From: Promethearchaeota archaeon | GTDB lineage: Archaea > Asgardarchaeota > Lokiarchaeia > Sigyniarchaeales > SOKP01 | Assembly: GCA_030599585.1 (NCBI GenBank) | Contig: JAUVNS010000007.1 | Location: 64,001 to 128,000, forward strand | Length of the DNA stretch: 64,000 bases | Direction of reading: 5' to 3' | Shown: piece by piece, positions 1 to 64,000 of the stretch | Layout of the letters: each line of letters begins with the position of its first letter | How positions within the stretch are numbered: the stretch's first letter is position 1 | Translations under genes and position numbers: made by a program | Notes under the pieces: generated by a model | The model's database searches: none | What the model was told of the DNA's origin: nothing | What the model saw: only the letters and a program-made list of their open reading frames with translations

Positions 1-1426
1 ATAATGGAACATCTGCTTTCTCAATATCTATTATCCTCCCTTTTAGCATTCCTATTTCTTCTTCCAACTCCTTTACTCGAACTTTTAAGAAAGCAATCTG
101 GTCTAAGTATTCTGCGGAAGTCTTAGGTGCCGTAATTTCTTCAAAAATAGTTTTTCCCGTTTCTAATTCGTTAGCAGATTTCGCTCCTAAGATTTCTTGT
201 TTACGCTTCTGTAATTGTTCTACCGTATGCTCGGAAAGGTAATCTAGTGGATTAAAACCTACACCTCCGTGAGCAGTTGTCCTTTTGCGTATTTTTACAA
301 ACAGAGGTATGCCTTTAATAGCTTCACCGCATAGAATTGCTTCACCTTTATCTAACCCTTGAATATCTGTTTTGTTGCTCCGAGTTAGATCCTCTGCGCT
401 TGAAATCGTAACATCGATATCTCGAATATCGGTTAGGTTATGGACAACCCAACTACCAGCTTGTGCTCGTATAGTTGTGTCCAATAACTGGGGTCTTTGG
501 GTGCCGATGATTAAATTAGCGCCGAACTTACGCCCCTCTTGAGAGAATAATTTAACGATTTCACACGTCTCAGTTTGCTTTTTTCCAGCAAATAAATGAG
601 CTTCGTCAAGCAGTAAGTAAAACGGAGCAATTCTTCGTCCCGTACTAGCTTGATATAATTTCTTCAAAAGCTTCCCGGCAATCATTTCTTGTACGTTTAA
701 ATCCATGCCTCTCATATTTACAATTGAACATAAATTTGGGGCAACAATATCGGTAGCATCTAGCGAAAACAAGTATTCTACATCGATGTCACCCCCCTTA
801 TTTACGCTTAAATCAGAATATTCTATAATTGTGTTAACAAATTCACTTTCTTCTTTAACTCCTTCAGCTTCTTCAGTTTCTCCTGCTTTTACTTTTAAAC
901 TACCATACTCACCGTGTCTGTCAAGGATTACGAGAGGAATACCTTTTTTCATAAACTCTTCACATAAAACACCCATTGTGTAGCTCTTTCCAGATCCTGA
1001 CTTTCCGGTAATAAAAATTCTCCCAAAGTTCTTAACTAATAAACTCACATCAAATTCATAACCAATTAATTTCCCAATAGAAACAGATTCTTCAGGGGGG
1101 TTGTTTATCCCTAATAGCGTGGTAATTTGTTCTTTGCTTGCCCGATAAACTTCCGCTCCTATATCGAACGGTCTTTTTGGCCTGTCTCCACACACCCGTA
1201 AATCTGCAAGCATTCCTTTTGTTTCACTCCACAGCGATTTAATATTTAACATATAAGTAGCTCTTTGACCTTCTTCGTCTTTTTCCCCATAGATAACAAA
1301 ATAAGAGTTCCTTTCTATTGTTGGATCAGAAAATTGAACTTGAACTGTGTGAGTAGTAGTTTTTCCAATTAGATTTCCTACTTTATCCTTCTTTACTTGC
1401 TTATCATAATTTTCTTCATCTGACAT
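1..1426 (-). CDS. HerA/FtsK-like (DUF87) P-loop ATPase with C-terminal coiled coil; runs off the left edge (partial)
   Basis: Not in the ORF track. Manual translation from ATG at 1426 gives MSDEENYDKQ..., Walker A ITGKSGSGKSYT, Walker B FYLLLDEAHLF and the HerA-type motif QEGRKFG...GTQRPQ. Confidence 0.85.
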   Translation of the reverse strand, partial: MSDEENYDKQVKKDKVGNLIGKTTTHTVQVQFSDPTIERNSYFVIYGEKDEEGQRATYMLNIKSLWSETKGMLADLRVCGDRPKRPFDIGAEVYRASKEQITTLLGINNPPEESVSIGKLIGYEFDVSLLVKNFGRIFITGKSGSGKSYTMGVLCEEFMKKGIPLVILDRHGEYGSLKVKAGETEEAEGVKEESEFVNTIIEYSDLSVNKGGDIDVEYLFSLDATDIVAPNLCSIVNMRGMDLNVQEMIAGKLLKKLYQASTGRRIAPFYLLLDEAHLFAGKKQTETCEIVKLFSQEGRKFGANLIIGTQRPQLLDTTIRAQAGSWVVHNLTDIRDIDVTISSAEDLTRSNKTDIQGLDKGEAILCGEAIKGIPLFVKIRKRTTAHGGVGFNPLDYLSEHTVEQLQKRKQEILGAKSANELETGKTIFEEITAPKTSAEYLDQIAFLKVRVKELEEEIGMLKGRIIDIEKADVPL

Positions 1427-1551
1427 AATAACTCACATTAATTTCGATTCTTTTTAGTATTATATGTAAATTCATATATATTAATTATTTCTACTTAACT
1501 TCACCAATTTAAAAAAGGTATTTAAACTTTCATGAAACCAATTGTTTTTCT

Positions 1552-2478
1552 TTATGTTTTACGATAAATAATGGATTTTTTTTCCATTCGTAAAGGTTTA
1601 TACGATTCTTTAGCTCTCCTTAGACCCGGAACACCTAAATCTTGCTCACGGTTGATATATAGCACATCTTTGAAGTTATTTTTTAAAAACAGATTGCTTA
1701 TTGCTTGGTAGGCTCCTTCATAATCCATATGAGCTTTTTCAACATGAATCACCATTGTATCTTTGTTTAGCATTTCCCCAAATGTGTACGCAGCGCATTT
1801 TTCGTTTACACATAATAACGCACCTTGAAAACCTAACGTAGAAAAGTTATCTAAAGCATCATAAATAGCTAGTTCTTCTTCTTTCAAACCCTCATCATCT
1901 TCACATTCTCTAAGAATACACCACTCTAATTGGAGCTCTTTGACCCGATTTACTTCACTTTCAGTTAAAGTCTTGAATTCATAATCGTAGGTTTCTAAAA
2001 ACTTGTTTAACCATCGTCTATTTTGACGATACCGATTTCCTGGTAAAGTTCTTAGGTTTTCTGTTTCATACACATAATCCCAATTATCTCTATCTTCCAA
2101 TATTTGTAGATTTAACGATTGATAATCTGCCTTGGTTTGAATAGCATTTGTTATTACTTCAGGAACTCTATGGAATTCCAAATCTTTAAGTTCTTTAAAT
2201 AGAGAAATGACGATTTCTGTAGGGTTAGGGCCTACTGGTGGAAAAAAATACAAAGAGTTTTTGTTTCCCGATGCGGGTTCTTTTTTTGTCTTGAAAATGT
2301 CTCGCGAAAAGAGTAGTAAGTGTTCTTTCCACTCCATAAAGTTAAAACCGTAAAAATTCCTCCACATATATAGGTTCGTAAAAGTAAATTCAGATGTTAC
2401 TGGAGGATATTTCTGAAAATATGAATTGAATAGTGCTCGATCAGTCAGATTAATTTCATTCGCAGAATCTAAATCCAT
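1552..2478 (-). CDS. DUF2156 / phosphatidylglycerol lysyltransferase C-terminal-like (aminoacyl-tRNA-dependent GNAT) protein
   Basis: Family motifs SEFTFTNLYMW, DYVYETENL, IHVEKA...YEGAYQ and INREQDLGVPGLRRAKESYKP. Confidence 0.8.
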   Translation of the reverse strand: MDLDSANEINLTDRALFNSYFQKYPPVTSEFTFTNLYMWRNFYGFNFMEWKEHLLLFSRDIFKTKKEPASGNKNSLYFFPPVGPNPTEIVISLFKELKDLEFHRVPEVITNAIQTKADYQSLNLQILEDRDNWDYVYETENLRTLPGNRYRQNRRWLNKFLETYDYEFKTLTESEVNRVKELQLEWCILRECEDDEGLKEEELAIYDALDNFSTLGFQGALLCVNEKCAAYTFGEMLNKDTMVIHVEKAHMDYEGAYQAISNLFLKNNFKDVLYINREQDLGVPGLRRAKESYKPLRMEKKSIIYRKT

Positions 2479-2601
2479 GAATATGAATAATTAGAATTTG
2501 TTAAATTTTTTACTATTTACACCTAAGATAGCAAATTTATAATTTTGGATGTAAAATTTTAAATACCAAATGCCTTTTTCTTTTGTAAGAGGAATTTTAG
2601 G

Positions 2602-3915
2602 ATGTGGGTTAAAGGGTTAAAAATACATCGGGCAACTTCGTGGTTAGTAACCTTATTAGCACTTATCACCATCCTTTTAGGTTACGCTGCTACACGGCGA
2701 TGGTTTCCTGATTATGACTTTGTACTTTTCCTCCATGGAGTAACAGGATGGATTTTCCCGGGATTACTCCTAGTCCACTTTATTTTTTCAATTATGTATT
2801 TAAAACTTAATCTTCGAAGGATATTCAAAGGATTAAAGAACGAAAGAACTTCAGGCACGAGCTCTTTGAGGTTGCTACAGCGAATTACTAAATGGGGCAT
2901 AATTATCCTTGCTATTCTAATAAGTCTATCTGGGTTAACTTATTACCCTTGGTTTTTTGCTATTTTTGGTAATTTTTTCGATTTTGCCTTTCATGTAGAT
3001 TTTGATATAATTCTTTCCTTACTCATGATTGTTCATGTTGGAATTGGGGCTAGTTTCTATTTTACCAGAAGAAAAATCAACCATTGGGGTGTTAATTTAT
3101 CTATTATTTCTCTTGTTTCCTTTTTATTATTTGCATCATTCGCAATAGATTTACCAGCCGGTTTTGCAGATCCTGGAGTTTATATTGGAGGAACTAAATA
3201 TGATTTTGATCCAAATGAGATTGAAAGCGTTCGGCCAGACCTTTTTCAAAATGGTTCCTTTTCCGTTTTTGATATTCTCGTTCATCTTAATTCAACAGGT
3301 GAAATAAGTTTAAATTCCCACTTCAATATTAGTATGGATACTTATGTAATTGACTCCTTAAATGGAAATACTGATTATTGGTGGTATCACATCTATTATA
3401 CTGGTGGTGATATAGAAAAAAATGTGGTTAGGATGGACCATTACCCATGGAAACTAGGAGCGATAATCAGACTATACCATGAAAGCGAATCGTATATTAG
3501 CGACGCTTATTCGCTTTTTAAAGAAGAAGTTGATCGCTTTATCTCTAACAACAACTCGATAATTATTCCTAAAATTACCATAACTGGAAATACGTTTAGC
3601 GTCGAATTCTATAATATTACAGTTACTCCGCATAATTTGAGAAATGAAACGTTCAAGATCGATGTAATTACAGCTATGGATGCCATTATGACTTTGGGAG
3701 ACTTAGGGTATATTACATACGAACTTACATATTACGTAAGTTTCAGGCGTGCTAGGTATGTCCACAGTTATTTTGTTAGCAAAATAAACACTGACGAAAC
3801 AGTCGGGAGATGTGGTTTTCTTTTCGATGTTAGTGATTCTTTTATCTGGTTATCCGCTGACGAAAGAATCATCACTTCTCCAGAATCCATTAATTTTTAC
3901 TGGGAATGTATATGA
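2602..3915 (+). CDS. Membrane protein with an N-terminal His-containing multi-TM domain (cytochrome b/DUF4405-like) and a soluble C-terminal domain
   Basis: About 5 hydrophobic helices with spaced His residues (IHR, LHG, VHF, FHV, VHV) in two similar halves, followed by a hydrophilic C-terminal region. Confidence 0.5.
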   Translation: MWVKGLKIHRATSWLVTLLALITILLGYAATRRWFPDYDFVLFLHGVTGWIFPGLLLVHFIFSIMYLKLNLRRIFKGLKNERTSGTSSLRLLQRITKWGIIILAILISLSGLTYYPWFFAIFGNFFDFAFHVDFDIILSLLMIVHVGIGASFYFTRRKINHWGVNLSIISLVSFLLFASFAIDLPAGFADPGVYIGGTKYDFDPNEIESVRPDLFQNGSFSVFDILVHLNSTGEISLNSHFNISMDTYVIDSLNGNTDYWWYHIYYTGGDIEKNVVRMDHYPWKLGAIIRLYHESESYISDAYSLFKEEVDRFISNNNSIIIPKITITGNTFSVEFYNITVTPHNLRNETFKIDVITAMDAIMTLGDLGYITYELTYYVSFRRARYVHSYFVSKINTDETVGRCGFLFDVSDSFIWLSADERIITSPESINFYWECI

Positions 3916-4020
3916 TAGTTACCTAATGAAAACGAAATACAAATAAATAGGTTGTTTGGGATCAGTAATCTTGCTTAGATAGGATGAATACTATTCATTA
4001 TTCTTATGAAGATATTATAT

Positions 4021-6324
4021 TTACCACATCTTCTTTTCTGATTTTGATCCACATTTTTTACAGAATACCCAATCATTATTCATAGGAGTACCACAGTAAG
4101 GGCATCTACTTATATTAGCGGCAAGGGGTTTCATATCAACAGCTTTTTCAACCCGAACAGGAGTCTTATACATTTCTCTTTCTTTTAGTATTTTATATCG
4201 CGCAACTTCGTCTTTAGGTAATTTTGCCTTATTAGCCTCGATTCTTTTTTTCACTATTACTCCGGTCACAATTATTGCTAAGATGATGATAGGAACCACT
4301 ATAGCTAATACAGTTGATATAGGAAAAGGATTGCACTCTAATTGAGTGCCTTGAATGTCTACACCATTGTTACTAAAATCATTATCTGAAATTATGTTAC
4401 ATCTAGAGTAGGATATGTAGATGCCAATATCATTGTAACTGATCACATTTTGTGTGATAGTGTTGCTATCGCTAGACATTAAACTTATTCCGTAAACATT
4501 TTGATAAACAGTGTTGTTTGATATGATGTTATTGGTACAATCCCAACCCAATTGTATCCCATAGGTATTGAAACTTACATTATTTTGTGATACCTTATTC
4601 CCTCGACTACTTGAAGAAAAGGATATCCCGTAATAATTATCACTTACATTATTTCCCGAAATGATGCTATCTCGAACGTAGGACACATAAATTCCATAAA
4701 AATTGTGGCTTGCCTCATTTTCTATAATCCGGCTCATATTATACATCGGATTATAAATATTGGCTATAAAAATGCCAAAGTTTGTGTTATTATTTGCTTT
4801 ATTACCTGAAAGAGCATTACCATGACCATATTGCGAATAAAATCCATTTGTATTGTTATTTACCGTATTCTTTGTAATATTATTAGAATTGCTTAAATAT
4901 AGATATATACCATTATTACGATTGTTATTTACGATGTTTTCAGAGATGTTGTTGTTATTACTATAATATAACGTTATTCCTGTCGAACAATTAGAAATTG
5001 TTAAATTAAATATTAATGAGTTATCACAACTCACCAAGAAAATTTGTCCTGCATTCGTAAAATTATCTGCCCCTAAATTATCTTTATCAACGTAATAATA
5101 CAAAGGTTTATCGTTCACTAAGTTAGACGTATTTATAATATGGGTGCCCATATCATCAAGTGAACCTTCGATTACTAGCCCACATCCAACCATCCTATTT
5201 CTCAAGAGGGTATGATTGGTACCAGATAGGTATATTCCGTAATAATTATTGCTTAGGTTGTTTCCAATAACAACATTATTACTACTATAATAATAATAAT
5301 AAGAATATTCGTAAAAATATATGCCACCGTCCTTATTGTTGTTTATAACATTTCTCGTAATATTGCTGTTACTGGTCCCGTAGAAATAAATTCCCTGCTC
5401 ATCATTATTATTTATGTGATTTCCGATAACTGTGAGATTGTCGCAATAATAGTTATATATGCCACGATAATTATAATTAATCTCGTTATCCTTAATGGTA
5501 TTATCATCACAATTAGAAAGATATATTCCCTCTCCCCCGTTATTTTTTATAGTGTTTCCTAGAATGATGCTATTATCACAATAATAGGTATATATCCCCA
5601 TATTATTGTTATAATTTGCGGTGTTTACCGAAATATTATTATAATTGCTGTAATAAAAATAAAATCCATAATATCTATTAGTACTTGCGTTGTTTCCTGA
5701 GATAGTATTATAATCACTATAAGATAAATAGAATCCGTAATTATTATTGCGTAAGCTATTTCCTGAGATAGTATTCTTATCGCCAGAATAAAGATATAAT
5801 CCCACATTTGCATTATAGCTAATATTGTTTCTTAGGATGGTATTATTATTGCTCGCATCTAAATATATTCCATAGTAATTAGAGGAACAATTGTTATCGA
5901 TCAATGTTCCATTATCAACATTATACAAACGGATTCCTGCATGTGGATAACTTAATTCTGAATTGGAAAGGGTACAATTTTCAATTCTAAAGTAAACATC
6001 TGAATTTTCAATCCAAATGCAGCTTCCCTGGCCTCCTGAATCTATTACTAAATCTTCTATTACATAAGGCTCAGAGTATGTACCATTCCCCGTACAGATT
6101 CCCACACTCTTGGCAGCAGTCCAATTATTATCGATATGAATTTTTTCTGACGATTTTGAAATTCTCAGACTTTCTTCGACTAAAAACATATTATCTTTAT
6201 ATTCCGAACTTTTCACGCTATATCCAATTTCTAAAGTAACGAAATAAGCAATAGTGGGGGCCAATACGAACCAAAGTCCTAAAACCACAAGAATTATTGT
6301 ATTTTTTCTGATATGCGATCTCAT
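4021..6324 (-). CDS. Surface protein with NosD/CASH parallel beta-helix repeats, C-terminal TM helix and cytoplasmic zinc ribbon
   Basis: N-terminal hydrophobic segment, many 'NNxxGIYLxxSxxNTI' repeats, a TM helix (STVLAIVVPIIILAIIVTGVIV) and a C-terminal CPYC...CKKC motif. Confidence 0.85.
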   Translation of the reverse strand: MRSHIRKNTIILVVLGLWFVLAPTIAYFVTLEIGYSVKSSEYKDNMFLVEESLRISKSSEKIHIDNNWTAAKSVGICTGNGTYSEPYVIEDLVIDSGGQGSCIWIENSDVYFRIENCTLSNSELSYPHAGIRLYNVDNGTLIDNNCSSNYYGIYLDASNNNTILRNNISYNANVGLYLYSGDKNTISGNSLRNNNYGFYLSYSDYNTISGNNASTNRYYGFYFYYSNYNNISVNTANYNNNMGIYTYYCDNSIILGNTIKNNGGEGIYLSNCDDNTIKDNEINYNYRGIYNYYCDNLTVIGNHINNNDEQGIYFYGTSNSNITRNVINNNKDGGIYFYEYSYYYYYSSNNVVIGNNLSNNYYGIYLSGTNHTLLRNRMVGCGLVIEGSLDDMGTHIINTSNLVNDKPLYYYVDKDNLGADNFTNAGQIFLVSCDNSLIFNLTISNCSTGITLYYSNNNNISENIVNNNRNNGIYLYLSNSNNITKNTVNNNTNGFYSQYGHGNALSGNKANNNTNFGIFIANIYNPMYNMSRIIENEASHNFYGIYVSYVRDSIISGNNVSDNYYGISFSSSSRGNKVSQNNVSFNTYGIQLGWDCTNNIISNNTVYQNVYGISLMSSDSNTITQNVISYNDIGIYISYSRCNIISDNDFSNNGVDIQGTQLECNPFPISTVLAIVVPIIILAIIVTGVIVKKRIEANKAKLPKDEVARYKILKEREMYKTPVRVEKAVDMKPLAANISRCPYCGTPMNNDWVFCKKCGSKSEKKMW

Positions 6325-6530
6325 TTTTTTTTCCTAAAATTGTATAAAAATATGACTGTTGAATCTATTTTATTTCAAAGTATATATATATGTATTTGAG
6401 CTTTTAATCGGTAAAAAAATCATTTTACCAGTAAAATTTTGTATGAGTTCTCTCTCTCTTTTCCTCTTAAATCCACTTAACTAAAAAAGAAATTTAAAAA
6501 GAAAAGAAAAAAATAATAATTTTTTAGAAT

Positions 6531-7532
6531 CTATAATTTTTTAACAATTACATCTGCCAATCGGTTAGAATATCCCATTTCATTATCGTACCAAGATACG
6601 ACAGAAATTAAATTACCGATTACTTTTGTCCATAAGGAACAATAAATTGAACTTGCAGGATTTCCTATAATATCACTACTTACTATAGGGTCATCTGTAT
6701 ACTCTAAAATTCCTTTTAGGTAAGTTTCAGAAGCAGCTTTCATTTTAGCGTTTATATCTTCAACTGTAGGTGGATTTTCTACTACCGCTTTTAAATCTAC
6801 GCAACTTCCGTCTGGAACAGGAACTCTCATAGCAATTCCGTCTATTTTCCCATTCAATTCAGGAAAAACAAGACCTATAGCTTTTGCTGCTCCTGTAGAT
6901 GTTGGAATAATGTTTTGTGCTGCCGCTCGACCTCTAATCATCTTAATTGGGGCTCCCGCTACAGCAGTATCAACAGTTTTTTGTGGACCTGTATAGCCAT
7001 GTATCGTAGTCATGATTCCTTTGTTAATTTTGTAGTTCTCGTGTAAAACTTTTACGATTGGCGCGAGACAGTTCGTTGTACAAGAAGCGTTTGAAACAAT
7101 TATATGTTCTTCAGTAAGCTTATCATCATTGCATCCTAGAACTACTGTAAAATCCGGATTAGTTGCAGGAGCACTAATCAGAACTTTTTTTGCTCCCGCA
7201 TCTAAATGTTTTTGAGCTCCTTCTCGTTTTATAAAAAATCCTGTGGATTCAACAACTACATCTATATTATTACTTGCATGTGGTAAATTCGCTGGATCTC
7301 TCTCTGCTGTTACTGGAATTCTTTTTCCGTCTACGATTAAAGCTTTATCTTCATATTCTACAGTTCCTGGCCATTTTCCTTGGACTGTATCGTATTTCAA
7401 TACATAAGCTAAATATTTTGGTTCAAAAAGATCGTTAATTGAAACAATCTCAATCCCAGGGTTGCCCCAAGCAGCTCTAAAGAATAATCGGCCGATTCTA
7501 CCAAATCCGTTAATTGCAACTCGTTTTGCCAT
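6531..7532 (-). CDS. gap: Class I (bacterial/eukaryotic-type) glyceraldehyde-3-phosphate dehydrogenase
   Basis: INGFGRIGR, catalytic SNASCTTNCLAP, NIIPTSTGAAKA, RVPVPDGS and SWYDNEMGYSNR. Confidence 0.95.
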   Translation of the reverse strand: MAKRVAINGFGRIGRLFFRAAWGNPGIEIVSINDLFEPKYLAYVLKYDTVQGKWPGTVEYEDKALIVDGKRIPVTAERDPANLPHASNNIDVVVESTGFFIKREGAQKHLDAGAKKVLISAPATNPDFTVVLGCNDDKLTEEHIIVSNASCTTNCLAPIVKVLHENYKINKGIMTTIHGYTGPQKTVDTAVAGAPIKMIRGRAAAQNIIPTSTGAAKAIGLVFPELNGKIDGIAMRVPVPDGSCVDLKAVVENPPTVEDINAKMKAASETYLKGILEYTDDPIVSSDIIGNPASSIYCSLWTKVIGNLISVVSWYDNEMGYSNRLADVIVKKL

Positions 7533-7788
7533 TTATTTTCACTTTTGTTATTAATTCGCGTTCTTTTTAATTAAAAATATAATTAATTATGTGTTCGCTA
7601 GTTTTTTAATTTTTTAGTTTTAGATTTCTTAACATCAAACTATATATTAGAATGGATTTAGAGATATTTTTATGGAAAATAAAGAAAAAATTGTGCTCCA
7701 AAAAATTGATGAAATGCACAACGAGATATTTCGCCAATTACATTGAAATGGGTAAGGAAGGTGGCCGATCTTATAAAATCAGGGCTAA

Positions 7789-8460
7789 TTATAATTTTTG
7801 CATTATACAAAAAACTGATTGAAAACTTTTAGGACTAGCTTTAACTATATCTATCTCGGTTTGATGTATATTCAACACCTCAAGAGCGGCCGGATCGTTA
7901 CTATACTTTTTATATAATTCCTTGACTCTAATCTCAAGTGGACTATAATATTCTTCCCACCAAGCTTCCTCTGGCAAAGAAAAGTGTTCAATCATTTTAT
8001 ATCCACAGCTAGCAACTTTATCGCGTTTTTTGAAAAAGTGTTTAATTTCGTCGTGAATTACCATGAAACCCTTAGGTTTAAGGATCCTATTCCATCCTCT
8101 TAGACTTTTTTCGACACCCAGACTTGTTATTGAACCTTCAGCCCAAATGATATCGAAACTATTGTCTGGAAATTTAATGTCTATCAGGGAGCATTTAATT
8201 GCCTTAACTCTATTAGTCAAGCCTTTTTGTTCAATTTTTCTACTTAATCTGTCCAAACTTTCTTGATCTATATCAATGCCTATTACTTCACCATCGCTTA
8301 ATTTTGCTAATTCTATGGTGGGAACTCCCGAACCACAACCAATGTCTAATATCCGGGGTTTTTCTAATTTTGGAAGTTTTCGAAAAGCTTTTATCGTATA
8401 CTTGTTAAAGACTTTTCTAAAGTGATCTAAATCAAGCTCAATTAACATTTCTTCAGACAT
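7789..8460 (-). CDS. Class I SAM-dependent methyltransferase
   Basis: ILDIGCGSG motif I, GIDID and FDIIWAEGS. Confidence 0.9.
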   Translation of the reverse strand: MSEEMLIELDLDHFRKVFNKYTIKAFRKLPKLEKPRILDIGCGSGVPTIELAKLSDGEVIGIDIDQESLDRLSRKIEQKGLTNRVKAIKCSLIDIKFPDNSFDIIWAEGSITSLGVEKSLRGWNRILKPKGFMVIHDEIKHFFKKRDKVASCGYKMIEHFSLPEEAWWEEYYSPLEIRVKELYKKYSNDPAALEVLNIHQTEIDIVKASPKSFQSVFCIMQKL

Positions 8461-8553
8461 GAGTTATCAATCCAATGCAATTATAAGTAAACTACTCATT
8501 TAAATGTCGTGGATAAAAGTTAGATTAAAATAAAAGTTTAAGATTGCACTTAA

Positions 8554-9015
8554 TCAAGATGTTTTACTGCTTAGTTTTTCTTTTAAATTAGTTAACGCAC
8601 CTGACCACGCTTTTTCAAAATAATCACGAGCTTTTTGCCATTCGGGATCGTCTCTCCAACCAGAGTGGAAGAGAAAGAGCGTAGTTTTTTTCGGATCAGC
8701 AGAATTAGAAGAAAAAACGACTACTACATGTGTCAGTGGATCACAGAAATTCATAAAAGATTGAAACATTTCTGGACCTTTCCATTCGAATGAAATAAAC
8801 TTATCAATTTCGATGCTTGTAATCTTACAACCTATTGTGCTATTAATTTCCCGATTCGGAGGGGTCCAAAATAGTTCGTATTTACCACCAACTTTTGGAT
8901 CAACCTCAGCTTTCTCAGGCAACCACGATTCTAATTTCTCGTTAATTGTGAAGAAATTGAATGCTTCATGAACACCACAATCTAATTCAATTTCAATCTG
9001 AATAATATTTTGCAT
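8554..9015 (-). CDS. SRPBCC/AHSA1-like (START fold) protein
   Basis: L.SW...AEVDPKVGGKYEL, ISFEW and a C-terminal helix (W..AL..LKE) typical of the AHSA1 family. Confidence 0.8.
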   Translation of the reverse strand: MQNIIQIEIELDCGVHEAFNFFTINEKLESWLPEKAEVDPKVGGKYELFWTPPNREINSTIGCKITSIEIDKFISFEWKGPEMFQSFMNFCDPLTHVVVVFSSNSADPKKTTLFLFHSGWRDDPEWQKARDYFEKAWSGALTNLKEKLSSKTS

Positions 9016-9069
9016 TATATTCGCTTTAAAGTAGATTAACTATTTAAAAGTAATTTAAATTTTAATATT

Positions 9070-9759
9070 TTAATAGATAAATGGTATTAGTTTTTTGCTT
9101 TTCTTTTTGTAATTAGTGAATTCTTCTCCAAAAGCCTCATAAAGAAGTCTTTCTTCCTCATCTATTCTCATTTTAAACACGATAAAATAGAAAATCGAAA
9201 CGAATAAAAGCGTGATAATACTTCTAAAAACTAAACCGAACCCAATAACAGCTATTAATGCCCCCGAATACATTGGATTGCGAATATGTTTGTAAACTCC
9301 TTCGGTATAAAGCTTATGGTCTTCTTCCGTTATTAATTCACCTGAACCGAACTTGCCAAGCTGTAGTCGTCCTACAATAACTAAGATACCTGCTGAAAGA
9401 TAAATGACAAATCCAATATAACTAACCACAAGATTATCCCAGAATGGTAGTATCGTTGAGATTAGTAGCTTATTTTCATAAAAAGCAGCAATTAATAAGA
9501 ATGGAGATAAGAAAAACATCAATAATATTAAGAAATCATATATTTTTGAAGGATTTCTCTCTTTCGTTAGAGGGCGTATCAATGAATCTGCAAGAGCAAT
9601 TACATAATTAGTTAGCAAATATAAAACATAAATGGGTGCTGAATAAATTTCTGGAACCAGGAGAATATAGAATATATTTGGATACGTAATCTGCAATATT
9701 AAAAATAGTAAGATTTTCTTGCCAATATCTTTCATTTTTATTATCTCCTCATAATGCAA
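9070..9759 (-). CDS. Isoprenylcysteine carboxyl methyltransferase (ICMT/PEMT) family membrane protein
   Basis: Multi-TM protein with HKLYTEGVYKHIRNPMYSG and RIDEEERLL...FGEEF.NY motifs. Confidence 0.85.
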   Translation of the reverse strand: MHYEEIIKMKDIGKKILLFLILQITYPNIFYILLVPEIYSAPIYVLYLLTNYVIALADSLIRPLTKERNPSKIYDFLILLMFFLSPFLLIAAFYENKLLISTILPFWDNLVVSYIGFVIYLSAGILVIVGRLQLGKFGSGELITEEDHKLYTEGVYKHIRNPMYSGALIAVIGFGLVFRSIITLLFVSIFYFIVFKMRIDEEERLLYEAFGEEFTNYKKKSKKLIPFIY

Positions 9760-9832
9760 TTGTAATTTGCTGATCTATATAGAGAAACTAAAGAATAAAA
9801 AATATGTTGAAAATAATAAAAATTACTAAAAA

Positions 9833-10609
9833 TTAGGTTTCTTCTTCTTCCTCTCTAAATTCCTTGCCTAGTAACCGCATAACGGAATCAGCAAGCTTAT
9901 TTTGGCTGCGACTCATGATTCCTTTAATCTTCCCCTCTTTTCCAAGAACACGTAGCATAATACCATTCCATACGGAGGAAGGATTGCCTTTAACTTTCAT
10001 GAATTGATCTCTGTGTATCTCAACACTAATATTGTCGTAGTTTTTGGAAGCGTCTGTGCATTTAAAACACAAAATACATTTATCTATGTCTACTGCTATG
10101 TCCTTTCCTTCACGCGACATTGCGTCTACAGCACATTCCTTAGTAAAAGCGTCAATTACTTTGGCATTTTTCTCAGAGCAATTAAATTTAATTGAACCGT
10201 GAACTACTTTGCGAACCTTGTGACCATTTTCTAAAGTGCGAACTTCTTCGTCAAATTCGGCAAGAGATCCATTTTCCACTAATAGGATCTTATTTTCCCC
10301 ATTGATTAGCAATTCTAAAGTATATCCCGGACATATCCACGTACAACTACCGCACCAGATACACTTTTCCGTGTCTACGACAATTTTCTTGTCGGATTCG
10401 ATTCTCATTTCCTCTGGTGTTCCGATAGCGGTTCGTTTTAATGGTTCGTCGTATATAGATATAGTAACAGGACAAACTCTATGACAAAATCCGCACTCAA
10501 CGCATTTACTTTCGTCGTATTTAAGGACACTTTCATGCGAGAGCATTTTATACATGTAATGAGTAATATTCTCGTCAATCTCGATTGTTTTCTTAGCTGG
10601 TAACGACAT
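9833..10609 (-). CDS. Multi-[4Fe-4S] ferredoxin-like protein
   Basis: CVECGFCHRVCP, CIWCGSCTWICP and a degenerate CILCFKC; last gene of the hdrA-mvhD-fdhB-like run. Confidence 0.85.
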   Translation of the reverse strand: MSLPAKKTIEIDENITHYMYKMLSHESVLKYDESKCVECGFCHRVCPVTISIYDEPLKRTAIGTPEEMRIESDKKIVVDTEKCIWCGSCTWICPGYTLELLINGENKILLVENGSLAEFDEEVRTLENGHKVRKVVHGSIKFNCSEKNAKVIDAFTKECAVDAMSREGKDIAVDIDKCILCFKCTDASKNYDNISVEIHRDQFMKVKGNPSSVWNGIMLRVLGKEGKIKGIMSRSQNKLADSVMRLLGKEFREEEEET

Positions 10610-10699
10610 AATCCTTCACTTTTATTTTTCTTTCTTTAATTAAAAATATTTTTTTGTATTTTTAAGAATTTATATCCAAACTTTTTGACCAAATTAGAA

Positions 10700-11839
10700 T
10701 TACGTTTTTTCTAATTCCATTTGACTAATCGCTTTACCAGACCTAAACGGTATATCCTCTAGACTCTCACCAGCGCTGTAACCAAATTTTTCCTTAAAGG
10801 AATCGTTTAACGATTGGAAGTAAAGCGATAATGGAAGATGTTGTGGGCAATTATTATCACAATTACCGCATTCTATGCACCGGTCGGCAACATGAGCAAT
10901 CCTTGTTAATTGATAAGATTCCTTGTTGATTATCTTTTCTTTCCGTTTCTTCATTAGAATGCAATCAACGCAGTAGCATACTGGACATCCACGAATGCAC
11001 ATATTACACATTGTACATTTTTGGAACCTTTCCAATTTATCTTCCTGAGAAAGCTTGTCCCATTCTTCTAAATCCTTTGTTCTTTTTGCTAAAGCAGTAT
11101 CTTTGATTTTTTTAAGTGCTTCGGAGTGTTTTGTTCTCATATCCTCAGGTAATGGTTTTTTGTTGATCTTTGATTTTTCTACGAGATCAGCACCTTTATC
11201 TGAATATACTATTAGGACAATTTCGTCTGAATCAATAGGTAATACAAGATCGCTAACACTGATATCGGCAACAACAGGGACTTTTCGATTACAACGGGCG
11301 CAGTTTTCTGAGATTTCTAATCCGACTTCTTTTGAGCTCCCATCTTCAAATTTAAGAATTAATCCATTGTCGCCTACTTTTTCTTTGGTTACTTTAGTCA
11401 AGTCGAGTCCTTCTACTTTCTTCAATTGACGCGAAGCATTTATTACCATCCCTCTGTCCTCAAAGCCAACAATAAAAAGATTATCCATATTAATTTGTCT
11501 AATCTTTGCTAGCTCAATTATTCCGCGAGTATCACAGGGACGAGCAATAACTCCAACTTTTTCGTTCTTAGCCCCATCAACTGATTTATGTAAGAATTTC
11601 GCAGCTGTATCCGTTCTAGCGTATCCATATGCAATTAAATTTGTTAAAGGAAAAGTTGTAAGATCTTCTGACTTTTCAACAATAACTGGAGACACTGTAA
11701 ATCTATCTATAGCCCCAGATTTCTTATCTACTTTTAATTTTGCTCCAATAATCTTATCTACAAATTTTTCTTGCAAGAGCGTAGCTAATAGCTTAGGAAA
11801 ATCTTCAATTTTAATTAAATATTCATCTAATGCATCCAT
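10700..11839 (-). CDS. FdhB/FrhB-family (F420-binding dehydrogenase beta subunit-like) Fe-S flavoprotein
   Basis: VIARPCD.R, ENCARC...P..ADIS, CTMCNMCIRGCPVCYCVDC and HVADRCIECGNCDNNCP, as in FdhB. Confidence 0.8.
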   Translation of the reverse strand: MDALDEYLIKIEDFPKLLATLLQEKFVDKIIGAKLKVDKKSGAIDRFTVSPVIVEKSEDLTTFPLTNLIAYGYARTDTAAKFLHKSVDGAKNEKVGVIARPCDTRGIIELAKIRQINMDNLFIVGFEDRGMVINASRQLKKVEGLDLTKVTKEKVGDNGLILKFEDGSSKEVGLEISENCARCNRKVPVVADISVSDLVLPIDSDEIVLIVYSDKGADLVEKSKINKKPLPEDMRTKHSEALKKIKDTALAKRTKDLEEWDKLSQEDKLERFQKCTMCNMCIRGCPVCYCVDCILMKKRKEKIINKESYQLTRIAHVADRCIECGNCDNNCPQHLPLSLYFQSLNDSFKEKFGYSAGESLEDIPFRSGKAISQMELEKT

Positions 11840-11918
11840 GTTAAAAACTTTTTTTCAATTTTTTTATTAAATTATTTTTTTATATTTTTAATAACTATTA
11901 CTTTTTAAAATTTCTTTT

Positions 11919-11991
11919 ATGTGTTGTATGGTGCTTCCATTTCTTCAGCTGAATTCTCGTTTTTTTAACTCAGCTTCATCAGTTAACACAT
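11919..11991 (-). ncRNA. Eukaryote-like SECIS element 1 (3' UTR of hdrA-mvhD)
   Basis: Minus strand reads AUGUGUU-aacug-AUGA-A-GCUGAGUU-aaaaaaacgag-AAUUCAGC-U-GA-agaa-AUGG-aagca-CCAU-ac-AACACAU. This gives helix I (7 bp), the AUGA/GA core, helix II and an A-rich loop, starting a few nt after the mvhD TAA. Confidence 0.9.
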
Positions 11992-11996
11992 TTATT

Positions 11997-12443
11997 TTAA
12001 GCTTTCGCTTTTTTTGTTGGTGTGCTGTCTTTGGTTTTTAGTGGACTAGGTCCTAATTTTTGTATAAGTTTATCGAATTTTATCACTTCTTGTTGAAACT
12101 TTTGCCCCTCGGCTGCGGTACAATACCCAAACATTATCCGTTCTTCACTGAGTCCCATAGATTTGAGCACTTCTTTTAAATACTCAACTTGCCGGTAAGC
12201 AACATAGTTCCCCGTTTCATAATCGCATTCTTTAGGATATCATCCAACAATCATTACGCCATCAGCGCCTCTACCAAACGATCGCATGACCATATCGGAA
12301 CCAATTCTACCGGAACACGGAACTAAAACCACTCTGATAGATAAGGGATACTGAGCGCGAATAGTTCCAGCCATATCAGCGGAACCATAGCCTCATTTGT
12401 AGCAAAGAAATGCTATAATTTTAATGTCTTGTTCTTCTGCCAT
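11997..12443 (-). CDS. mvhD: Selenoprotein MvhD/VhuD (hydrogenase delta subunit, [2Fe-2S]), 148 aa with 2 Sec
   Basis: Absent from the ORF track. Translation: MAEEQDIKIIAFLCYK-U-GYGSADMAG...VPCSGRI...GADGVMIVG-U-YPKECDYETGN...LGPSPLK...KAKA*. TGA at 12393-12395 (codon 17) and 12240-12242 (codon 68) fall at MvhD Cys positions. GAGGT RBS upstream, TAA stop. Confidence 0.95.
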
Positions 12444-12456
12444 TTCTATTACCTCT

Positions 12457-14433
12457 CTATTCCTCCATTGGTAGTAATTCGTCAATTAATGCCATATACT
12501 GATCGTCTCTAAAGTAAGTCAGTTCAATTGCTTTCGATGGACAAATTGCTGTGCAAGATCCGCAACCACGACATTTAATGATGTCAACAACTAACGCACC
12601 AATTTCATTTACAGAAATTGCGTAATATGGACAGATCTCAATGCATTTATAACATTTCGCACATCTTTCATCTATTGGAGTAGCACGAATTAATTCCATC
12701 GTATGTTCGCCTCTGCCCATAGGAATACTAGCAGCAGATGCAGCACCTCTTGCTTGACTTACGGCTTTATCAATTTCTTTTTGTCCTTGAGCCGAGCCTG
12801 CGATATAAATACCCATAGTTTTTGTGCTAATTGGATCTAATCGAGGATGAAATTCTTTTAAAAATCCATCAGGACTTTTCTCCATCTTCATTACTTTAGC
12901 GATTTCTAGGGTACCCTTAGAAGGGAGCGATGCAGACGATAGAACTACCATATGAGCATCCATGGTAACTACTGTATCTGTTCCAACTGGTTCAAACTTA
13001 ACCGTTAAATTCTTCGTTAATGGATCTTCTTGGATTTCTCCAACTAATCCTTTAAGAAATATTATTCCGGCTTCTCTTGAACGTCTATAGTATTCTTCGT
13101 AATCTTTACCGGCGCATCTCATATCTATATATGTACATACGATATCTGAATCAGGGTACTCCGATTTAATTAATTTAGAGTTTTTTAGCGATAGATTGCA
13201 GCATATTACCGAGCAATAAGCGTTTTTCGATACATCTCTACTCCCTACACAATTAATAAACAAGATTTTTGTAGGGCGTTTTCCGTCAGAAGGTCGTTTT
13301 AAGTGTCCGAATGTGGGCCCGTTGGGGGCTAATATTCTTTCTAGTTGAATTTGGTTGATTACATTTTCATATGTTCCATAACCATAATCATCACCTTCGT
13401 AGATGTCCCAACCCGTTGCTACTACTATTGTTCCCACTTCAAGATCTAGAAATTCATCTTGAATGCTAAAATCGATTGAATCTTCTTCGCAAGCATCAAC
13501 ACAAGCAAAACATTCAACACAAGTTTCTCGATTTATATCATAAATCGCAGGAACTGCCTGAGCAAAAGCGATGTCAATACATTTTCTAGCAGATAATCCT
13601 TCGTCAAAACTGTTAGGGATGAAAATTGGGCAAACTTCAGTACAAGCTCCACATCCGGTACATGTTTTCTCACTTACAAATCGGGAGTTCCTTTTAACTT
13701 TTATTCTGAAGTTTCCAATGTATCCATCGACTTCCACGACTTCGGAGTATGATAGGATCTCGATATTTGGATGACGATTTGCCTCCAACATTTTAGGACC
13801 GAGAATTCATATCGAACAATCGTCAGTTGGGAAAGTTCTATCTAACTGGCTCATTCTTCCGCCAATAGTAGTATTCTTTTCAACTAAGTACACTTTAAAT
13901 CCTTTGTCTCCTAAATCTATAGCAGTTGACAACCCCGCAATACCACCCCCTACTACTAGAGCAGCAGGTGTTACAGGAACGGTTTTAGTAGGTACGTTTT
14001 CTAATAGTCTTGATCGTGCTATTCCTGCCCTTATAAGTTCGATAGCTTTTTTAACGGCTTTTTCTCTTACTTCAAGAGCTTGGTGAACGAAACTACAGTG
14101 TTCTCTGATATTTACAAATTCTAAATATCTTGGAGGGAGGCCTGCTTCAGTTAAAATTGCGTGAAAGACAGGTTGATGAGTTTTTGGAGTACACGCAGCA
14201 ACAACGATTCTTTCGAGTCTAAATTCCTCGATCTGTTCCTTGATATACTCTGATCCACCCTCAGTTCACATAGACATATACTCGAAAGCTTTGACACCTT
14301 CTAATTTATTGAGTTCTTCGACAATTCCAGGTACGTCTAGTATTCCAGCGATATTAATACCTCACCGACACACAAATACACCAACAACTGATTTCTTAGT
14401 GTTATTATTATCCTTGGTCTGATTTCCAGACAT
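12457..14433 (-). CDS. hdrA: Selenoprotein heterodisulfide reductase subunit A, 658 aa with 3 Sec
   Basis: The ORF track shows only the C-terminal 444 aa. The frame extends to ATG 14433 through TGA at 14362-14364 (GVFVCR-U-GINIAG), 14266-14268 (YMSM-U-TEGG) and 13807-13809 (DRTFPTDDCSI-U-ILGPKM). It also contains VVAACTP, NIREHCS and the FAD motif VVGGGIAG. Confidence 0.95.
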
Positions 14434-14664
14434 TTTTTACACCTTGGTTTATATATCCTCCTAATTATTCAAGAGTCTATACTTTTCTAATAGCTTCTTT
14501 ATAGTTCTTAATACATTTTAATTATGTATGTAAAATAGTTCTTATTATTAAAATTCAATTATTATCAGTTTTAAATCGATTATTATAACATTTACTCTTA
14601 AAGTGAAGTAACATAAATTTCTAATATTGAATAAAAAAATAAAAATAGATAAAAAAATAGTTAA

Positions 14665-15222
14665 TTATTTTCCGCCAAATTCAGTGACGTCACCAAACAA
14701 ACGCCTCACAGCATCTATTCTGGTTTCTTCACCAATTTGTTCGACATTTTTCAACGCTATGGCTTCTTTTGGGCAAACCGCAATACATTGAGGCTCTGTT
14801 TTTCCAACTTCAGGATCAATGAAATCTTCCTTCATACCATCGCAAAGGTCACAAATAAGAGCATTCTGGGTGTCGATGTGTAAATTTATAACTCCAAAAT
14901 CGCAAGCGCGGATACAATAAGCACATCCATTACACTTATCATCATCTACGATTATAGATCCTGTCTCTTCATTTTTCGACAATGCCTTTTCGGGACAACT
15001 TCGAATACATGGTGCGTCCTCACATTTTTGGCACGCTAGAGCGATGTTAAAAACTGGTTCAATTCGGACTCTATGAATTCGGGTGTTAATAGGATTAAAT
15101 TCGCCATCGTGGACAAATGAGCATACTGATTCGCATGTTTCGCATCCGGTACATAAATCTGGATCAATAATTATAAATTGATGCATCTTTCCCCCGCGTT
15201 TCTTCAAGGATGATCTTGACAT
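14665..15222 (-). CDS. 4x[4Fe-4S] electron-transfer subunit (DmsB/HydN-like) partnering the AOR
   Basis: CTGCETCESVC, CQKCEDAPCIRSCP, CNGCAYCIRAC and CDLC...PQCIAVCP; immediately downstream of aor. The real start may be the second Met (MHQFII). Confidence 0.9.
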   Translation of the reverse strand: MSRSSLKKRGGKMHQFIIIDPDLCTGCETCESVCSFVHDGEFNPINTRIHRVRIEPVFNIALACQKCEDAPCIRSCPEKALSKNEETGSIIVDDDKCNGCAYCIRACDFGVINLHIDTQNALICDLCDGMKEDFIDPEVGKTEPQCIAVCPKEAIALKNVEQIGEETRIDAVRRLFGDVTEFGGK

Positions 15223-15226
15223 TTTC

Positions 15227-17158
15227 CTATTTACCCCCGGCTGGTTTTAACTTACCAATTACAAAATCCAACCCCAAACTCTTTAGAGTTGCATCCGTAG
15301 GAATTCCCGTTTTCGTGTCCCAACCTCGAGCTTCGTAGTATCCGCTTAGAAGTTTTTGATATCCTTCTTCTTTTAAAACGACCCCTTTAGCAGGACCCTT
15401 TGTGTGTGCTTCTTTAAAGAACCTTTCTGGGGGATGATCGTCTGCTCTGGTCCACCCTTCTCGAATATTGAAACATTTTGAAAGGTTTAAGATAGAAGCT
15501 CCTCTTTTATTAATCGATTCTTCAGTGTGTGGAATACCAGTTACTAACTCATAGACTTTTGCCAACTCTGCATCGTTTTCATAAATTCCACGAGTGAACT
15601 TACAAATTATATACGAATCGATAATACAATAGATGTCTTCAAGTCCTATGATTGCTTTACCGCGTTCAAGTGGTTTGTCGTATCCGAATCTATCGAATTT
15701 ACCTTTAGCGTCAAGTCCATAAGCACCATTCCTCAAATGGCAAGCGCCTCTAATAGATACGCTTTCGCCTACAGCAAAACTTGTCATTCCGTGAAGATCA
15801 AAAGCAGGCATTTCTAATCCTTTAATATGCATTCCATAATAGCCAGCGTTCTTTATTCCCTTTTCTTCTAACCTAATACCCGCTTGTTTACAGCCATCTC
15901 CAAAGATTTCATTAGCAAAACCTTTACCAAGAATCATTTCTTCTGTAAATCGTGCTAGATTAGTAGTAGAACCAAATGGGAGTTCGAAACCAAGGTCTTT
16001 TTTCGTTATAAGTCCTAGATCGTATAATTCGCAAGCCATACTGGCTGTTACACCGCCACTAATGGCGTCAATTCCTAGATCATCGCATAAAGCAACGCAT
16101 TTGAAAATTGTTGGCCAGTCAGCGCATCCAGTGTTAGTACCAAATGAATAACACATTTCTACATCAATTGAAGCGACTAAGTTTGGATATTCAGGGTGAG
16201 TTTTAGGTACTCTAGCGAGGTGATCGCAAGCGATTGAGCATTGAGAGCAAGCAACTTTTTTAACAATCCAGTCTTCGTTTAATTTATCACCAGTAAAGGC
16301 TCCTTTATCAATTTCTTCCCATGTGCCTTCGCGATAATTCATGGTAGGCATCATTCCGAGTTTATTGTAACTAGTTATTCCTGCAGGAGTGCCTAAATCA
16401 CGATATTTGGCGGTTGCAGGGCCATTCGCAATTTTAATTAATTTCTTTGCTATCTTGTAAAATTCCTGAGGATAAGCAACTTTAAGGCCTTTCGTGCCCC
16501 GAAAAGCTATTGCTTTCAGATTTTTACTGCCCATCACAGCTCCCATACCAGTTCGACCAGCTTGTCTATTCCTATCGTTCGTAATACATGCTAATTTGCT
16601 TAATCTTTCTCCTGCCTGTCCGATTGACATAACTGCTAATCTCTGATCTTGGAATTCTTCTCTGAGAATTTCTTCCGTTTCAAAATTTCCTTTTCCCCAA
16701 ACCGTTTTTTCACATGGCTCTAGGTAGTAATCGTCATCATCTACAACCAGGTATACGGGTTCAGAAGCTTTTCCTTTGATCACGATCGCATTGACTCCAG
16801 CGCGTCGTGCTTGTGCACCAACAGAACCTGAGGAAATAGCCATACCAAACATACCTGTTAACGGTGATTTAGCAAATACGCCGTATTTTGAACTAGTAGG
16901 TAGTATTGTAGTTGGAAAAGGGCCTATAGACCAGACAAATATGTTTTCTGGACCTAATGGGTCTATACCTGGTTTTAATTCGTCCCAGAGGATTTTTGCT
17001 CCAAATCCATAACCACCAATCCAATCTCGGCAGAATTCTCCAGATAAAGTAGATTTACCAATTTTTCCACTGGTTAAGTCGACATCGAGTCTCACTTGAG
17101 AGTATCCTTTGACATCGTCGGGCAAAGTTATTTCTTTAGATTTACTCATGTTTTTCAC
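15227..17158 (-). CDS. aor: Tungsten-dependent aldehyde:ferredoxin oxidoreductase family protein
   Basis: AKSPLTG, AGRTGMGAVMGSKNLKAI, C..C.IAC, CDDLGIDAIS, KGLEMPAFD and YYEARGWD..TGIPT. Confidence 0.92.
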   Translation of the reverse strand: MKNMSKSKEITLPDDVKGYSQVRLDVDLTSGKIGKSTLSGEFCRDWIGGYGFGAKILWDELKPGIDPLGPENIFVWSIGPFPTTILPTSSKYGVFAKSPLTGMFGMAISSGSVGAQARRAGVNAIVIKGKASEPVYLVVDDDDYYLEPCEKTVWGKGNFETEEILREEFQDQRLAVMSIGQAGERLSKLACITNDRNRQAGRTGMGAVMGSKNLKAIAFRGTKGLKVAYPQEFYKIAKKLIKIANGPATAKYRDLGTPAGITSYNKLGMMPTMNYREGTWEEIDKGAFTGDKLNEDWIVKKVACSQCSIACDHLARVPKTHPEYPNLVASIDVEMCYSFGTNTGCADWPTIFKCVALCDDLGIDAISGGVTASMACELYDLGLITKKDLGFELPFGSTTNLARFTEEMILGKGFANEIFGDGCKQAGIRLEEKGIKNAGYYGMHIKGLEMPAFDLHGMTSFAVGESVSIRGACHLRNGAYGLDAKGKFDRFGYDKPLERGKAIIGLEDIYCIIDSYIICKFTRGIYENDAELAKVYELVTGIPHTEESINKRGASILNLSKCFNIREGWTRADDHPPERFFKEAHTKGPAKGVVLKEEGYQKLLSGYYEARGWDTKTGIPTDATLKSLGLDFVIGKLKPAGGK

Positions 17159-17364
17159 TAATTTTAATTTTTGATATTTTTAGTATAGAGAATTAATACT
17201 TAATATAAAAAATTACCATTTATTAGGTTATTTGTTAAATTAAACAACCTCTACTCTGACTGAAATTCTAATTATTAATTCTTCCAAGATAGTGTTAAGA
17301 TGAAATTTACTAAAAATTGATTATTTTATTGGTGAAATTAGAAAAAAAAAGCATTGACTACTAG

Positions 17365-18417
17365 TTAAAGATCGCCACCACTGACAATACTCCAGCTATT
17401 ACCGTTATATGCGTATGTCCACGTATCTCCAAGGGTGTTCCCTGGGAATCGAAACCCTCCAAATAAGATGGTTTTTTGATTATCAGAGTCATAAACCATA
17501 GAGAAATCCATTCTGTTGGAAGGATGACTTAAAGGTAGAACCTCTGTCCATTGATTGTTCGAGGGATCTAATATCCAAGTGTCTTCTATTGCTTCTCCTG
17601 GAGCTCCCGTGCGCCTTCCTCCAAAAACTATTACTTTATGATTCTGAGAATCATACGTCATTCCATGCCAATAGCGGGTGCCTGGGCTACCAGTAGTATT
17701 CAATTCGGTCCACGTATTATTTCCATAATAATAAATCCAAGTATCATCCAGTATAGATGTTGAACGACCTCCAAAGAGAATTGCTCTTTGATTTATGGGA
17801 TCGTAAACCATATTAGATCCGTATCTACCAGAAGGACTACTTAATGGATTTAATTCCGTCCATGTATTGTTGGAATAATTGTATTCCCAAGTGTCGTTAT
17901 AATGGGGTAATGAATCTTTATAACCTCCAAATAAAATAACTCTCTGAAAAATTGGATCGTAATACATAGCACAGCTCTGTCTAATCTCTGGCGCAGTATT
18001 TGGAAAAACTTCGGTCCATTGATTAGTTTGAGAGTCGTAAATCCAAATATCGTTCGTTAATCCTACATTTCCGCTCCAACCCCCAAATAAAATGGTTTTA
18101 TGGTTAATTGAATCATATACCATCGAATGACCCGATCTGGCCGAAGGTTTATTAGTTAAAATAATCTCATTCCACATGTTATCTATAGAATGGTAAACCC
18201 ACATGTCATCACGAACTTCCCAATCAGTTCCATCTTGAGTTCCTCCTCCAAAAATTATCGTTTTCTGCAGTTGAGGATCATATACTGCTCCAGGACCATA
18301 CCTACCTACGGGAGTTTGGCTTTCGATGAAAGTAACTAATAGATAAATTCCTACCAATCCCGAAGAAATAACGATTACTCCCAACACCATGGAAATGTAC
18401 TTAGTTTTCTTTTTCAT
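17365..18417 (-). CDS. Membrane-anchored kelch-repeat beta-propeller protein (copy A)
   Basis: N-terminal TM helix followed by 6 repeats of 'PSxRxxHxMVYD...ILFGG...DTWxY...W'. Confidence 0.9.
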   Translation of the reverse strand: MKKKTKYISMVLGVIVISSGLVGIYLLVTFIESQTPVGRYGPGAVYDPQLQKTIIFGGGTQDGTDWEVRDDMWVYHSIDNMWNEIILTNKPSARSGHSMVYDSINHKTILFGGWSGNVGLTNDIWIYDSQTNQWTEVFPNTAPEIRQSCAMYYDPIFQRVILFGGYKDSLPHYNDTWEYNYSNNTWTELNPLSSPSGRYGSNMVYDPINQRAILFGGRSTSILDDTWIYYYGNNTWTELNTTGSPGTRYWHGMTYDSQNHKVIVFGGRRTGAPGEAIEDTWILDPSNNQWTEVLPLSHPSNRMDFSMVYDSDNQKTILFGGFRFPGNTLGDTWTYAYNGNSWSIVSGGDL

Positions 18418-18594
18418 GAGAAAATACTCTGGTCATTGTATTAAATTAGCTTCCCTAACTATTCTAATAAATTGATTTTACGTAAACTTATATATATTTC
18501 TATTCGAAATACCTTTAATGGAAACCATTAAAATTCTTTTTAACAAACAGTGAATTCTCTATTTATTAAGAAATAAAAGGAGATTCGACTTCTA

Positions 18595-19644
18595 CTAAGG
18601 ATCGTTGCCTTTCACGATATTCCAGCTATTACTGCCATGATTAAATACCCAAGTATCTCCAAGATTATTATCAGTGCCCCTTATTCCTCCAAAAAGGAAA
18701 GTTATTTGAATATTAGAGTCGTAAACCATTGTAAAAAATAATCTATTGGAAGGGGAAGTTTCAGGTAAGACCTCAGTCCATTGGTTGTTGGATGGATCAA
18801 ATATCCACGTATCTTCCAATGCTCCCGCATGGCTTCCCCCGAAGACAACTATTTTGTTGTTATTAGGATCGTACACCATGCCATGCCAGTAACGGGTATC
18901 AGGTTTACTTGTAATAAATATCTCCGACCAGGAGTTATTACCATAATAGTAAACCCAAGTGTCATCCATTGTTGTTGTTGAGCGACCTCCAAAGAGAAAA
19001 CCTCTATTGTTTTTAATTTCGTATACAATTTTTGATCCATACCTAACAGGTGGGCTATTTGAAGGGTTGAGGCTAACCCAGGAATTATTGGAATAAATAT
19101 ATTCCCATGTATCTCTAAAATAACTACTAAAACTTCTGAAACCTCCAAATAATATAACTTTCTGTGCGTTAGAATCGTAATACATCGAATGGTCTTGTCT
19201 ATTAGTGGGATGATTCAAGGGAAAAAATTCTGTCCACTGGTTTGTTTGGGAGTCGTAGATCCAGGTATCGCTCGCCAAGCCTACATTTTCTACCCAACCC
19301 CCAAATAAAATTGTTTTATGGTTAATTAAGTCATATACCATCGAGTGACCCGATCTCGCCGAAGGTTTCACAGTTGGATTAATTTCAGTCCATATGTTAA
19401 ATGTTGGATCGTAAAGCCACATGTCATTAAATACTTCAGAACCACTTGTATCTTGATATCCTCCCCCAAAAAGTATCATTTTTTGTAGAACGGGATCGTA
19501 AACCATCGCAGAACCGTACCTCGCTGAAGGAGAAGCATTTTGAATAACAGCAAAAAAAAATAGAGTTCCAATTGTTCCGGAGGAAATTATAATTCCTACT
19601 AAACTTAAAATTAAAATTTTAATTCTTCTCTTCATGAAATCCAC
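18595..19644 (-). CDS. Membrane-anchored kelch-repeat beta-propeller protein (copy B)
   Basis: Same architecture as copy A with long near-identical stretches (KPSARSGHSMVYD.INHKTILFGGW, WIYDSQTNQWTE). Confidence 0.9.
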   Translation of the reverse strand: MDFMKRRIKILILSLVGIIISSGTIGTLFFFAVIQNASPSARYGSAMVYDPVLQKMILFGGGYQDTSGSEVFNDMWLYDPTFNIWTEINPTVKPSARSGHSMVYDLINHKTILFGGWVENVGLASDTWIYDSQTNQWTEFFPLNHPTNRQDHSMYYDSNAQKVILFGGFRSFSSYFRDTWEYIYSNNSWVSLNPSNSPPVRYGSKIVYEIKNNRGFLFGGRSTTTMDDTWVYYYGNNSWSEIFITSKPDTRYWHGMVYDPNNNKIVVFGGSHAGALEDTWIFDPSNNQWTEVLPETSPSNRLFFTMVYDSNIQITFLFGGIRGTDNNLGDTWVFNHGSNSWNIVKGNDP

Positions 19645-19807
19645 TCTAAATAAATTTCCGGTATGCCTTCTTTAATCTTTCTGATTTATTGATATCATGT
19701 CAACTTATATAATTTTCCAATCAAATGCTTTTTAACAATAATAATAGCATATTTAAAGTGGTTTAAATTATATTTAACAACAGAATAAAGACTTTAATGT
19801 TGTTATT

Positions 19808-22570
19808 ATGACTGAAACTACGGATACAACACAAAATGAGAAAGCCGAGAAGATACTCTCAAGCGATATCATAAAAAATGTTATTGCAAATGCAAACTAT
19901 TGTTATAATTGCAATCGTTGCGTAAATGTATGTCCAGTATCTTATTTAGACCTATTTTATCCAAGAAATTTGATTACAGATTTAACTTTCTTATCGCCTG
20001 AAGAAGCACTAAAGAATAATAATATTTGGGATTGCCTCACATGTGGATTGTGCACCGAATATTGCCCAATGACTAAAGGTAAGACTGGTGTTAACTTCAC
20101 TGAGATTATAAAGGAACTTCGAACATTGACTTCGGAATACGAGCCTTTACAAGAGACTCTGCGAAGTTGTAATCACGATAGGGTTTATTCCAGTATACCA
20201 AAATTAATGGCAGATGATAAGATAAAATTCACCAATAAGCTTGGATTCTTAGAAGGAACCGGATTGAAAACAAAAAGCGAAGGGGAACTCGCTTACTTTA
20301 TGGGTTGTGTACCGTTTTTAACTGGGACGGCACCTTGCGTTGTAGGATGTCCAGCTGGAGTAGATGTTCAAGGATACGTTTCCTTAATCTCTGAAGGAAA
20401 ATTTCAAGAATCCATAGATTTAATAAGAGAAATGAACCCTTTACCTTATTTGTGTGGAAGAATTTGCACTGCTCAGTGTGCTTTGAACTGTAATCGTCAA
20501 CATCACGATGATCCCGTGGCAATTCGAGAGTTAAAACGATTTGTATCTGATTATGAAGCTGCGCATCCAAACAATAGTAAAATACAGCCCGTTAAACAAA
20601 CTAAAGAAAAAGTAGCAATTATCGGGGCTGGACCAGGAGGATTATCTGCAGCTTACTACCTTGCGCGAATGGGATACAAACCTACAATCTATGAAAAAGG
20701 TGATAAAACGGGTGGAGTCGTAAGATATGGTGTTCCTCAATATAGGCTATCTGATGAGGCGTTAGACCACGATGTAGATTTCATAAAAAGTATGGGAGTT
20801 GAAATTGTACTGAACAAGGAGTTTGGAGCTAATTTCACCCTTGAAGATCTTAAGAAGGAAGGATTTAAAGCAGTGTTTATTGCGGTAGGTCTGTATGTAC
20901 CAAAAACTTTGCGACTGGAAGGTGAGGATTTACCTAATGTTCATGTTGCTATAGATTTTCTCTTGGATCGGAAATATGGTTGCGCAGAAGACCCTGAAGA
21001 ATTTAAAGGTAAAACTTTTGGCATAATCGGGGGAGGAGCAGTCGCCGTTGATGTAGGAGAAACCGCTGTGAGATTAGGTGCTACGAAAGCTGATTTCGTA
21101 GATATATTAACTGAGGAAGCGCTTAAAAATGTGCTTAAAGATTTGCACGAGGCCGAGAGAGAAGTAATGGAATATCATTTTACTACTTCGACAAAAAACA
21201 TAACTCAAGAACCTAATGGAAAGTTAGCCTTAAATTGTTATAAAATTGAATGGGGAGAACCCGATCCTGAAACGGGAAGACGCCCCCTGAATAAAGTGGA
21301 AGAGTCTGATTTTAAGATCGTTGTAGATCATGTCGTTACTGCTATCGGGCAAGGACTTGATGTTGTCCCCATTAATGCTGCAACTGAAAGCAAGTTAAAA
21401 ATTGATCGAGGCAGAATTATAGTTGATCAAGTAACTTTTGAAACTAGCATTCCCGGCGTTTTTGCAGGTGGAGATATCATTAATGATTCACTTATGTGTG
21501 CCGTTGATGCTATAGGAAATGGTAGAGAAGCTGCGTACTCAATCGATCGCATCTTCCGTGGAATTGATTTAAAAGAGAGTAGGATTAGAATGAAAGAATT
21601 AAAACGTTCTACTATCCCTAAAAAATACATTCAGGTAAATTCTTGTCAAGAAATGAATTTTATGCCTGGAGAAGAAAGATTGGTATGTTTTGATGAAATG
21701 GAGTTAGGATATACCGAAGAACAAGCAATTAAAGAGGCAAATCGTTGCTTAAATTGTAATTGTTGTAGTAATAGCGATCAAATCCCTGAAGATTATGACG
21801 CAGCTTTAGATTCCTCAGGAATAATGATTGCAAACTATGGAAACCAAGCTAACATGCCTTCTTATAACTCTCCAGATTATTTAACTATCCCTAAGAGCGT
21901 AATCGGAATCCTAAATCAAAACAATATTGTACCAGTTGTTTTGCCCGAAGAAAAATGTTGTGGTCACGACATTGTTTGGCAAGGCGATATGGAATCCTTT
22001 GAGAAATTAGCGAAGTATAATGTCAAGTTGTTTAAAGACGCTGGTGTAAAAACAATTGTATTCAGCTGCCCTGAAGGGTATTACACTTGGAAAGATGAGT
22101 ATAAAAAACTGTTTAAAAAAAGCGAAGATTTCGATTTTGAGATTTATCACATTTCAGAATACATCTTGAAAGAAAATCTTCTAGAAGATATATCTTTTCC
22201 AAACCTGGGAGAGGTTAAAGTTACTTATCATGATCCGTGTAGACTCGGTAGAATGAGTAATGTTTACGACGCCCCTCGTGAAGTTTTGAACAAAATACCG
22301 GGCATACAACTACTCGAGATGGAAAATAATAGAGTAGATGCTGATTGTTGCGGTGTGTCAGCCTATATTTCATGCAATCAAAATTCCAAACTACTACAAG
22401 CGTCAAGAATAAAACAAGCAATTGAAACTGGTGCGGATTATTTAATTACCACCTGTCCGAAGTGTTTAACGCATTTTAACTGCTATTTGAATGAAAATAA
22501 GGAACTTAAAAACAAAATAAAGGTAACGGATTTACTAAGCTTTATTGGTAAAATGCTTTTTATGCAGTAA
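19808..22570 (+). CDS. Fusion of HdrC-like 2x[4Fe-4S], GltD/NfnB-like FAD-NAD(P) oxidoreductase and HdrD/HdrB-like CCG domains
   Basis: CYNCNRCVNVCP/CLTCGLCTEYCP; APCVVGCP...CGRICTAQCALNC, IIGAGPGG, GVFAGGD; EKCCGH, FSCPEG, TYHDPCRLGR, DCCG, TTCPKC. Confidence 0.88.
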   Translation: MTETTDTTQNEKAEKILSSDIIKNVIANANYCYNCNRCVNVCPVSYLDLFYPRNLITDLTFLSPEEALKNNNIWDCLTCGLCTEYCPMTKGKTGVNFTEIIKELRTLTSEYEPLQETLRSCNHDRVYSSIPKLMADDKIKFTNKLGFLEGTGLKTKSEGELAYFMGCVPFLTGTAPCVVGCPAGVDVQGYVSLISEGKFQESIDLIREMNPLPYLCGRICTAQCALNCNRQHHDDPVAIRELKRFVSDYEAAHPNNSKIQPVKQTKEKVAIIGAGPGGLSAAYYLARMGYKPTIYEKGDKTGGVVRYGVPQYRLSDEALDHDVDFIKSMGVEIVLNKEFGANFTLEDLKKEGFKAVFIAVGLYVPKTLRLEGEDLPNVHVAIDFLLDRKYGCAEDPEEFKGKTFGIIGGGAVAVDVGETAVRLGATKADFVDILTEEALKNVLKDLHEAEREVMEYHFTTSTKNITQEPNGKLALNCYKIEWGEPDPETGRRPLNKVEESDFKIVVDHVVTAIGQGLDVVPINAATESKLKIDRGRIIVDQVTFETSIPGVFAGGDIINDSLMCAVDAIGNGREAAYSIDRIFRGIDLKESRIRMKELKRSTIPKKYIQVNSCQEMNFMPGEERLVCFDEMELGYTEEQAIKEANRCLNCNCCSNSDQIPEDYDAALDSSGIMIANYGNQANMPSYNSPDYLTIPKSVIGILNQNNIVPVVLPEEKCCGHDIVWQGDMESFEKLAKYNVKLFKDAGVKTIVFSCPEGYYTWKDEYKKLFKKSEDFDFEIYHISEYILKENLLEDISFPNLGEVKVTYHDPCRLGRMSNVYDAPREVLNKIPGIQLLEMENNRVDADCCGVSAYISCNQNSKLLQASRIKQAIETGADYLITTCPKCLTHFNCYLNENKELKNKIKVTDLLSFIGKMLFMQ

Positions 22571-22713
22571 GTATTTACCAGTCATTATTCTCTATTTCTT
22601 TTCTAAACCCATTCTTTTCCCCTCAATTATAACAACCTTAATTAATTCTTGAACTTTAAATCAAATTGAAATAAGGTAACAATATCTTAATTAAATAGGT
22701 GTCTTGATAAACA

Positions 22714-23625
22714 TTGCCGTATGAGATTTTAGAGAAAAAAGAACTAGGAAGTAGCAAAACTATTTATGAAATGGTATTACGCACTCCATTAATTGCTAAG
22801 AAAGCTCACGCCGGAAATTTTGTTCTAATAAGAATTAATGAAACTGGAGAAAGGATTCCATTGACTATTGCCGATTACGATAGAGAGAAAGGGACTATAA
22901 CATTAGTAATTCAGGTGGTGGGTAAGAGTACTAAGTTACTCTGCAATCAAAATGTTGGAGATCAAATACTTGATGTCGTAGGGCCTTTAGGAAACGAAAT
23001 ACATGTGAAAAAGTATGATAATCCTATAGTAATTATTGGGGGTGGAATCGGTATAGCTCCTTGTTTTCCTCAAGCAAAAGAGCTCAGAGACGCAGGAAAT
23101 GAAATTATATCCATTTTAGGAGCCAGAAATAAAAGTCTTCTTATTTGGAAAGAAAAAATGAAAACTGTGAGCGATGAATTAATTGTCACTACTGACGACG
23201 GAAGCGAGGGAATAAAGGGAGTTGTTACAGATCCGCTTAAACAAATTATGCAAAAGAGGAAAATAAGTCTTGTAATCGCTATCGGACCTTTAATTATGAT
23301 GAAGTATGTTGTTCTTACTACTAACGGGTCTGGAGGTTTGCCTAAAGTAAAAACCTTTGTTTCTTTAAACACAATCATGGTTGACGGGACTGGTATGTGC
23401 GGGTGTTGTCGGTTTTCTACGCTCGAAGGTGATATTCAGTTTGCATGTGTAGACGGCCCAGATGTCGATGGACATATCGTTGATTTTGATAACTTATTAA
23501 AGCGCGCTGATAGATTTCTTGAACAAGAGAGAGAGTCTTTGGAATGCTACGACGAAGAATGCAGAGCATTAGAACAACAAAAAAAGGAGGTTGTGAAGAA
23601 TGGAGATAAAAAGATCTACAGTTAG
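22714..23625 (+). CDS. nfnA: NfnA/SudB-like (PyrK family) FAD/[2Fe-2S] subunit
   Basis: GERIPLTIAD, DVVGPLG, IGGGIGIAP, TDDGS.G.KG.VT and MVDGTGMCGCCR...FACVDGP; TTG start. Confidence 0.88.
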   Translation: MPYEILEKKELGSSKTIYEMVLRTPLIAKKAHAGNFVLIRINETGERIPLTIADYDREKGTITLVIQVVGKSTKLLCNQNVGDQILDVVGPLGNEIHVKKYDNPIVIIGGGIGIAPCFPQAKELRDAGNEIISILGARNKSLLIWKEKMKTVSDELIVTTDDGSEGIKGVVTDPLKQIMQKRKISLVIAIGPLIMMKYVVLTTNGSGGLPKVKTFVSLNTIMVDGTGMCGCCRFSTLEGDIQFACVDGPDVDGHIVDFDNLLKRADRFLEQERESLECYDEECRALEQQKKEVVKNGDKKIYS

Positions 23626-26329
23626 AATACTAATTGAGAACAAGGACAAAATTTTAAAAGCAGGGAAATTCAAGGAAGCTGAATTTAAAAAATTAATTGA
23701 TGATTTAACTATTGCCGAACTTTACCAAAAAAAAATTATTGAAGGAATCGAAGAATACGGAACCATTGATAATCCTCGGTTGTTATCAGAGCTAGGAACT
23801 TCAGAAAAAAAAATTGCCAGCACAATTGAATATCTTAAAGAATTTGGGTATTTAGAAGCTTATGGGGAGATACCGCGATTTTTTAATGCGGAAATTCAAA
23901 ATTTGAAACAGTATGGCATTCTTCCAAATGTAAAAATTATAAGAGACAGTAATTTATGTTGTGGGTGTGGATCGTGTGTGTCGTTATGTCCTGTTAGCGC
24001 AATAACATATTCAAAGGGAACATTCGAGATTGACGAAGAAGTATGTATCCGTTGCGGTTTGTGTTATACATGCTGTCCGAGATCTTTTTTCCCAAAAACT
24101 TTAGATGCTTCTGAGGATAACGATAATGAAAACATTAATTATTCAAGTCAATTTAATTATTATCATGAAATAATTACAGCTCAGACCACAAATACTGATA
24201 TTACTCAAGTAGCTCAAGATGGTGGTATAGTTACCACTCTCCTGAAAATGGCTTTCGATCAAAATCTAATTGACGGAGCTTTGGTCGTAACTGAAGGATT
24301 AGAGCCTTTGAACCCTTTACCCATATTTATAGAGCGAGAAGAGGACCTTCTAAAAACAGCGGGAACAAAATACACCAATTCACCTATTTTAAAAGAACTT
24401 TACAAGTACAGAGATAGTAAAAAAATCGCTGTAGTTGGAACTCCTTGTATTATGAAAGCTCTTAAAAAGTTATCTTTTTACCCCTTGCACAACCCGTTTT
24501 ACGAAAATATTGCAATTAAAATCGGTCTGTTGTGTTCGGAGTCGTTTGATTACTCAGAAATTACTAAACTACTGAAGAATGAATTTCAATCCACTCCCGC
24601 TGATGTTAAAAAAATGGATATTAATAAGGGTCGTTTTTTCATCTACAACCACGATGGTACCGTTTTAGATATCCCTATAAAAAAAATTAAGAAATATGGT
24701 CGTTTAGGTTGCTTTTTCTGTGAGGATTTAACAGCAATACACACCGATATTTCCGTAGGCTCGATCGGTTCCGATGTTGGTTGGTCAACAGTGTTCATAC
24801 GAACAGAAAAAGGAGCTGAGTTCTTTCAAAAAGCTTTAGATCTTAATATGATTGTGAAGAAAGAGATCGAAGAAGATAGCAAAAGTTTCAATTCACTTAG
24901 TAGGATAGCTAAATTCAAATTAAAAAGCTATGAAGAACTTCACCGTGTTGAAATGAAACAACAAGAACCAAATGTAAGGATAACAAACTTTGAAGAAGTT
25001 CCACTTGGTTTAACCGAAGAAATGGTTGAAATTGAAACTCAACGATGCCTTCAATGTGGAAATCCTCTCTGTATTTCCGGGTGCCCTGTTAATATCAAAA
25101 TTCCTCAATTTATCAAGTTACTAAAACAAAAAAAATACATTGAAGCTCTATATAAGATTAAGGGAGATAATTTATTACCCGCTATCTGTGGGAGAGTTTG
25201 TCCCCAAGAAACTCAATGCGAATTAGTGTGCATTATGAATGGTCTTGGAGAACCAATAGCAATAGGTCATTTAGAGCGTTTTATAGCAGACTGGGAAAGG
25301 AAAAATAAACTTAAGGAGTGTCCTGAGTGTGCAGCACCTAAAGGGATTAAAGTAGCTGTTATTGGTGCTGGACCAGCGGGACTAGCTTGTGCTGGAGAGC
25401 TGGCAATGAATGGTTATGAAGTTACTATTTTTGAAGCTTTTCATGCCGGAGGGGGTGTTTTAATCTACGGAATACCTGAGTTCAGACTCCCTAAAGAGAT
25501 AATCAAGAGCGAAATAGAGACTCTAGAAATGCTCAATGTTAAAATGGAATACAACTCCATCATTGGAAAAACATTAACTATCGAAGATTTAAGAGACATG
25601 GGTTTTAAAGCATTTTTTATTGGAGTTGGAGCAGGACTTCCCATTTTCTTGAAAGTATCTGGTTTATCTTTAACCGGCGTCCTTTCGGCGAACGAATTTC
25701 TTACGAGATCAAATTTAATGAAAGCTTTTAGATTTCCAGATTACGATACCCCCGTTAAAGTTGGAAAAATCGTGACTGTTATAGGTGGAGGAAATACCGC
25801 ACTAGATTCTGCGAGAACTGCATTAAGGTTAGGTGCTGAAAAAGTAATTATCGTTTATCGAAGATCTGAAGCGGAAATGCCCGCAAGAAAAGAAGAATAT
25901 CATCACGCATTGGAAGAAGGTATAAAATTTCAATTCTTAACTAATCCCGTTCAATTTATTGGCGACGACAACGAGAATGTAACTCAAATGAAAGTTATTA
26001 AAATGAAATTAGGAGAACCTGACGAATCGGGGAGGAGAAGACCCGTTAGAATTGAGGGTTCTGAATATGTGATAGACACAGACACAATTATCATCGGAAT
26101 CGGAACAGGAGCTAATCCTATTTTAACCAAGTCAATCCCCGACTTAAAACTGAATAAATGGGGCTACATCGAAATAGATGAGAATGGCCAGACAAATATT
26201 AAAGGTGTTTTTGCTGGTGGAGATATTGTAACTGGAGCTGCTACTGTCATTACAGCGATGGGAGCAGGAAAAATGGCTGCACATGCAATAGATAAGTATT
26301 TACAAGAAAATTATTTAGATAAGAATTAG
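23600..26329 (+). CDS. Fusion of wHTH-like N-terminus, ferredoxin/FrhB-family domain and NfnB/SudA (GltD-like) subunit
   Basis: CCGCGSCVSLCP, AQDGGIVT, AGTKY, VGTPC, GLLCSESF, GCFFCEDLTA..TDISVGSIGS (FrhB), then RCLQCGNPLCISGCP, ICGRVCPQETQCE, GIPEFRLPK and GVFAGGDIVTGAATV (NfnB/SudA). Confidence 0.88.
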   Translation: MEIKRSTVRILIENKDKILKAGKFKEAEFKKLIDDLTIAELYQKKIIEGIEEYGTIDNPRLLSELGTSEKKIASTIEYLKEFGYLEAYGEIPRFFNAEIQNLKQYGILPNVKIIRDSNLCCGCGSCVSLCPVSAITYSKGTFEIDEEVCIRCGLCYTCCPRSFFPKTLDASEDNDNENINYSSQFNYYHEIITAQTTNTDITQVAQDGGIVTTLLKMAFDQNLIDGALVVTEGLEPLNPLPIFIEREEDLLKTAGTKYTNSPILKELYKYRDSKKIAVVGTPCIMKALKKLSFYPLHNPFYENIAIKIGLLCSESFDYSEITKLLKNEFQSTPADVKKMDINKGRFFIYNHDGTVLDIPIKKIKKYGRLGCFFCEDLTAIHTDISVGSIGSDVGWSTVFIRTEKGAEFFQKALDLNMIVKKEIEEDSKSFNSLSRIAKFKLKSYEELHRVEMKQQEPNVRITNFEEVPLGLTEEMVEIETQRCLQCGNPLCISGCPVNIKIPQFIKLLKQKKYIEALYKIKGDNLLPAICGRVCPQETQCELVCIMNGLGEPIAIGHLERFIADWERKNKLKECPECAAPKGIKVAVIGAGPAGLACAGELAMNGYEVTIFEAFHAGGGVLIYGIPEFRLPKEIIKSEIETLEMLNVKMEYNSIIGKTLTIEDLRDMGFKAFFIGVGAGLPIFLKVSGLSLTGVLSANEFLTRSNLMKAFRFPDYDTPVKVGKIVTVIGGGNTALDSARTALRLGAEKVIIVYRRSEAEMPARKEEYHHALEEGIKFQFLTNPVQFIGDDNENVTQMKVIKMKLGEPDESGRRRPVRIEGSEYVIDTDTIIIGIGTGANPILTKSIPDLKLNKWGYIEIDENGQTNIKGVFAGGDIVTGAATVITAMGAGKMAAHAIDKYLQENYLDKN

Positions 26330-26456
26330 ATATCCCGATTTTTACGATTCGGTATAGTACCCTTAATTTTATAACAATGAATTGATTAATAGTATTTGGT
26401 ATTATGAACTAATACTTCTATTTGTTTAATTTAAATATCTTCTTAAAGGCGTTAAA

Positions 26457-27587
26457 ATGGAAAAACATAAATTTAGCTTCCAAACACGTATAGGTCCTTC
26501 GTTAGGAACATCTGTAAGACACTGGATGAAATTAGTTCTAACAAATGGTTCAGTAGCGCTTAGATATTACCCAAGAGTATTTTTTGTTAACGCTGTAAGT
26601 TCTCTCGGCATCCCATTCCGATTATATGAGCGTTTTAAGTTCAATAGCAAAGTAGACACCACAGAAATTTCTACTCCTCCCATTTTTATATTGGGCCATT
26701 GGAGGTCTGGAACAACTCATCTTCATAATGTAATGTGCCAAGATACTCAATTTGGTTTCATTACTATGCTTCAAGCAATGTTTCCAAAATCTTTTATGAG
26801 CAACAATTTATTTCGGCATCTAATGAGAATTTTTTTGCCAAACACTCGACCAATGGATAATATGGAAATGGACATCAACAAGCCTCAAGAAGAAGAAATG
26901 GCTTTAGGTAATTTATTTCCCTACTCTTTTTACAATGGGTTTTATTTTCCTCAAAGAACTATGGAATATTTTTTTAAATACATCAGATTTAAAAATACAT
27001 CCCTTAAAGTTTTGGAACAATGGAAGAAGGTGTATTACTACCTTATTAAGAAAGCGACATTAAACATGAGCGGTCGTCAATTAATTCTTAAAAATCCCGC
27101 AAATACTGCTCGTATTAAATTACTTTTAGACTTATTTCCTAATGCGAAATTTATCCATATTTACAGAAATCCTTATATTGTTTACGCTTCGATGCGAAAT
27201 TTTTACAGGAAAACAATTGAGGGATTTATGCTGCAAAGCGTTACAGAAAAGCAAATAGAGAATAACATCTTTAGTTTATACAAGCAGCTGATGACAAGTT
27301 ACTTCAAAGAAAAGCAGTTGATTCCTCATGGAAATTTGATAGAGTTAAAATTTGAAGATTTTGAAGTGAACACTATGAACGAGTTAAATAGGATATACTC
27401 TGAATTGGATATAAGTGGATTTGAAAGAGCGAAAAATAAAATTGACTTCTATTTGAGTTCGTTGAGTGATTATAAAAAGAATACTTATAACTTGACTCAC
27501 GAGATAATTAACTCTATAAAGAGGAAATGGGATTTTACAATAAAGAAATGGGATTACGATATCCCAATTGAACTTCAGTTGGTATGA
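26457..27587 (+). CDS. PAPS-dependent sulfotransferase family protein
   Basis: 5'-PSB motif PIFILGHWRSGTTHL, LILKNP and 3'-PB FIHIYRNP..VYAS. Confidence 0.85.
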   Translation: MEKHKFSFQTRIGPSLGTSVRHWMKLVLTNGSVALRYYPRVFFVNAVSSLGIPFRLYERFKFNSKVDTTEISTPPIFILGHWRSGTTHLHNVMCQDTQFGFITMLQAMFPKSFMSNNLFRHLMRIFLPNTRPMDNMEMDINKPQEEEMALGNLFPYSFYNGFYFPQRTMEYFFKYIRFKNTSLKVLEQWKKVYYYLIKKATLNMSGRQLILKNPANTARIKLLLDLFPNAKFIHIYRNPYIVYASMRNFYRKTIEGFMLQSVTEKQIENNIFSLYKQLMTSYFKEKQLIPHGNLIELKFEDFEVNTMNELNRIYSELDISGFERAKNKIDFYLSSLSDYKKNTYNLTHEIINSIKRKWDFTIKKWDYDIPIELQLV

Positions 27588-27594
27588 TTTTATT

Positions 27595-28458
27595 TCATTT
27601 ACTCCCTTGGGGACACACTTTTAAACAGTTAGAGCAATAGTTGTTGTTCAACAGACTTTCCATACACTTTGAACGATCAATGTGAGTAAAAATGCCAGAC
27701 CCTTTTACCTTCTCAATTGGTTCTTCGTAAATAGCTTCACCTAAGCACTTTTCTATACAAACTCCGCAATTCTCGCAAAAATCTTCCATATCACTAAAAT
27801 CTACTTTCCTTGTTTCGGGGATATTAGCATCCGTAGTTATAGCGCTCCACCTTTGTCTCATGCCAAACTCAGGACTCATAATTAACCCATTCCTCCCCAA
27901 TATTCCTAACCCCGCAGCTACAGCGTGAGCTGTAAACAAGAGTTTTCCTCCAAATGGATGATGAGCTTCCGTCTTGTAACCTTTCTCTTGTAGAAATTGC
28001 GTTAGTTCGATCGTTTTTTCTCCTAAGTCGTAATACACTCTAAACGCCTCAATGCTAACGTGAATGCTTGGAGCTGTTTTAATCTTATCCCACGCCATTT
28101 CCATCCCAAGAATTATCGTGTTCTTTCCTATAATTGGAAGATTTTTGAAAATATAGTTTTCTAACACAGGTGTATATCCTATAAGTTCAATACCTTTTTC
28201 TTTAGCTAAATTCTCAAACTCTTTCCATAATTCAGGTGTTGTCTCGGTCTTATTATTATCACCATTTTGATATTTCGTTTTGTTAGCCTTTTGAAAGCCT
28301 TTAAATGTCCCTGTTAAATACTTACTATATTCTTTTGCGGTTTCTCTGTCCAACTTCTGTTCAGTTGATAATTTCATCGTAAAAAGCTCTTTTGGAACAA
28401 CAAAGACCAAGTCCTCGTTCTTTCCAACGTAAGTCGGCTCAATTTTTTCAGTTTCCAT
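27595..28458 (-). CDS. QueG / reductive dehalogenase-like cobalamin Fe-S protein
   Basis: AVAAGLGILGRNGLIMSPEFG.RQR...ITTD, FCENCGVCIEKC and C...CSNCLKVCP. Confidence 0.75.
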   Translation of the reverse strand: METEKIEPTYVGKNEDLVFVVPKELFTMKLSTEQKLDRETAKEYSKYLTGTFKGFQKANKTKYQNGDNNKTETTPELWKEFENLAKEKGIELIGYTPVLENYIFKNLPIIGKNTIILGMEMAWDKIKTAPSIHVSIEAFRVYYDLGEKTIELTQFLQEKGYKTEAHHPFGGKLLFTAHAVAAGLGILGRNGLIMSPEFGMRQRWSAITTDANIPETRKVDFSDMEDFCENCGVCIEKCLGEAIYEEPIEKVKGSGIFTHIDRSKCMESLLNNNYCSNCLKVCPQGSK

Positions 28459-28540
28459 AATAATACTTCAATAATTTATAATACTAAAATTTTTACCTTA
28501 ATCTATCGTACTTTGAATTAATAGAGAGAAAATTAATTGC

Positions 28541-31500
28541 ATGATTAATAATATTAGGGCTCCTAAATTTGAGTGCCCATTTTGTAATAACTCGTTAGAA
28601 ACAAGATTTACTAAGTGCTTTAATGTTTATTGCCAAGGCCATAATTTTAGCACAGATAATTTAGTTACTTTTAGGTTAAACCCTGAGTTGGGCGTTGGGA
28701 GAATTGTAAAAAAAATAGAAATTCCCGCATCGAGGTCCTTAGATGACGACGATACTTATATCATAACAAAATACAAAGTTAAGTTTGAAAACAATAACGT
28801 AAAAGTAATTCATCCTCTTGATCTTATTCATTACATTTTTGAGGTTAATGATAGAATAGTTACGAAAAACAGAATCGGAACTATCAACTCCAACAATTTT
28901 CTAATAAAAGATGGTAAAATTTCCTATGAAACTTTGTTCGCTAATGGTAAAATCAATCAAATATACGAATCAGAAATAATTTCAAAATACGAAATTCCAA
29001 TAAGAAGGATAATTACTGCCCAAAGAATTGATCCTCCGAAGAATTTTCTCGTAAAATATTGGGCTAATCTTTTTTATTCGTATTATACTTCTTACCAAAT
29101 TAAATGTATTACAAATTCAAGACTTTCTTTAATGCCACATCAAATAAATGTAGCACATCGATTGTCCGAGGAATATTTTCCTCGCATAATTTTGGCTGAT
29201 GAAGTAGGGCTAGGAAAAACTATTGAAGCAGGTATTTATGTCAAAGAAATGATGGCAAGAAATCTTGCTGAAAGAATTCTAATAGTTGTTCCTGCTACAC
29301 TCGTAAAACAATGGCAATTTGAAATGCAAAATAAGTTCAATATTGATTTTACTATTTACGATGGGAAAAAAATAAAGGAGTTATCTCGTAAAGGAAGTAA
29401 TCTTAGTGAGAAAAAGTTACAAAATCCTTTCTATTACAACAATCTTATAATTTGTTCTTTACAATTTGCCAGAAATAGAAAATATATAAATTTTCTTTCC
29501 CAAATATCCTGGGATATCGTAATTTTCGACGAATCGCATCATTTAAGGCGATATTTAGTTAATGCAACAACTGGTAATTACCGAAAAACTTTAAATTATG
29601 AGTTAGCGAGAAATATAAGCTTGAATACTGAATCTCTTTTACTTTTATCGGCTACACCACTACAATTACATTCCTTTGAGTTATATTCCCTTATTGAGTT
29701 AATTCAAAGAGAAGCTTTTGATAACTTCTCAGATTTTGAACATTTTCGGAAAAACATGCCTTTTATAAATATGTTAATAGCTAACATTAATCAAATTGAT
29801 GAACTTAACAATTTCGAAGTAAAAAATACATTTAAACTTCTTAAAAACTTGAATCATGTAAATAAAAGTAAAAACTATGACGAGATATTAAATCAGTTAA
29901 AAGATAACACTTATAAATCAAATTTATTAAAAAAAATTGAAAAAGATCACACTCTCTCTCAATTTCTTATAAGGAATCGCAAGAAGAATGTATTTTCAGA
30001 AGAGTTTCTAAACGAGCGAGTGGTTAAAACAATTCTGGTTAACCCTACTGAGAAGGAATTAGAACTTTATAATGAAATTCGGCTTTATTTAGCCAAAATT
30101 TACAACACTTCAACAAATAAAGAGAATTTTGGTTTTGGATTTGTCATAACGACGCTGCAAAAATTACTAACAAGTTCTAAATTTGCGTTTTTAAAGAGTA
30201 TTGAAAGGAGAATAGATCAAATTGAGCGTCAGAAAAGTTTCTCTCTTGAAATGAATACCTTAAGAGATGAAGATCCCGAATATTACGAATTAGAATTGGA
30301 GGAAGAATACATTGACTCCGAGGTTACCTTCAATGGTGAAGCTGAGTCTATTAATAGAGCTAAAGAGGTTTCAATAAAATTTTTAGACCAAGAAAAGATT
30401 TTGAGAGAATTCTATAATAAATTGAACTCCTTACCTTATGATTCTAAATGCCAAAAACTTGTAGAATTGGTAGGAAAGATTTATTCACAGAATCCTAATG
30501 AAAAGATCTTGGTTTTCACTCAATTTGTTGATACTCTATTATATCTAAAAGAACTGTTGGGTAAACAAGAACAAGGATATTTTGTGGAAACATTCTATGG
30601 TGGCTTGGATAAAGTTGAAAAAGATGAAGCTGTTGAGAGATTTCGCTCGAATGAGAACTTTTCAATCCTCATCTTAACAGAAATTGGGGGCGAAGGTAGG
30701 AATTTTCAATTTGCCCGTGTTATGATTAATTACGATCTTCCCTGGAATCCAATGAAACTAGAACAAAGGATAGGAAGAATAGATAGAATCGGACAAAAGT
30801 CCAAAAAAGTATTTATTTATAATTTTTATCTTGAGGGAACCATTGAAACGGACATCATGTTTGCGTTAGATAAAAGAATTCACTTATTTGAAGAGTCAAT
30901 TGGCAAATTAGAACCAATTATTGGAAATATTGAAAAAGACATTAAAAACATCATTTTTGCTGAGGAAGAGGGGAAACGAAGAAAAAAAATGAATGAGTTT
31001 AATCGAAAATTAGATATTGAAGTTAAAAAAGCAAATGAGATGGAAATGCAGCTTGATGATTTGCTGATAGACAAAAAATCATTTAAAATGGACGACCTTG
31101 TTACCTCATTAGATGCGTGTAGAGATGTTAAATTAACTCATAACGAATTATACCTCTTAGTTAAAGATTTTTTTGAATTGAATGACAAAAAATATGGAAC
31201 ACTGAATATTATTGAGGAAGGAATTCATAAAAATACGGGGTTCCAAACAGAAATTAAACCTAACAACGATTTATTTTTCAACTACAGCGATTTTAAATTA
31301 CTAAAAAACTATAGCGGTACGTTTGATTTAGACTTAGCTAAAGAAAAAGAAGAAATAGATTTTTTTGCTCTGGGACATCCATTAATTAATGCGATATTAA
31401 ACTTCTGTAGATCAGATAAATTCATTGGCACTTTTACTCGATTATACCTGAAAAGAGAGATGTTACCTGAGCATGTTAAAAAAACCTTAGTATCTCAAAA

Positions 31501-32146
31501 CCAAATTTATTTATTTATCTTTGTCATTAAATTTCAAGGTTACATCTTAGAAAACCAGTATTCTGCTGTCGTTATTGATAAAAACGGCAGAGAGCAGGAG
31601 AATTTAGCCGATTTAATACTTGATATTAATGATTTTGAAAAATTGTATGATTTGAGAGATGAGAGTCTTCTTGAGAACAAAATAGACATAACTTTTATTG
31701 ATAATCTAAGAAAAAAAGCAAAATCAATTGTCAAATGGAAAACTTCCCAATGGAAAACCGAAATTAAAGCTTTAAACGATAAAATCTTCGAAATAGAACA
31801 AAGGAAGAAAGAAAAAATATTTGCTCATAATAAGAAACTGCTAACCATTAAACTTGAATCCTTAAAATTGAAATTAGAGAAAAAAGAAAGTAAAAAACCG
31901 ACCGAACGGCAACTATTAAATATTAAAAGCATAGATGACCACCAAAGAAGGCAAGAACGCCTAGATAATATAGATAAATTAAGAGAAGAAATTCGTTTTC
32001 TTGAAAAGGATATAGCAAAAGTTGATAAAAAGTTAGACGACTTAGCTTTTGATTATAACGACTTAAAAACTGACATGAACAAGAGGAATTTAGCTAAATT
32101 TTATACCAATTTAGATGCGTTTGCAATTATTCGATTTTCGGAGTAA
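28541..32146 (+). CDS. RapA/HepA-like SNF2-family ATPase
   Basis: LMPHQI, ILADEVGLGKTIEAG, VPATLVKQW, DESHH, LLLSATPLQ, EGRNFQFA and YDLPWNPMKLEQRIGRIDRIGQ. Confidence 0.9.
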   Translation: MINNIRAPKFECPFCNNSLETRFTKCFNVYCQGHNFSTDNLVTFRLNPELGVGRIVKKIEIPASRSLDDDDTYIITKYKVKFENNNVKVIHPLDLIHYIFEVNDRIVTKNRIGTINSNNFLIKDGKISYETLFANGKINQIYESEIISKYEIPIRRIITAQRIDPPKNFLVKYWANLFYSYYTSYQIKCITNSRLSLMPHQINVAHRLSEEYFPRIILADEVGLGKTIEAGIYVKEMMARNLAERILIVVPATLVKQWQFEMQNKFNIDFTIYDGKKIKELSRKGSNLSEKKLQNPFYYNNLIICSLQFARNRKYINFLSQISWDIVIFDESHHLRRYLVNATTGNYRKTLNYELARNISLNTESLLLLSATPLQLHSFELYSLIELIQREAFDNFSDFEHFRKNMPFINMLIANINQIDELNNFEVKNTFKLLKNLNHVNKSKNYDEILNQLKDNTYKSNLLKKIEKDHTLSQFLIRNRKKNVFSEEFLNERVVKTILVNPTEKELELYNEIRLYLAKIYNTSTNKENFGFGFVITTLQKLLTSSKFAFLKSIERRIDQIERQKSFSLEMNTLRDEDPEYYELELEEEYIDSEVTFNGEAESINRAKEVSIKFLDQEKILREFYNKLNSLPYDSKCQKLVELVGKIYSQNPNEKILVFTQFVDTLLYLKELLGKQEQGYFVETFYGGLDKVEKDEAVERFRSNENFSILILTEIGGEGRNFQFARVMINYDLPWNPMKLEQRIGRIDRIGQKSKKVFIYNFYLEGTIETDIMFALDKRIHLFEESIGKLEPIIGNIEKDIKNIIFAEEEGKRRKKMNEFNRKLDIEVKKANEMEMQLDDLLIDKKSFKMDDLVTSLDACRDVKLTHNELYLLVKDFFELNDKKYGTLNIIEEGIHKNTGFQTEIKPNNDLFFNYSDFKLLKNYSGTFDLDLAKEKEEIDFFALGHPLINAILNFCRSDKFIGTFTRLYLKREMLPEHVKKTLVSQNQIYLFIFVIKFQGYILENQYSAVVIDKNGREQENLADLILDINDFEKLYDLRDESLLENKIDITFIDNLRKKAKSIVKWKTSQWKTEIKALNDKIFEIEQRKKEKIFAHNKKLLTIKLESLKLKLEKKESKKPTERQLLNIKSIDDHQRRQERLDNIDKLREEIRFLEKDIAKVDKKLDDLAFDYNDLKTDMNKRNLAKFYTNLDAFAIIRFSE

Positions 32147-32251
32147 CTGAAACTAACTTTTCTGGCTTAACTCGATTATGAGACGAGCAAGAAATGTATT
32201 TAAATGAATTTCAATATTACTTACTATTGATAATTTCCCGCTCTAAAAATT

Positions 32252-33130
32252 ATGAAAATAAGTAGTCAATATATCAACACTCCTTTAAAGGATTATAATG
32301 TCCAGGTTGATTGGCGGAGCATTATGAATTACGCCGCCTCTATAAATGATGATAATCCAAATTATTTTAATGATGAGAGCGAAAATGGCATAATCGCCCA
32401 TCCTATGTTCCCTGTGGCGGTTACTTGGCCAATTATGGAAAATTTATCGAATTATATTAATTCAGAAAACTTTCCTATAAGAGTATTTGCAACGGTTGTC
32501 CACTATTACGAACACTTAAAAATTTATCGTTTAATTAAACCTAATGACGAGATTAAAATTAACGGTAAAATTATAGCTATTTTACCTCATAGAGCTGGAA
32601 CTCATGTTGCACTTCGACTAGATGCTACAGATAAAAACAATAATCTCATATTCACTGAATACAACGGTGGAATGTTAAGAGGCGTAAAATGCTTGGGAGG
32701 TGGTAAAGGAGAAGAATCACTTCCTACACGCACAATCCTTAAAAGCGACGATGAACCTGTTTGGAAGAAAAGTGTATATATTGATAAATTAAGATCTTTC
32801 TTGTATGATGGCTGTACTGACATAGTTTTCCCTATTCACACCTCTAAAAAATTTGCTCACTTTGTTGGGCTGCCAGATATTATCTTGCAAGGTACCGCAA
32901 CATTAGCTTTTGCTGTTAAAGAAATTATTAATATCGAATCAGAAGGAGACCCAAATAGAGTGCGAGAGATTGCGTGTAATTTCTCAGGCATGGTCTATCC
33001 TGATTCAAACATATCGATTCAGGTGAAAAAGAAGAAAGAAAGTGGAAGCAAGAAAGAAATCTTCTTTGAGGTTTATAATCATGAAAATCAAAAAGCGATA
33101 AGGAACGGTTATATCTTATTAAAGAAATGA
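32252..33130 (+). CDS. Double hot-dog MaoC-type (R)-enoyl-CoA hydratase-like protein
   Basis: Two hot-dog halves and the hydratase-2-like motif Y...D..PIH....A...GLP..ILQG. Confidence 0.8.
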   Translation: MKISSQYINTPLKDYNVQVDWRSIMNYAASINDDNPNYFNDESENGIIAHPMFPVAVTWPIMENLSNYINSENFPIRVFATVVHYYEHLKIYRLIKPNDEIKINGKIIAILPHRAGTHVALRLDATDKNNNLIFTEYNGGMLRGVKCLGGGKGEESLPTRTILKSDDEPVWKKSVYIDKLRSFLYDGCTDIVFPIHTSKKFAHFVGLPDIILQGTATLAFAVKEIINIESEGDPNRVREIACNFSGMVYPDSNISIQVKKKKESGSKKEIFFEVYNHENQKAIRNGYILLKK

Positions 33131-33182
33131 ATATTACTGATACAAATCAATGCCATAATTAATTTGAAATTAAAAGGATATC

Positions 33183-34415
33183 ATGAAATCTTTTTCCTTA
33201 TTAATCAAACCCGCCTCAGCTGATTGTAATCTAAGATGTAAATATTGTTTTTATATAGATCATCTTGAAAATGGAGACAATAATCCTCGAATGACTGTTG
33301 AGACATTAGAAATCATGATAAAAAGCTATATGAGTACGGATCAGAACAAACAATACGCTTTTGGTTGGCAAGGTGGAGAACCTACTTTGATGGGTCCAGA
33401 TTTCTTTAAGAAAGTTGTCGAATTCCAACTGAAATACGCTCCACCAGGTTCTTCAATTAGTAATGGAATTCAAACTAACGCAACAATGATTACAGAAGAG
33501 TTAGCCAAGTTTTTTGGAGAATACAAATTTCTCCTTGGTGTAAGCTTGGATGGACCAGAATATCTTCATGACTACTACAGGAAAACCATTGGCCAGAAGC
33601 CTAGTCATGCGCTAGTGATGCGTGGTATAGAGCGTCTCAAGCAAAATGGTGTTGAATTTAATATTTTAACTTTAATTAACAATCAGACAGTAAAAAAAGC
33701 TAAAGAAATTTATCGTTACTTTTGCGATAATGGTTATTATTTCCATCAATATATCCCCTGTGTCGAATTTGATGAAAATGGTAGTCTTAGACCATTTTCT
33801 ATCACCGGAGAAGAGTGGGGGGTGTTTCTATCCGATCTATTCGATGAGTGGATAAAGGAGGATGTAAATAAGGTTTCTATCCGTTTGTTTGACTCTATTA
33901 TGGAATATCTAATTTATGGGAGATACAATGTTTGTTATATGCAAGATAACTGTGTTCAATATTTTGTGGTAGAATATGATGGTGGGGTTTATCCATGTGA
34001 TTTCTTTGTCAAGAACAATCTATTATTAGGAAATATTAATAATAACTCATGGGAAGAACTTTATAATTCTCGAACCTATCACAATTTTGGAAATCAAAAA
34101 TCAAAGTGGAATGATGAGTGTAATTTATGCCCGTATCTTAATTTATGTCATGGAGATTGCCAAAAATTTCGCTATGGAGCACCAAAGCATTCTAAGCAAT
34201 TAAGTAATCTATGTCAAGGGTGGAAAATTTTTTACACAAGAACGCTTCCTCGTTTTAAAATTATTGCTGATAAGTTTAAGAAAGAAAATAATATCAAAGG
34301 TGCCTACCCATTTAAATTCCCCAAATTTGGGAGAAATGAATTATGTCCTTGTGGCAGTAGTAGAAAATTTAAAAATTGTTGTGGTAATTACTCAGAAGTC
34401 ATTAAAATTAAATAG
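33183..34415 (+). CDS. Anaerobic sulfatase-maturase-like radical SAM/SPASM protein with C-terminal SEC-C motif
   Basis: IKPASADCNLRCKYCFY, WQGGEPTL, SPASM cysteines (VYPCD...CNLC...CHGDC) and GRNELCPCGSSRKFKNCC. Confidence 0.88.
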   Translation: MKSFSLLIKPASADCNLRCKYCFYIDHLENGDNNPRMTVETLEIMIKSYMSTDQNKQYAFGWQGGEPTLMGPDFFKKVVEFQLKYAPPGSSISNGIQTNATMITEELAKFFGEYKFLLGVSLDGPEYLHDYYRKTIGQKPSHALVMRGIERLKQNGVEFNILTLINNQTVKKAKEIYRYFCDNGYYFHQYIPCVEFDENGSLRPFSITGEEWGVFLSDLFDEWIKEDVNKVSIRLFDSIMEYLIYGRYNVCYMQDNCVQYFVVEYDGGVYPCDFFVKNNLLLGNINNNSWEELYNSRTYHNFGNQKSKWNDECNLCPYLNLCHGDCQKFRYGAPKHSKQLSNLCQGWKIFYTRTLPRFKIIADKFKKENNIKGAYPFKFPKFGRNELCPCGSSRKFKNCCGNYSEVIKIK

Positions 34416-34516
34416 TGAATTTTATATTTTCGTTCTAATAACATAAATTAAGGTCTTAACGCAAACTATTTCTGTTATATATCTTTCAGATACCAAATAT
34501 CAAATTAATCATTATA

Positions 34517-35941
34517 GTGAGTACAATCACAACTCCCCGAGAACTGCATGGAAAACGATTATTTGGATATTCTCTTGGAGATTTAGGATTTACTCTTCCT
34601 AATATGTTTACAGAAGTATTTATTTTTCAATACTATGTCTATACTATTAATCTAAATGCACTTTTGGTATCAATTGGAGTCACAGTTCAACTAATCCTCG
34701 GTGCTATCGCTTCCATTATTTTTGGAGTTATTGTAGATAACAAAAAGCCTGGAAAATTAGGAAAAAGACGCCCATTTTTGTTAATCGGCTTACCTGTGTG
34801 GACTATTACAACGATTATGATATGGTTTCCGCCACTTTGCCCCCAGGATAATTCCTTATTCGCCCCTACGGCTATTTTTTTCTGGGGAGTAACTATGATT
34901 CGGACAATCTTTCGAGCACTTATATTCAATGTCCATGCTTCTATGCTCCCTGAACAATCACAAACGCTAAAGAATCGAGAAAAGGTTGCCTCAATGCGAT
35001 CTGCTTTTTCTATTATCGCCTCAATCTTTGCTATGCTCCTTCCTTTAAGCATTCATAGTTTATTAAGTGATCCTACAAATGTCAAATGGTGGGATCCATC
35101 TGGAAAAATCATGTTGTTGTATATTCCTTTAATAGGAATAATCTTTACCGTTTTTGGATTAATTACTGTAATTATAATTTTTATTTCAGTAGATGAAAGC
35201 TTCCATAGTAGAAACTCTAATTTAAACTACGAGAAAACTAAGATTACGGATGCATTTAAACGTATGGGAATTCCTGCAAAAGATAAAAATTTCCTTAAAT
35301 TGATGGTAGCAGGGTTTTTTATAGGTGTTTGCGGAAAAACTGTAGCAGTGTTAGTATTTCCTTTTCAGACTTATTTGATGGAATTTCAATCATCAGAGTT
35401 TTTCATTTATATTCTTATATCCATTTTTGGGAAATTCATATGGTTTTTTGTATGGAAAAGAATTCTTAAAAGAAACCACATCGTTAATTCCTACTCGATT
35501 TGTATTTTGTTAGCTGTCATAGCTTCCTTTTTGGACATATTTTTCTTACTTAATGAGCTTCAATTTGGTATAAAATTGATATTGTATATTGTAACATGGA
35601 GTACAGTTCTTGGGTCCATGTACGCCTATCCTCTGTTTTCGATTCCGATAATGGCTTCACTTGTTCATGAAGCGGCTGGAAATGATAAATCTTCTAACAT
35701 CGATGAGGGAATGGCTAAAATTTCGGGATCTTATTATGGTTTAGAATCATTCGTCCGATCAATGGGTCCTGCTTTTGCTTCTTTGTTTGTAGGAAGCATT
35801 CTTTCTGGTCCGAACGAAGAAAATCCTTATGTACTTATTATTATCTTCTTCTCTCTGGGTGTTTTTTATCTGATCGCATTTGTTTTTGTAAGAAGAATAA
35901 CACTTTCCAAAGAGTTCTATCATAATCAGCAAATCATGTAA
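34517..35941 (+). CDS. MFS transporter, GPH (glycoside-pentoside-hexuronide) family
   Basis: About 12 TM helices, G.IVD......GKRRPFLL and SMLPE.......R.KV.S.R. Confidence 0.85.
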   Translation: MSTITTPRELHGKRLFGYSLGDLGFTLPNMFTEVFIFQYYVYTINLNALLVSIGVTVQLILGAIASIIFGVIVDNKKPGKLGKRRPFLLIGLPVWTITTIMIWFPPLCPQDNSLFAPTAIFFWGVTMIRTIFRALIFNVHASMLPEQSQTLKNREKVASMRSAFSIIASIFAMLLPLSIHSLLSDPTNVKWWDPSGKIMLLYIPLIGIIFTVFGLITVIIIFISVDESFHSRNSNLNYEKTKITDAFKRMGIPAKDKNFLKLMVAGFFIGVCGKTVAVLVFPFQTYLMEFQSSEFFIYILISIFGKFIWFFVWKRILKRNHIVNSYSICILLAVIASFLDIFFLLNELQFGIKLILYIVTWSTVLGSMYAYPLFSIPIMASLVHEAAGNDKSSNIDEGMAKISGSYYGLESFVRSMGPAFASLFVGSILSGPNEENPYVLIIIFFSLGVFYLIAFVFVRRITLSKEFYHNQQIM

Positions 35942-36075
35942 AAAGATAGGTTCATAAGAACAACTTTAAAGAGTTTTTTTACTTCTTTTTTCAGTTTGGA
36001 AAATAGATTTATATATTTCAAAATTAAATATATTCACATTAAAACTAATTCAATTATTAAAAAAGGCTATTAAAA

Positions 36076-37836
36076 ATGGCAGTACCTAATTGGAATATTG
36101 ATGATAGTAAACCTTGGTTTAAGAAATACCAAGATGGTGTCCCAAAGCATCCTGAATTTCCGGTTATTAGTTTAGGGGACTGGTTTGATCAAAAAACTGA
36201 AGAATTTGCTAAGAATAAAGCAATATATTTCTCAAAAACATTTATGAATTATAGAGTATTGCGAAAATATACGGATTCTCTCGCTACCTCTTTATCACGT
36301 CAAGGAATAAAAAAAGGGGATGTTGTAGCGATCCTACTTCCAAATTGTTTCCAATTTACAATAGGGTATTTTGCGACTGTTAAATTAGGAGGAATAGTAA
36401 TCCCAATTAATCCTACATATAAACCGCTGGAAATTCTTCATGTACTACAGCAAGTGAAACCCAAAGGATTGATTTGTATGGATGTAATGTATGGCTTGAT
36501 TAAACCTATACAAGAAAAATATAAGTTTGACTTCGTGATTTCGACTTGTATAGTTGATTTAGCTGCGATACCTCCTGCCATTAAAGAACAATTAATTGCA
36601 GACGGAACAATTCCTAAAGGAGAAGTTCCTGGAGCTCTAAACTTTTTAGATGTATGTCAAAAACGGGGTGAAGTTGACATTCCGGAAGTAGATATTGATC
36701 CATTAAATGATCCGGCTGTTTACTTAATGACTGGAGGAACTACAGGAGTTCCCAAACCTGCAATTATCACTCACTACAACGCTGTAACTAATGCGAAGCA
36801 AAATGTTATGTGGATGCCTGATGCTACTCACCCAATAGCATGTGTCGGTATCATACCAATGTTCCATGCTTTTGGAATGACGATTGTTCAAAATGTTGTA
36901 ATAGAAGGAGGAGACTTTAACATACTTTACGCAAAAAGAGAACTTGACTTAAAAGAAGTTGTAGATATGATTATAGAGGTTGGTCCTGAAGGGGGCGTTA
37001 TTCTTCCAGGAGTTGAAAATCTTTTTATTGGTCTAACTCGATACTTAAAAGCAAATCCCGAGCCTAAATTGGAAAAAATGTTTCGTTTGTGTGTTAGTGG
37101 TGCGGGACCGCTTCATAAACCCGTGAAGGATGCATTCGAAGCAGTTAGTAATGGACACCTTGTTGAGGCTTATGGACTTACGGAATGCACAACTGCGGTA
37201 AGTATTGGTCCATTCAACGGAACAGATACCCCAGGCACCATTGGTTTACCATTACCGGGTGTTGAATGGGCTATATTCGATTCAGAGGATTTCAGTAAGG
37301 GACAATTAAAAGGTTATGGAATAGACTTTACTGGAGAAATCTGTGTATGCGGTCCACAAGTAATGAAAGGTTATTTAAATAGACCTGAAGCCACAGCAGA
37401 AACCTTAAAGGAGTATGAAGGGCGAATTTGGTGCTTAACCGGAGACATTGGATACATGGACGAACACGGACAAATGGTTATTCGAGATAGAAAGAAACAG
37501 ATGATAAAATACAAAGGTTATTCCGTTTTTCCAAAGGAGGTAGAAGATTTGTTAGGATCACACCCTGCTGTATTGGAAGTAGCAGTTTCTGGGTTACCTG
37601 ATGTTGAATCGGGAGAACTAGTAAAAGCATGGGTCCAGCTAGAAGACGAAGCAGTGGGTAAAGTTACTTCTGAAGAGTTACTTGCTTGGAGTAAAGAAAA
37701 TATTACGCATTATAAGTGCCCTAAACAAATTGAAATTATCGACGAAATTCCAAAATCTATGGTTGGAAAAGTTCAGAGAAGAGTCTTACAAATTAACGAT
37801 CCTATCTGGAAAGAGAAATACGGAGAAACTCAATAA
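36076..37836 (+). CDS. Long-chain fatty acid--CoA ligase
   Basis: AMP-binding MTGGTTGVPK, EAYGLTE, TGDIG, RKKQMI..G.SVFP.EVE and PKSMVGKV. Confidence 0.9.
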   Translation: MAVPNWNIDDSKPWFKKYQDGVPKHPEFPVISLGDWFDQKTEEFAKNKAIYFSKTFMNYRVLRKYTDSLATSLSRQGIKKGDVVAILLPNCFQFTIGYFATVKLGGIVIPINPTYKPLEILHVLQQVKPKGLICMDVMYGLIKPIQEKYKFDFVISTCIVDLAAIPPAIKEQLIADGTIPKGEVPGALNFLDVCQKRGEVDIPEVDIDPLNDPAVYLMTGGTTGVPKPAIITHYNAVTNAKQNVMWMPDATHPIACVGIIPMFHAFGMTIVQNVVIEGGDFNILYAKRELDLKEVVDMIIEVGPEGGVILPGVENLFIGLTRYLKANPEPKLEKMFRLCVSGAGPLHKPVKDAFEAVSNGHLVEAYGLTECTTAVSIGPFNGTDTPGTIGLPLPGVEWAIFDSEDFSKGQLKGYGIDFTGEICVCGPQVMKGYLNRPEATAETLKEYEGRIWCLTGDIGYMDEHGQMVIRDRKKQMIKYKGYSVFPKEVEDLLGSHPAVLEVAVSGLPDVESGELVKAWVQLEDEAVGKVTSEELLAWSKENITHYKCPKQIEIIDEIPKSMVGKVQRRVLQINDPIWKEKYGETQ

Positions 37837-37892
37837 ACTTCATTTAATTTTTTATTATTATTACTTATATTTTTTAATCCTAAATGTATAAA

Positions 37893-38336
37893 TTATTCTT
37901 TAAGAGTGTAAATTGTGTCACAATGTATATCTCCTGCTGCAACAGTTTTAAGAATCTTGAGTTCGATCTTATCGCTAACCGCTTTGCGAAAATACTCGAG
38001 ATCAATTGCCATCACGGCTTCACATAACGCCCTAGATGTATTTTCAAGCCCAAAAGGGCACATGGTACCTTGAATGTGAAAACATTCATCTGAAATTGAA
38101 ATAATCTTAACAAAATTAGGATCAAAGCTTTTTGAAAAAGCCTGTGCTACTGTTTTTAATTTATTATCTGATACTTTTTTCATTATTTTTAAACCTAAAG
38201 CACGACCTTGTTTTCCACAAACATTTTCTATAACATGTAGCGCTTCCTTTCCGAATTTTTTATAAAATTCTATCATCAATAGACCTTGAGCTTCCATCGG
38301 ATTATTTGGTAACTTTTCTGAATTTTTCTGAACCAT
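37893..38336 (-). CDS. ATC-hydrolase-like / V4R-like small Cys-containing protein
   Basis: CPFG...LCEAVMAID...TVAAGDIHC pattern. Confidence 0.6.
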   Translation of the reverse strand: MVQKNSEKLPNNPMEAQGLLMIEFYKKFGKEALHVIENVCGKQGRALGLKIMKKVSDNKLKTVAQAFSKSFDPNFVKIISISDECFHIQGTMCPFGLENTSRALCEAVMAIDLEYFRKAVSDKIELKILKTVAAGDIHCDTIYTLKE

Positions 38337-38371
38337 TCTCTTATCAACCTTAGTAATTATACTTAAAGCTT

Positions 38372-39184
38372 CTATTGTTTAATAAAATTGTATTTTCTTC
38401 CATAATTTTTAAAGAATTTCGTTCCGCCACCCTCCTGCAGAACTCTAATTGTTGATTCAGAATCGATAATATTCATACCTCCAACGATATCCACTCCTTT
38501 ATCAAATAAAACATCCGGTAGAAAGCTGATGCTTGGTCCGATTAAAACAATTAATTTCGCTTCTTTTTTAAACACAGACAATATCCTCTCAAGCGTATTA
38601 TTGATTAGTGATGTTCCCGTGCAAAATAGAATATCTACTGATAAATCGCTTTCTTTTAAATCTTCGATATCATTTAATATTGGGATATTTTGATAAAATT
38701 TCTTAATCAAAGGATTGTTGTCAATTATGCTAATCATTTTTGTTCTGTTCAAAATCTTTTTTATCACAGGTTTCATGAAACCAATGAAGATTATTTTTGA
38801 ATCTTGCTTTATTTTTAAAAATTCTAATAAATCTCCCTCAACCTTTTTATATGGGGTTTTTACTGCTAAAATATGTTGAGATGCCGCATTTAAAGTTGCG
38901 ATACCGATAATTTTTTCTAAACTGGGAGGTTTATATGACCAACTCATTAACTCCTTAAAAGGCTTATCAGTTAAACTTCCTGCAAAATCAATTTTGGTAC
39001 AATTGGTTGATCGTATAATGTTGGGTAGTGTAGAGGCTAATCCTAAAAAGGGATCGTAAGCTAATGCTTCTAATTCAACGCCCGTATATCCCAACCCAAT
39101 AACTACTTTACTGACTCTTGGTGGTATGATTTTATGATATTTGTAGATATCTAGAACAAGTTTAACGGTGTTTTCTAAGATCAC
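38372..39184 (-). CDS. DUF364/DUF4213 family protein
   Basis: VIGLGYTGV, IGIATLNA.SQ, TGTSLINNT and GPS.S..P..LF..GV...GG. Confidence 0.75.
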   Translation of the reverse strand: MILENTVKLVLDIYKYHKIIPPRVSKVVIGLGYTGVELEALAYDPFLGLASTLPNIIRSTNCTKIDFAGSLTDKPFKELMSWSYKPPSLEKIIGIATLNAASQHILAVKTPYKKVEGDLLEFLKIKQDSKIIFIGFMKPVIKKILNRTKMISIIDNNPLIKKFYQNIPILNDIEDLKESDLSVDILFCTGTSLINNTLERILSVFKKEAKLIVLIGPSISFLPDVLFDKGVDIVGGMNIIDSESTIRVLQEGGGTKFFKNYGRKYNFIKQ

Positions 39185-39315
39185 AAAATTTCAACCTTAT
39201 ATTCCCTTAATATCTTCCTTTTATTATGGTTAATAATCTTATTGTTTATTAAAACTCTGTTTAAATATGATAGGTAATTATCTAATGTAATATTCCTTTT
39301 TTTAGTGATTACTTT

Positions 39316-39693
39316 ATGGATTACATTGTTATTGAAAATGAGAAAATTGGCCAAATTAAAGCTAAATTACTGGTTGATAAAAATCCTGAAACCTGTAAGG
39401 CAATTTGGGAAAACCTCCCTTTTGAATTGAATTTGTCTAGATGGGGTGAAGAATTATATGGAGAAATCCCCGTCTCAATCGATGAGGAAAATTCACAGGT
39501 TGATTGCGAAGTAGGTGATATTGGATACTGGCCCGATGGAAAAGGGTTTTGTATTTTCTTTGGCCCTACTCCCGCGAGTAAGGACGGCAAACCAAAGGCG
39601 GCATCTCCAGTGAATATCTTTGCCAAAATTGAAGGAGACGCTAAGATATTCAATCAATTTTCTTCATTCAATGGAAATGTATCTAAAGGATAA
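39316..39693 (+). CDS. Cyclophilin-like fold protein (TM1367/DUF369-like)
   Basis: P.TC.AIW..LP, WGEELY and VGDIGYWP.G..FCIFFGPTP.S.....AASPVN. Confidence 0.8.
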   Translation: MDYIVIENEKIGQIKAKLLVDKNPETCKAIWENLPFELNLSRWGEELYGEIPVSIDEENSQVDCEVGDIGYWPDGKGFCIFFGPTPASKDGKPKAASPVNIFAKIEGDAKIFNQFSSFNGNVSKG

Positions 39694-39747
39694 TAGATAA
39701 TTACTCTAAATTCAATAAATAACAAATTAATAATAAAGTGAAGACCT

Positions 39748-40989
39748 ATTCATACAACAGCGCCAGATCAAGATAAGAAGTTCGATAAACGCCTCTTAAT
39801 CATTTTCCTGATTCAATTTACTGAGGTTTTAGGGTTTAGCAGTGTGATGCCTATAATCCCCTTTTTAGGGTTATCTTTAGGTTTAGATGCGTTTCAAGTT
39901 GGCTTAATTCTTAGTATTTTTAGCATATGTCAACTTTTCGCGAGTCCTATTACTGGCAAACTTAGTGATAGATACGGAAGAAAACCATTGCTACTATTTA
40001 GTCAATCGAGCACTCTTATAGGATTTCTTCTTCTAGGAATGGCTAATAATGTCTGGATATTAGTTGCAGCTCGCCTTGTAGACGGTCTTCTTGGAAGTAA
40101 TATGACTGTTGCTCAAGCGTATATTAGTGATGTGTCTAATCCAAAAGATCGAACTAAAATATTTGGTTATTCAAGCGCGGTTTTTGGTATTGGGTTAATA
40201 TTTGGCCCCGTAATCGGTGGACTATTATCAACAATCAACTTTTCAGTTCCCATGTTTTTTGCTGCGGGAGTTAGTCTTCTCTCCATAATACTAGTATTAA
40301 TTTTTTTACCCGAATCACTAAATAAAATAGAGAGAGAGAATAAAATCCGCTTTAATTTTGGAGATATAATCCCTATCAAGGAAACTAAGCGATTCTTTAA
40401 AGCGGTTAAAATTCGGGGTACATTAGTAATTTTCTTTATCTATAATTTCGGATTTTTTCTGTTTATTACAACTTTTGCTCTTTTTGCTGAAAAACAAATT
40501 CATGCAACTGTCCAAGAGCTTAGTTTTTATATGGCTTGGATTGGAATTCTTAGGGTTATTTTTCAATTTTTTCTCATCAGTCCATTATTGAAAAAGTTAA
40601 GTGAAAACACAACTCTGAGGATAGGTATTTTTGCTATGATTTTCACAATGGCATTTCTGATTTTTTCCACTAACTACTGGATCGTGTATATTCCGATTTC
40701 CTTTTTAGCTTTTGGAACAGGCGTGGTTCGCCCAATTCTTACAAGTAAATTAACAAAAACTGTTAAAAGAGAGGAAACTGGAATTTTACTAGGTGTAAAT
40801 AACGCGTTAATCAGTATTGGTCAGATTATAACCCCAATTCTTGGTGGGTTAATCTTACTATTTCTACCTCCACAAATGCTTCCATTGTTATCAGCTGTTA
40901 TATTCGCACTTATATTTCTCTTATGGCGATGGGCATTTGTAAAGCCGTTTCAGAGTGAAAAACAGCAATCAGTAGAGTCAAAGGAATAA
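39748..40989 (+). CDS. MFS transporter, TetA/DHA1-like; start uncertain (track start 39844)
   Basis: Motif A GKLSDRYGRKP and AQAYISD. The TM1-like segment FDKRLLIIFLIQFTEVLGFS lies in frame upstream of the called GTG start. Confidence 0.8.
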   Translation: MHTTAPDQDKKFDKRLLIIFLIQFTEVLGFSSVMPIIPFLGLSLGLDAFQVGLILSIFSICQLFASPITGKLSDRYGRKPLLLFSQSSTLIGFLLLGMANNVWILVAARLVDGLLGSNMTVAQAYISDVSNPKDRTKIFGYSSAVFGIGLIFGPVIGGLLSTINFSVPMFFAAGVSLLSIILVLIFLPESLNKIERENKIRFNFGDIIPIKETKRFFKAVKIRGTLVIFFIYNFGFFLFITTFALFAEKQIHATVQELSFYMAWIGILRVIFQFFLISPLLKKLSENTTLRIGIFAMIFTMAFLIFSTNYWIVYIPISFLAFGTGVVRPILTSKLTKTVKREETGILLGVNNALISIGQIITPILGGLILLFLPPQMLPLLSAVIFALIFLLWRWAFVKPFQSEKQQSVESKE

Positions 40990-41080
40990 ATCATTAATTT
41001 GTAATTATTCCATTTTTCTTTTTCAATTCTTTATAATATCACCATAATACCATGGTAATACTGATATATATACATTTAAT

Positions 41081-41100
41081 CGTGAAACTCAGCTTTCACG
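41081..41100. terminator. Hairpin between convergent genes (possible terminator or protein-binding site)
   Basis: CGTGAAA-ctcagc-TTTCACG perfect 7-bp inverted repeat near an A-run. Confidence 0.35.
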
Positions 41101-41126
41101 AAGATTTTAAAAATAAAAAAAAAAAG

Positions 41127-41684
41127 TTAGATGTCTTTTATGCCTAAAATTCCGCCAACCATCCCTAAACCGCCACCTATAAATAATGTAATTGTACCTA
41201 ACGAAAGAGTGGAATTCAACCAACCTCCCATATCTACTATAGGCACGTCAAGTGGCCACACACCGGGTGCGATAGGTGCGCTAAAGAATAACCCGGAAAA
41301 TCGATTCATGAGCTCTAAATCCCCAATGGCTATGTTACCTGAATATATTATCATCATTATTCCAAAGATTATTGCAATGATCGAGCCAATTATTGCGACA
41401 TACTTGCTTTTCAAACCCACTAATTGTACAACTCCAGAAAGTATGAAAACAAGATATAAAATCGAGAATGCATAGATGAGCATCGTATCTTCGCTGGTAT
41501 ATGCGGGGAATGTAGCTATCCAATAACCTGGATTTCCCCAAATTTCTGGAAGATTAAAAAGAAATCCAATACCCGAAATATGTGTGCGACCGTCAATAGG
41601 GTCTCCATAACTAAAAGAAAACAAGAACGTTGAAACGAGGGTTACAATAGCACTAACAAGAACTATTAATTTTCCAATTTTCAT
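41127..41684 (-). CDS. Hypothetical membrane protein (about 4 TM)
   Basis: 185 aa with several hydrophobic segments, ATG start. Confidence 0.7.
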   Translation of the reverse strand: MKIGKLIVLVSAIVTLVSTFLFSFSYGDPIDGRTHISGIGFLFNLPEIWGNPGYWIATFPAYTSEDTMLIYAFSILYLVFILSGVVQLVGLKSKYVAIIGSIIAIIFGIMMIIYSGNIAIGDLELMNRFSGLFFSAPIAPGVWPLDVPIVDMGGWLNSTLSLGTITLFIGGGLGMVGGILGIKDI

Positions 41685-41763
41685 AAATTTTCACATTTTT
41701 TTTAGAATTTTACTACATTTTTATTTATTATAACAAATTTGTTAAATACCATTTATCTTAGAT

Positions 41764-41915
41764 CTTATATAATAGTATGTTCTGAACACCCAGATCAAAA
41801 TTGTGTGCACAACAATTCCATAAAAATATGTTTCAGATTGAAACTTTTTAGTGTTTCCAAGTAGTGAATTTAAACTCCCTCAATCCGAGAAAAATTTTCA
41901 AAATTAATTCGTTAT
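41764..41915. repeat. Degenerate ~150-bp non-coding direct repeat, copy 1, containing palindrome GTTTCAGATTGAAAC (41830-41844)
   Basis: Aligns by eye with 44514-44665 (tgaaca...gatca.aatt...tgtttcagattgaaact.tttag...aagt...gaatttaaact...). Confidence 0.75.
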
Positions 41916-41923
41916 GTTTCCAA

Positions 41924-42487
41924 TTAAGTAGGTTTTCGTTCCCAAATTTTTATAGATTCAAAAATAAATACAACCGTGCAAAAAATTATAAAAAACAGAA
42001 AAAGTAGACTCGCTGGATTGCTAATAAACGAATCACCATATATCCTCGCAAGAAAAACATATCCTACAACACCCAGAATGTTAATAACTAAGTATAAAGA
42101 AAATCGGGGAATCATAAAAGGTCCTAACCGAAAATAAAATCCTAACACACCCTTTTTTTCACCTTTCTTCACGTAATATTTACCATCTTTATCGTTTTTA
42201 GAAATAATCCCTGCCTTCAATAATTTATTTAATTGATAAGAAACCGTTCCGGAAGACACCATTTTTAATGCTTTCTGAATTTCCCTTACTCCCGCGCGAT
42301 TGTGAGTCAAAATATACCAATACACTTGGAGTGTCTTACCTTGCAATACTTTTTCCCGATTTGGCTTAAGATTTTCTGCTTCTATATCTGGATCTGACAT
42401 TACACGCAAGGTTTCATTTTTTGATTTCGAGATTATAGATGTTAATTCAAGTCCTTCCTTTTTATATTTTATTCTTCCAGGTGTCAT
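41924..42487 (-). CDS. Membrane-anchored winged-helix transcription regulator
   Basis: LQVYWYIL...GVREIQKALKM.SSGTVSYQLNKL..AGII followed by two C-terminal TM helices; ATGA overlap with the upstream gene. Confidence 0.8.
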   Translation of the reverse strand: MTPGRIKYKKEGLELTSIISKSKNETLRVMSDPDIEAENLKPNREKVLQGKTLQVYWYILTHNRAGVREIQKALKMVSSGTVSYQLNKLLKAGIISKNDKDGKYYVKKGEKKGVLGFYFRLGPFMIPRFSLYLVINILGVVGYVFLARIYGDSFISNPASLLFLFFIIFCTVVFIFESIKIWERKPT

Positions 42488-44463
42488 AAGAAATCTAAGT
42501 CCTCTTTGGGTTTTCTGAACATTTTACGATTTTTATATATTATAAAAACAGAAACTCCAACAATCGCAGCAGAAATAATGACAATAAATGGGAAATACTC
42601 TAAATCTGGTTCTAAAATTTTTATGACGATAACGCTTGCACTACCTATTTTCCCTGTTATATCCGTTACATAAAAGGTTATATTAATCTCTCCTTGGGGT
42701 AAGTCTCTCCACTTAAATTGTAAAAGCTCTCCTGACATATGAGAATAATTATCGCGTACAATAGTCCAAGAAGCCCATTGATCATTGGCTTCAATTATCA
42801 AAGATGCAGAATTAGGTTCTTCGATTGAAATCAAATAACTAGGAGCCTCAACTCCAAATTTTTCATTTTGTAGGGGACTGACAATGGTAATGATTGGTTT
42901 ATAAGTATCTTTGATTACTGAAACTTCAACATATTCTTCCTTGCCCATCGTATTATTCGCATAAAAATTTATATCCACTATACCTTCTTCTTGTTTATCC
43001 CATTCCGTTTGATCGATTGCTCCTATCGATCCAGAAAAAGTGATATTAACTAATCCACCATCTAAAGAATACCAAGTAGAATCTAAATTTGAATCAAAAG
43101 TTGATATATCGAAGTTTGGGGATACATTACCGTAAAAACTAAATTGGTTTGGGAAATTAATTGTAATATTACTAATAATATATTTCACCAAAATAGTGTT
43201 TCTCGATAATGCGGTTCCCGAAATATAGACTACATCAGACGAATCAACTGCTACTCCACTTCCACTATCAATCCACTCAAATATACGATACCATTGCTGG
43301 TCACCAGAACTGTTATACTTCACCAGAATCATATTACCACTATCCACCCCAAAGCTATCTGTACTTCCCGTAAGATACACATTGTCAGACAAATCCACTG
43401 CTACTCCACTACTCTCATCCCTATCACTCCCACCCCATGTGCGATTCCATTGCTGCACACCAGAACTATCATATTTCACCAGAACCATATCAAAACCCCC
43501 TAAACCGAAGCTATTTGTACTTCCCGTAAGATACACATTGTCAGATGAATCCACTACCACTCCATTACATTTATCCCTATCACTCCCACCCCATGTACGA
43601 TTCCATTGCAGCACACCTGAACTATCATATTTCACCAGAATCATACCACCATCCCCATTCCAGTCTCCGATTCCTGCAAGATACACATTATCAGACGAAT
43701 CCACTGCCACTCCATTACCCCTACCCAGTTTATTCTCCCCCACTCCACCCCATGTGCGATTCCATTGCTGCACACCAGAACTGTCATACTTCACCAAGGC
43801 CATATCCCAGTCTCCGATTCCTGCAAGATACACATTATCAGATGAATCCACTACAACTGCTCTACCATCATCCCAACCATCCCCACCCCATGTACGATTC
43901 CATTGCGGCTCGCCAGAACTGTCATATTTCATCAGAATCATATCATGCCCTTCAAATCCAGACATACCATAAGTATTTCCTGCAACATACACATTGTCAG
44001 ATGAATCAACTGCTACTCCACCTTTCTCATCTAAATAACCCCCGCCCCATGTACGATTCCATTGCTGCACACCAGAGCTGTCATATTTCGCCAGAAAATT
44101 TTCGTTTATACTATCAACTACATAGTAACCACCCCTGTGTCCTATATTATACACATTACCAAACGAATCCACTGCGACTCCTAAACCTCCAATACCACCT
44201 CTCAACCCCCATAAGCGAGTCCATTGTATAGTAGCTGAATTGCTCCCAGATGAATGGATTCTAATAATCTTATCTTCTTTTTCATCTCGTTCATTCGATA
44301 GGACTGGAATCCCTTGTAATTTGATACTAAAACACCAGAGTAAAATAAATATAACAAAGTATGTTTTCACATTTTTAATTTTCCAGCTGGATTTTTTTAC
44401 TCTTTTCAATCTCAATTTATGTTCTCCATCGTAGTTAAATATTATTTTTGGATGTGATTTCAT
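42484..44463 (-). CDS. Surface protein with SBBP beta-propeller repeats, Ig-like domains and C-terminal TM anchor
   Basis: About 7 repeats of 'GVAVDSSDNVYLAG...DMxLVKYDSSGVQQWNRTWGG' and a C-terminal hydrophobic helix with a basic tail. Confidence 0.88.
   Translation of the reverse strand: MKSHPKIIFNYDGEHKLRLKRVKKSSWKIKNVKTYFVIFILLWCFSIKLQGIPVLSNERDEKEDKIIRIHSSGSNSATIQWTRLWGLRGGIGGLGVAVDSFGNVYNIGHRGGYYVVDSINENFLAKYDSSGVQQWNRTWGGGYLDEKGGVAVDSSDNVYVAGNTYGMSGFEGHDMILMKYDSSGEPQWNRTWGGDGWDDGRAVVVDSSDNVYLAGIGDWDMALVKYDSSGVQQWNRTWGGVGENKLGRGNGVAVDSSDNVYLAGIGDWNGDGGMILVKYDSSGVLQWNRTWGGSDRDKCNGVVVDSSDNVYLTGSTNSFGLGGFDMVLVKYDSSGVQQWNRTWGGSDRDESSGVAVDLSDNVYLTGSTDSFGVDSGNMILVKYNSSGDQQWYRIFEWIDSGSGVAVDSSDVVYISGTALSRNTILVKYIISNITINFPNQFSFYGNVSPNFDISTFDSNLDSTWYSLDGGLVNITFSGSIGAIDQTEWDKQEEGIVDINFYANNTMGKEEYVEVSVIKDTYKPIITIVSPLQNEKFGVEAPSYLISIEEPNSASLIIEANDQWASWTIVRDNYSHMSGELLQFKWRDLPQGEINITFYVTDITGKIGSASVIVIKILEPDLEYFPFIVIISAAIVGVSVFIIYKNRKMFRKPKEDLDFL
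43230..44200 (-). repeat. Intragenic tandem ~140-155-bp repeats encoding SBBP blades
   Basis: Recurrent near-identical DNA blocks such as ccccatgt(a/g)cgattccattgc and gatacacatt(a/g)tcaga. Confidence 0.85.
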
Positions 44464-44513
44464 TCTAATTTCTCCAAAATTTTATTTTGATAAATTATTA
44501 ATTATTCCTGTAA

Positions 44514-44665
44514 CTTATAATCCTATTTTTTGAACAGCTCGATCAGAATTTTAGGTACTTCGATTACATGAAATTTTGTTTCAGATTGAAACTGTTTAGC
44601 ATTTTTAAGTGGAGAATTTAAACTACACCAACCTGATAAAAAATTAACCAACTTAAATTTGATAA
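44514..44665. repeat. Degenerate ~150-bp non-coding direct repeat, copy 2, containing palindrome GTTTCAGATTGAAAC (44578-44592)
   Basis: Aligns with 41764-41915 and carries an identical 15-bp palindromic core. Confidence 0.75.
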
Positions 44666-44895
44666 AATTATATACAAAAATTAGGTCTAATTTATTATGA
44701 ACTTCAGATTCGCATATGGATGGGAGGATATAACTACAATTTTGGAACTCTAATTATTAAATATAAACTACTTCTTTTGATCATTTGATTACCAATTTTA
44801 GATTAAATGAGAGAAATTTAAGTAGTTAGATTTCTATGAAATCTTCAAAAGTATTTTTATTCTAAAAAAACATATTACCAAATTGGTCGAAACCT

Positions 44896-45858
44896 ATGGC
44901 TATACAACTAACTAAAATGATTATGCACGGCATTCTTAACGCTGTCCTCTACATTGCTTTACCTTTGGTTCTCTTTGAAGTAATCTCTATGATGGGCCTT
45001 ATGACTTTTGCTCAAGAGTTTAAAACGACTATAATAATAATAGGGATTATAGGAGTTGTTTTTTCAATGCTAAGCCACGCATATCCTAAGGACACATCAG
45101 CAAATCGCCTTATAGCATTCGGATCAACTGTTTATTCTGGTATCTATCTGTTTTATCTTTTCGGTGGCTTTACGCCGGGAGTACAATTAGGGAATTATTC
45201 AATAAATGTGCCTCCTCTTCAAGTACTCCTAGGTTTGCAGGTAATTGCTTGGTTATTGTTAGGTTCTTCAGGATTAAGAGCGTTAAAGTATTTAATCGAA
45301 GCAGTTGAGTTACGAAAGAATAAAGAATATCGTGTAAAAAAGAAATTTAAGCTCAGCAATTTTTTTAAAGTTTTAGGAACGATACTCGGTCTAATTATAT
45401 TTGGCTATCTTGGTAGCATCGCATACAGTGGGATGAACCTTGGCTTTAATTTTCATCCAACTTTTGATGTAGATCACGATGTAGGCGTTCTACCTTTAGA
45501 TCCGATTGATGATACTATTAATATCACTATTACTTTTGATCTCGACAACCAAGGATTTTACGCGATTTATGATATTTATATCGACGCAGAATTTCGTACA
45601 GTGACTAGCGCGAATGAATCAGCACTCCCCGTAGGAGTAAAAGTAGGAGGATCATTAAATAACTTCTTTAGCACGTTTCATTCCTTCACAAATAATGTCA
45701 ATAATAACATAACGCTTGTAATGGACCCAACCTATATGGTAGGATTGGCTACTACAGATGCAACTTTAGCGCTGAAAATCTCATTTGCTACACTTTATGC
45801 TGCAATACTCATTAATTTGAATATAACCGTTAATATCCCATGGACCGCATTAATCTAA
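44896..45858 (+). CDS. Hypothetical multi-pass membrane protein
   Basis: About 5 N-terminal hydrophobic helices and a beta-rich C-terminal domain. Confidence 0.7.
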   Translation: MAIQLTKMIMHGILNAVLYIALPLVLFEVISMMGLMTFAQEFKTTIIIIGIIGVVFSMLSHAYPKDTSANRLIAFGSTVYSGIYLFYLFGGFTPGVQLGNYSINVPPLQVLLGLQVIAWLLLGSSGLRALKYLIEAVELRKNKEYRVKKKFKLSNFFKVLGTILGLIIFGYLGSIAYSGMNLGFNFHPTFDVDHDVGVLPLDPIDDTINITITFDLDNQGFYAIYDIYIDAEFRTVTSANESALPVGVKVGGSLNNFFSTFHSFTNNVNNNITLVMDPTYMVGLATTDATLALKISFATLYAAILINLNITVNIPWTALI

Positions 45859-45981
45859 TTTCTTAAATTTTCTATTTCTTTTTTTTTAAAATCGTATTAC
45901 CGTATTAAAACATAACCTTTCTTGGAGTATTAATATTTTTTAGCCAATCACTTTAAATTTGAAAACATTTTATTGAATATT

Positions 45982-46491
45982 ATGAACGAAGAACCGCCAA
46001 GGCCTAGTGGATTACCAGCGGGTTCTATAGCACCTATCTTTGATACTAAAGACATCTACGGAAAAGAAATGAATTTAGAAAACTTGCTTGAAGAATACGA
46101 CGGAGTGCTAATTGATTTCTTTAGAGGAAATTGGTGAAGTCATTGCAAAAAACATTTAACGCTACTAACCGAAAAGATATCCGAATTTAAGAATAGGAAC
46201 ATTAAACTTATGTCAATAGCAAGCGATAGCGAAAGACTTTTAAAGAAATTTAAAGAAGAAAATAATTTTGCTGTTGATATGATCTCTGATCGTGGAGCTA
46301 AAATTGCAAAAGAATACGATGTTTACTGGTTTGCTCCCGGTGGAGGAGGAACTTTGAACGTAAAACAAGCGGTGCCAAGCAAATTTCTGATAAATAAGGA
46401 AAGAAAAATCTTATGGACATACATTGGTAAAGATAAAACCGACAGGCCTTCTATAAAAATGATGACAGACATCATAGACGAAAAAATTTAG
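45982..46491 (+). CDS. Peroxiredoxin-like (AhpC/TSA, thioredoxin fold) selenoprotein with UxxC, 169 aa
   Basis: From ATG 45982: MNEEPPRPSGLPAGSIAPIFDTKDIYG...LIDFFRGNW-U-SHCKKHL. TGA at 46135-46137 (codon 52) is in frame with track ORF 46210..46491. TAG stop, SECIS directly downstream. Confidence 0.92.
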
Positions 46492-46498
46492 ATTTTAG

Positions 46499-46571
46499 AA
46501 TCCCTTAAGAATGAATCGTGCGTGAAAATTTTAGACAAACGAGGACGAACCTCGCAAAGGTTTATGGGATT
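46499..46571 (+). ncRNA. Eukaryote-like SECIS element 2 (3' UTR of the UxxC Prx-like gene)
   Basis: AAUCCCuuaaga-AUGA-A-UCGUgcGU-gaaaauuuuag-ACaaACGA-G-GA-cg-AACCU-cgcaa-AGGUU-uau-GGGAUU; helix II has two mismatches. Confidence 0.82.
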
Positions 46572-46858
46572 TATTTATTTTCTTTTTGATTGTGGGAATT
46601 TTATTCATAAGAAATAATAGAAAGAAAAGGTAGGAATATTTCTACGCCAACTTGAATTTCTTGAAAAATTGACTTCTTTTAGATGCATCTAATACTTCGA
46701 GTAAACAGATTTACAAATATGTCACATTATTTTAATTGCTCAATAAGTATATAAGTATATATTCAAGTTTAACTCCAATGAATAATAATCAACAAAAATT
46801 CTTTCAATAAATTTTAATTTACAAATCAAAAAAAAAAATATGAATTCTATAAGGAGAT

Positions 46859-48160
46859 TTGATTAAAATGGTAGAAAAAAAAACCGCTTGGTATGAAACA
46901 CCTGTAATTAAGGATATGATGGCTTTAGTTGGGGGTAGAGCTCTAAGAGCCGTAATGTCAACCTTTTGCTCGTCCAAAACATATCAGGGTAAATCAGCAC
47001 TACTAAGAGTTGCTCGATATTTAGAAGCTTCTCTTGATAAACAAGAAAGAAGAGCGTTAATAATAACAGACTCGTTTACTCAAAAATTTACTAAAAAGAT
47101 AACTAGCTACCTGGATTTAATTGAAATGGAATATAAAATATGGTCTGGAGCAATACCAGAAGTGCCAATCTCAACAATCTATGAAGGGGCTAAAATATGC
47201 GAAGAGTTTAAGCCACAAGTATTAATCGCATTAGGAGGCGGTAGCGTCATGGATACAGCAAAAATGGTAATGGTCAAATACGAAAAACCTGAAATAAATT
47301 TGATGATGATTTTGCCGTATTTCGGTTCTCTGGGATTACGAAAGAAAATGAAATATTTTATAGCAATTCCTACGACATCTGGGACGGGTTCCGAGGTAAC
47401 TCAAGCAGCCGTAATTACAGATACCGATAGAGAACCGCCTAAAAAACTTGTAGTGTTGAGCGACGAGATATATGCTGATATTACGATTTTATTTACAGAT
47501 TTTGTTAAAGACATGCCTCCATTTCTAACAATGGCCACAGGTTTAGACGCTCTTTCTCACGCTTTGGGGAGTTACATTTCAAATTGGGGTAGCCCATATA
47601 GTGACGCCATGAATTCGACTGCGATAAAAGAAGTCGTAAAATACCTTCCACGTGCTTACAAATACGGAGTTAAAGATATAGAAGCTAGAGAACATATGCA
47701 AATGGCTGCACTAATGGCAGGAATTGGATTTGGAAATACAACAGCGGGAATAGACCATGCGTTAGGACATAGTTTCGGGAAAATATTTGGGGTACATCAC
47801 GGAATATGTGTCGGATTGTTCGCCCCTTATTCTATTGCTTTTCAAGCAAAAGTTACCGATAGATGGAGAGCCTTATGCCCAATTTTCAATGTTAAAGATG
47901 AAAACAAGGGTAGAGATGAATTATACAAAGAATTTCTTCAAGCCGTCAAGAATTTTATAGTCTCACTTGATGGTCCTGTATGCGTAAAAGATTTGAAAGA
48001 TCCTGTTATTAGCAAAGAAGATTATTTCTCAAAACTAGATTTATTAGCAGAATATGCTGACGACGACGCAGTATCTCTAACTTCTTTTCGTACAATTAAT
48101 AGAAAGCTATATAAAACCATCTTTGAATACGCGTGGGATGGAAAAGATATTGATTTTTAA
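46859..48160 (+). CDS. Iron-containing alcohol dehydrogenase (AdhE ADH-domain-like)
   Basis: IALGGGSVMDTAK, AIPTTSGTGSEVT, GLDALSHA and GIDHALGH....FGVHHG. Confidence 0.9.
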   Translation: MIKMVEKKTAWYETPVIKDMMALVGGRALRAVMSTFCSSKTYQGKSALLRVARYLEASLDKQERRALIITDSFTQKFTKKITSYLDLIEMEYKIWSGAIPEVPISTIYEGAKICEEFKPQVLIALGGGSVMDTAKMVMVKYEKPEINLMMILPYFGSLGLRKKMKYFIAIPTTSGTGSEVTQAAVITDTDREPPKKLVVLSDEIYADITILFTDFVKDMPPFLTMATGLDALSHALGSYISNWGSPYSDAMNSTAIKEVVKYLPRAYKYGVKDIEAREHMQMAALMAGIGFGNTTAGIDHALGHSFGKIFGVHHGICVGLFAPYSIAFQAKVTDRWRALCPIFNVKDENKGRDELYKEFLQAVKNFIVSLDGPVCVKDLKDPVISKEDYFSKLDLLAEYADDDAVSLTSFRTINRKLYKTIFEYAWDGKDIDF

Positions 48161-48175
48161 TATGGAGGGAAAAAG

Positions 48176-50050
48176 ATGAGTGAAAATTTATTTGGTTATA
48201 ATGGAAAAATTGCTTATGTGAATTTAACAGACCAAACTGTCGATGTTAAAGATCTGGATGCTCAAGTTGCAAAGCAATATCTTGGTGGTACGGGACTAAG
48301 CGCTAAAATAACTTACGACCTTCTATCAAAAAATGATTACGACACCTTGAAAAAAGACGCTTTTTCAGATATTAATCCATTAATATTTGCGACGGGTCCT
48401 GTTACAGGAACAATAAGGCCGTCCTCCGGAAGGTACACCGTAACAGCGATATCACCCCTTACAGGGATATGGGGTGAAGGCTCTTCTGGGGGATTTTTTT
48501 GTATTCCTTTACATAATAGTGGCTTCGATGCTATAGTTATTGTTGGGAAAGCAAAAAGTCCTATCTATCTATATGTCCACGATGAAACCATTGAATTCAA
48601 AGGTGGAGATGTTGTTTGGGGTAAAGACACGTACGAAACCCAATTAATATTGAAAAAAGAGCTAAACAACGAAAAGATTCGGGTTGCCACTATCGGTATT
48701 GCCGGTGAAAATTTAGTGAAATACGCTGGAATAATTAATGACGAAGGTCGAGCTATAGGGAGATGTGGTTTAGGTGCTGTAATGGGTTCAAAAAACTTAA
48801 AAGCAATTGCAGTTCACGGAACTAAAAAAATCCAAATCGCAGATAATAAAATAGGCAAAGAATTGTTAAAAGAAGCAGAAGATGCAAAGAGAGGAGACCT
48901 CCTTAAATCAATAACGCCTTTTTTATTCACTTTATATGGTACAAACTGCTATTTAGATATAGGTATGGCTCTCGGTGACACACCAGCACATTATTTTACT
49001 AGGAACGAATTTTTCGCTGAAAAATTAACGGGGAAAACATTACGAGAAGAATATCCTATTTTGGACTACGGTTGCGCGGGCTGTACTATGAGATGTGGTA
49101 AAACAACAATTATAGAACACGAGGGCAAAGAAATCGAAGTAGATGGGCCAGAATACGAGTCTGTTGCGGCATTTGGACCTTTATGTGGCGTTAATGATTC
49201 CAAAGAAGTAATTCTCTCGCATCATATGTGTAACATATATGGTTTTGACACTATTTCTGGAGGCGTATCTATCGCATTTTTGATTTACTTAGTTGAAAAC
49301 AATTTAGGGATTGAAAAAATTAAGTCGTATCTAAAAGATATTGAAATCGGAGAAATAAAGTGGGGAAATGGAAATTTACTTTTAAAACTAATTGATAAAA
49401 TTGCGAAAAAAGAAGGCATAGGAAACGTACTTTCTGAGGGTGTACGCACCATGGCAAAAGAATTTGAAGTCGATCCTGAATTAGCAGCGCATGTAAAAGG
49501 TTTAGAAATGCCAATGCACGATCCAAGAGCTTTTGCTGGACAAGCTTTAAGTTATATTACTTGTTACGTGGGAGCGAGTCACGAAAAATGCGATTGGTTT
49601 AGCGCTGAAATGGGAAATGTTGCATACCCGAAAATACGAATAAAATCTGGTGATAGAACTTCCATAAAAGGTAGAGAAAAGGGAGTTATTGCCCTACAAA
49701 ACATTAGGGCGATAGATGATTCCGCTGTAAATTGTAACTTCCTAAACCCCTCACTTGAACACATAATTAAACACATCAACGCAGCAACGGGCTTTGATTA
49801 CAGTAAAAAATCTTTATTGCTTGTTGGGGAACGAATAAATACTCTTAAAAGACTTATTATATGCAATCTAGGGATAACAAGAGAAGACGATAAATTACCG
49901 GGGCATCTTAATAAAGTATTAAAGTCTGGTAAAACAGAAGGGGTAAAGTTAGACTTAGATGGGAGCTTAAGGAAATATTATAAAATTCGTGGTTGGGATT
50001 GGGAGACTGGTCGACCAACAAAAGAGAAACTTGAAGAACTAAATATTTAA
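48176..50050 (+). CDS. aor: Tungsten-dependent aldehyde:ferredoxin oxidoreductase family protein (second copy)
   Basis: ISPLTG, GRCGLGAVMGSKNLKAI, GPEYE, KGLEMPMHDPR and YYKIRGWD..TGRPT. Confidence 0.92.
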   Translation: MSENLFGYNGKIAYVNLTDQTVDVKDLDAQVAKQYLGGTGLSAKITYDLLSKNDYDTLKKDAFSDINPLIFATGPVTGTIRPSSGRYTVTAISPLTGIWGEGSSGGFFCIPLHNSGFDAIVIVGKAKSPIYLYVHDETIEFKGGDVVWGKDTYETQLILKKELNNEKIRVATIGIAGENLVKYAGIINDEGRAIGRCGLGAVMGSKNLKAIAVHGTKKIQIADNKIGKELLKEAEDAKRGDLLKSITPFLFTLYGTNCYLDIGMALGDTPAHYFTRNEFFAEKLTGKTLREEYPILDYGCAGCTMRCGKTTIIEHEGKEIEVDGPEYESVAAFGPLCGVNDSKEVILSHHMCNIYGFDTISGGVSIAFLIYLVENNLGIEKIKSYLKDIEIGEIKWGNGNLLLKLIDKIAKKEGIGNVLSEGVRTMAKEFEVDPELAAHVKGLEMPMHDPRAFAGQALSYITCYVGASHEKCDWFSAEMGNVAYPKIRIKSGDRTSIKGREKGVIALQNIRAIDDSAVNCNFLNPSLEHIIKHINAATGFDYSKKSLLLVGERINTLKRLIICNLGITREDDKLPGHLNKVLKSGKTEGVKLDLDGSLRKYYKIRGWDWETGRPTKEKLEELNI

Positions 50051-50090
50051 TTAGCTTTTATTTTTTTTTATTTAGCATATAATTTAATTT

Positions 50091-51194
50091 TCATTCAATA
50101 GAACAAATTAATTCTTCTTTGTATCCGATAATTACTTTAGTAAGTCCTTTTAACAAATTATCAATTTCATCATCGCCCGTATCAACTCTCAAGCATTTTA
50201 GACTCTTTATTTTATCTTCAGTTCCTATGATTAGAATATTATTTTTTTCTACTCTTCTTAAAATTTTCGGTGTAAACTGTTTGTTGCCTCTTCCAAATAC
50301 GAATCCCTGTCCTCCTATAGGTGTTACAATGATTTTAACTTTCTGATATTTACTTAGCAATTCAACTATCCCGCTTTCATTTAAATCTTCACCAACTAGT
50401 GCTTTATTATAAATAGCGTCAACACCAAGTAAGGTTTTATCTAGATTTAACTGGTCCGTAATCGATTTAACAGTCGTGCCGGGTCCTAATAAATATAGTG
50501 TTCCTTCTTCCATAGTTTCATTTATCTGCTGAGCTATCTCGTACTTGTTTTCATCAATAGTCCTTCCAACCTTGGAGCTATCTTTAGCGTTCTGGGTAAG
50601 GTTCTGAAATTTTGGAACTTTTAAATAACCATATAATTTAGAAACTAATCGATTATCTCTAAACGCATCTTCGTCGATATCCAGAACTTCTTTTTCTTGC
50701 GTATCTACCGTTTCTTCTATAAATTTATCTACAATTTGAGCAGCTGCTTTTGGATTTAGCGCAAATACGGAGCTGAACATTTTCACTCCGGATGGAATTG
50801 CAACCACAGGTATTTTTAATTCAATTGCATCAAATATATCTCTAGCCGTTCCATCACCCCCACAAAAGATAAGCAATTCAACTTGTTCTTCCAACATGAG
50901 TTTTGCAATTCTTTTTGTATCCTCTGCCGTCGTCTGTTGTTGGATATGACCAATGACTTCATATCTAAAACCTTTACCACTTACTAACTCTTCTCCCATT
51001 TTTCCGGGTGCAACCAATAAAAAAATTTCATCTCTCGATTCGATATGACTTAAAAATGCCTCTATTCTATTAGCAACGACTGGTAATGCTCCTAATCTAA
51101 GAGCCTCTTTAAATACCTCTCCATCTGTTCCTTTTAGCCCTACACTACCGCCCATTCCTGCGATTGGATTTGCTATAAGTCCAATTCTTTTCAT
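50091..51194 (-). CDS. ATP-NAD kinase family protein
   Basis: NPIAGMGGSVGLKGTDG, GGDGTARD, IPSGVKMFS and GGQGFVFGRGN.Q. Confidence 0.85.
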   Translation of the reverse strand: MKRIGLIANPIAGMGGSVGLKGTDGEVFKEALRLGALPVVANRIEAFLSHIESRDEIFLLVAPGKMGEELVSGKGFRYEVIGHIQQQTTAEDTKRIAKLMLEEQVELLIFCGGDGTARDIFDAIELKIPVVAIPSGVKMFSSVFALNPKAAAQIVDKFIEETVDTQEKEVLDIDEDAFRDNRLVSKLYGYLKVPKFQNLTQNAKDSSKVGRTIDENKYEIAQQINETMEEGTLYLLGPGTTVKSITDQLNLDKTLLGVDAIYNKALVGEDLNESGIVELLSKYQKVKIIVTPIGGQGFVFGRGNKQFTPKILRRVEKNNILIIGTEDKIKSLKCLRVDTGDDEIDNLLKGLTKVIIGYKEELICSIE

Positions 51195-51409
51195 ATTGAT
51201 ATTTTCTCTTTAAATTTGGTGTGGTTTTTTCTATTATGATTTGAATTTAGAATTTTATTTCCAATTTCAAACAATATAACTTAGCATTAATTATTTTTAT
51301 AATTTTGAAAAAAATAATGAGAAGATTTATTCTTTGTAAAAACTTCATCAAAGAATTTGGGGGGAATTTAATAAAATGATTTTTCTATATTTAATCTTTA
51401 ATTTGTGAG

Positions 51410-51601
51410 TTAACTTTTCAGTTTATCATAGCAGTTTTGGCAGAAAAATATTTTTCGCCCTTTTGAAATATCCTTTACCATATAACCTTTCTTATGCGCA
51501 GTCTCACAACCCCAGCACAGCTTAGTAATATGGGTATCAACGACATGATATTCTTTTACATCAAATTTATCTCCTTTTATGAATTCCTTATAACTTAGCA
51601 A
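51410..51601 (-). CDS. Small putative zinc-finger protein
   Basis: CWGC...FCQNCY pair in 63 aa; TTG start; only plausible ORF in an AT-rich gap. Confidence 0.55.
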   Translation of the reverse strand: MLSYKEFIKGDKFDVKEYHVVDTHITKLCWGCETAHKKGYMVKDISKGRKIFFCQNCYDKLKS

Positions 51602-51949
51602 TATTTAGCTCAACTTTAGTTTTTATAATATCGAATGAGTTTTTGAATAATCATTCAATATCTTTTATTATTTGAATAGAATCATATGAGATATTTAAGT
51701 ATTATGAGTGCGTATTCAAATAGCAGTAAGAAGGTGTAGAGCTATTTCATGAATATTTTAAATAAATTATATTAATGAAAACGAAGAAACTAGATTTTTT
51801 AATTAAGAGTTTTAGGTTTTTTTAACATATCAGATAAGGTTTAGTAGAAAGCAGCTAAATTAATTGTAAGAATTTTATGAAGATACCTATGAATTTTTCG
51901 TTTCGATAAATTAGTTAAAAAAAAAAAGTGTTAGAATTTATTTATGGTT

Positions 51950-52573
51950 TTATTTTTCCATGTATATTTTCAAGTAGGATACTCCACCGAATACATATGG
52001 GATTCCAGCATAAGCCCACCCTCCGTCCTCCCAAACTCCTCCATACTCACCATCAGGTGTTAGATACTCACCAGTAGGACTTACCAGCATAGCAATGGTT
52101 ACCGGGATAAATTTACCTCCTGTATTGGGCAAGGTTATAGATTGACCTCGATATTCAAAATTTTCGATAATTGTATCTGTAGTTTTAACCATTCCTTCGC
52201 CCATGACAAGCCAAATGTTAGTCCATATGATGTTCCGCACAGGGCAGTAGTGATATGGAATTACCTGAACAGCCCCATCTTTGAGCATTCCCTTTATTGT
52301 ATAAACTTTATCACCTGATTCATCATAGATTTGTGTTTGGAAATTAAAATGTCCGGAAGATTCACCGCTGACTTTATCGAACTCAATTGCTCCTACGATA
52401 GAAGTTTTAGCTCCAGGAACATCTATGTCATCGCCCTTAGATAGAATAAAGATGTTACTAGAATCAGTAGCTTTTACAGATGTAGCAAATGATATGATAG
52501 TTGTAAGAAACAATGACATTACTAGTACCAAAATCACTTTCGGAAATAATTTTGCTCTATTAATTTTGCTCAA
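51950..52573 (-). CDS. Secreted protein of unknown family (paralog of 61467..62174)
   Basis: Signal peptide ending in VKA; shares KGDD.D..GA..SI.G, IYDESG.KVY..KG.LKDG, VMGEG.VKTTD and ITLPNTGGK with the paralog. Confidence 0.8.
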   Translation of the reverse strand: MSKINRAKLFPKVILVLVMSLFLTTIISFATSVKATDSSNIFILSKGDDIDVPGAKTSIVGAIEFDKVSGESSGHFNFQTQIYDESGDKVYTIKGMLKDGAVQVIPYHYCPVRNIIWTNIWLVMGEGMVKTTDTIIENFEYRGQSITLPNTGGKFIPVTIAMLVSPTGEYLTPDGEYGGVWEDGGWAYAGIPYVFGGVSYLKIYMEK

Positions 52574-52915
52574 CTCTTATTTTTGGTTGATTTCTTTTTA
52601 AAAAGATTCCAACCCTCTATTTAATTCTCTCTCAATTACTAAAATCACAGATTTTTAGTAAATTTGTTAATTTTAATTCAAATTGAGTTATCAAATTATG
52701 TGGGACGGTTCATATTTAAATATTACTATTAATTTAAATATCTAAAATTATGATGTAAATCTATATTTGATAACATGTAACCCATTTATTCGAATGTAGA
52801 TAGACCGTTTTATTTAAATTAAACTTAAATATATGACATGCTTATTTATAAATGGAAAAAGAGATATTCGATATTTCCATAATTATTTTATAGAATTTTA
52901 TGAGCTGTAAATGGG

Positions 52916-53719
52916 TTGTCTGAAAAAAAATATCGCGAAACTATTGCAGAAAAGATAGAAGTGGATGAAAACAAACAGTTTGTTATAAATCTACCTAATG
53001 GAGAACAAATATATGTTGAGTTAAACGACAAAGAGATTGATACCGTAGAAAATTGGTTTTCTTTATTTGGTAAACATAATTTAAGATTCGACATTTGGAA
53101 TATTTTACAAATATTTGAGGAAGCTAATGTAACTCAAATTAGCAGCATGGTAGAACAAAGTAAATCGACCGTGGCCAGACATCTCAATCTGATGGAAAGC
53201 GATGGTCTTATTTTATCAAGGAAATCTGATAAAACTCAACAAGGAAAAATACCTCCAAAACTATTTAGAGTAAACAGTAAGTTAGTTCAAGTAGTCGAGA
53301 ATAGCCCCGTAAATAAACCACCCCCCGACGATCCTTTAGAATTAATTGAATTCTATAAAAAAGAAATTCAAACCTATCGAGCATCTATTTATAGGTATAG
53401 ACTTTTACTTGATTCACTTGTTCCGTTGTTAGACGATTTAGAAGATCACCTTGATGATGTTGATGCCGCTAAAGATATTTATGAAAAATATTTCAATTTT
53501 ACTAGATTAACACCTTGGTTTGGTTTTTGCCACTTTAGCGATAAATATTATGAGCAATTCATGGATGCATATACTGAACATACACAAAAGCGTTTACAAT
53601 TATTATCAGTTCAAAATAATGATCCTGAGGTTAAAGAAAGAGAATATACTTATATCACCGCAATTTTGCCATTGAAAGCCCTAATTGAAATTTATCGGCG
53701 AAAATTGAAAGAAGAATAA
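52916..53719 (+). CDS. ArsR-like winged-helix transcription regulator
   Basis: LRFDIWNIL...NVTQIS..VEQSKSTVARHLNLMESDGLI. Confidence 0.8.
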   Translation: MSEKKYRETIAEKIEVDENKQFVINLPNGEQIYVELNDKEIDTVENWFSLFGKHNLRFDIWNILQIFEEANVTQISSMVEQSKSTVARHLNLMESDGLILSRKSDKTQQGKIPPKLFRVNSKLVQVVENSPVNKPPPDDPLELIEFYKKEIQTYRASIYRYRLLLDSLVPLLDDLEDHLDDVDAAKDIYEKYFNFTRLTPWFGFCHFSDKYYEQFMDAYTEHTQKRLQLLSVQNNDPEVKEREYTYITAILPLKALIEIYRRKLKEE

Positions 53720-53847
53720 TCACTGTTTTGTCTAAATTGAGTGTCGTCATTTAAAAAAAAAAATAAAATAAAATAACTTATGTTAATTTAAAAAATAAAA
53801 AAAAATTATACTAAATACAATAAATCAAATTAGGTTAAAGATTAAAA

Positions 53848-54321
53848 ATGGCTCAAAATTTTAAATTTAATTTAGGGAATTTAAAAATAGATCAAATGAG
53901 TTTTGTTTACAAGGACATTAAAAAACAGGCAAAAAAAATGGAGCAGATATATAGTATTCCTACTTTCGCCCAGATGGAAAATATTACTCATCAAGAAGCT
54001 ACCTATCGCGGGAAAGAAGTAACAATCATAATAGATTATGCGTTTAGTCGTCTACTTAACATACAAATTGAACTTCAGCAGTGGAAAAGTGGAGATTCTC
54101 TTTTTAAAGAATTCATAGATCAAGGAAAAGAAGGACTTCATAGTATAGGTGTATATGTAGAGGATCTAGATGCATATATTGATGAATTCAAGAAAAGAGG
54201 GATTGAAGTATTACAAACTGGTCAAATTGGTAAACAAAAATTTGTTTATTTAGACACCAAACAAACTTTTGGTGTTTTATTAGAAATATCAACAACAGTG
54301 AAGCGACGAAGAAAAAAATAA
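53848..54321 (+). CDS. VOC/glyoxalase family protein (methylmalonyl-CoA epimerase-like)
   Basis: IELQQ...S.FKEFI..G.EGLHSIG, FVYLDT...FGV.LE. Confidence 0.85.
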   Translation: MAQNFKFNLGNLKIDQMSFVYKDIKKQAKKMEQIYSIPTFAQMENITHQEATYRGKEVTIIIDYAFSRLLNIQIELQQWKSGDSLFKEFIDQGKEGLHSIGVYVEDLDAYIDEFKKRGIEVLQTGQIGKQKFVYLDTKQTFGVLLEISTTVKRRRKK

Positions 54322-54402
54322 AGTGTCTGTCAAACCTTAATCAATAATTTTGATGTTTTTTTCTTAGTTATCCTTTTTAAATTTAAAAAAAAGAAATGGA
54401 AA

Positions 54403-55257
54403 CTAAATTTTTCTTCCTGTTTTTCGCCTTGCTCTTTTATAAAGTCTATCTAATACACCACGCATATCATCTGGGTTCGCTCTCATATCTTTTATTTGAA
54501 TAGCGGCTTCACCTGGTAAAATTTCAAAACTTCCTTCTAAAATACTTTGAATAAATTCATTAGCTACTTCCTCTGCCGTCATAAGTGTACCTGAATCTGA
54601 AATTATTTTGCATTCTTGTGGCTTAATCCTATTTTCTTCAGCAAAACCGGGAGTTTCAGTATCTACAGGAAAAAGGATTGAGACTTTGATATTATAGGGT
54701 AATAATTCGTGTCGTAATACTTCTGCTAAGCCAAAAATAGCATATTTACTTGGACAATAAGTTGTAAAGCCCATAATTGCCATAAATCCCATAACTGAAG
54801 AAGTAAATGTAATATATCCTTGTTTACACTCTAAAAAATAGGGTAATACAATAAGAGTAGGAACTAACTGACCATAATAATTTATATCCATGTTTCTTTT
54901 AAAGTCTTCAAGAGCCAATTGTTCAAGATATTGCGCATAAGCATAACCTACGAAATTAAATAGATAATCTGGAACTTTATGTTTATTAATAACATCTGTT
55001 ATAAGTGGTTTTAATTTATCCATATCTGTAGTATCGCAGGAAATAATCTCTACAAATTGTGATGCGTCTGATTTTAACTTATAACATTCCTCTTGAGTTT
55101 TATTTAATGCATCAATTCCTCTCGCTATAATACAGATACTCCCTCCTAATTGAATAAATAACTTTGCTGTAGCTTTCCCCATCCCTTTGGAACCACCGGG
55201 AATTATCGCGAACTTTCCTTTAAAGGGTTGTTGAGCTATTAATTCTTCATTCACCAT
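54403..55257 (-). CDS. SDR oxidoreductase, 3-ketodihydrosphingosine reductase (KDSR/Tsc10)-like
   Basis: GGSKGMG, MDINYYG, catalytic YCPSK and the KDSR-type FPVDTETPGFAEENRIKP.E..IIS segment. Confidence 0.75.
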   Translation of the reverse strand: MVNEELIAQQPFKGKFAIIPGGSKGMGKATAKLFIQLGGSICIIARGIDALNKTQEECYKLKSDASQFVEIISCDTTDMDKLKPLITDVINKHKVPDYLFNFVGYAYAQYLEQLALEDFKRNMDINYYGQLVPTLIVLPYFLECKQGYITFTSSVMGFMAIMGFTTYCPSKYAIFGLAEVLRHELLPYNIKVSILFPVDTETPGFAEENRIKPQECKIISDSGTLMTAEEVANEFIQSILEGSFEILPGEAAIQIKDMRANPDDMRGVLDRLYKRARRKTGRKI

Positions 55258-55368
55258 TTTAAATCAATTATATTTATATTCATTTCAATTTAAAACTTAA
55301 TATTTAAGCTTTAAAGATGGTTCTTGATTCTTATGAAGTTAAAATAAAAAAAAAGAATAATCAATCTT

Positions 55369-56190
55369 TTAGTATTCAACCTCTTTTAGCTTATGAGGTG
55401 GGACACCAACATCAGCAGTTCCGCCGTCAATAGGAAAACAATGACCTGTAATATAATTTGAAGCAGGTGATGCTAAAAATACAACTACATTTACTACATC
55501 TTCAACCGTTCCAATTCTGACTTGAGGAATTTTAACTTTACCATCTCTCATCGTGACTCTCATCGCTTCCTCGTCGTCTAAATATACACCCGTGACGTGA
55601 AATCCCGGAGCTATTGAATTTACGGTAATATTTGGAGCTAAACTTTTTGCTAATAGTTGAGTTAATGCTATAATCCCCGCTTTTGTAATGCTGTATGCTG
55701 GAATCATGGGATCGACAACCATTCCAGCTGTAGAAGCTGTATTTATCATCCTACCCGCTAATTCTTCTCCTTCAAATTTTTGAGCTTTCATTTTTCTCCA
55801 TAGTGATTTGGCGACCAGCCACTGACCTTTGAGATTCACGTCCATAATCCTGTCCCAATCATCTTCTTTTACTCTACAGATATTTCTCCCGTAACTCACT
55901 CCAATTCCAGCGTTATTGAATAGGACAAACACATTTTCTAATTCTTTAAACGCTTGTTTTGCCATCGCTTCAACTTGATCGGATTTTGAAACATCACAAA
56001 TAAGAGGTATGACGGTTCTTCCAGTTTTTTTTCTTATTTTTTCAGCAGTATCTTCAAGTAGCTGTTGATTTATGTCGACTAATACCAAGTTTGCACCTTG
56101 TTCTGCGAAAGCATAAGCCACTCCTCTCCCAAATCCGCTAGCCCCTCCGGTGATTAGAGCCCCCTTTCCTTCTAGAAACTTTTCAACCAT
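55369..56190 (-). CDS. Classical SDR oxidoreductase (FabG-like)
   Basis: TGGASGFG, NNAGIG, YSITK, VNSIAPG and YITG....IDGG. Confidence 0.9.
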   Translation of the reverse strand: MVEKFLEGKGALITGGASGFGRGVAYAFAEQGANLVLVDINQQLLEDTAEKIRKKTGRTVIPLICDVSKSDQVEAMAKQAFKELENVFVLFNNAGIGVSYGRNICRVKEDDWDRIMDVNLKGQWLVAKSLWRKMKAQKFEGEELAGRMINTASTAGMVVDPMIPAYSITKAGIIALTQLLAKSLAPNITVNSIAPGFHVTGVYLDDEEAMRVTMRDGKVKIPQVRIGTVEDVVNVVVFLASPASNYITGHCFPIDGGTADVGVPPHKLKEVEY

Positions 56191-56328
56191 ATTATTTCAT
56201 TTTTTTATTTTATTTTATATGTTTTATTTTGTCTTTCTTTCCTTTATATTTTTAATTCTAGGAATAGTTACAAAAAGAAGATAAATAGGACAATCAAAAT
56301 TATTAATTTCTATAAAATAGATGTATAC

Positions 56329-56390
56329 ATAGAAACCCGAGCAGGGTAGTCCTCAAACGTCTAGATTTTATACGCTTGAATCATTCAATT
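56329..56390 (-). ncRNA. Eukaryote-like SECIS element 3 (3' UTR of the UxxU Prx-like gene)
   Basis: Minus strand reads aauuga-AUGA-U-UCAAGCGU-auaaaaucuag-ACGUUUGA-G-GA-cu-ACCC-ugcuc-GGGU-uucuau. Helix II is a full 8 bp; helix I is weak. Confidence 0.88.
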
Positions 56391-56403
56391 TTTATTTTTG
56401 AAA

Positions 56404-56910
56404 TTAATTTGGTAAATGAGTATCAATCGCATTTAGAATATCTTCAATTTTTGGTCTATCTGTTTTAGTACCGATATACCGCCACACGATTTTACCATTT
56501 GGATCTATTAAGTAAGTTGAAGGGATTGCGAGCTCGCTTTTAATTATATCGTAATCTATTGGAATTCCAAAGACATTATAATCTTTTGAAATCTTTGCTT
56601 GTTCGTCTGCTATAATTGAGAACTTATAGTTTTCCTTATCGGCAAGCTTTTTTAAAGGTCTTACTCTATCCGTTCCGATCGATACAAATTTTACATTTCT
56701 CATTTCAATGTCAGAAATATTACTATTTAGTTTTTTTAGTTGTTTCTTTCAATAGTGTCACCAAGCACCTCGGAAAAAATCGATTAATAATCCACGATAT
56801 TCTTGAAGAATGTCTGTTAAATTAATTTTTTCTCCATGAATATCAACACTATCAATCATTGGTGCCTTGCTTCCTGTCTTTAAACCTTTTTCAGAATTTG
56901 AGACAGTCAT
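56404..56910 (-). CDS. Peroxiredoxin-like (AhpC/TSA) selenoprotein with UxxU motif, 168 aa
   Basis: From ATG 56910: MTVSNSEKGLKTGSKAPMIDSVDIHG...LIDFFRGAW-U-HY-U-KKQL. TGA at 56758-56760 and 56749-56751 are in frame with track ORF 56404..56703. TAA stop, SECIS downstream. Confidence 0.92.
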
Positions 56911-57043
56911 TATACCGTAAAGAAAAATGCTTTGAATTTAAAAAAAATTCTGATGAATTATAAAACTTGCCCAATAAGAAGAAAAACTAGAGGCAAATAT
57001 TTATTTATATAGCTCATTTTAAGATTTATTATAGACAATTCAA

Positions 57044-58636
57044 GTGATTAAAAAAATGGTAGATAAAGTTATTCCATTTCTTATTAATGTAGGGGAAGTT
57101 ATTCCCACTCGCTCAAAAGCTACATTATTAGATGAGATGGCGATGGCATTAAATGAATGTATAAACATTTATGGAAAAACAATTAAGAAGTTAGGAAAAA
57201 TTAATAGAATATCACTATGCTTTTGGCCCGTTCGTTTAATTCCTTTAAGCGATACTCGTGCTTGTGTTTGTAGTTATTTACTAAATAAACAAGAAAAATT
57301 AAGCGTAGGAAAATTCTCCCAAACACCTCCCACTCCTGATAATCTTATTCAAGGGGCAGATCCTACATCTTTTTTAAATTCATTAGCGTCGTATAATGCT
57401 ACTTACTTAAAAAAAACAAAAAATTATAAGAGAGGTACGGTTATTCAAGAAGCTCTATTTAGTTCTAGTGAAGTTGATTATTTTAAGAACTTTTTCTTAA
57501 ATCAATACAATGTTAGTTCATTTAGCGAGCCATATTTTCTTTTAGAAGGTGGGCCAATACCAAAAAGCATTAACCAAGCAAAAATTGTCCCAGAGGTATT
57601 TGAGTTCATCTCGCAAGCGGATGTTAAACTATTAGATAATTATGGTCAAAATATCATAAAATTGTGTGATAGATGGATTCAGAGAGGTGCTCAAGATACA
57701 GACAAATTAAGAACAAAGAAAGTTGACACCAGCGAAGAAGAAAAACAACTAGCTCAAATTACGAGAGAACTTGAGACTGAAAAAGCACGAAAAATAGAAT
57801 CTACGCCAGAGGAATTAGTCAAAAGTGGAAAATATAAGATTGGTGATAAGACTGGCGACTTTTACAATAATATTAGTGCTATTAAAAATACCGTCGATCG
57901 TCTTAAGAATGCTAACAACAAAAACGACCTATTTGCAGTGGAAGAAGCATTGAAAGATCTGAACATAAAATACAAGGATTTAGGAAACACTATTAGCCGA
58001 TATCAAACTGAAATTACTCAAATAAAGAAAAATATTCAACGAGAATTAAACGATTTAGAAAGATCGAAGCAACAGAGAATAAGAGAGCTTGAAAGAAAAA
58101 AATCTGAGATAGAACGTAAAATTCAAACAAAACACAGTGAGCTAAGTGGAGATCTTACTTCTGCCGAAGATACTGTAGCAAGAATCAAACAGGAAAAACA
58201 ATCTTGCTTAGATAATATCGATAGAATCAAGGATATAGAGATGACTAGCGTTCAGAACTTTTTTAATACTTATTCAATCGAAGTAAGAACTAAAGATGTT
58301 GTGGTAGGAGTGCCTATGTTCGTTTTCTATTTTATCGATCCGAATACGCGTCGAACTACTGAAAGGGCTCCCGTGTTACCTATACTAATCGAAAATGGAA
58401 AAATCCACCGAACAAAAGTGACCGATTCATTTAGAAGTAATTTACGGAATCTCATGAATAAAGACAATGCTATGATAAATTTAGTTGACAACGGAGGAGA
58501 AACGGGGAATTTAATGGAGATTAAAAATATAGATTCTAAACTCGAGGATGCAATTAATGACTTACGAATAAGGAAAGTTTTAAGTAAGAAAGAAGCTGAA
58601 AGAGATAAAGATATTATATATAATCTAGTATGGTAA
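57044..58636 (+). CDS. Hypothetical protein with long central coiled coil
   Basis: 530-aa ORF with an E/K/Q-rich heptad region (about aa 220-400) flanked by globular segments. Confidence 0.75.
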   Translation: MIKKMVDKVIPFLINVGEVIPTRSKATLLDEMAMALNECINIYGKTIKKLGKINRISLCFWPVRLIPLSDTRACVCSYLLNKQEKLSVGKFSQTPPTPDNLIQGADPTSFLNSLASYNATYLKKTKNYKRGTVIQEALFSSSEVDYFKNFFLNQYNVSSFSEPYFLLEGGPIPKSINQAKIVPEVFEFISQADVKLLDNYGQNIIKLCDRWIQRGAQDTDKLRTKKVDTSEEEKQLAQITRELETEKARKIESTPEELVKSGKYKIGDKTGDFYNNISAIKNTVDRLKNANNKNDLFAVEEALKDLNIKYKDLGNTISRYQTEITQIKKNIQRELNDLERSKQQRIRELERKKSEIERKIQTKHSELSGDLTSAEDTVARIKQEKQSCLDNIDRIKDIEMTSVQNFFNTYSIEVRTKDVVVGVPMFVFYFIDPNTRRTTERAPVLPILIENGKIHRTKVTDSFRSNLRNLMNKDNAMINLVDNGGETGNLMEIKNIDSKLEDAINDLRIRKVLSKKEAERDKDIIYNLVW

Positions 58637-58687
58637 TTTGATTTACTCTCTTTTTTTTTATTATATTTTCATCATTTTACAGATCAA

Positions 58688-58861
58688 TTAAACTTCCATG
58701 TAGTTCATCTTTTGACCGCAGCATTCTGGAATTGGTTGATAACCACACTCTTTCGATTGGCAACAACATAACATATAATTGTCTTTGACCATCATAGATT
58801 GTTCGCAACATACTGGCACATCAGTTTCATTTCCACAAATGTCACATTTTAATTTTGGCAT
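58688..58861 (-). CDS. Small Cys-rich metal-binding protein with two desulforedoxin-like motifs
   Basis: MPKLKCDICG...PVCCEQSM...CCCQSKECG...PECCGQKM; ATG at 58861 with GGAG upstream. Confidence 0.7.
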   Translation of the reverse strand: MPKLKCDICGNETDVPVCCEQSMMVKDNYMLCCCQSKECGYQPIPECCGQKMNYMEV

Positions 58862-59093
58862 TACTATCAACTCCTATTCATAAATAACCTATCTTTCAGA
58901 TACTATTATGAATAGAAAAAAGCTTGGTTTATTTTATATAATTAACTCGAATGACTCTTTTTTAAAATAAAGGTAATTTTTCTCGAAGGATTGTGTTTTA
59001 TTAGAATGATTAACATTCTTGAATTTCATTTAAAAAGATTCAATAATTATGTTTCTTACTAATTCTCATTATTGAAATGGATGGAAATGTATC

Positions 59094-60338
59094 TTGGCAA
59101 ATAAATTAAATCTAGAACACTCTAATAGATTATATAAAGAGGCGTTAGGCTTAATCCCTGGCGCCATTTTAGGAATAAGACGGCCTTACAACTTTGTTGA
59201 GGGCGAATATCCGATTTTTTTTGAGACCGCTAAGGGAGGAAAAGTTACTGATGTTGATGGAAACGAGTATCTCGATATGCTTTGTGCATATGGGCCAATT
59301 ATTATAGGGCACAGGGAAGAAGAAATCGATAATGCCGTAATCGATCAAATAAGAAATAAAGGCTTTTGTATGTCGTTAACCCAACAAATACAAAACAAAT
59401 TGGCAAAGAAATTAAGAGAGTTAATACCATGTTGTGAAAAAATGGTGTTTGTAAAAACCGGTTCTGATGCTACTACAATTGGTGTTCGCGTTGCTCGTGG
59501 GTACACAAAACGAACGAAAATATTACGGTGCGGTTACCATGGCTGGCATTCTTGGTGCGTCGAAAGTAAAGGTGGAATTCCCAAAAAACTCTACGAAGAT
59601 GTCCATGAATTTGAATATAATAACCTTGAAAAAGTAACTCAAATGATGCAAGAATATGGCAACAAGGTAGCTGCCATAATTATCACTCCTATTAATCATC
59701 CAGGAGCTCATGAATTAGAAATGCCAAAACCTGGTTTTTTAGAAGGACTCCGTGAATTAGCAGATAAATACGGTTCTGTTTTAATATATGACGAAATCCG
59801 CACAGGTTTTAGAGTCAATCTTGGGGGTGCTCAGAAAGAGTTAGGCGTAATACCAGATCTCGGAGCTTTCGGTAAAGCTATGGCTAACGGGTATCCTGTT
59901 AGCTTCCTTGGAGGTAAAGAGGAGATAATGGATGCATTAATCGAAGATGTTTTTCTAAGTTCGACCTTCTTTCCAAATAGTTTACCACAAGTAGCTGCTC
60001 TTAAAACCATCGAAATTATGCAGAGGGACGATGTTTTAGGCAATATACGCAAAAAAGGTGAGAAATTTACTAAAAATATTACAGAAATCATTGAAGAAAG
60101 TGGGGTTCCATGTGCATTTTCAGGAGGACCATGGATGCCATATATAACTTTTGATCCCGATCCTAACCACTTATATCGGAAACTAAGGGAAGAGTTTTAT
60201 AGACAATTGATTCGAAGAAAAATCTTCCTTCAACCATATCATCACGGTTATATCTGCTATAGGCACACAGATGAAGATTTAAATAATGCGGCCAATCAGA
60301 TTGCTGAATCTTTAAAAGAATGTAAAAAGTTAATGTGA
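59094..60338 (+). CDS. kat: Class III PLP aminotransferase, probable 3-aminobutyryl-CoA aminotransferase
   Basis: GSA-like fold (DVDGNEYLD, KTGSDA, YHGWH, DEIRTGFR, FGKAMANG), N-terminal LGIRRPYNFV.GEYPIFF, and adjacency to kce. Confidence 0.7.
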   Translation: MANKLNLEHSNRLYKEALGLIPGAILGIRRPYNFVEGEYPIFFETAKGGKVTDVDGNEYLDMLCAYGPIIIGHREEEIDNAVIDQIRNKGFCMSLTQQIQNKLAKKLRELIPCCEKMVFVKTGSDATTIGVRVARGYTKRTKILRCGYHGWHSWCVESKGGIPKKLYEDVHEFEYNNLEKVTQMMQEYGNKVAAIIITPINHPGAHELEMPKPGFLEGLRELADKYGSVLIYDEIRTGFRVNLGGAQKELGVIPDLGAFGKAMANGYPVSFLGGKEEIMDALIEDVFLSSTFFPNSLPQVAALKTIEIMQRDDVLGNIRKKGEKFTKNITEIIEESGVPCAFSGGPWMPYITFDPDPNHLYRKLREEFYRQLIRRKIFLQPYHHGYICYRHTDEDLNNAANQIAESLKECKKLM

Positions 60339-60389
60339 ATAGTAAATTTTGAATTGAAATTAAAGAACATAAAGTAACAATATCTGCTA

Positions 60390-61220
60390 ATGGAAAAGTT
60401 AATTATAACAGCTGCAATTTGTGGTGCTGAAGTATCAAAAGATAATAATCCAAACGTACCTTATACTGTGAGAGAAATTGGTATCGAGGCAGAAAAGGCG
60501 TTCTTAGCTGGTGCGAGTATTATCCATCTACACGTAAGAGAAGACGACGGAACCCCTACTCAAGATATAAAACGTTTCCAAGAAAGTGTCAGTGAAATTA
60601 AAAGCAGATGTCCAGATGTTATCATTCAGCCGTCAACTGGGGGGGCTATTGGAATGAGTAATGAAGAGAGATTACAACCCCTTTTTATGGACCCACACCC
60701 CGAAATGGCTACACTTGATTGTGGAACAATGAATTTTGGCGGAGATGACATTTTCGTTAACACAGAAAATACGATTATCCACTTTGCTAAAGAAATGAAT
60801 TCGCGAGGAATTAAACCAGAGTTAGAGTGCTTTGACAAGGGAATGATTGATATGGCCTTAAAACTTAATAAGAAAGGATATATTAAAGAACCAATGCATT
60901 TTAATTTTGTATTAGGCGTTAACGGTGGGATTACCGCAACTCCACGGGATTTAATTTATATGGTAAATAGCATACCAAAAAGTTCTACATTTACCGTTTG
61001 CGCAATAGGAAGACATGAGTTTCCTATGGTTACGTTGTCAATAGTTTTAGGAGGGCATGCGAGAGTAGGATTTGAAGATAACATCTATCTTTCAAAGGGA
61101 GTCTTAGCTAATTCCAACAAAGAATTAGTAGAAAAAGTGGTAAGGATTTCAAAAGAGTTAGGTAGGGAAATTGCCTCTCCATTCGATGCTAGAAAAATAT
61201 TGAATCTAAAGAGTGAATAA
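60390..61220 (+). CDS. kce: 3-keto-5-aminohexanoate cleavage enzyme (BKACE/DUF849)
   Basis: KLIITAAICGAEV, IIHLHVR, IQPSTGGA, ATLDCGT.NFG and GGHARVGFEDN. Confidence 0.9.
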   Translation: MEKLIITAAICGAEVSKDNNPNVPYTVREIGIEAEKAFLAGASIIHLHVREDDGTPTQDIKRFQESVSEIKSRCPDVIIQPSTGGAIGMSNEERLQPLFMDPHPEMATLDCGTMNFGGDDIFVNTENTIIHFAKEMNSRGIKPELECFDKGMIDMALKLNKKGYIKEPMHFNFVLGVNGGITATPRDLIYMVNSIPKSSTFTVCAIGRHEFPMVTLSIVLGGHARVGFEDNIYLSKGVLANSNKELVEKVVRISKELGREIASPFDARKILNLKSE

Positions 61221-61466
61221 TTTTTCATTTATATTTTTATCAAAAATGTTCTGTTTTTTTAAAACTTAAAAAAAAAATAAAATAAATTAAAGGAGTTGTA
61301 ATGATTTGAATTTTTTTAATAGTTTTCTTGCTTCTTCTTCTTCTTTATCAAAAGTTAGATAAAATTATATACAAAAATGTCTTATTTTTTTTTGTAATCC
61401 GATTTCTTGAAAAATAAAATAAAACCTAAATTTAAAAAAAAGAGTTGAATAAAAAAAATATTTGAG

Positions 61467-62174
61467 GTGAAAATGGTGGCGAAAATGAAATTAAAAGTGA
61501 CTACAGCACTGATCGCTGCATTATTTTTAATAAGTGCCATAACAATTGTTACACCGGTGAAAGCTGCTGATCCTAATCGCATCTTAATGATTGATTTCAT
61601 GGCAAAAGGGGATGACTTAGATATTTCTGGAGCTACTAATTCTATCATTGGGAAGATTGTATACGATAAAGTCAGTGGTAACCCTTTGGTACAAGTAGAA
61701 TTCCATTCAAAAATCTATGATGAATCAGGTAAAAAAGTATATGCGATGAAAGGAAAGCTCAAAGATGGATTTCTTCTAATGACCGAGTTTAATTTTTATT
61801 GCCCAATCTTTAATGTCTGGTTTATTAACGTTTGGTGGGTCATGGGTGAGGGATTGGTTAAAACTACTGATATCGATTTCCCGGTATTTTTTCGAAATTC
61901 GTTTCCAATAACCCTGCCAAATACTGGAGGTAAATACGTATCAGCACAGATTTTAATGTTTCTAAGTCCTACAGCTGAATATTGTTTAGAAGATCCCGGA
62001 ACATATCCCCCAGGAACAGAAAATCCAGTTTATATTTTGCCAGAAGGAGGATGGGTCCTTGCTGCGGTTATGTGGGATGTTGGCATCCCAATGGATGTGG
62101 GGTTTGGATTTGGTATATTGCCGGTCGGTCCGGTATCCTATTTGACAAAATACATGGAAAAATGGGTCCCATAA
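61467..62174 (+). CDS. Secreted protein of unknown family (paralog of 51950..52573)
   Basis: Signal peptide ending in PVKA and blocks shared with the 51950 ORF. Confidence 0.8.
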   Translation: MKMVAKMKLKVTTALIAALFLISAITIVTPVKAADPNRILMIDFMAKGDDLDISGATNSIIGKIVYDKVSGNPLVQVEFHSKIYDESGKKVYAMKGKLKDGFLLMTEFNFYCPIFNVWFINVWWVMGEGLVKTTDIDFPVFFRNSFPITLPNTGGKYVSAQILMFLSPTAEYCLEDPGTYPPGTENPVYILPEGGWVLAAVMWDVGIPMDVGFGFGILPVGPVSYLTKYMEKWVP

Positions 62175-62269
62175 GCCTAAGTCAATCGTAACAGATAAGA
62201 AATATATTCTAAAATCTTTTTTTTTTTAAAAACAGTTCTAATCTACAGTCATTTAGATTATAATACGTA

Positions 62270-62334
62270 GAGAGCTTTCGGGCGACTTATTTAGCCTGCC
62301 GCTCTCAACAGCACGAGTGTGTGGCGCTCGAAAG
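62270..62334. other. GC-rich structured element at the 5' truncation point of a gene fragment
   Basis: GAGAGC (62270-75) pairs with GCTCTC (62301-06); CTTTCGGGCG (62275-84) pairs with CGCTCGAAAG (62325-34). Confidence 0.5.
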
Positions 62335-62618
62335 AGGAACTGATACCTGATTTGAGAAAGCACATAAAGGTTTTAGACATCTCTACTCCTGCCACATATG
62401 CTCGCTATTCTGGCTCGATTTCAGGAGCAGTTTACGATATGGTGCCCTATCCAGACAATTTTGGTAGAAAAAGGCTCAAAATGAGAACTCCTATTAAGGG
62501 CTTGTTTCAACCTAAATTCGTTCATGGCGTGTTTGGATGTTTGCTTGCTGGAATGCAAGTAAATGATATGATTCTCAATAGAAAGATCATGGATGGGAAT
62601 GCAAGATATAAACCTTAA
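62335..62618 (+). pseudogene. C-terminal fragment of a phytoene dehydrogenase (CrtI)-like FAD oxidoreductase
   Basis: LIPDLRKHI...DISTPATYARY.G...GAVY and RTPIKGLF match the CrtI-family C-terminus; the N-terminal FAD-binding part is missing. Confidence 0.65.
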
Positions 62619-62696
62619 CCCAATCTTTTTTTTTAAACTATTATTCTAATATTTATTTTAAGCTTGGATTATAATAATAAAAAGGAATATTAAATT

Positions 62697-63404
62697 ATGT
62701 ATAAAAAATTAGCCAAATACTACGATTTGATTTATCATTGGAAAGATTATGAGAAAGAATCTCATACCATTAAAGATTTAATAAAAAAATATAAAAAATC
62801 AGAAGGTAATCAGTTGCTTGATGTAGGATGTGGTACAGGAAAGCATTTAGAATGTTTTATAGATGATTTTTCCTGCACGGGTATTGATATTAACAACGAA
62901 ATGGTGGAAGTTGCTAAAACTAAATTTACGGCCGTGATTTTCGAACAAGGTGATATGAGAGATTTTAATCTTAAAACCGAATTTGATGTAATTATCTGCT
63001 TATTTAGCTCAATTGGATATGTAAAAACATATTCTAACTTAGAAAAAACGATGCTGAATTTTAAAAACCACTTAAAGAAAGGCGGAGTTCTAATAATCGA
63101 GCCTTGGTTTACTAAATCAGCTTACTGGGTTGGAACGCCCGGTATGACTACTTACGATGGAAAAGATGTTAAAATCGCAAGACTTAATTCTACAAAAAAA
63201 GAAGGAGACTTATCAATAATGGAGATGCATTATTTAATCGCTGAAAAAGATGAAGATGTTATACATTTTGTAGACGTACATGAATTAGGTTTATTTGAGA
63301 CTGATAAAACTCTCGATTTCATGGAAAAAGCCGGTCTTAAAGCAGAATTTCTGAAAGATGGCTTAATGGAAAATAGAGGATTGTTTATTGGAGTAAAAGT
63401 GTAA
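62697..63404 (+). CDS. Class I SAM-dependent methyltransferase (TylM1/DesVI N-methyltransferase-like)
   Basis: YDLIY..KDY..E, LLDVGCGTGKH, GDMRDF, CLFSSIGY, IEPWF and RGLFIG. Confidence 0.85.
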   Translation: MYKKLAKYYDLIYHWKDYEKESHTIKDLIKKYKKSEGNQLLDVGCGTGKHLECFIDDFSCTGIDINNEMVEVAKTKFTAVIFEQGDMRDFNLKTEFDVIICLFSSIGYVKTYSNLEKTMLNFKNHLKKGGVLIIEPWFTKSAYWVGTPGMTTYDGKDVKIARLNSTKKEGDLSIMEMHYLIAEKDEDVIHFVDVHELGLFETDKTLDFMEKAGLKAEFLKDGLMENRGLFIGVKV

Positions 63405-63486
63405 TTTTTATGCTTCGATAAATATTTCAATAAATTTTGAAATTATTACATAAAGACTTAAATAAAAAAGGGGATTTATCAGATTC

Positions 63487-64000
63487 TTGAAAGTTCTAAT
63501 CACATATTTTAGCCAGACGGGCAATACTGAAAAGATTGCTTTAGCTATTCAAGAAATTTCATCGAAAAATCATGAATCTACATTGAAAAAGTTAAAAAAA
63601 GTTAAAATTGAAGAATTAAACGATTATGATTTGGTCTTTATAGGTTCTCCTTGCCATGATTCTGATTTAGCTAAACCTGCTTTACGATTTCTTAAAAAAA
63701 TCCCAGATGCTCCTAAATTTGCTATTGCCGGTTTTTATACTCACTCCACTTTTTTACCAGAAGGAGACGAAAGGATTAAAAAGTTATCTGAGAAATGGTC
63801 AGGTAAATGTATTGCGACATTTGAAGAGGTAAAAAAAGAAAAGAATGCTAACTTTAAGGGTTATTTCAGATGCCAAGGAATCCCATCACCTCCTATCGAA
63901 CAATTTATTCATAAAACAATCATTAAGGATGATGAAGAATGGGCAGATTTCATAGAAGAAGTGAAAAAACATCCAAATGAAAATGATATTGAAGATGCAA
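63487..64000 (+). CDS. Flavodoxin-like protein; runs off the right edge (partial)
   Basis: Not in the track. TTG start gives MKVLITYFSQTGNTEKIA...YDLVFIGSP, the FMN-binding loop. Confidence 0.85.
   Translation, partial: MKVLITYFSQTGNTEKIALAIQEISSKNHESTLKKLKKVKIEELNDYDLVFIGSPCHDSDLAKPALRFLKKIPDAPKFAIAGFYTHSTFLPEGDERIKKLSEKWSGKCIATFEEVKKEKNANFKGYFRCQGIPSPPIEQFIHKTIIKDDEEWADFIEEVKKHPNENDIEDA

Follow-up and report, generated by a model that had tools for sequence, protein, structure and literature searches.

How archaeal SECIS elements signal to the ribosome without SBP2 is described as an open question in the texts of PMC4989117 and PMC11881835. A 64,000-nucleotide stretch of a Promethearchaeota archaeon genome (hereafter the window) poses a narrower form of that question. 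It holds three SECIS elements in which a hairpin stands just past the 3' end of the core, and we asked whether this side hairpin belongs to the element. The comparative evidence is best explained by a working Asgard SECIS that is a three-armed RNA, bigger than the published core.

All three elements lie on the strands and at the coordinates originally predicted, behind genes with in-frame UGA codons at positions homologous to cysteine. Element 1 is common to two minus-strand genes, hdrA (12457..14433; three UGAs, at 14364, 14268 and 13809) and mvhD/vhuD, encoding FlpD (11997..12443; two UGAs, at 12395 and 12242). After a further 80 nt of that strand comes an FrhB-like gene (10700..11839), which places element 1 inside an operon. 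Elements 2 and 3 follow peroxiredoxin-like (AhpC-TSA) genes, one on the plus strand (45982..46491) with a single UGA at 46135 (UxxC) and one on the minus strand (56404..56910) with two, at 56760 and 56751 (UxxU). The three elements stand 17–19 nt past the stops of the UGA-containing genes. The source genome encodes EFsec, two SelD, SecS and a PSTK-like protein; a search of it for tRNA-Sec gave no reliable location. These sequence features support the view that the three elements act as SECIS of genuine selenoprotein genes (hdrA-mvhD and the two peroxiredoxin-like genes).

The core geometry highlighted in the original prediction is indeed present in all three elements, but it is not new. As far as the published texts describe them, it matches the 9-bp stem and 11-nt loop of the lokiSECIS (Mariotti et al. 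2016, PMC4989117), equivalent to the Asgard eSECIS-like types I and II (Huang, Xiao and Zhang 2024, PMC11227280), and the 11-nt loop is confined to type I. Shared features are AUGA, the 9-bp stem (8/8, 6/8 and 8/8 helix II pairs in elements 1, 2 and 3 on re-counting, plus N.N), the 11-nt loop with an A-rich start and a G, mostly AG, at its end, and GA/AA. Nearness to the stop, the use of one element for hdrA-vhuD and the gene families also agree. The final loop G is near-invariant (29/30 type I elements) and is left unexplained in the text of PMC4989117. Rfam SECIS models gave no match in the window or in six loci. The core is the part already known, and the side hairpin the part added here.

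Element 1, on the minus strand, is the most complete of the three. Its kink-turn core and helix II span 11945..11981 (AUGA at 11979-11976, an 11-nt loop, GA at 11946-11945), U11981 and A11944 form the -1b:-1n pair, and the two strands of helix I (11985..11991 and 11919..11925) enclose both the core and a 4-bp side hairpin with loop aaGCa (11928..11940). This sequence folds as a full three-way junction in both its MFE and centroid structures (z -4.0), as predicted. The same closure had been predicted for element 2 (46499..46571, plus strand; core 46511-46545; side hairpin 46548-46562, loop cGCaa), where a helix I of at least 7 bp is able to form (46499-46504 with 46565-46571), though the MFE favours a different pairing, because two helix II positions are mismatched and G.A pairs lie outside the scoring of RNAfold. 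Element 3 (56335..56386, minus strand; core 56384-56350; side hairpin 56347-56335, loop uGCuc) has no clear helix I, as had been implied. The side hairpins start 4, 2 and 2 nt past the 3' GA in elements 1, 2 and 3, within the predicted range of 2–4 nt, and each folds in isolation (z -3.5, -2.9 and -2.1).

The side hairpin is widespread among Asgard elements that were chosen by protein homology and a core-only finder, independently of the hairpin. It is present in 211 of 220 homologous elements against a shuffle mean of 42 (maximum 53), in a sample weighted to Lokiarchaeia whose kin are not independent, and in 77 of 85 non-redundant elements against 21 in shuffles. It stands behind every selenoprotein family, spanning MvhD, PrxL, VhuU and SelD genes, and because it occurs in all nine Sec-using Asgard families sampled, the label "lineage-specific" that it had tentatively been given fails. 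All 13 Sec-type mvhD genes have it, versus none of 34 Cys-type genes in the same genomes (0/6 in the source genome); the FlpD family search recovered mainly Cys forms. Nor are such hairpins equally common behind non-selenoprotein genes, being found in 1.7–2.8% of position-matched ordinary 3' regions. In the source genome, the hairpin accompanies 10/10 known-family elements (one with a 3–4-bp stem, judged by eye) and just 74 of 1338 core-like chance matches (5.5%), so that it sharpens selenoprotein discovery. Type II selD elements also bear it, and the vhuU and selD elements L216, L218 and L233 keep it even though their AUGA has degenerated. These counts support a real side hairpin that appears phylum-wide in Asgard archaea and restricted to Sec-type genes.

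Covariation points the same way, so that across this wider set of selenoprotein UTRs the hairpin is both conserved and covarying. Given 33 selD elements aligned by sequence only, RNAalifold predicted no structure other than the side stem, with 5/5 pairs doubly changed. Covariation of the stem was 0.53, versus 0.16 when shuffled and at most 0.20 when slid, and among 3,424 column pairs scored for compensatory events on the SelD protein tree, the two best were side-stem pairs. The stem is 4–7 bp long and varies in sequence by covariation. The predicted 5-nt, GC-containing loop holds for all three window elements, but elsewhere 5 nt is merely the commonest size (49/77; range 4–7). Only a G followed by a pyrimidine (G-Y) is near-invariant in the loop: when the best hairpin was sought without requiring G-Y, the dinucleotide was present in 76/78 (50% in shuffles), and the G is among the first two loop positions in 52/77.

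Two helices frame this hairpin. Helix I reaches at least 5 bp in 92% of elements versus 41% when swapped. Between kink-turn and junction lies a covarying helix of 1–3 bp that completes the kink-turn, which has the 3-nt bulge, tandem G.A/A.G and paired -1b:-1n (82/85 elements, five pair types). In known systems, a standard kink-turn combines AUGA/GA with a bulge of 3 nt and pairing at the -1 position. In k-junctions (Wang et al. 2014, PMC4005666; Li et al. 2023, PMC10573300), too, the non-bulged strand of a kink-turn motif bears a third helix, but the Asgard element differs from them in that the covarying helix sets its branch off; this is therefore a kink-turn beside a three-way junction, not a third helix opposite the loop. 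A strict k-junction is ruled out, with at least 1 bp between kink and branch in 62/71 elements.

The side hairpin, the G-Y in its loop and the covarying short helix ahead of the junction would together constitute new anatomy. As the original prediction had supposed, the hairpin goes unmentioned in the running text of the papers that model Asgard SECIS (PMC4989117, PMC11227280, PMC13188914), and the running text of the literature searched describes neither side hairpin nor junction in Asgard SECIS. Below the core, the lokiSECIS and eSECIS-like texts place an internal loop in which no nucleotide is conserved, where the three-armed element has the side hairpin, G-Y and short helix. Family-specific lower-stem pairs reported in the text of PMC11227280 agree with helix I of the three-armed elements.

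SECIS elements of other lineages resemble this RNA in part. Eukaryotic SECIS, read by SBP2 and eEFSec, share the kink-turn core, apical adenines, 3'-UTR position and lower helix, whereas the Asgard element has a shorter helix II, a three-way junction rather than an internal loop, and no SBP2. The bacterial SECIS apical loop, whose G23/U24 are read by SelB (PMC8659212, PMC13188914), is likewise a short hairpin with a loop of about 5 nt, and its G-pyrimidine stands near the loop start, where the G of Asgard loops lies in 52/77. The likeness is one of resemblance only: bacterial elements follow the UGA immediately, within the coding region, Asgard elements lie in the 3'-UTR, and Asgard EFsec has no C-terminal extension. 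SECIS of Methanococcales and Methanopyrus are archaeal, lie in the 3'-UTR and serve the same selenoprotein families, but there a minimal simple hairpin is functional (PMC11881835). Their GAA/A bulge pattern overlaps only 7/220 Asgard elements. That methanogen SECIS are functional as simple hairpins, lacking any arm of this kind, counts against a docking role.

What might the G-Y loop do? We lean, with no great confidence, towards a three-armed RNA in which the side hairpin, through its G-Y, serves as a second determinant of recognition that anchors a factor or the ribosome where SBP2 is missing. Comparison shows helix I closing a junction from which two arms leave, one made of the 1–3-bp helix, AUGA/GA, helix II and the A-rich loop, the other of the 4–7-bp side hairpin. 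Judging from linker lengths, the kink would set the side hairpin, usually against the short helix, beside helix II, and the apical AAA loop and the G-Y loop would therefore be displayed together. In mammals, EFsec reads the SECIS apical loop; L7Ae/SBP2 proteins recognise kink-turns, not hairpin loops. A trans partner, for which EFsec domain 4, a component of the ribosome and another protein are candidates, could then find in G-Y a base-specific second site and would tether the element to the ribosome during decoding, as SBP2 does in eukaryotes. As originally proposed, a binding site for the elongation factor or an SBP2/L7Ae-like protein is plausible. G-Y offers precise mutation targets, and the hairpin a bait for the missing factor.

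Known readers narrow the field. Bacterial SECIS are read by the C-terminal winged helices of SelB. Such a winged-helix reader is ruled out on Asgard EFsec, which lacks winged helices: EFsec is colinear with M. maripaludis SelB and has no added RNA-binding domain over methanogen SelB, and 28 full-length Asgard frames are 461–515 aa long. M. maripaludis SelB reportedly fails to bind its SECIS, and colinearity with such a protein counts against docking. Asgard archaea are without SBP2 according to the literature, in agreement with our search of the source genome, where the L7Ae-family frames are two, of 134 aa each, and none is of SBP2 size.

The hairpin could instead be an internal strut, its G-Y loop docking on helix II or on the last apical-loop G to lock the kink without an L7Ae/SBP2 protein, and be read by no trans factor. 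We consider this possible but rather unlikely. The near-invariance of that G fits, as does the side stem, which follows the short helix directly in 43/71 elements (by a greedy measure biased to short linkers) and would lie beside helix II; k-junctions, according to the literature, need only metal ions to fold and show no response to L7Ae. Of the side-hairpin loops, 41/77 fit GNRA, which often serves as a docking loop, but 36/77 do not fit, elements 1 and 3 among those that do not, which rules out GNRA docking as a general rule. The distance from GA to G-Y (6–13 nt) and the length of helix II (6–10 bp) vary much for a fixed contact, and the side hairpin is retained where AUGA decays. The loop pyrimidine covaries with no core position (MI at most 0.09); a near-invariant dinucleotide cannot covary, so a tertiary RNA contact by G-Y could still exist. 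Watson-Crick pairing between the two loops is ruled out, with no complementarity on inspection and no covariation.

A bolder and more doubtful proposal treats the G-Y side hairpin as the primary and ancestral site by which the Asgard SECIS is recognised; it would be more essential than the AUGA kink-turn and do SBP2's job in RNA or through a factor. The eukaryotic internal loop would then be the remnant of a lost arm, replaced once the kink-turn, set free, had passed to an L7Ae-domain protein. The Asgard SECIS is held to be ancestral to the eukaryotic element, and a phylum-wide third arm with two near-invariant bases redraws that ancestor.

A specific form of the docking reading, which we judge improbable, names Sel_Asgard (NCBIfam NF045535) as an SBP2 analogue that reads the hairpin. 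This Asgard-only protein, called "putative selenocysteine system protein" in the database, adjoins secS in 27/31 loci and is probably the hypothetical protein flagged in the text of PMC11227280; it was not found in M. jannaschii, whose kin have armless SECIS. Against it, searches with an imperfect profile placed Sel_Asgard in families without detected SecS and SelD (f15, 14/14; f6, 4/4; also f18, f23 and f27), some with the same neighbourhood, and did not find it in two 100%-complete f19 genomes with side hairpins. Its structural model (pLDDT 94) has an alpha/beta domain and a four-helix bundle, with no L7Ae or winged-helix fold and no clear match to an RNA-binding fold; that fold searches gave no clear match is not proof of a new fold. 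Very improbable, and largely refuted, is a hairpin of generic use, for stability, 3'-end formation or termination, that happens to adjoin the SECIS: U- or pyrimidine-rich tracts do follow many elements, but the hairpin sits within helix I, never occurs behind the Cys paralogs (0/34) and is found behind only 2–3% of ordinary genes, has conserved loop bases and, in element 1, lies mid-operon with A-rich rather than U-rich sequence after it.

SECIS constructs limited to the core may leave out part of the element. In M. maripaludis, a Loki element showed no activity, according to the published text, and the energy listed there, -6.9 kcal/mol, suggests a short construct.

All three SECIS elements lie in the window sequence where the original prediction placed them, at 11919-11991 (-), 46499-46571 (+) and 56329-56390 (-) (elements 1, 2 and 3), and each does follow a UGA-containing gene. 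Upstream of element 1 are hdrA with three UGA and then mvhD with two; the genes ahead of elements 2 and 3 belong to the AhpC/TSA family and contain UxxC and UxxU, respectively. The UxxU active site of this second peroxiredoxin-like gene, with UGA at both CxxC positions, is at 56751-56760 (-), and many orthologs in related genomes also carry two UGA. The genome is Lokiarchaeia-like, with Promethearchaeota MAGs providing the closest MvhD relatives, and encodes Sec machinery (EFsec, two SelD, SecS and a PSTK-like kinase).

The elements are genuine members of the published Asgard SECIS family. Helix II pairs as claimed (8/8, 6/8 and 8/8), and Mariotti et al. (PMC4989117) describe an identical core made up of AUGA, a 9-bp stem, an 11-nt loop that opens with adenines and ends in AG, and GA/AA, as well as one common element for hdrA-vhuD. 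Huang et al. (PMC11227280) widened the model to 1,224 Asgard genes and described the lower part as an internal loop and lower stem without highly conserved nucleotides; a 2026 review restates this two-stem model. The side hairpin 3' of the closing GA goes unmentioned in the searchable text of the SECIS literature, and this conserved third arm is a new feature relative to that readable text. Huang et al. discounted 49 hairpins of methanogen type, most of which lay 3' of the core; since 7 of our 220 Asgard elements fit the same pattern, a few of these may be partial sightings.

Folding shows that the side hairpins of elements 1-3 form independently. Closure by helix I into a three-way junction, proposed for elements 1 and 2, held for element 1, which gives the complete junction (z -4.0); a clear closing helix is absent from element 3.

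To gauge occurrence, we gathered loci by protein homology (MvhD, PrxL, VhuU, SelD), located cores with a finder blind to sequence past the closing GA, and scored hairpins of at least 4 bp, with G then pyrimidine (G-Y) in the loop, starting within 8 nt of GA. The side hairpin was present in 211/220 elements versus 42 in dinucleotide shuffles (maximum 53), and in 77/85 non-redundant elements versus 21. When the best hairpin was chosen without requiring G-Y, 76/78 still had it, versus 50% in shuffles. Similar hairpins are not equally frequent behind non-selenoprotein genes: they occur in 1.7-2.8% of ordinary 3' regions of this genome, and in a paired control 13/13 Sec-type mvhD genes had one (one just below core threshold, judged by eye) versus 0/34 Cys-type mvhD genes from the same genomes. 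This genome has it in 10/10 known-family elements (one with a 3-4-bp stem, by eye), versus 74 of 1,338 core-like matches.

Covariation of the side stem was sought and found. From 33 selD elements aligned with MAFFT, RNAalifold predicted the side stem as the only structure, with double changes in 5/5 pairs. The covariation score of the stem was 0.53, versus 0.16 shuffled (0/500) and at most 0.20 with slid partners. Because kin are not independent, we counted compensatory events on the SelD protein tree; the best two of 3,424 column pairs were side-stem pairs, with five events each, outranking helix II pairs (99th percentile 2).

The arm has a 4-7-bp stem and a 4-7-nt loop (5 nt in 49/77), in which G precedes C (70) or U (7) and the flanking bases are unconstrained; only 41/77 loops are GNRA. 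In 82/85 elements the nucleotide two positions upstream of AUGA is paired with the one just after GA (G-C 48, C-G 15, U-A 14, U-G 4, A-U 1), forming the -1 pair that flanks the kink-turn motif, and the next pair forms in 63/85. Helix I reaches at least 5 bp in 92%, versus 41% with swapped partners. Judged from sequence, the predicted architecture is a kink-turn of standard form (3-nt bulge), a 1-3-bp canonical helix and then the junction. Because this helix separates kink from junction, we rejected a strict k-junction for a kink-turn beside a three-way junction. Within a single genus, the elements behind vhuU and selD (loci L216:540-620 (+), L218:520-600 (+) and L233 (-)) have AUGC or ACGA in place of AUGA and retain helix II, AAA loop and G-Y side hairpin. 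Another selD is followed by a type I element (11-nt loop; L241:1112-1196 (+)) where type II is usual, which suggests that the SECIS was swapped.

A free stem, two fixed loop bases and restriction to Sec genes argue for base-specific recognition of the loop. Eukaryotic SECIS elements have two read-outs, the apical loop by eEFSec and the core by SBP2, and Asgard archaea are without SBP2; we therefore lean towards the G-Y loop being a second read-out, which a factor or the ribosome would perform. That the hairpin instead forms an internal tertiary strut seems less likely. The loop resembles the bacterial SECIS G23/U24 site, but Asgard EFsec, colinear with M. maripaludis SelB, stops after domain 4, and a winged-helix reader on EFsec was rejected. 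Sel_Asgard (NCBIfam NF045535) adjoins secS in 27/31 loci, but is a weak and quite improbable reader, since families lacking SecS or SelD encode it too, the search in Sec-positive family f19 did not find it, and it is modeled as an alpha/beta domain plus four-helix bundle. A 790-aa protein (genome G000, contig C8:100635-103007 (+)) ends with a domain homologous to Sel_Asgard (E 4e-25); by shape, the closest Atlas entry is an Asgard cluster of PCI/UFL1/DDRGK type, 788 aa long. The arm is unlikely to act as a terminator or to serve stability, because helix I closes around it and element 1 lies in the middle of an operon.

A core-like hairpin of good quality, located 231 nt downstream of a proteasome-alpha-like gene (G000 C4:29435 (+), L156), has no Sec frame, -1 pair or G-Y side loop; it is probably a false SECIS element, and requiring the side arm would filter it out. 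Several f10 genomes (L119-L126) encode a second, UGA-free SelD, a fusion mostly 740-780 aa long, after which no SECIS is evident. A full three-armed SECIS follows a small frame with adjacent UGA-UGA (HAD-U-U-ADN; L154:499-705 (+), G000 C40 near 117301), the searched part of which had no Pfam match, and a further three-armed SECIS lies downstream of a membrane-type frame of ~67 codons containing GGG-U-xx-C (L153:987-1190 (+), G000 C34 near 226786). Core and side hairpin also stand behind short UGA-containing frames of 67, 125 and about 40 codons (G000 C21:176757 (+), C35:10333 (+) and C26:252454 (+)); these frames are candidate selenoproteins that fall outside the Asgard families published so far.

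Follow-up and report, generated by a model that had tools for sequence, protein, structure and literature searches.

A Lokiarchaeia prxL gene with two in-frame UGAs: predicted double selenocysteine insertion from a single lokiSECIS that probably includes a 3' side hairpin

The window, i.e. the whole 64,000-nucleotide stretch of DNA analysed here, carries a prxL gene whose product is probably a PrxL.1-type selenoprotein, in which a single lokiSECIS in the 3' UTR directs Sec insertion at the two UGAs and which acts as a Trx/TlpA-like oxidoreductase rather than as a classical peroxiredoxin (Table 1). A first-pass annotation, made from the sequence alone, had proposed a double-Sec protein of Trx/Prx fold served by one 3' SECIS in an archaeal host, and this proposal is supported by the conservation of both TGAs, the SECIS and a full set of genes for the Sec machinery. 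As that annotation had stated, the frame is open from the ATG at 56910 to the TAA at 56404 (minus strand) apart from the UxxU motif; with TGA read as U it comprises 168 codons and yields a 168-aa protein, in which U51 and U54, lying in the box FFRGAW-U-HY-U, correspond to the only two TGAs. The prediction that standard annotation would give a 99-aa fragment was likewise borne out, as translation with Table 11 recovered only the ORF 56404-56703. The full-length protein matched AhpC-TSA in Pfam (PF00578, E 4e-25). Four ORFs of at least 120 aa in the genome contain exactly two TGAs spaced as UxxU, and the focal one alone is followed by a SECIS match. Comparison with sequencing runs, carried out with contigs throughout, revealed a public-run contig, possibly from the source sample, that is identical to the focal region at 801/801 nt, and an RNA-run contig of a relative which covers both TGAs at a depth of 2, shows no change at either codon among the 40 differences listed, with 65 others unlisted, and is not evidence of expression.

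Table 1. Positions in the window of the prxL gene, its paralogue and their SECIS elements.
Feature	Position	Strand	Description
prxL gene (PrxL.1 type)	56404..56910	-	168 aa, AhpC-TSA/redoxin fold, 0 Cys
TGA, predicted Sec51 (first redox-box site, putative nucleophile)	56758..56760	-	TGA in 74/74 family redox boxes read
TGA, predicted Sec54 (second, putative resolving site)	56749..56751	-	Cys in UxxC family members
Type I lokiSECIS core	56350..56384	-	AUGA, 9-bp stem, 11-nt A-rich loop ending AG, GA
3' side hairpin	56335..56347	-	ACCC-UGCUC-GGGU, 2 nt past SECIS GA; counterpart in nearly all Lokiarchaeia SECIS examined
Paralogous prxL (PrxL.2 type, UxxC)	45982..46491	+	169 aa, 44% identical to focal protein
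Paralogue SECIS	46499..46569 (ends approximate)	+	lower stem AUCCC/GGGAU, core at 46511, side hairpin with CGCAA loop

Both TGAs were invariant in five same-genus orthologues (79-90% identity) and in four others from the same family (55-63%); scored as TGA or TGY, the two sites, which had been expected to carry Sec or Cys in homologues, thus read TGA/TGA in the orthologues of nine other genomes. The closest orthologues are labelled as Promethearchaeota/Promethearchaeia MAGs, that is, Lokiarchaeia. When codons 1-50, which precede the first TGA, were compared with four orthologues, 33 synonymous and 30 non-synonymous differences were found, so this part diverges in a coding-type manner like the remainder of prxL. 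Among 74 redox boxes of the family, taken from Lokiarchaeia loci, TGA was invariably present at the first site, and the second was either TGA or Cys; the members collected comprised 33 UxxU and 41 UxxC proteins, a proportion that does not reflect their frequency because the set was enriched for two-TGA loci. The paralogue in the window had been described as UxxC at the matching position, and its box indeed reads W-U-SH-C and is accompanied by its own SECIS core, weaker than the focal one with 6/9 pairs. Tandem UxxC and UxxU prxL genes, in most cases with a SECIS core each, were observed at seven loci of another genus of the same family (L067, L068, L069, L073, L074, L057 and L065). Synteny with the neighbours of the focal prxL (SDRs and a 530-aa hypothetical) was seen in close orthologues only, and these neighbours gave no functional clue; the 530-aa protein (57044-58636, plus strand) is encoded divergently from prxL, has no Pfam match and is 91-96% identical at close orthologue loci. 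In protein collections, entry P0003 corresponds to a 99-aa fragment of an orthologue of the focal protein, and P0002, P0005 and P0008 from public protein sets are PrxL homologues from Loki in which the Sec positions read Trp (e.g. WWIYW; in P0002 at both TGAs), apparently through genetic-code-4 misannotation.

The SECIS-like hairpin reported about 20 nt beyond the stop proved to be a canonical lokiSECIS: its AUGA lies at 56384-56381, 19 nt past the TAA, its GA at 56351-56350, the stem is paired at 9/9 positions, and the element agrees with every lokiSECIS criterion set out by Mariotti et al. (2016; PMC4989117). By itself the hairpin is modest evidence, since a loose genome-wide SECIS scan returned 16 matches as compared with 4-10 in shuffled sequences; its fold z-score was -1.6, and Rfam gave no match to the SECIS region. 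Alignment of 48 prxL elements revealed two-sided changes at 9/9 pairs of the upper stem, with 91% of the cells forming a pair.

The Sec machinery named in the first-pass annotation (SelD, SepSecS, EFSec and tRNA-Sec) was found as a set in the genome, together with a PSTK-like gene. SepSecS gave a match with E 1e-112, the PSTK-like (E 5e-45) and EFSec-like (E 2e-68) genes scored below the curated cutoffs but were the clear best matches, and there are two SelD genes, each with an in-frame TGA in a G-U motif. Using same-genus tRNA-Sec genes as BLASTN queries, the tRNA-Sec gene was located outside the window at G000:C28:16776-16926 (plus strand), where it adjoins SepSecS and lies ∼4 kb from EFSec; Rfam RF01852, ARAGORN and a custom anticodon-arm scan detected no tRNA-Sec in the genome. 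The gene is interrupted by two introns, of 28 nt within the anticodon loop and of 30 nt within the T loop, and its spliced form adopts a cloverleaf fold having UCA as anticodon along with a long variable arm; a single T-arm intron is mentioned for Loki tRNA-Sec in a review (PMC9499178), and several same-genus genomes possess an intron-less copy. Further selenoprotein genes with a SECIS in the genome are HdrA, VhuD and VhuU, one pair being located in the window (14436-12000, minus strand), where HdrA with three in-frame TGAs overlaps or adjoins VhuD with two; they share one lokiSECIS at 11979, itself bearing an AUGG/CCAU side hairpin, as in the known Loki arrangement. Elsewhere in the genome, a short frame with adjacent U-U codons and a downstream lokiSECIS (G000:C40 near 117301, plus strand) is probably a multi-Sec VhuU of the kind described in the text of Mariotti et al. 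(2016).

The focal protein is a further orthologue in a family that was published in 2016, with a catalogue following in 2024, and the double-Sec inference itself already appears in the texts of these studies. A new or very surprising case is not supported, because a Loki PrxL.1 with two Sec, a lokiSECIS and the idea of a diselenide were described by Mariotti et al. (2016; PMC4989117). According to the text of that study, Loki PrxL.2 contains one Sec and PrxL.1 two, in place of both redox-box Cys, other Cys are absent from every PrxL, and a SelL-like diselenide was suggested for PrxL.1. The focal protein shares with this PrxL.1 the two Sec sites, the lack of any other Cys, the 9-bp/11-nt lokiSECIS and a one-Sec paralogue in the genome, and it combines PF00578 and a CxxC-type box having Sec at both positions with a lokiSECIS and a Lokiarchaeia host that has the Sec machinery; it matches PrxL.1 as described in that text. 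Huang et al. (2024; PMC11227280) reported that 43% of the Asgard archaea that use Sec encode Prx-like selenoproteins, and their supplement comprises 8 GAWXHYX and 37 RGNWXSHC sequences; the exact focal sequence is absent from that set, and their entry GCA_019894885_U_3 reads identical to our locus L004, which is 83% identical to the focal protein and falls with it into a common 99/97 clade, indicating orthology with a published Asgard two-Sec PrxL. The family is listed as UxxC or UxxU in a 2026 review (PMC13188914), and UxxU has been noted among bacterial Prx-like thiol:disulfide oxidoreductase selenoproteins (PMC2398784), for which UxxC and UxxU are both given in PMC13188914. The additions made here are the second-site Cys/Sec switching, a UxxU homologue in strain MK-D1 and a possibly undescribed SECIS side hairpin. 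The bacterial proteins belong to the same PF00578 family and have the same motif options, and they would use a SECIS within the ORF; unlike theirs, the focal SECIS is eukaryote-like and situated in the 3' UTR.

In an unrooted tree of 72 proteins, calculated with both sites coded as Cys and with bootstrap values not fully settled, UxxU and UxxC proteins were interleaved, and 11 changes were needed, of which at least six were forced by well-supported branches. Six or more Cys/Sec swaps thus appear, as judged from the tree, to have occurred at the second prxL site, which is evolutionarily labile; gains of the second Sec are inseparable from losses as the tree is unrooted. These data bear on the membership in selenoprotein L (SELENOL) that had been implied for the focal protein. 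A SELENOL origin, in which UxxU would descend from an ancestor common to both, would agree with the shared combination of UxxU, a Prx-like Trx fold and one SECIS (PMC13134290; PMC4989117), two UGAs being served by a single 3' SECIS in both cases, and with a weak match to the SelL-related model NF040769 (E 6e-11). This match, however, reached only 42.4 bits against a cutoff of 120, was confined to the N-terminal half and was surpassed by that of the UxxC paralogue (51 bits), the PF13911 score was below cutoff as well (19.5 versus 27), and the interleaved archaeal tree with its forced changes indicates that UxxU arises repeatedly inside the archaeal UxxC family; the focal SECIS, moreover, is archaeal and, according to the texts of PMC4989117 and PMC11227280, operates without SBP2. 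We therefore consider a SELENOL origin very improbable, and, as the protein fails the SelL-family models, its UxxU is most plausibly a case of convergence with SelL, as judged from family models and the archaeal tree. Still harder to credit is the explanation that the second TGA, or each of the two, is a genuine stop, or that the gene is a pseudogene or an assembly artefact, so that at most a 99-aa C-terminal fragment would be produced. Standard gene calls do yield the 99-aa ORF, and two close UGAs may be decoded inefficiently, but nine other genomes carry both TGAs unchanged, coding-type conservation extends upstream of them, the covarying SECIS is intact, and the Sec machinery is complete. 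From this comparative evidence we infer that both UGAs are recoded as Sec.

The predicted structure of the protein showed a Trx/Prx fold (pLDDT 93.8), for which BCP/PrxQ peroxiredoxins (3hjp and 2cx3; Bcp4/PrxQ) were the best fold matches with a TM-score of 0.83, closely followed by ResA/TlpA (4nmu and 1st9) with 0.74. In an alignment with BCP 2cx3, U54 stood opposite the peroxidatic Cys and U51 opposite the Thr/Ser position of PxxxT/SxxC (Ser in 2cx3), Arg47 occupied the place of the Pro of this motif, and Pro130 aligned with the Prx catalytic Arg as well as with the Pro of ResA PLPTS; 72/72 family members share R47, P130, R152 and P153. Alternatively, the selenoprotein could chiefly be a peroxidase protecting an anaerobe from oxygen, in which a selenolate reduces H2O2 or ROOH, giving a selenenic acid that the second Sec converts into a diselenide. 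The top fold matches and the positions of U54 and U51 favour such a function, the invariant Arg47 and Arg152 could supply positive charge, and selenolates react with peroxides without much activation. Nevertheless, despite the fold shared with BCP/PrxQ, the protein lacks PxxxT/SxxC (RGAW-U-HY-U instead, with Arg for the Pro of the motif) and the catalytic Arg (replaced by Pro130), and the Prx-like proteins are classed as being without typical Prx features by Mariotti et al. (2016; PMC4989117), which makes a mainly peroxidatic role unlikely. With ResA/TlpA it has in common the fold, the ResA-like Pro and a CxxC-type box, differing by Sec at both sites, and since a Trx-type Pro stands in place of the Prx catalytic Arg, a Trx-like oxidoreductase is the most likely assignment. 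According to the mechanism that we propose for such an oxidoreductase, the archaeal Sep-tRNA pathway (tRNA-Sec, PSTK, SepSecS, SelD and EFSec) would decode both UGAs, with one eukaryote-like lokiSECIS, that of the 3' UTR, guiding the two insertions, and the UxxU box would be presented at the start of the helix 52-63 of the Trx fold. Sec51 would most likely attack a disulfide or an oxidized substrate and Sec54 would resolve the adduct, giving a diselenide that should be intramolecular because the protein contains no other Cys or Sec; the presumed Se-Se bond would then be re-reduced by a low-potential system of the cell, for which a TrxR-like gene (E 4e-95, below the curated cutoff) and a ferredoxin:thioredoxin-reductase-like gene (E 1.5e-19) of the genome are candidates, and the function would be redox maintenance.

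The lokiSECIS is depicted as one stem-loop in the text of PMC4989117 and with one apical loop only in a review (PMC9499178), and the text of Huang et al. (2024; PMC11227280) states that no conserved nucleotides surround the SECIS core. The focal SECIS probably extends past this published model by a 3' side hairpin. Hairpins of at least 4 bp starting 1-6 nt after the GA were present at 92/97 distinct type I cores of Lokiarchaeia selenoprotein loci, sequences that are related to each other, namely at 50/55 prxL, 23/23 vhuD and 19/19 other selenoprotein loci, as compared with 32%, 9% and 28%, respectively, in shuffled sequences, and GC or GU lies in the loop or at it in nearly every case. The arms read ACCY/RGGU in prxL, AUGG/CCAU in one vhuD family, AGGA/UCCU in a vhuU and CCGU/ACGG in both selD type II elements, and thus vary between families in a compensatory manner; joining a vhuD arm with a prxL arm in either direction left a hairpin in 10-20% of the combinations versus 77-85% within a family. 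The hairpin was also found after Sec-vhuD genes of two other Lokiarchaeia families, including that of MK-D1. A lower stem closing a three-way junction is usual (scores of 7.8-9.7 versus 4.3-5.3 shuffled) and is weak in the focal SECIS. Within prxL, two-sided changes affected just 1/4 pairs of the side hairpin, and because of this thin covariation the support for it rests on the flips between families; RNAalifold on the 48 prxL elements predicted the upper stem only, without side hairpin or lower stem. The short motif occurs 33 times in the genome, just two of them after a core, and is therefore meaningless on its own. A search of another Asgard class, that of genome G165, returned mostly TGA-free VhuD and no type I cores, so that the survey describes Lokiarchaeia. 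The two nearby selD paralogues (G000:C34:187468 and 190381) both contain Sec, and in each the type II SECIS is followed by its side hairpin.

We tentatively propose, with somewhat less than even confidence, that the Lokiarchaeia SECIS is a three-way junction consisting of the lower stem, the AUGA/GA core with its 9-bp upper stem, and the 3' side hairpin with a GC- or GU-containing loop, and that this hairpin is a functional recognition element, possibly a dock for a factor substituting for SBP2 in Asgard archaea, and that it was lost toward the eukaryotic SECIS. A role as terminator is not favoured, as the hairpin was located 1-6 nt past the GA in each of the selenoprotein families examined, and mostly within the lower stem that closes the junction. 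Asgard archaea read a eukaryote-like SECIS in the absence of SBP2, and a second hairpin, if conserved, would be a tangible candidate for the recognition element that is missing from this picture; SECIS searches could be made sharper by including it. If the proposal is true, functional tests of lokiSECIS, one example of which did not work in M. maripaludis (PMC11881835), need the full element. Neither the side hairpin nor the repeated Cys/Sec switching is mentioned in the main text, figures aside, of Mariotti et al. (2016) or Huang et al. (2024).

A UxxU PrxL homologue was also found in Promethearchaeum syntrophicum MK-D1 (L136:1501-2007, corresponding to about 3,623,103-3,623,609 of NZ_CP042905.2). 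It is 34% identical to the focal protein, its box reads F-U-SH-U, and its 3' element is a longer stem-loop with a non-canonical core spacing and a side hairpin with a UGC loop. This homologue makes a putative natural archaeal diselenide directly testable in a cultured organism.
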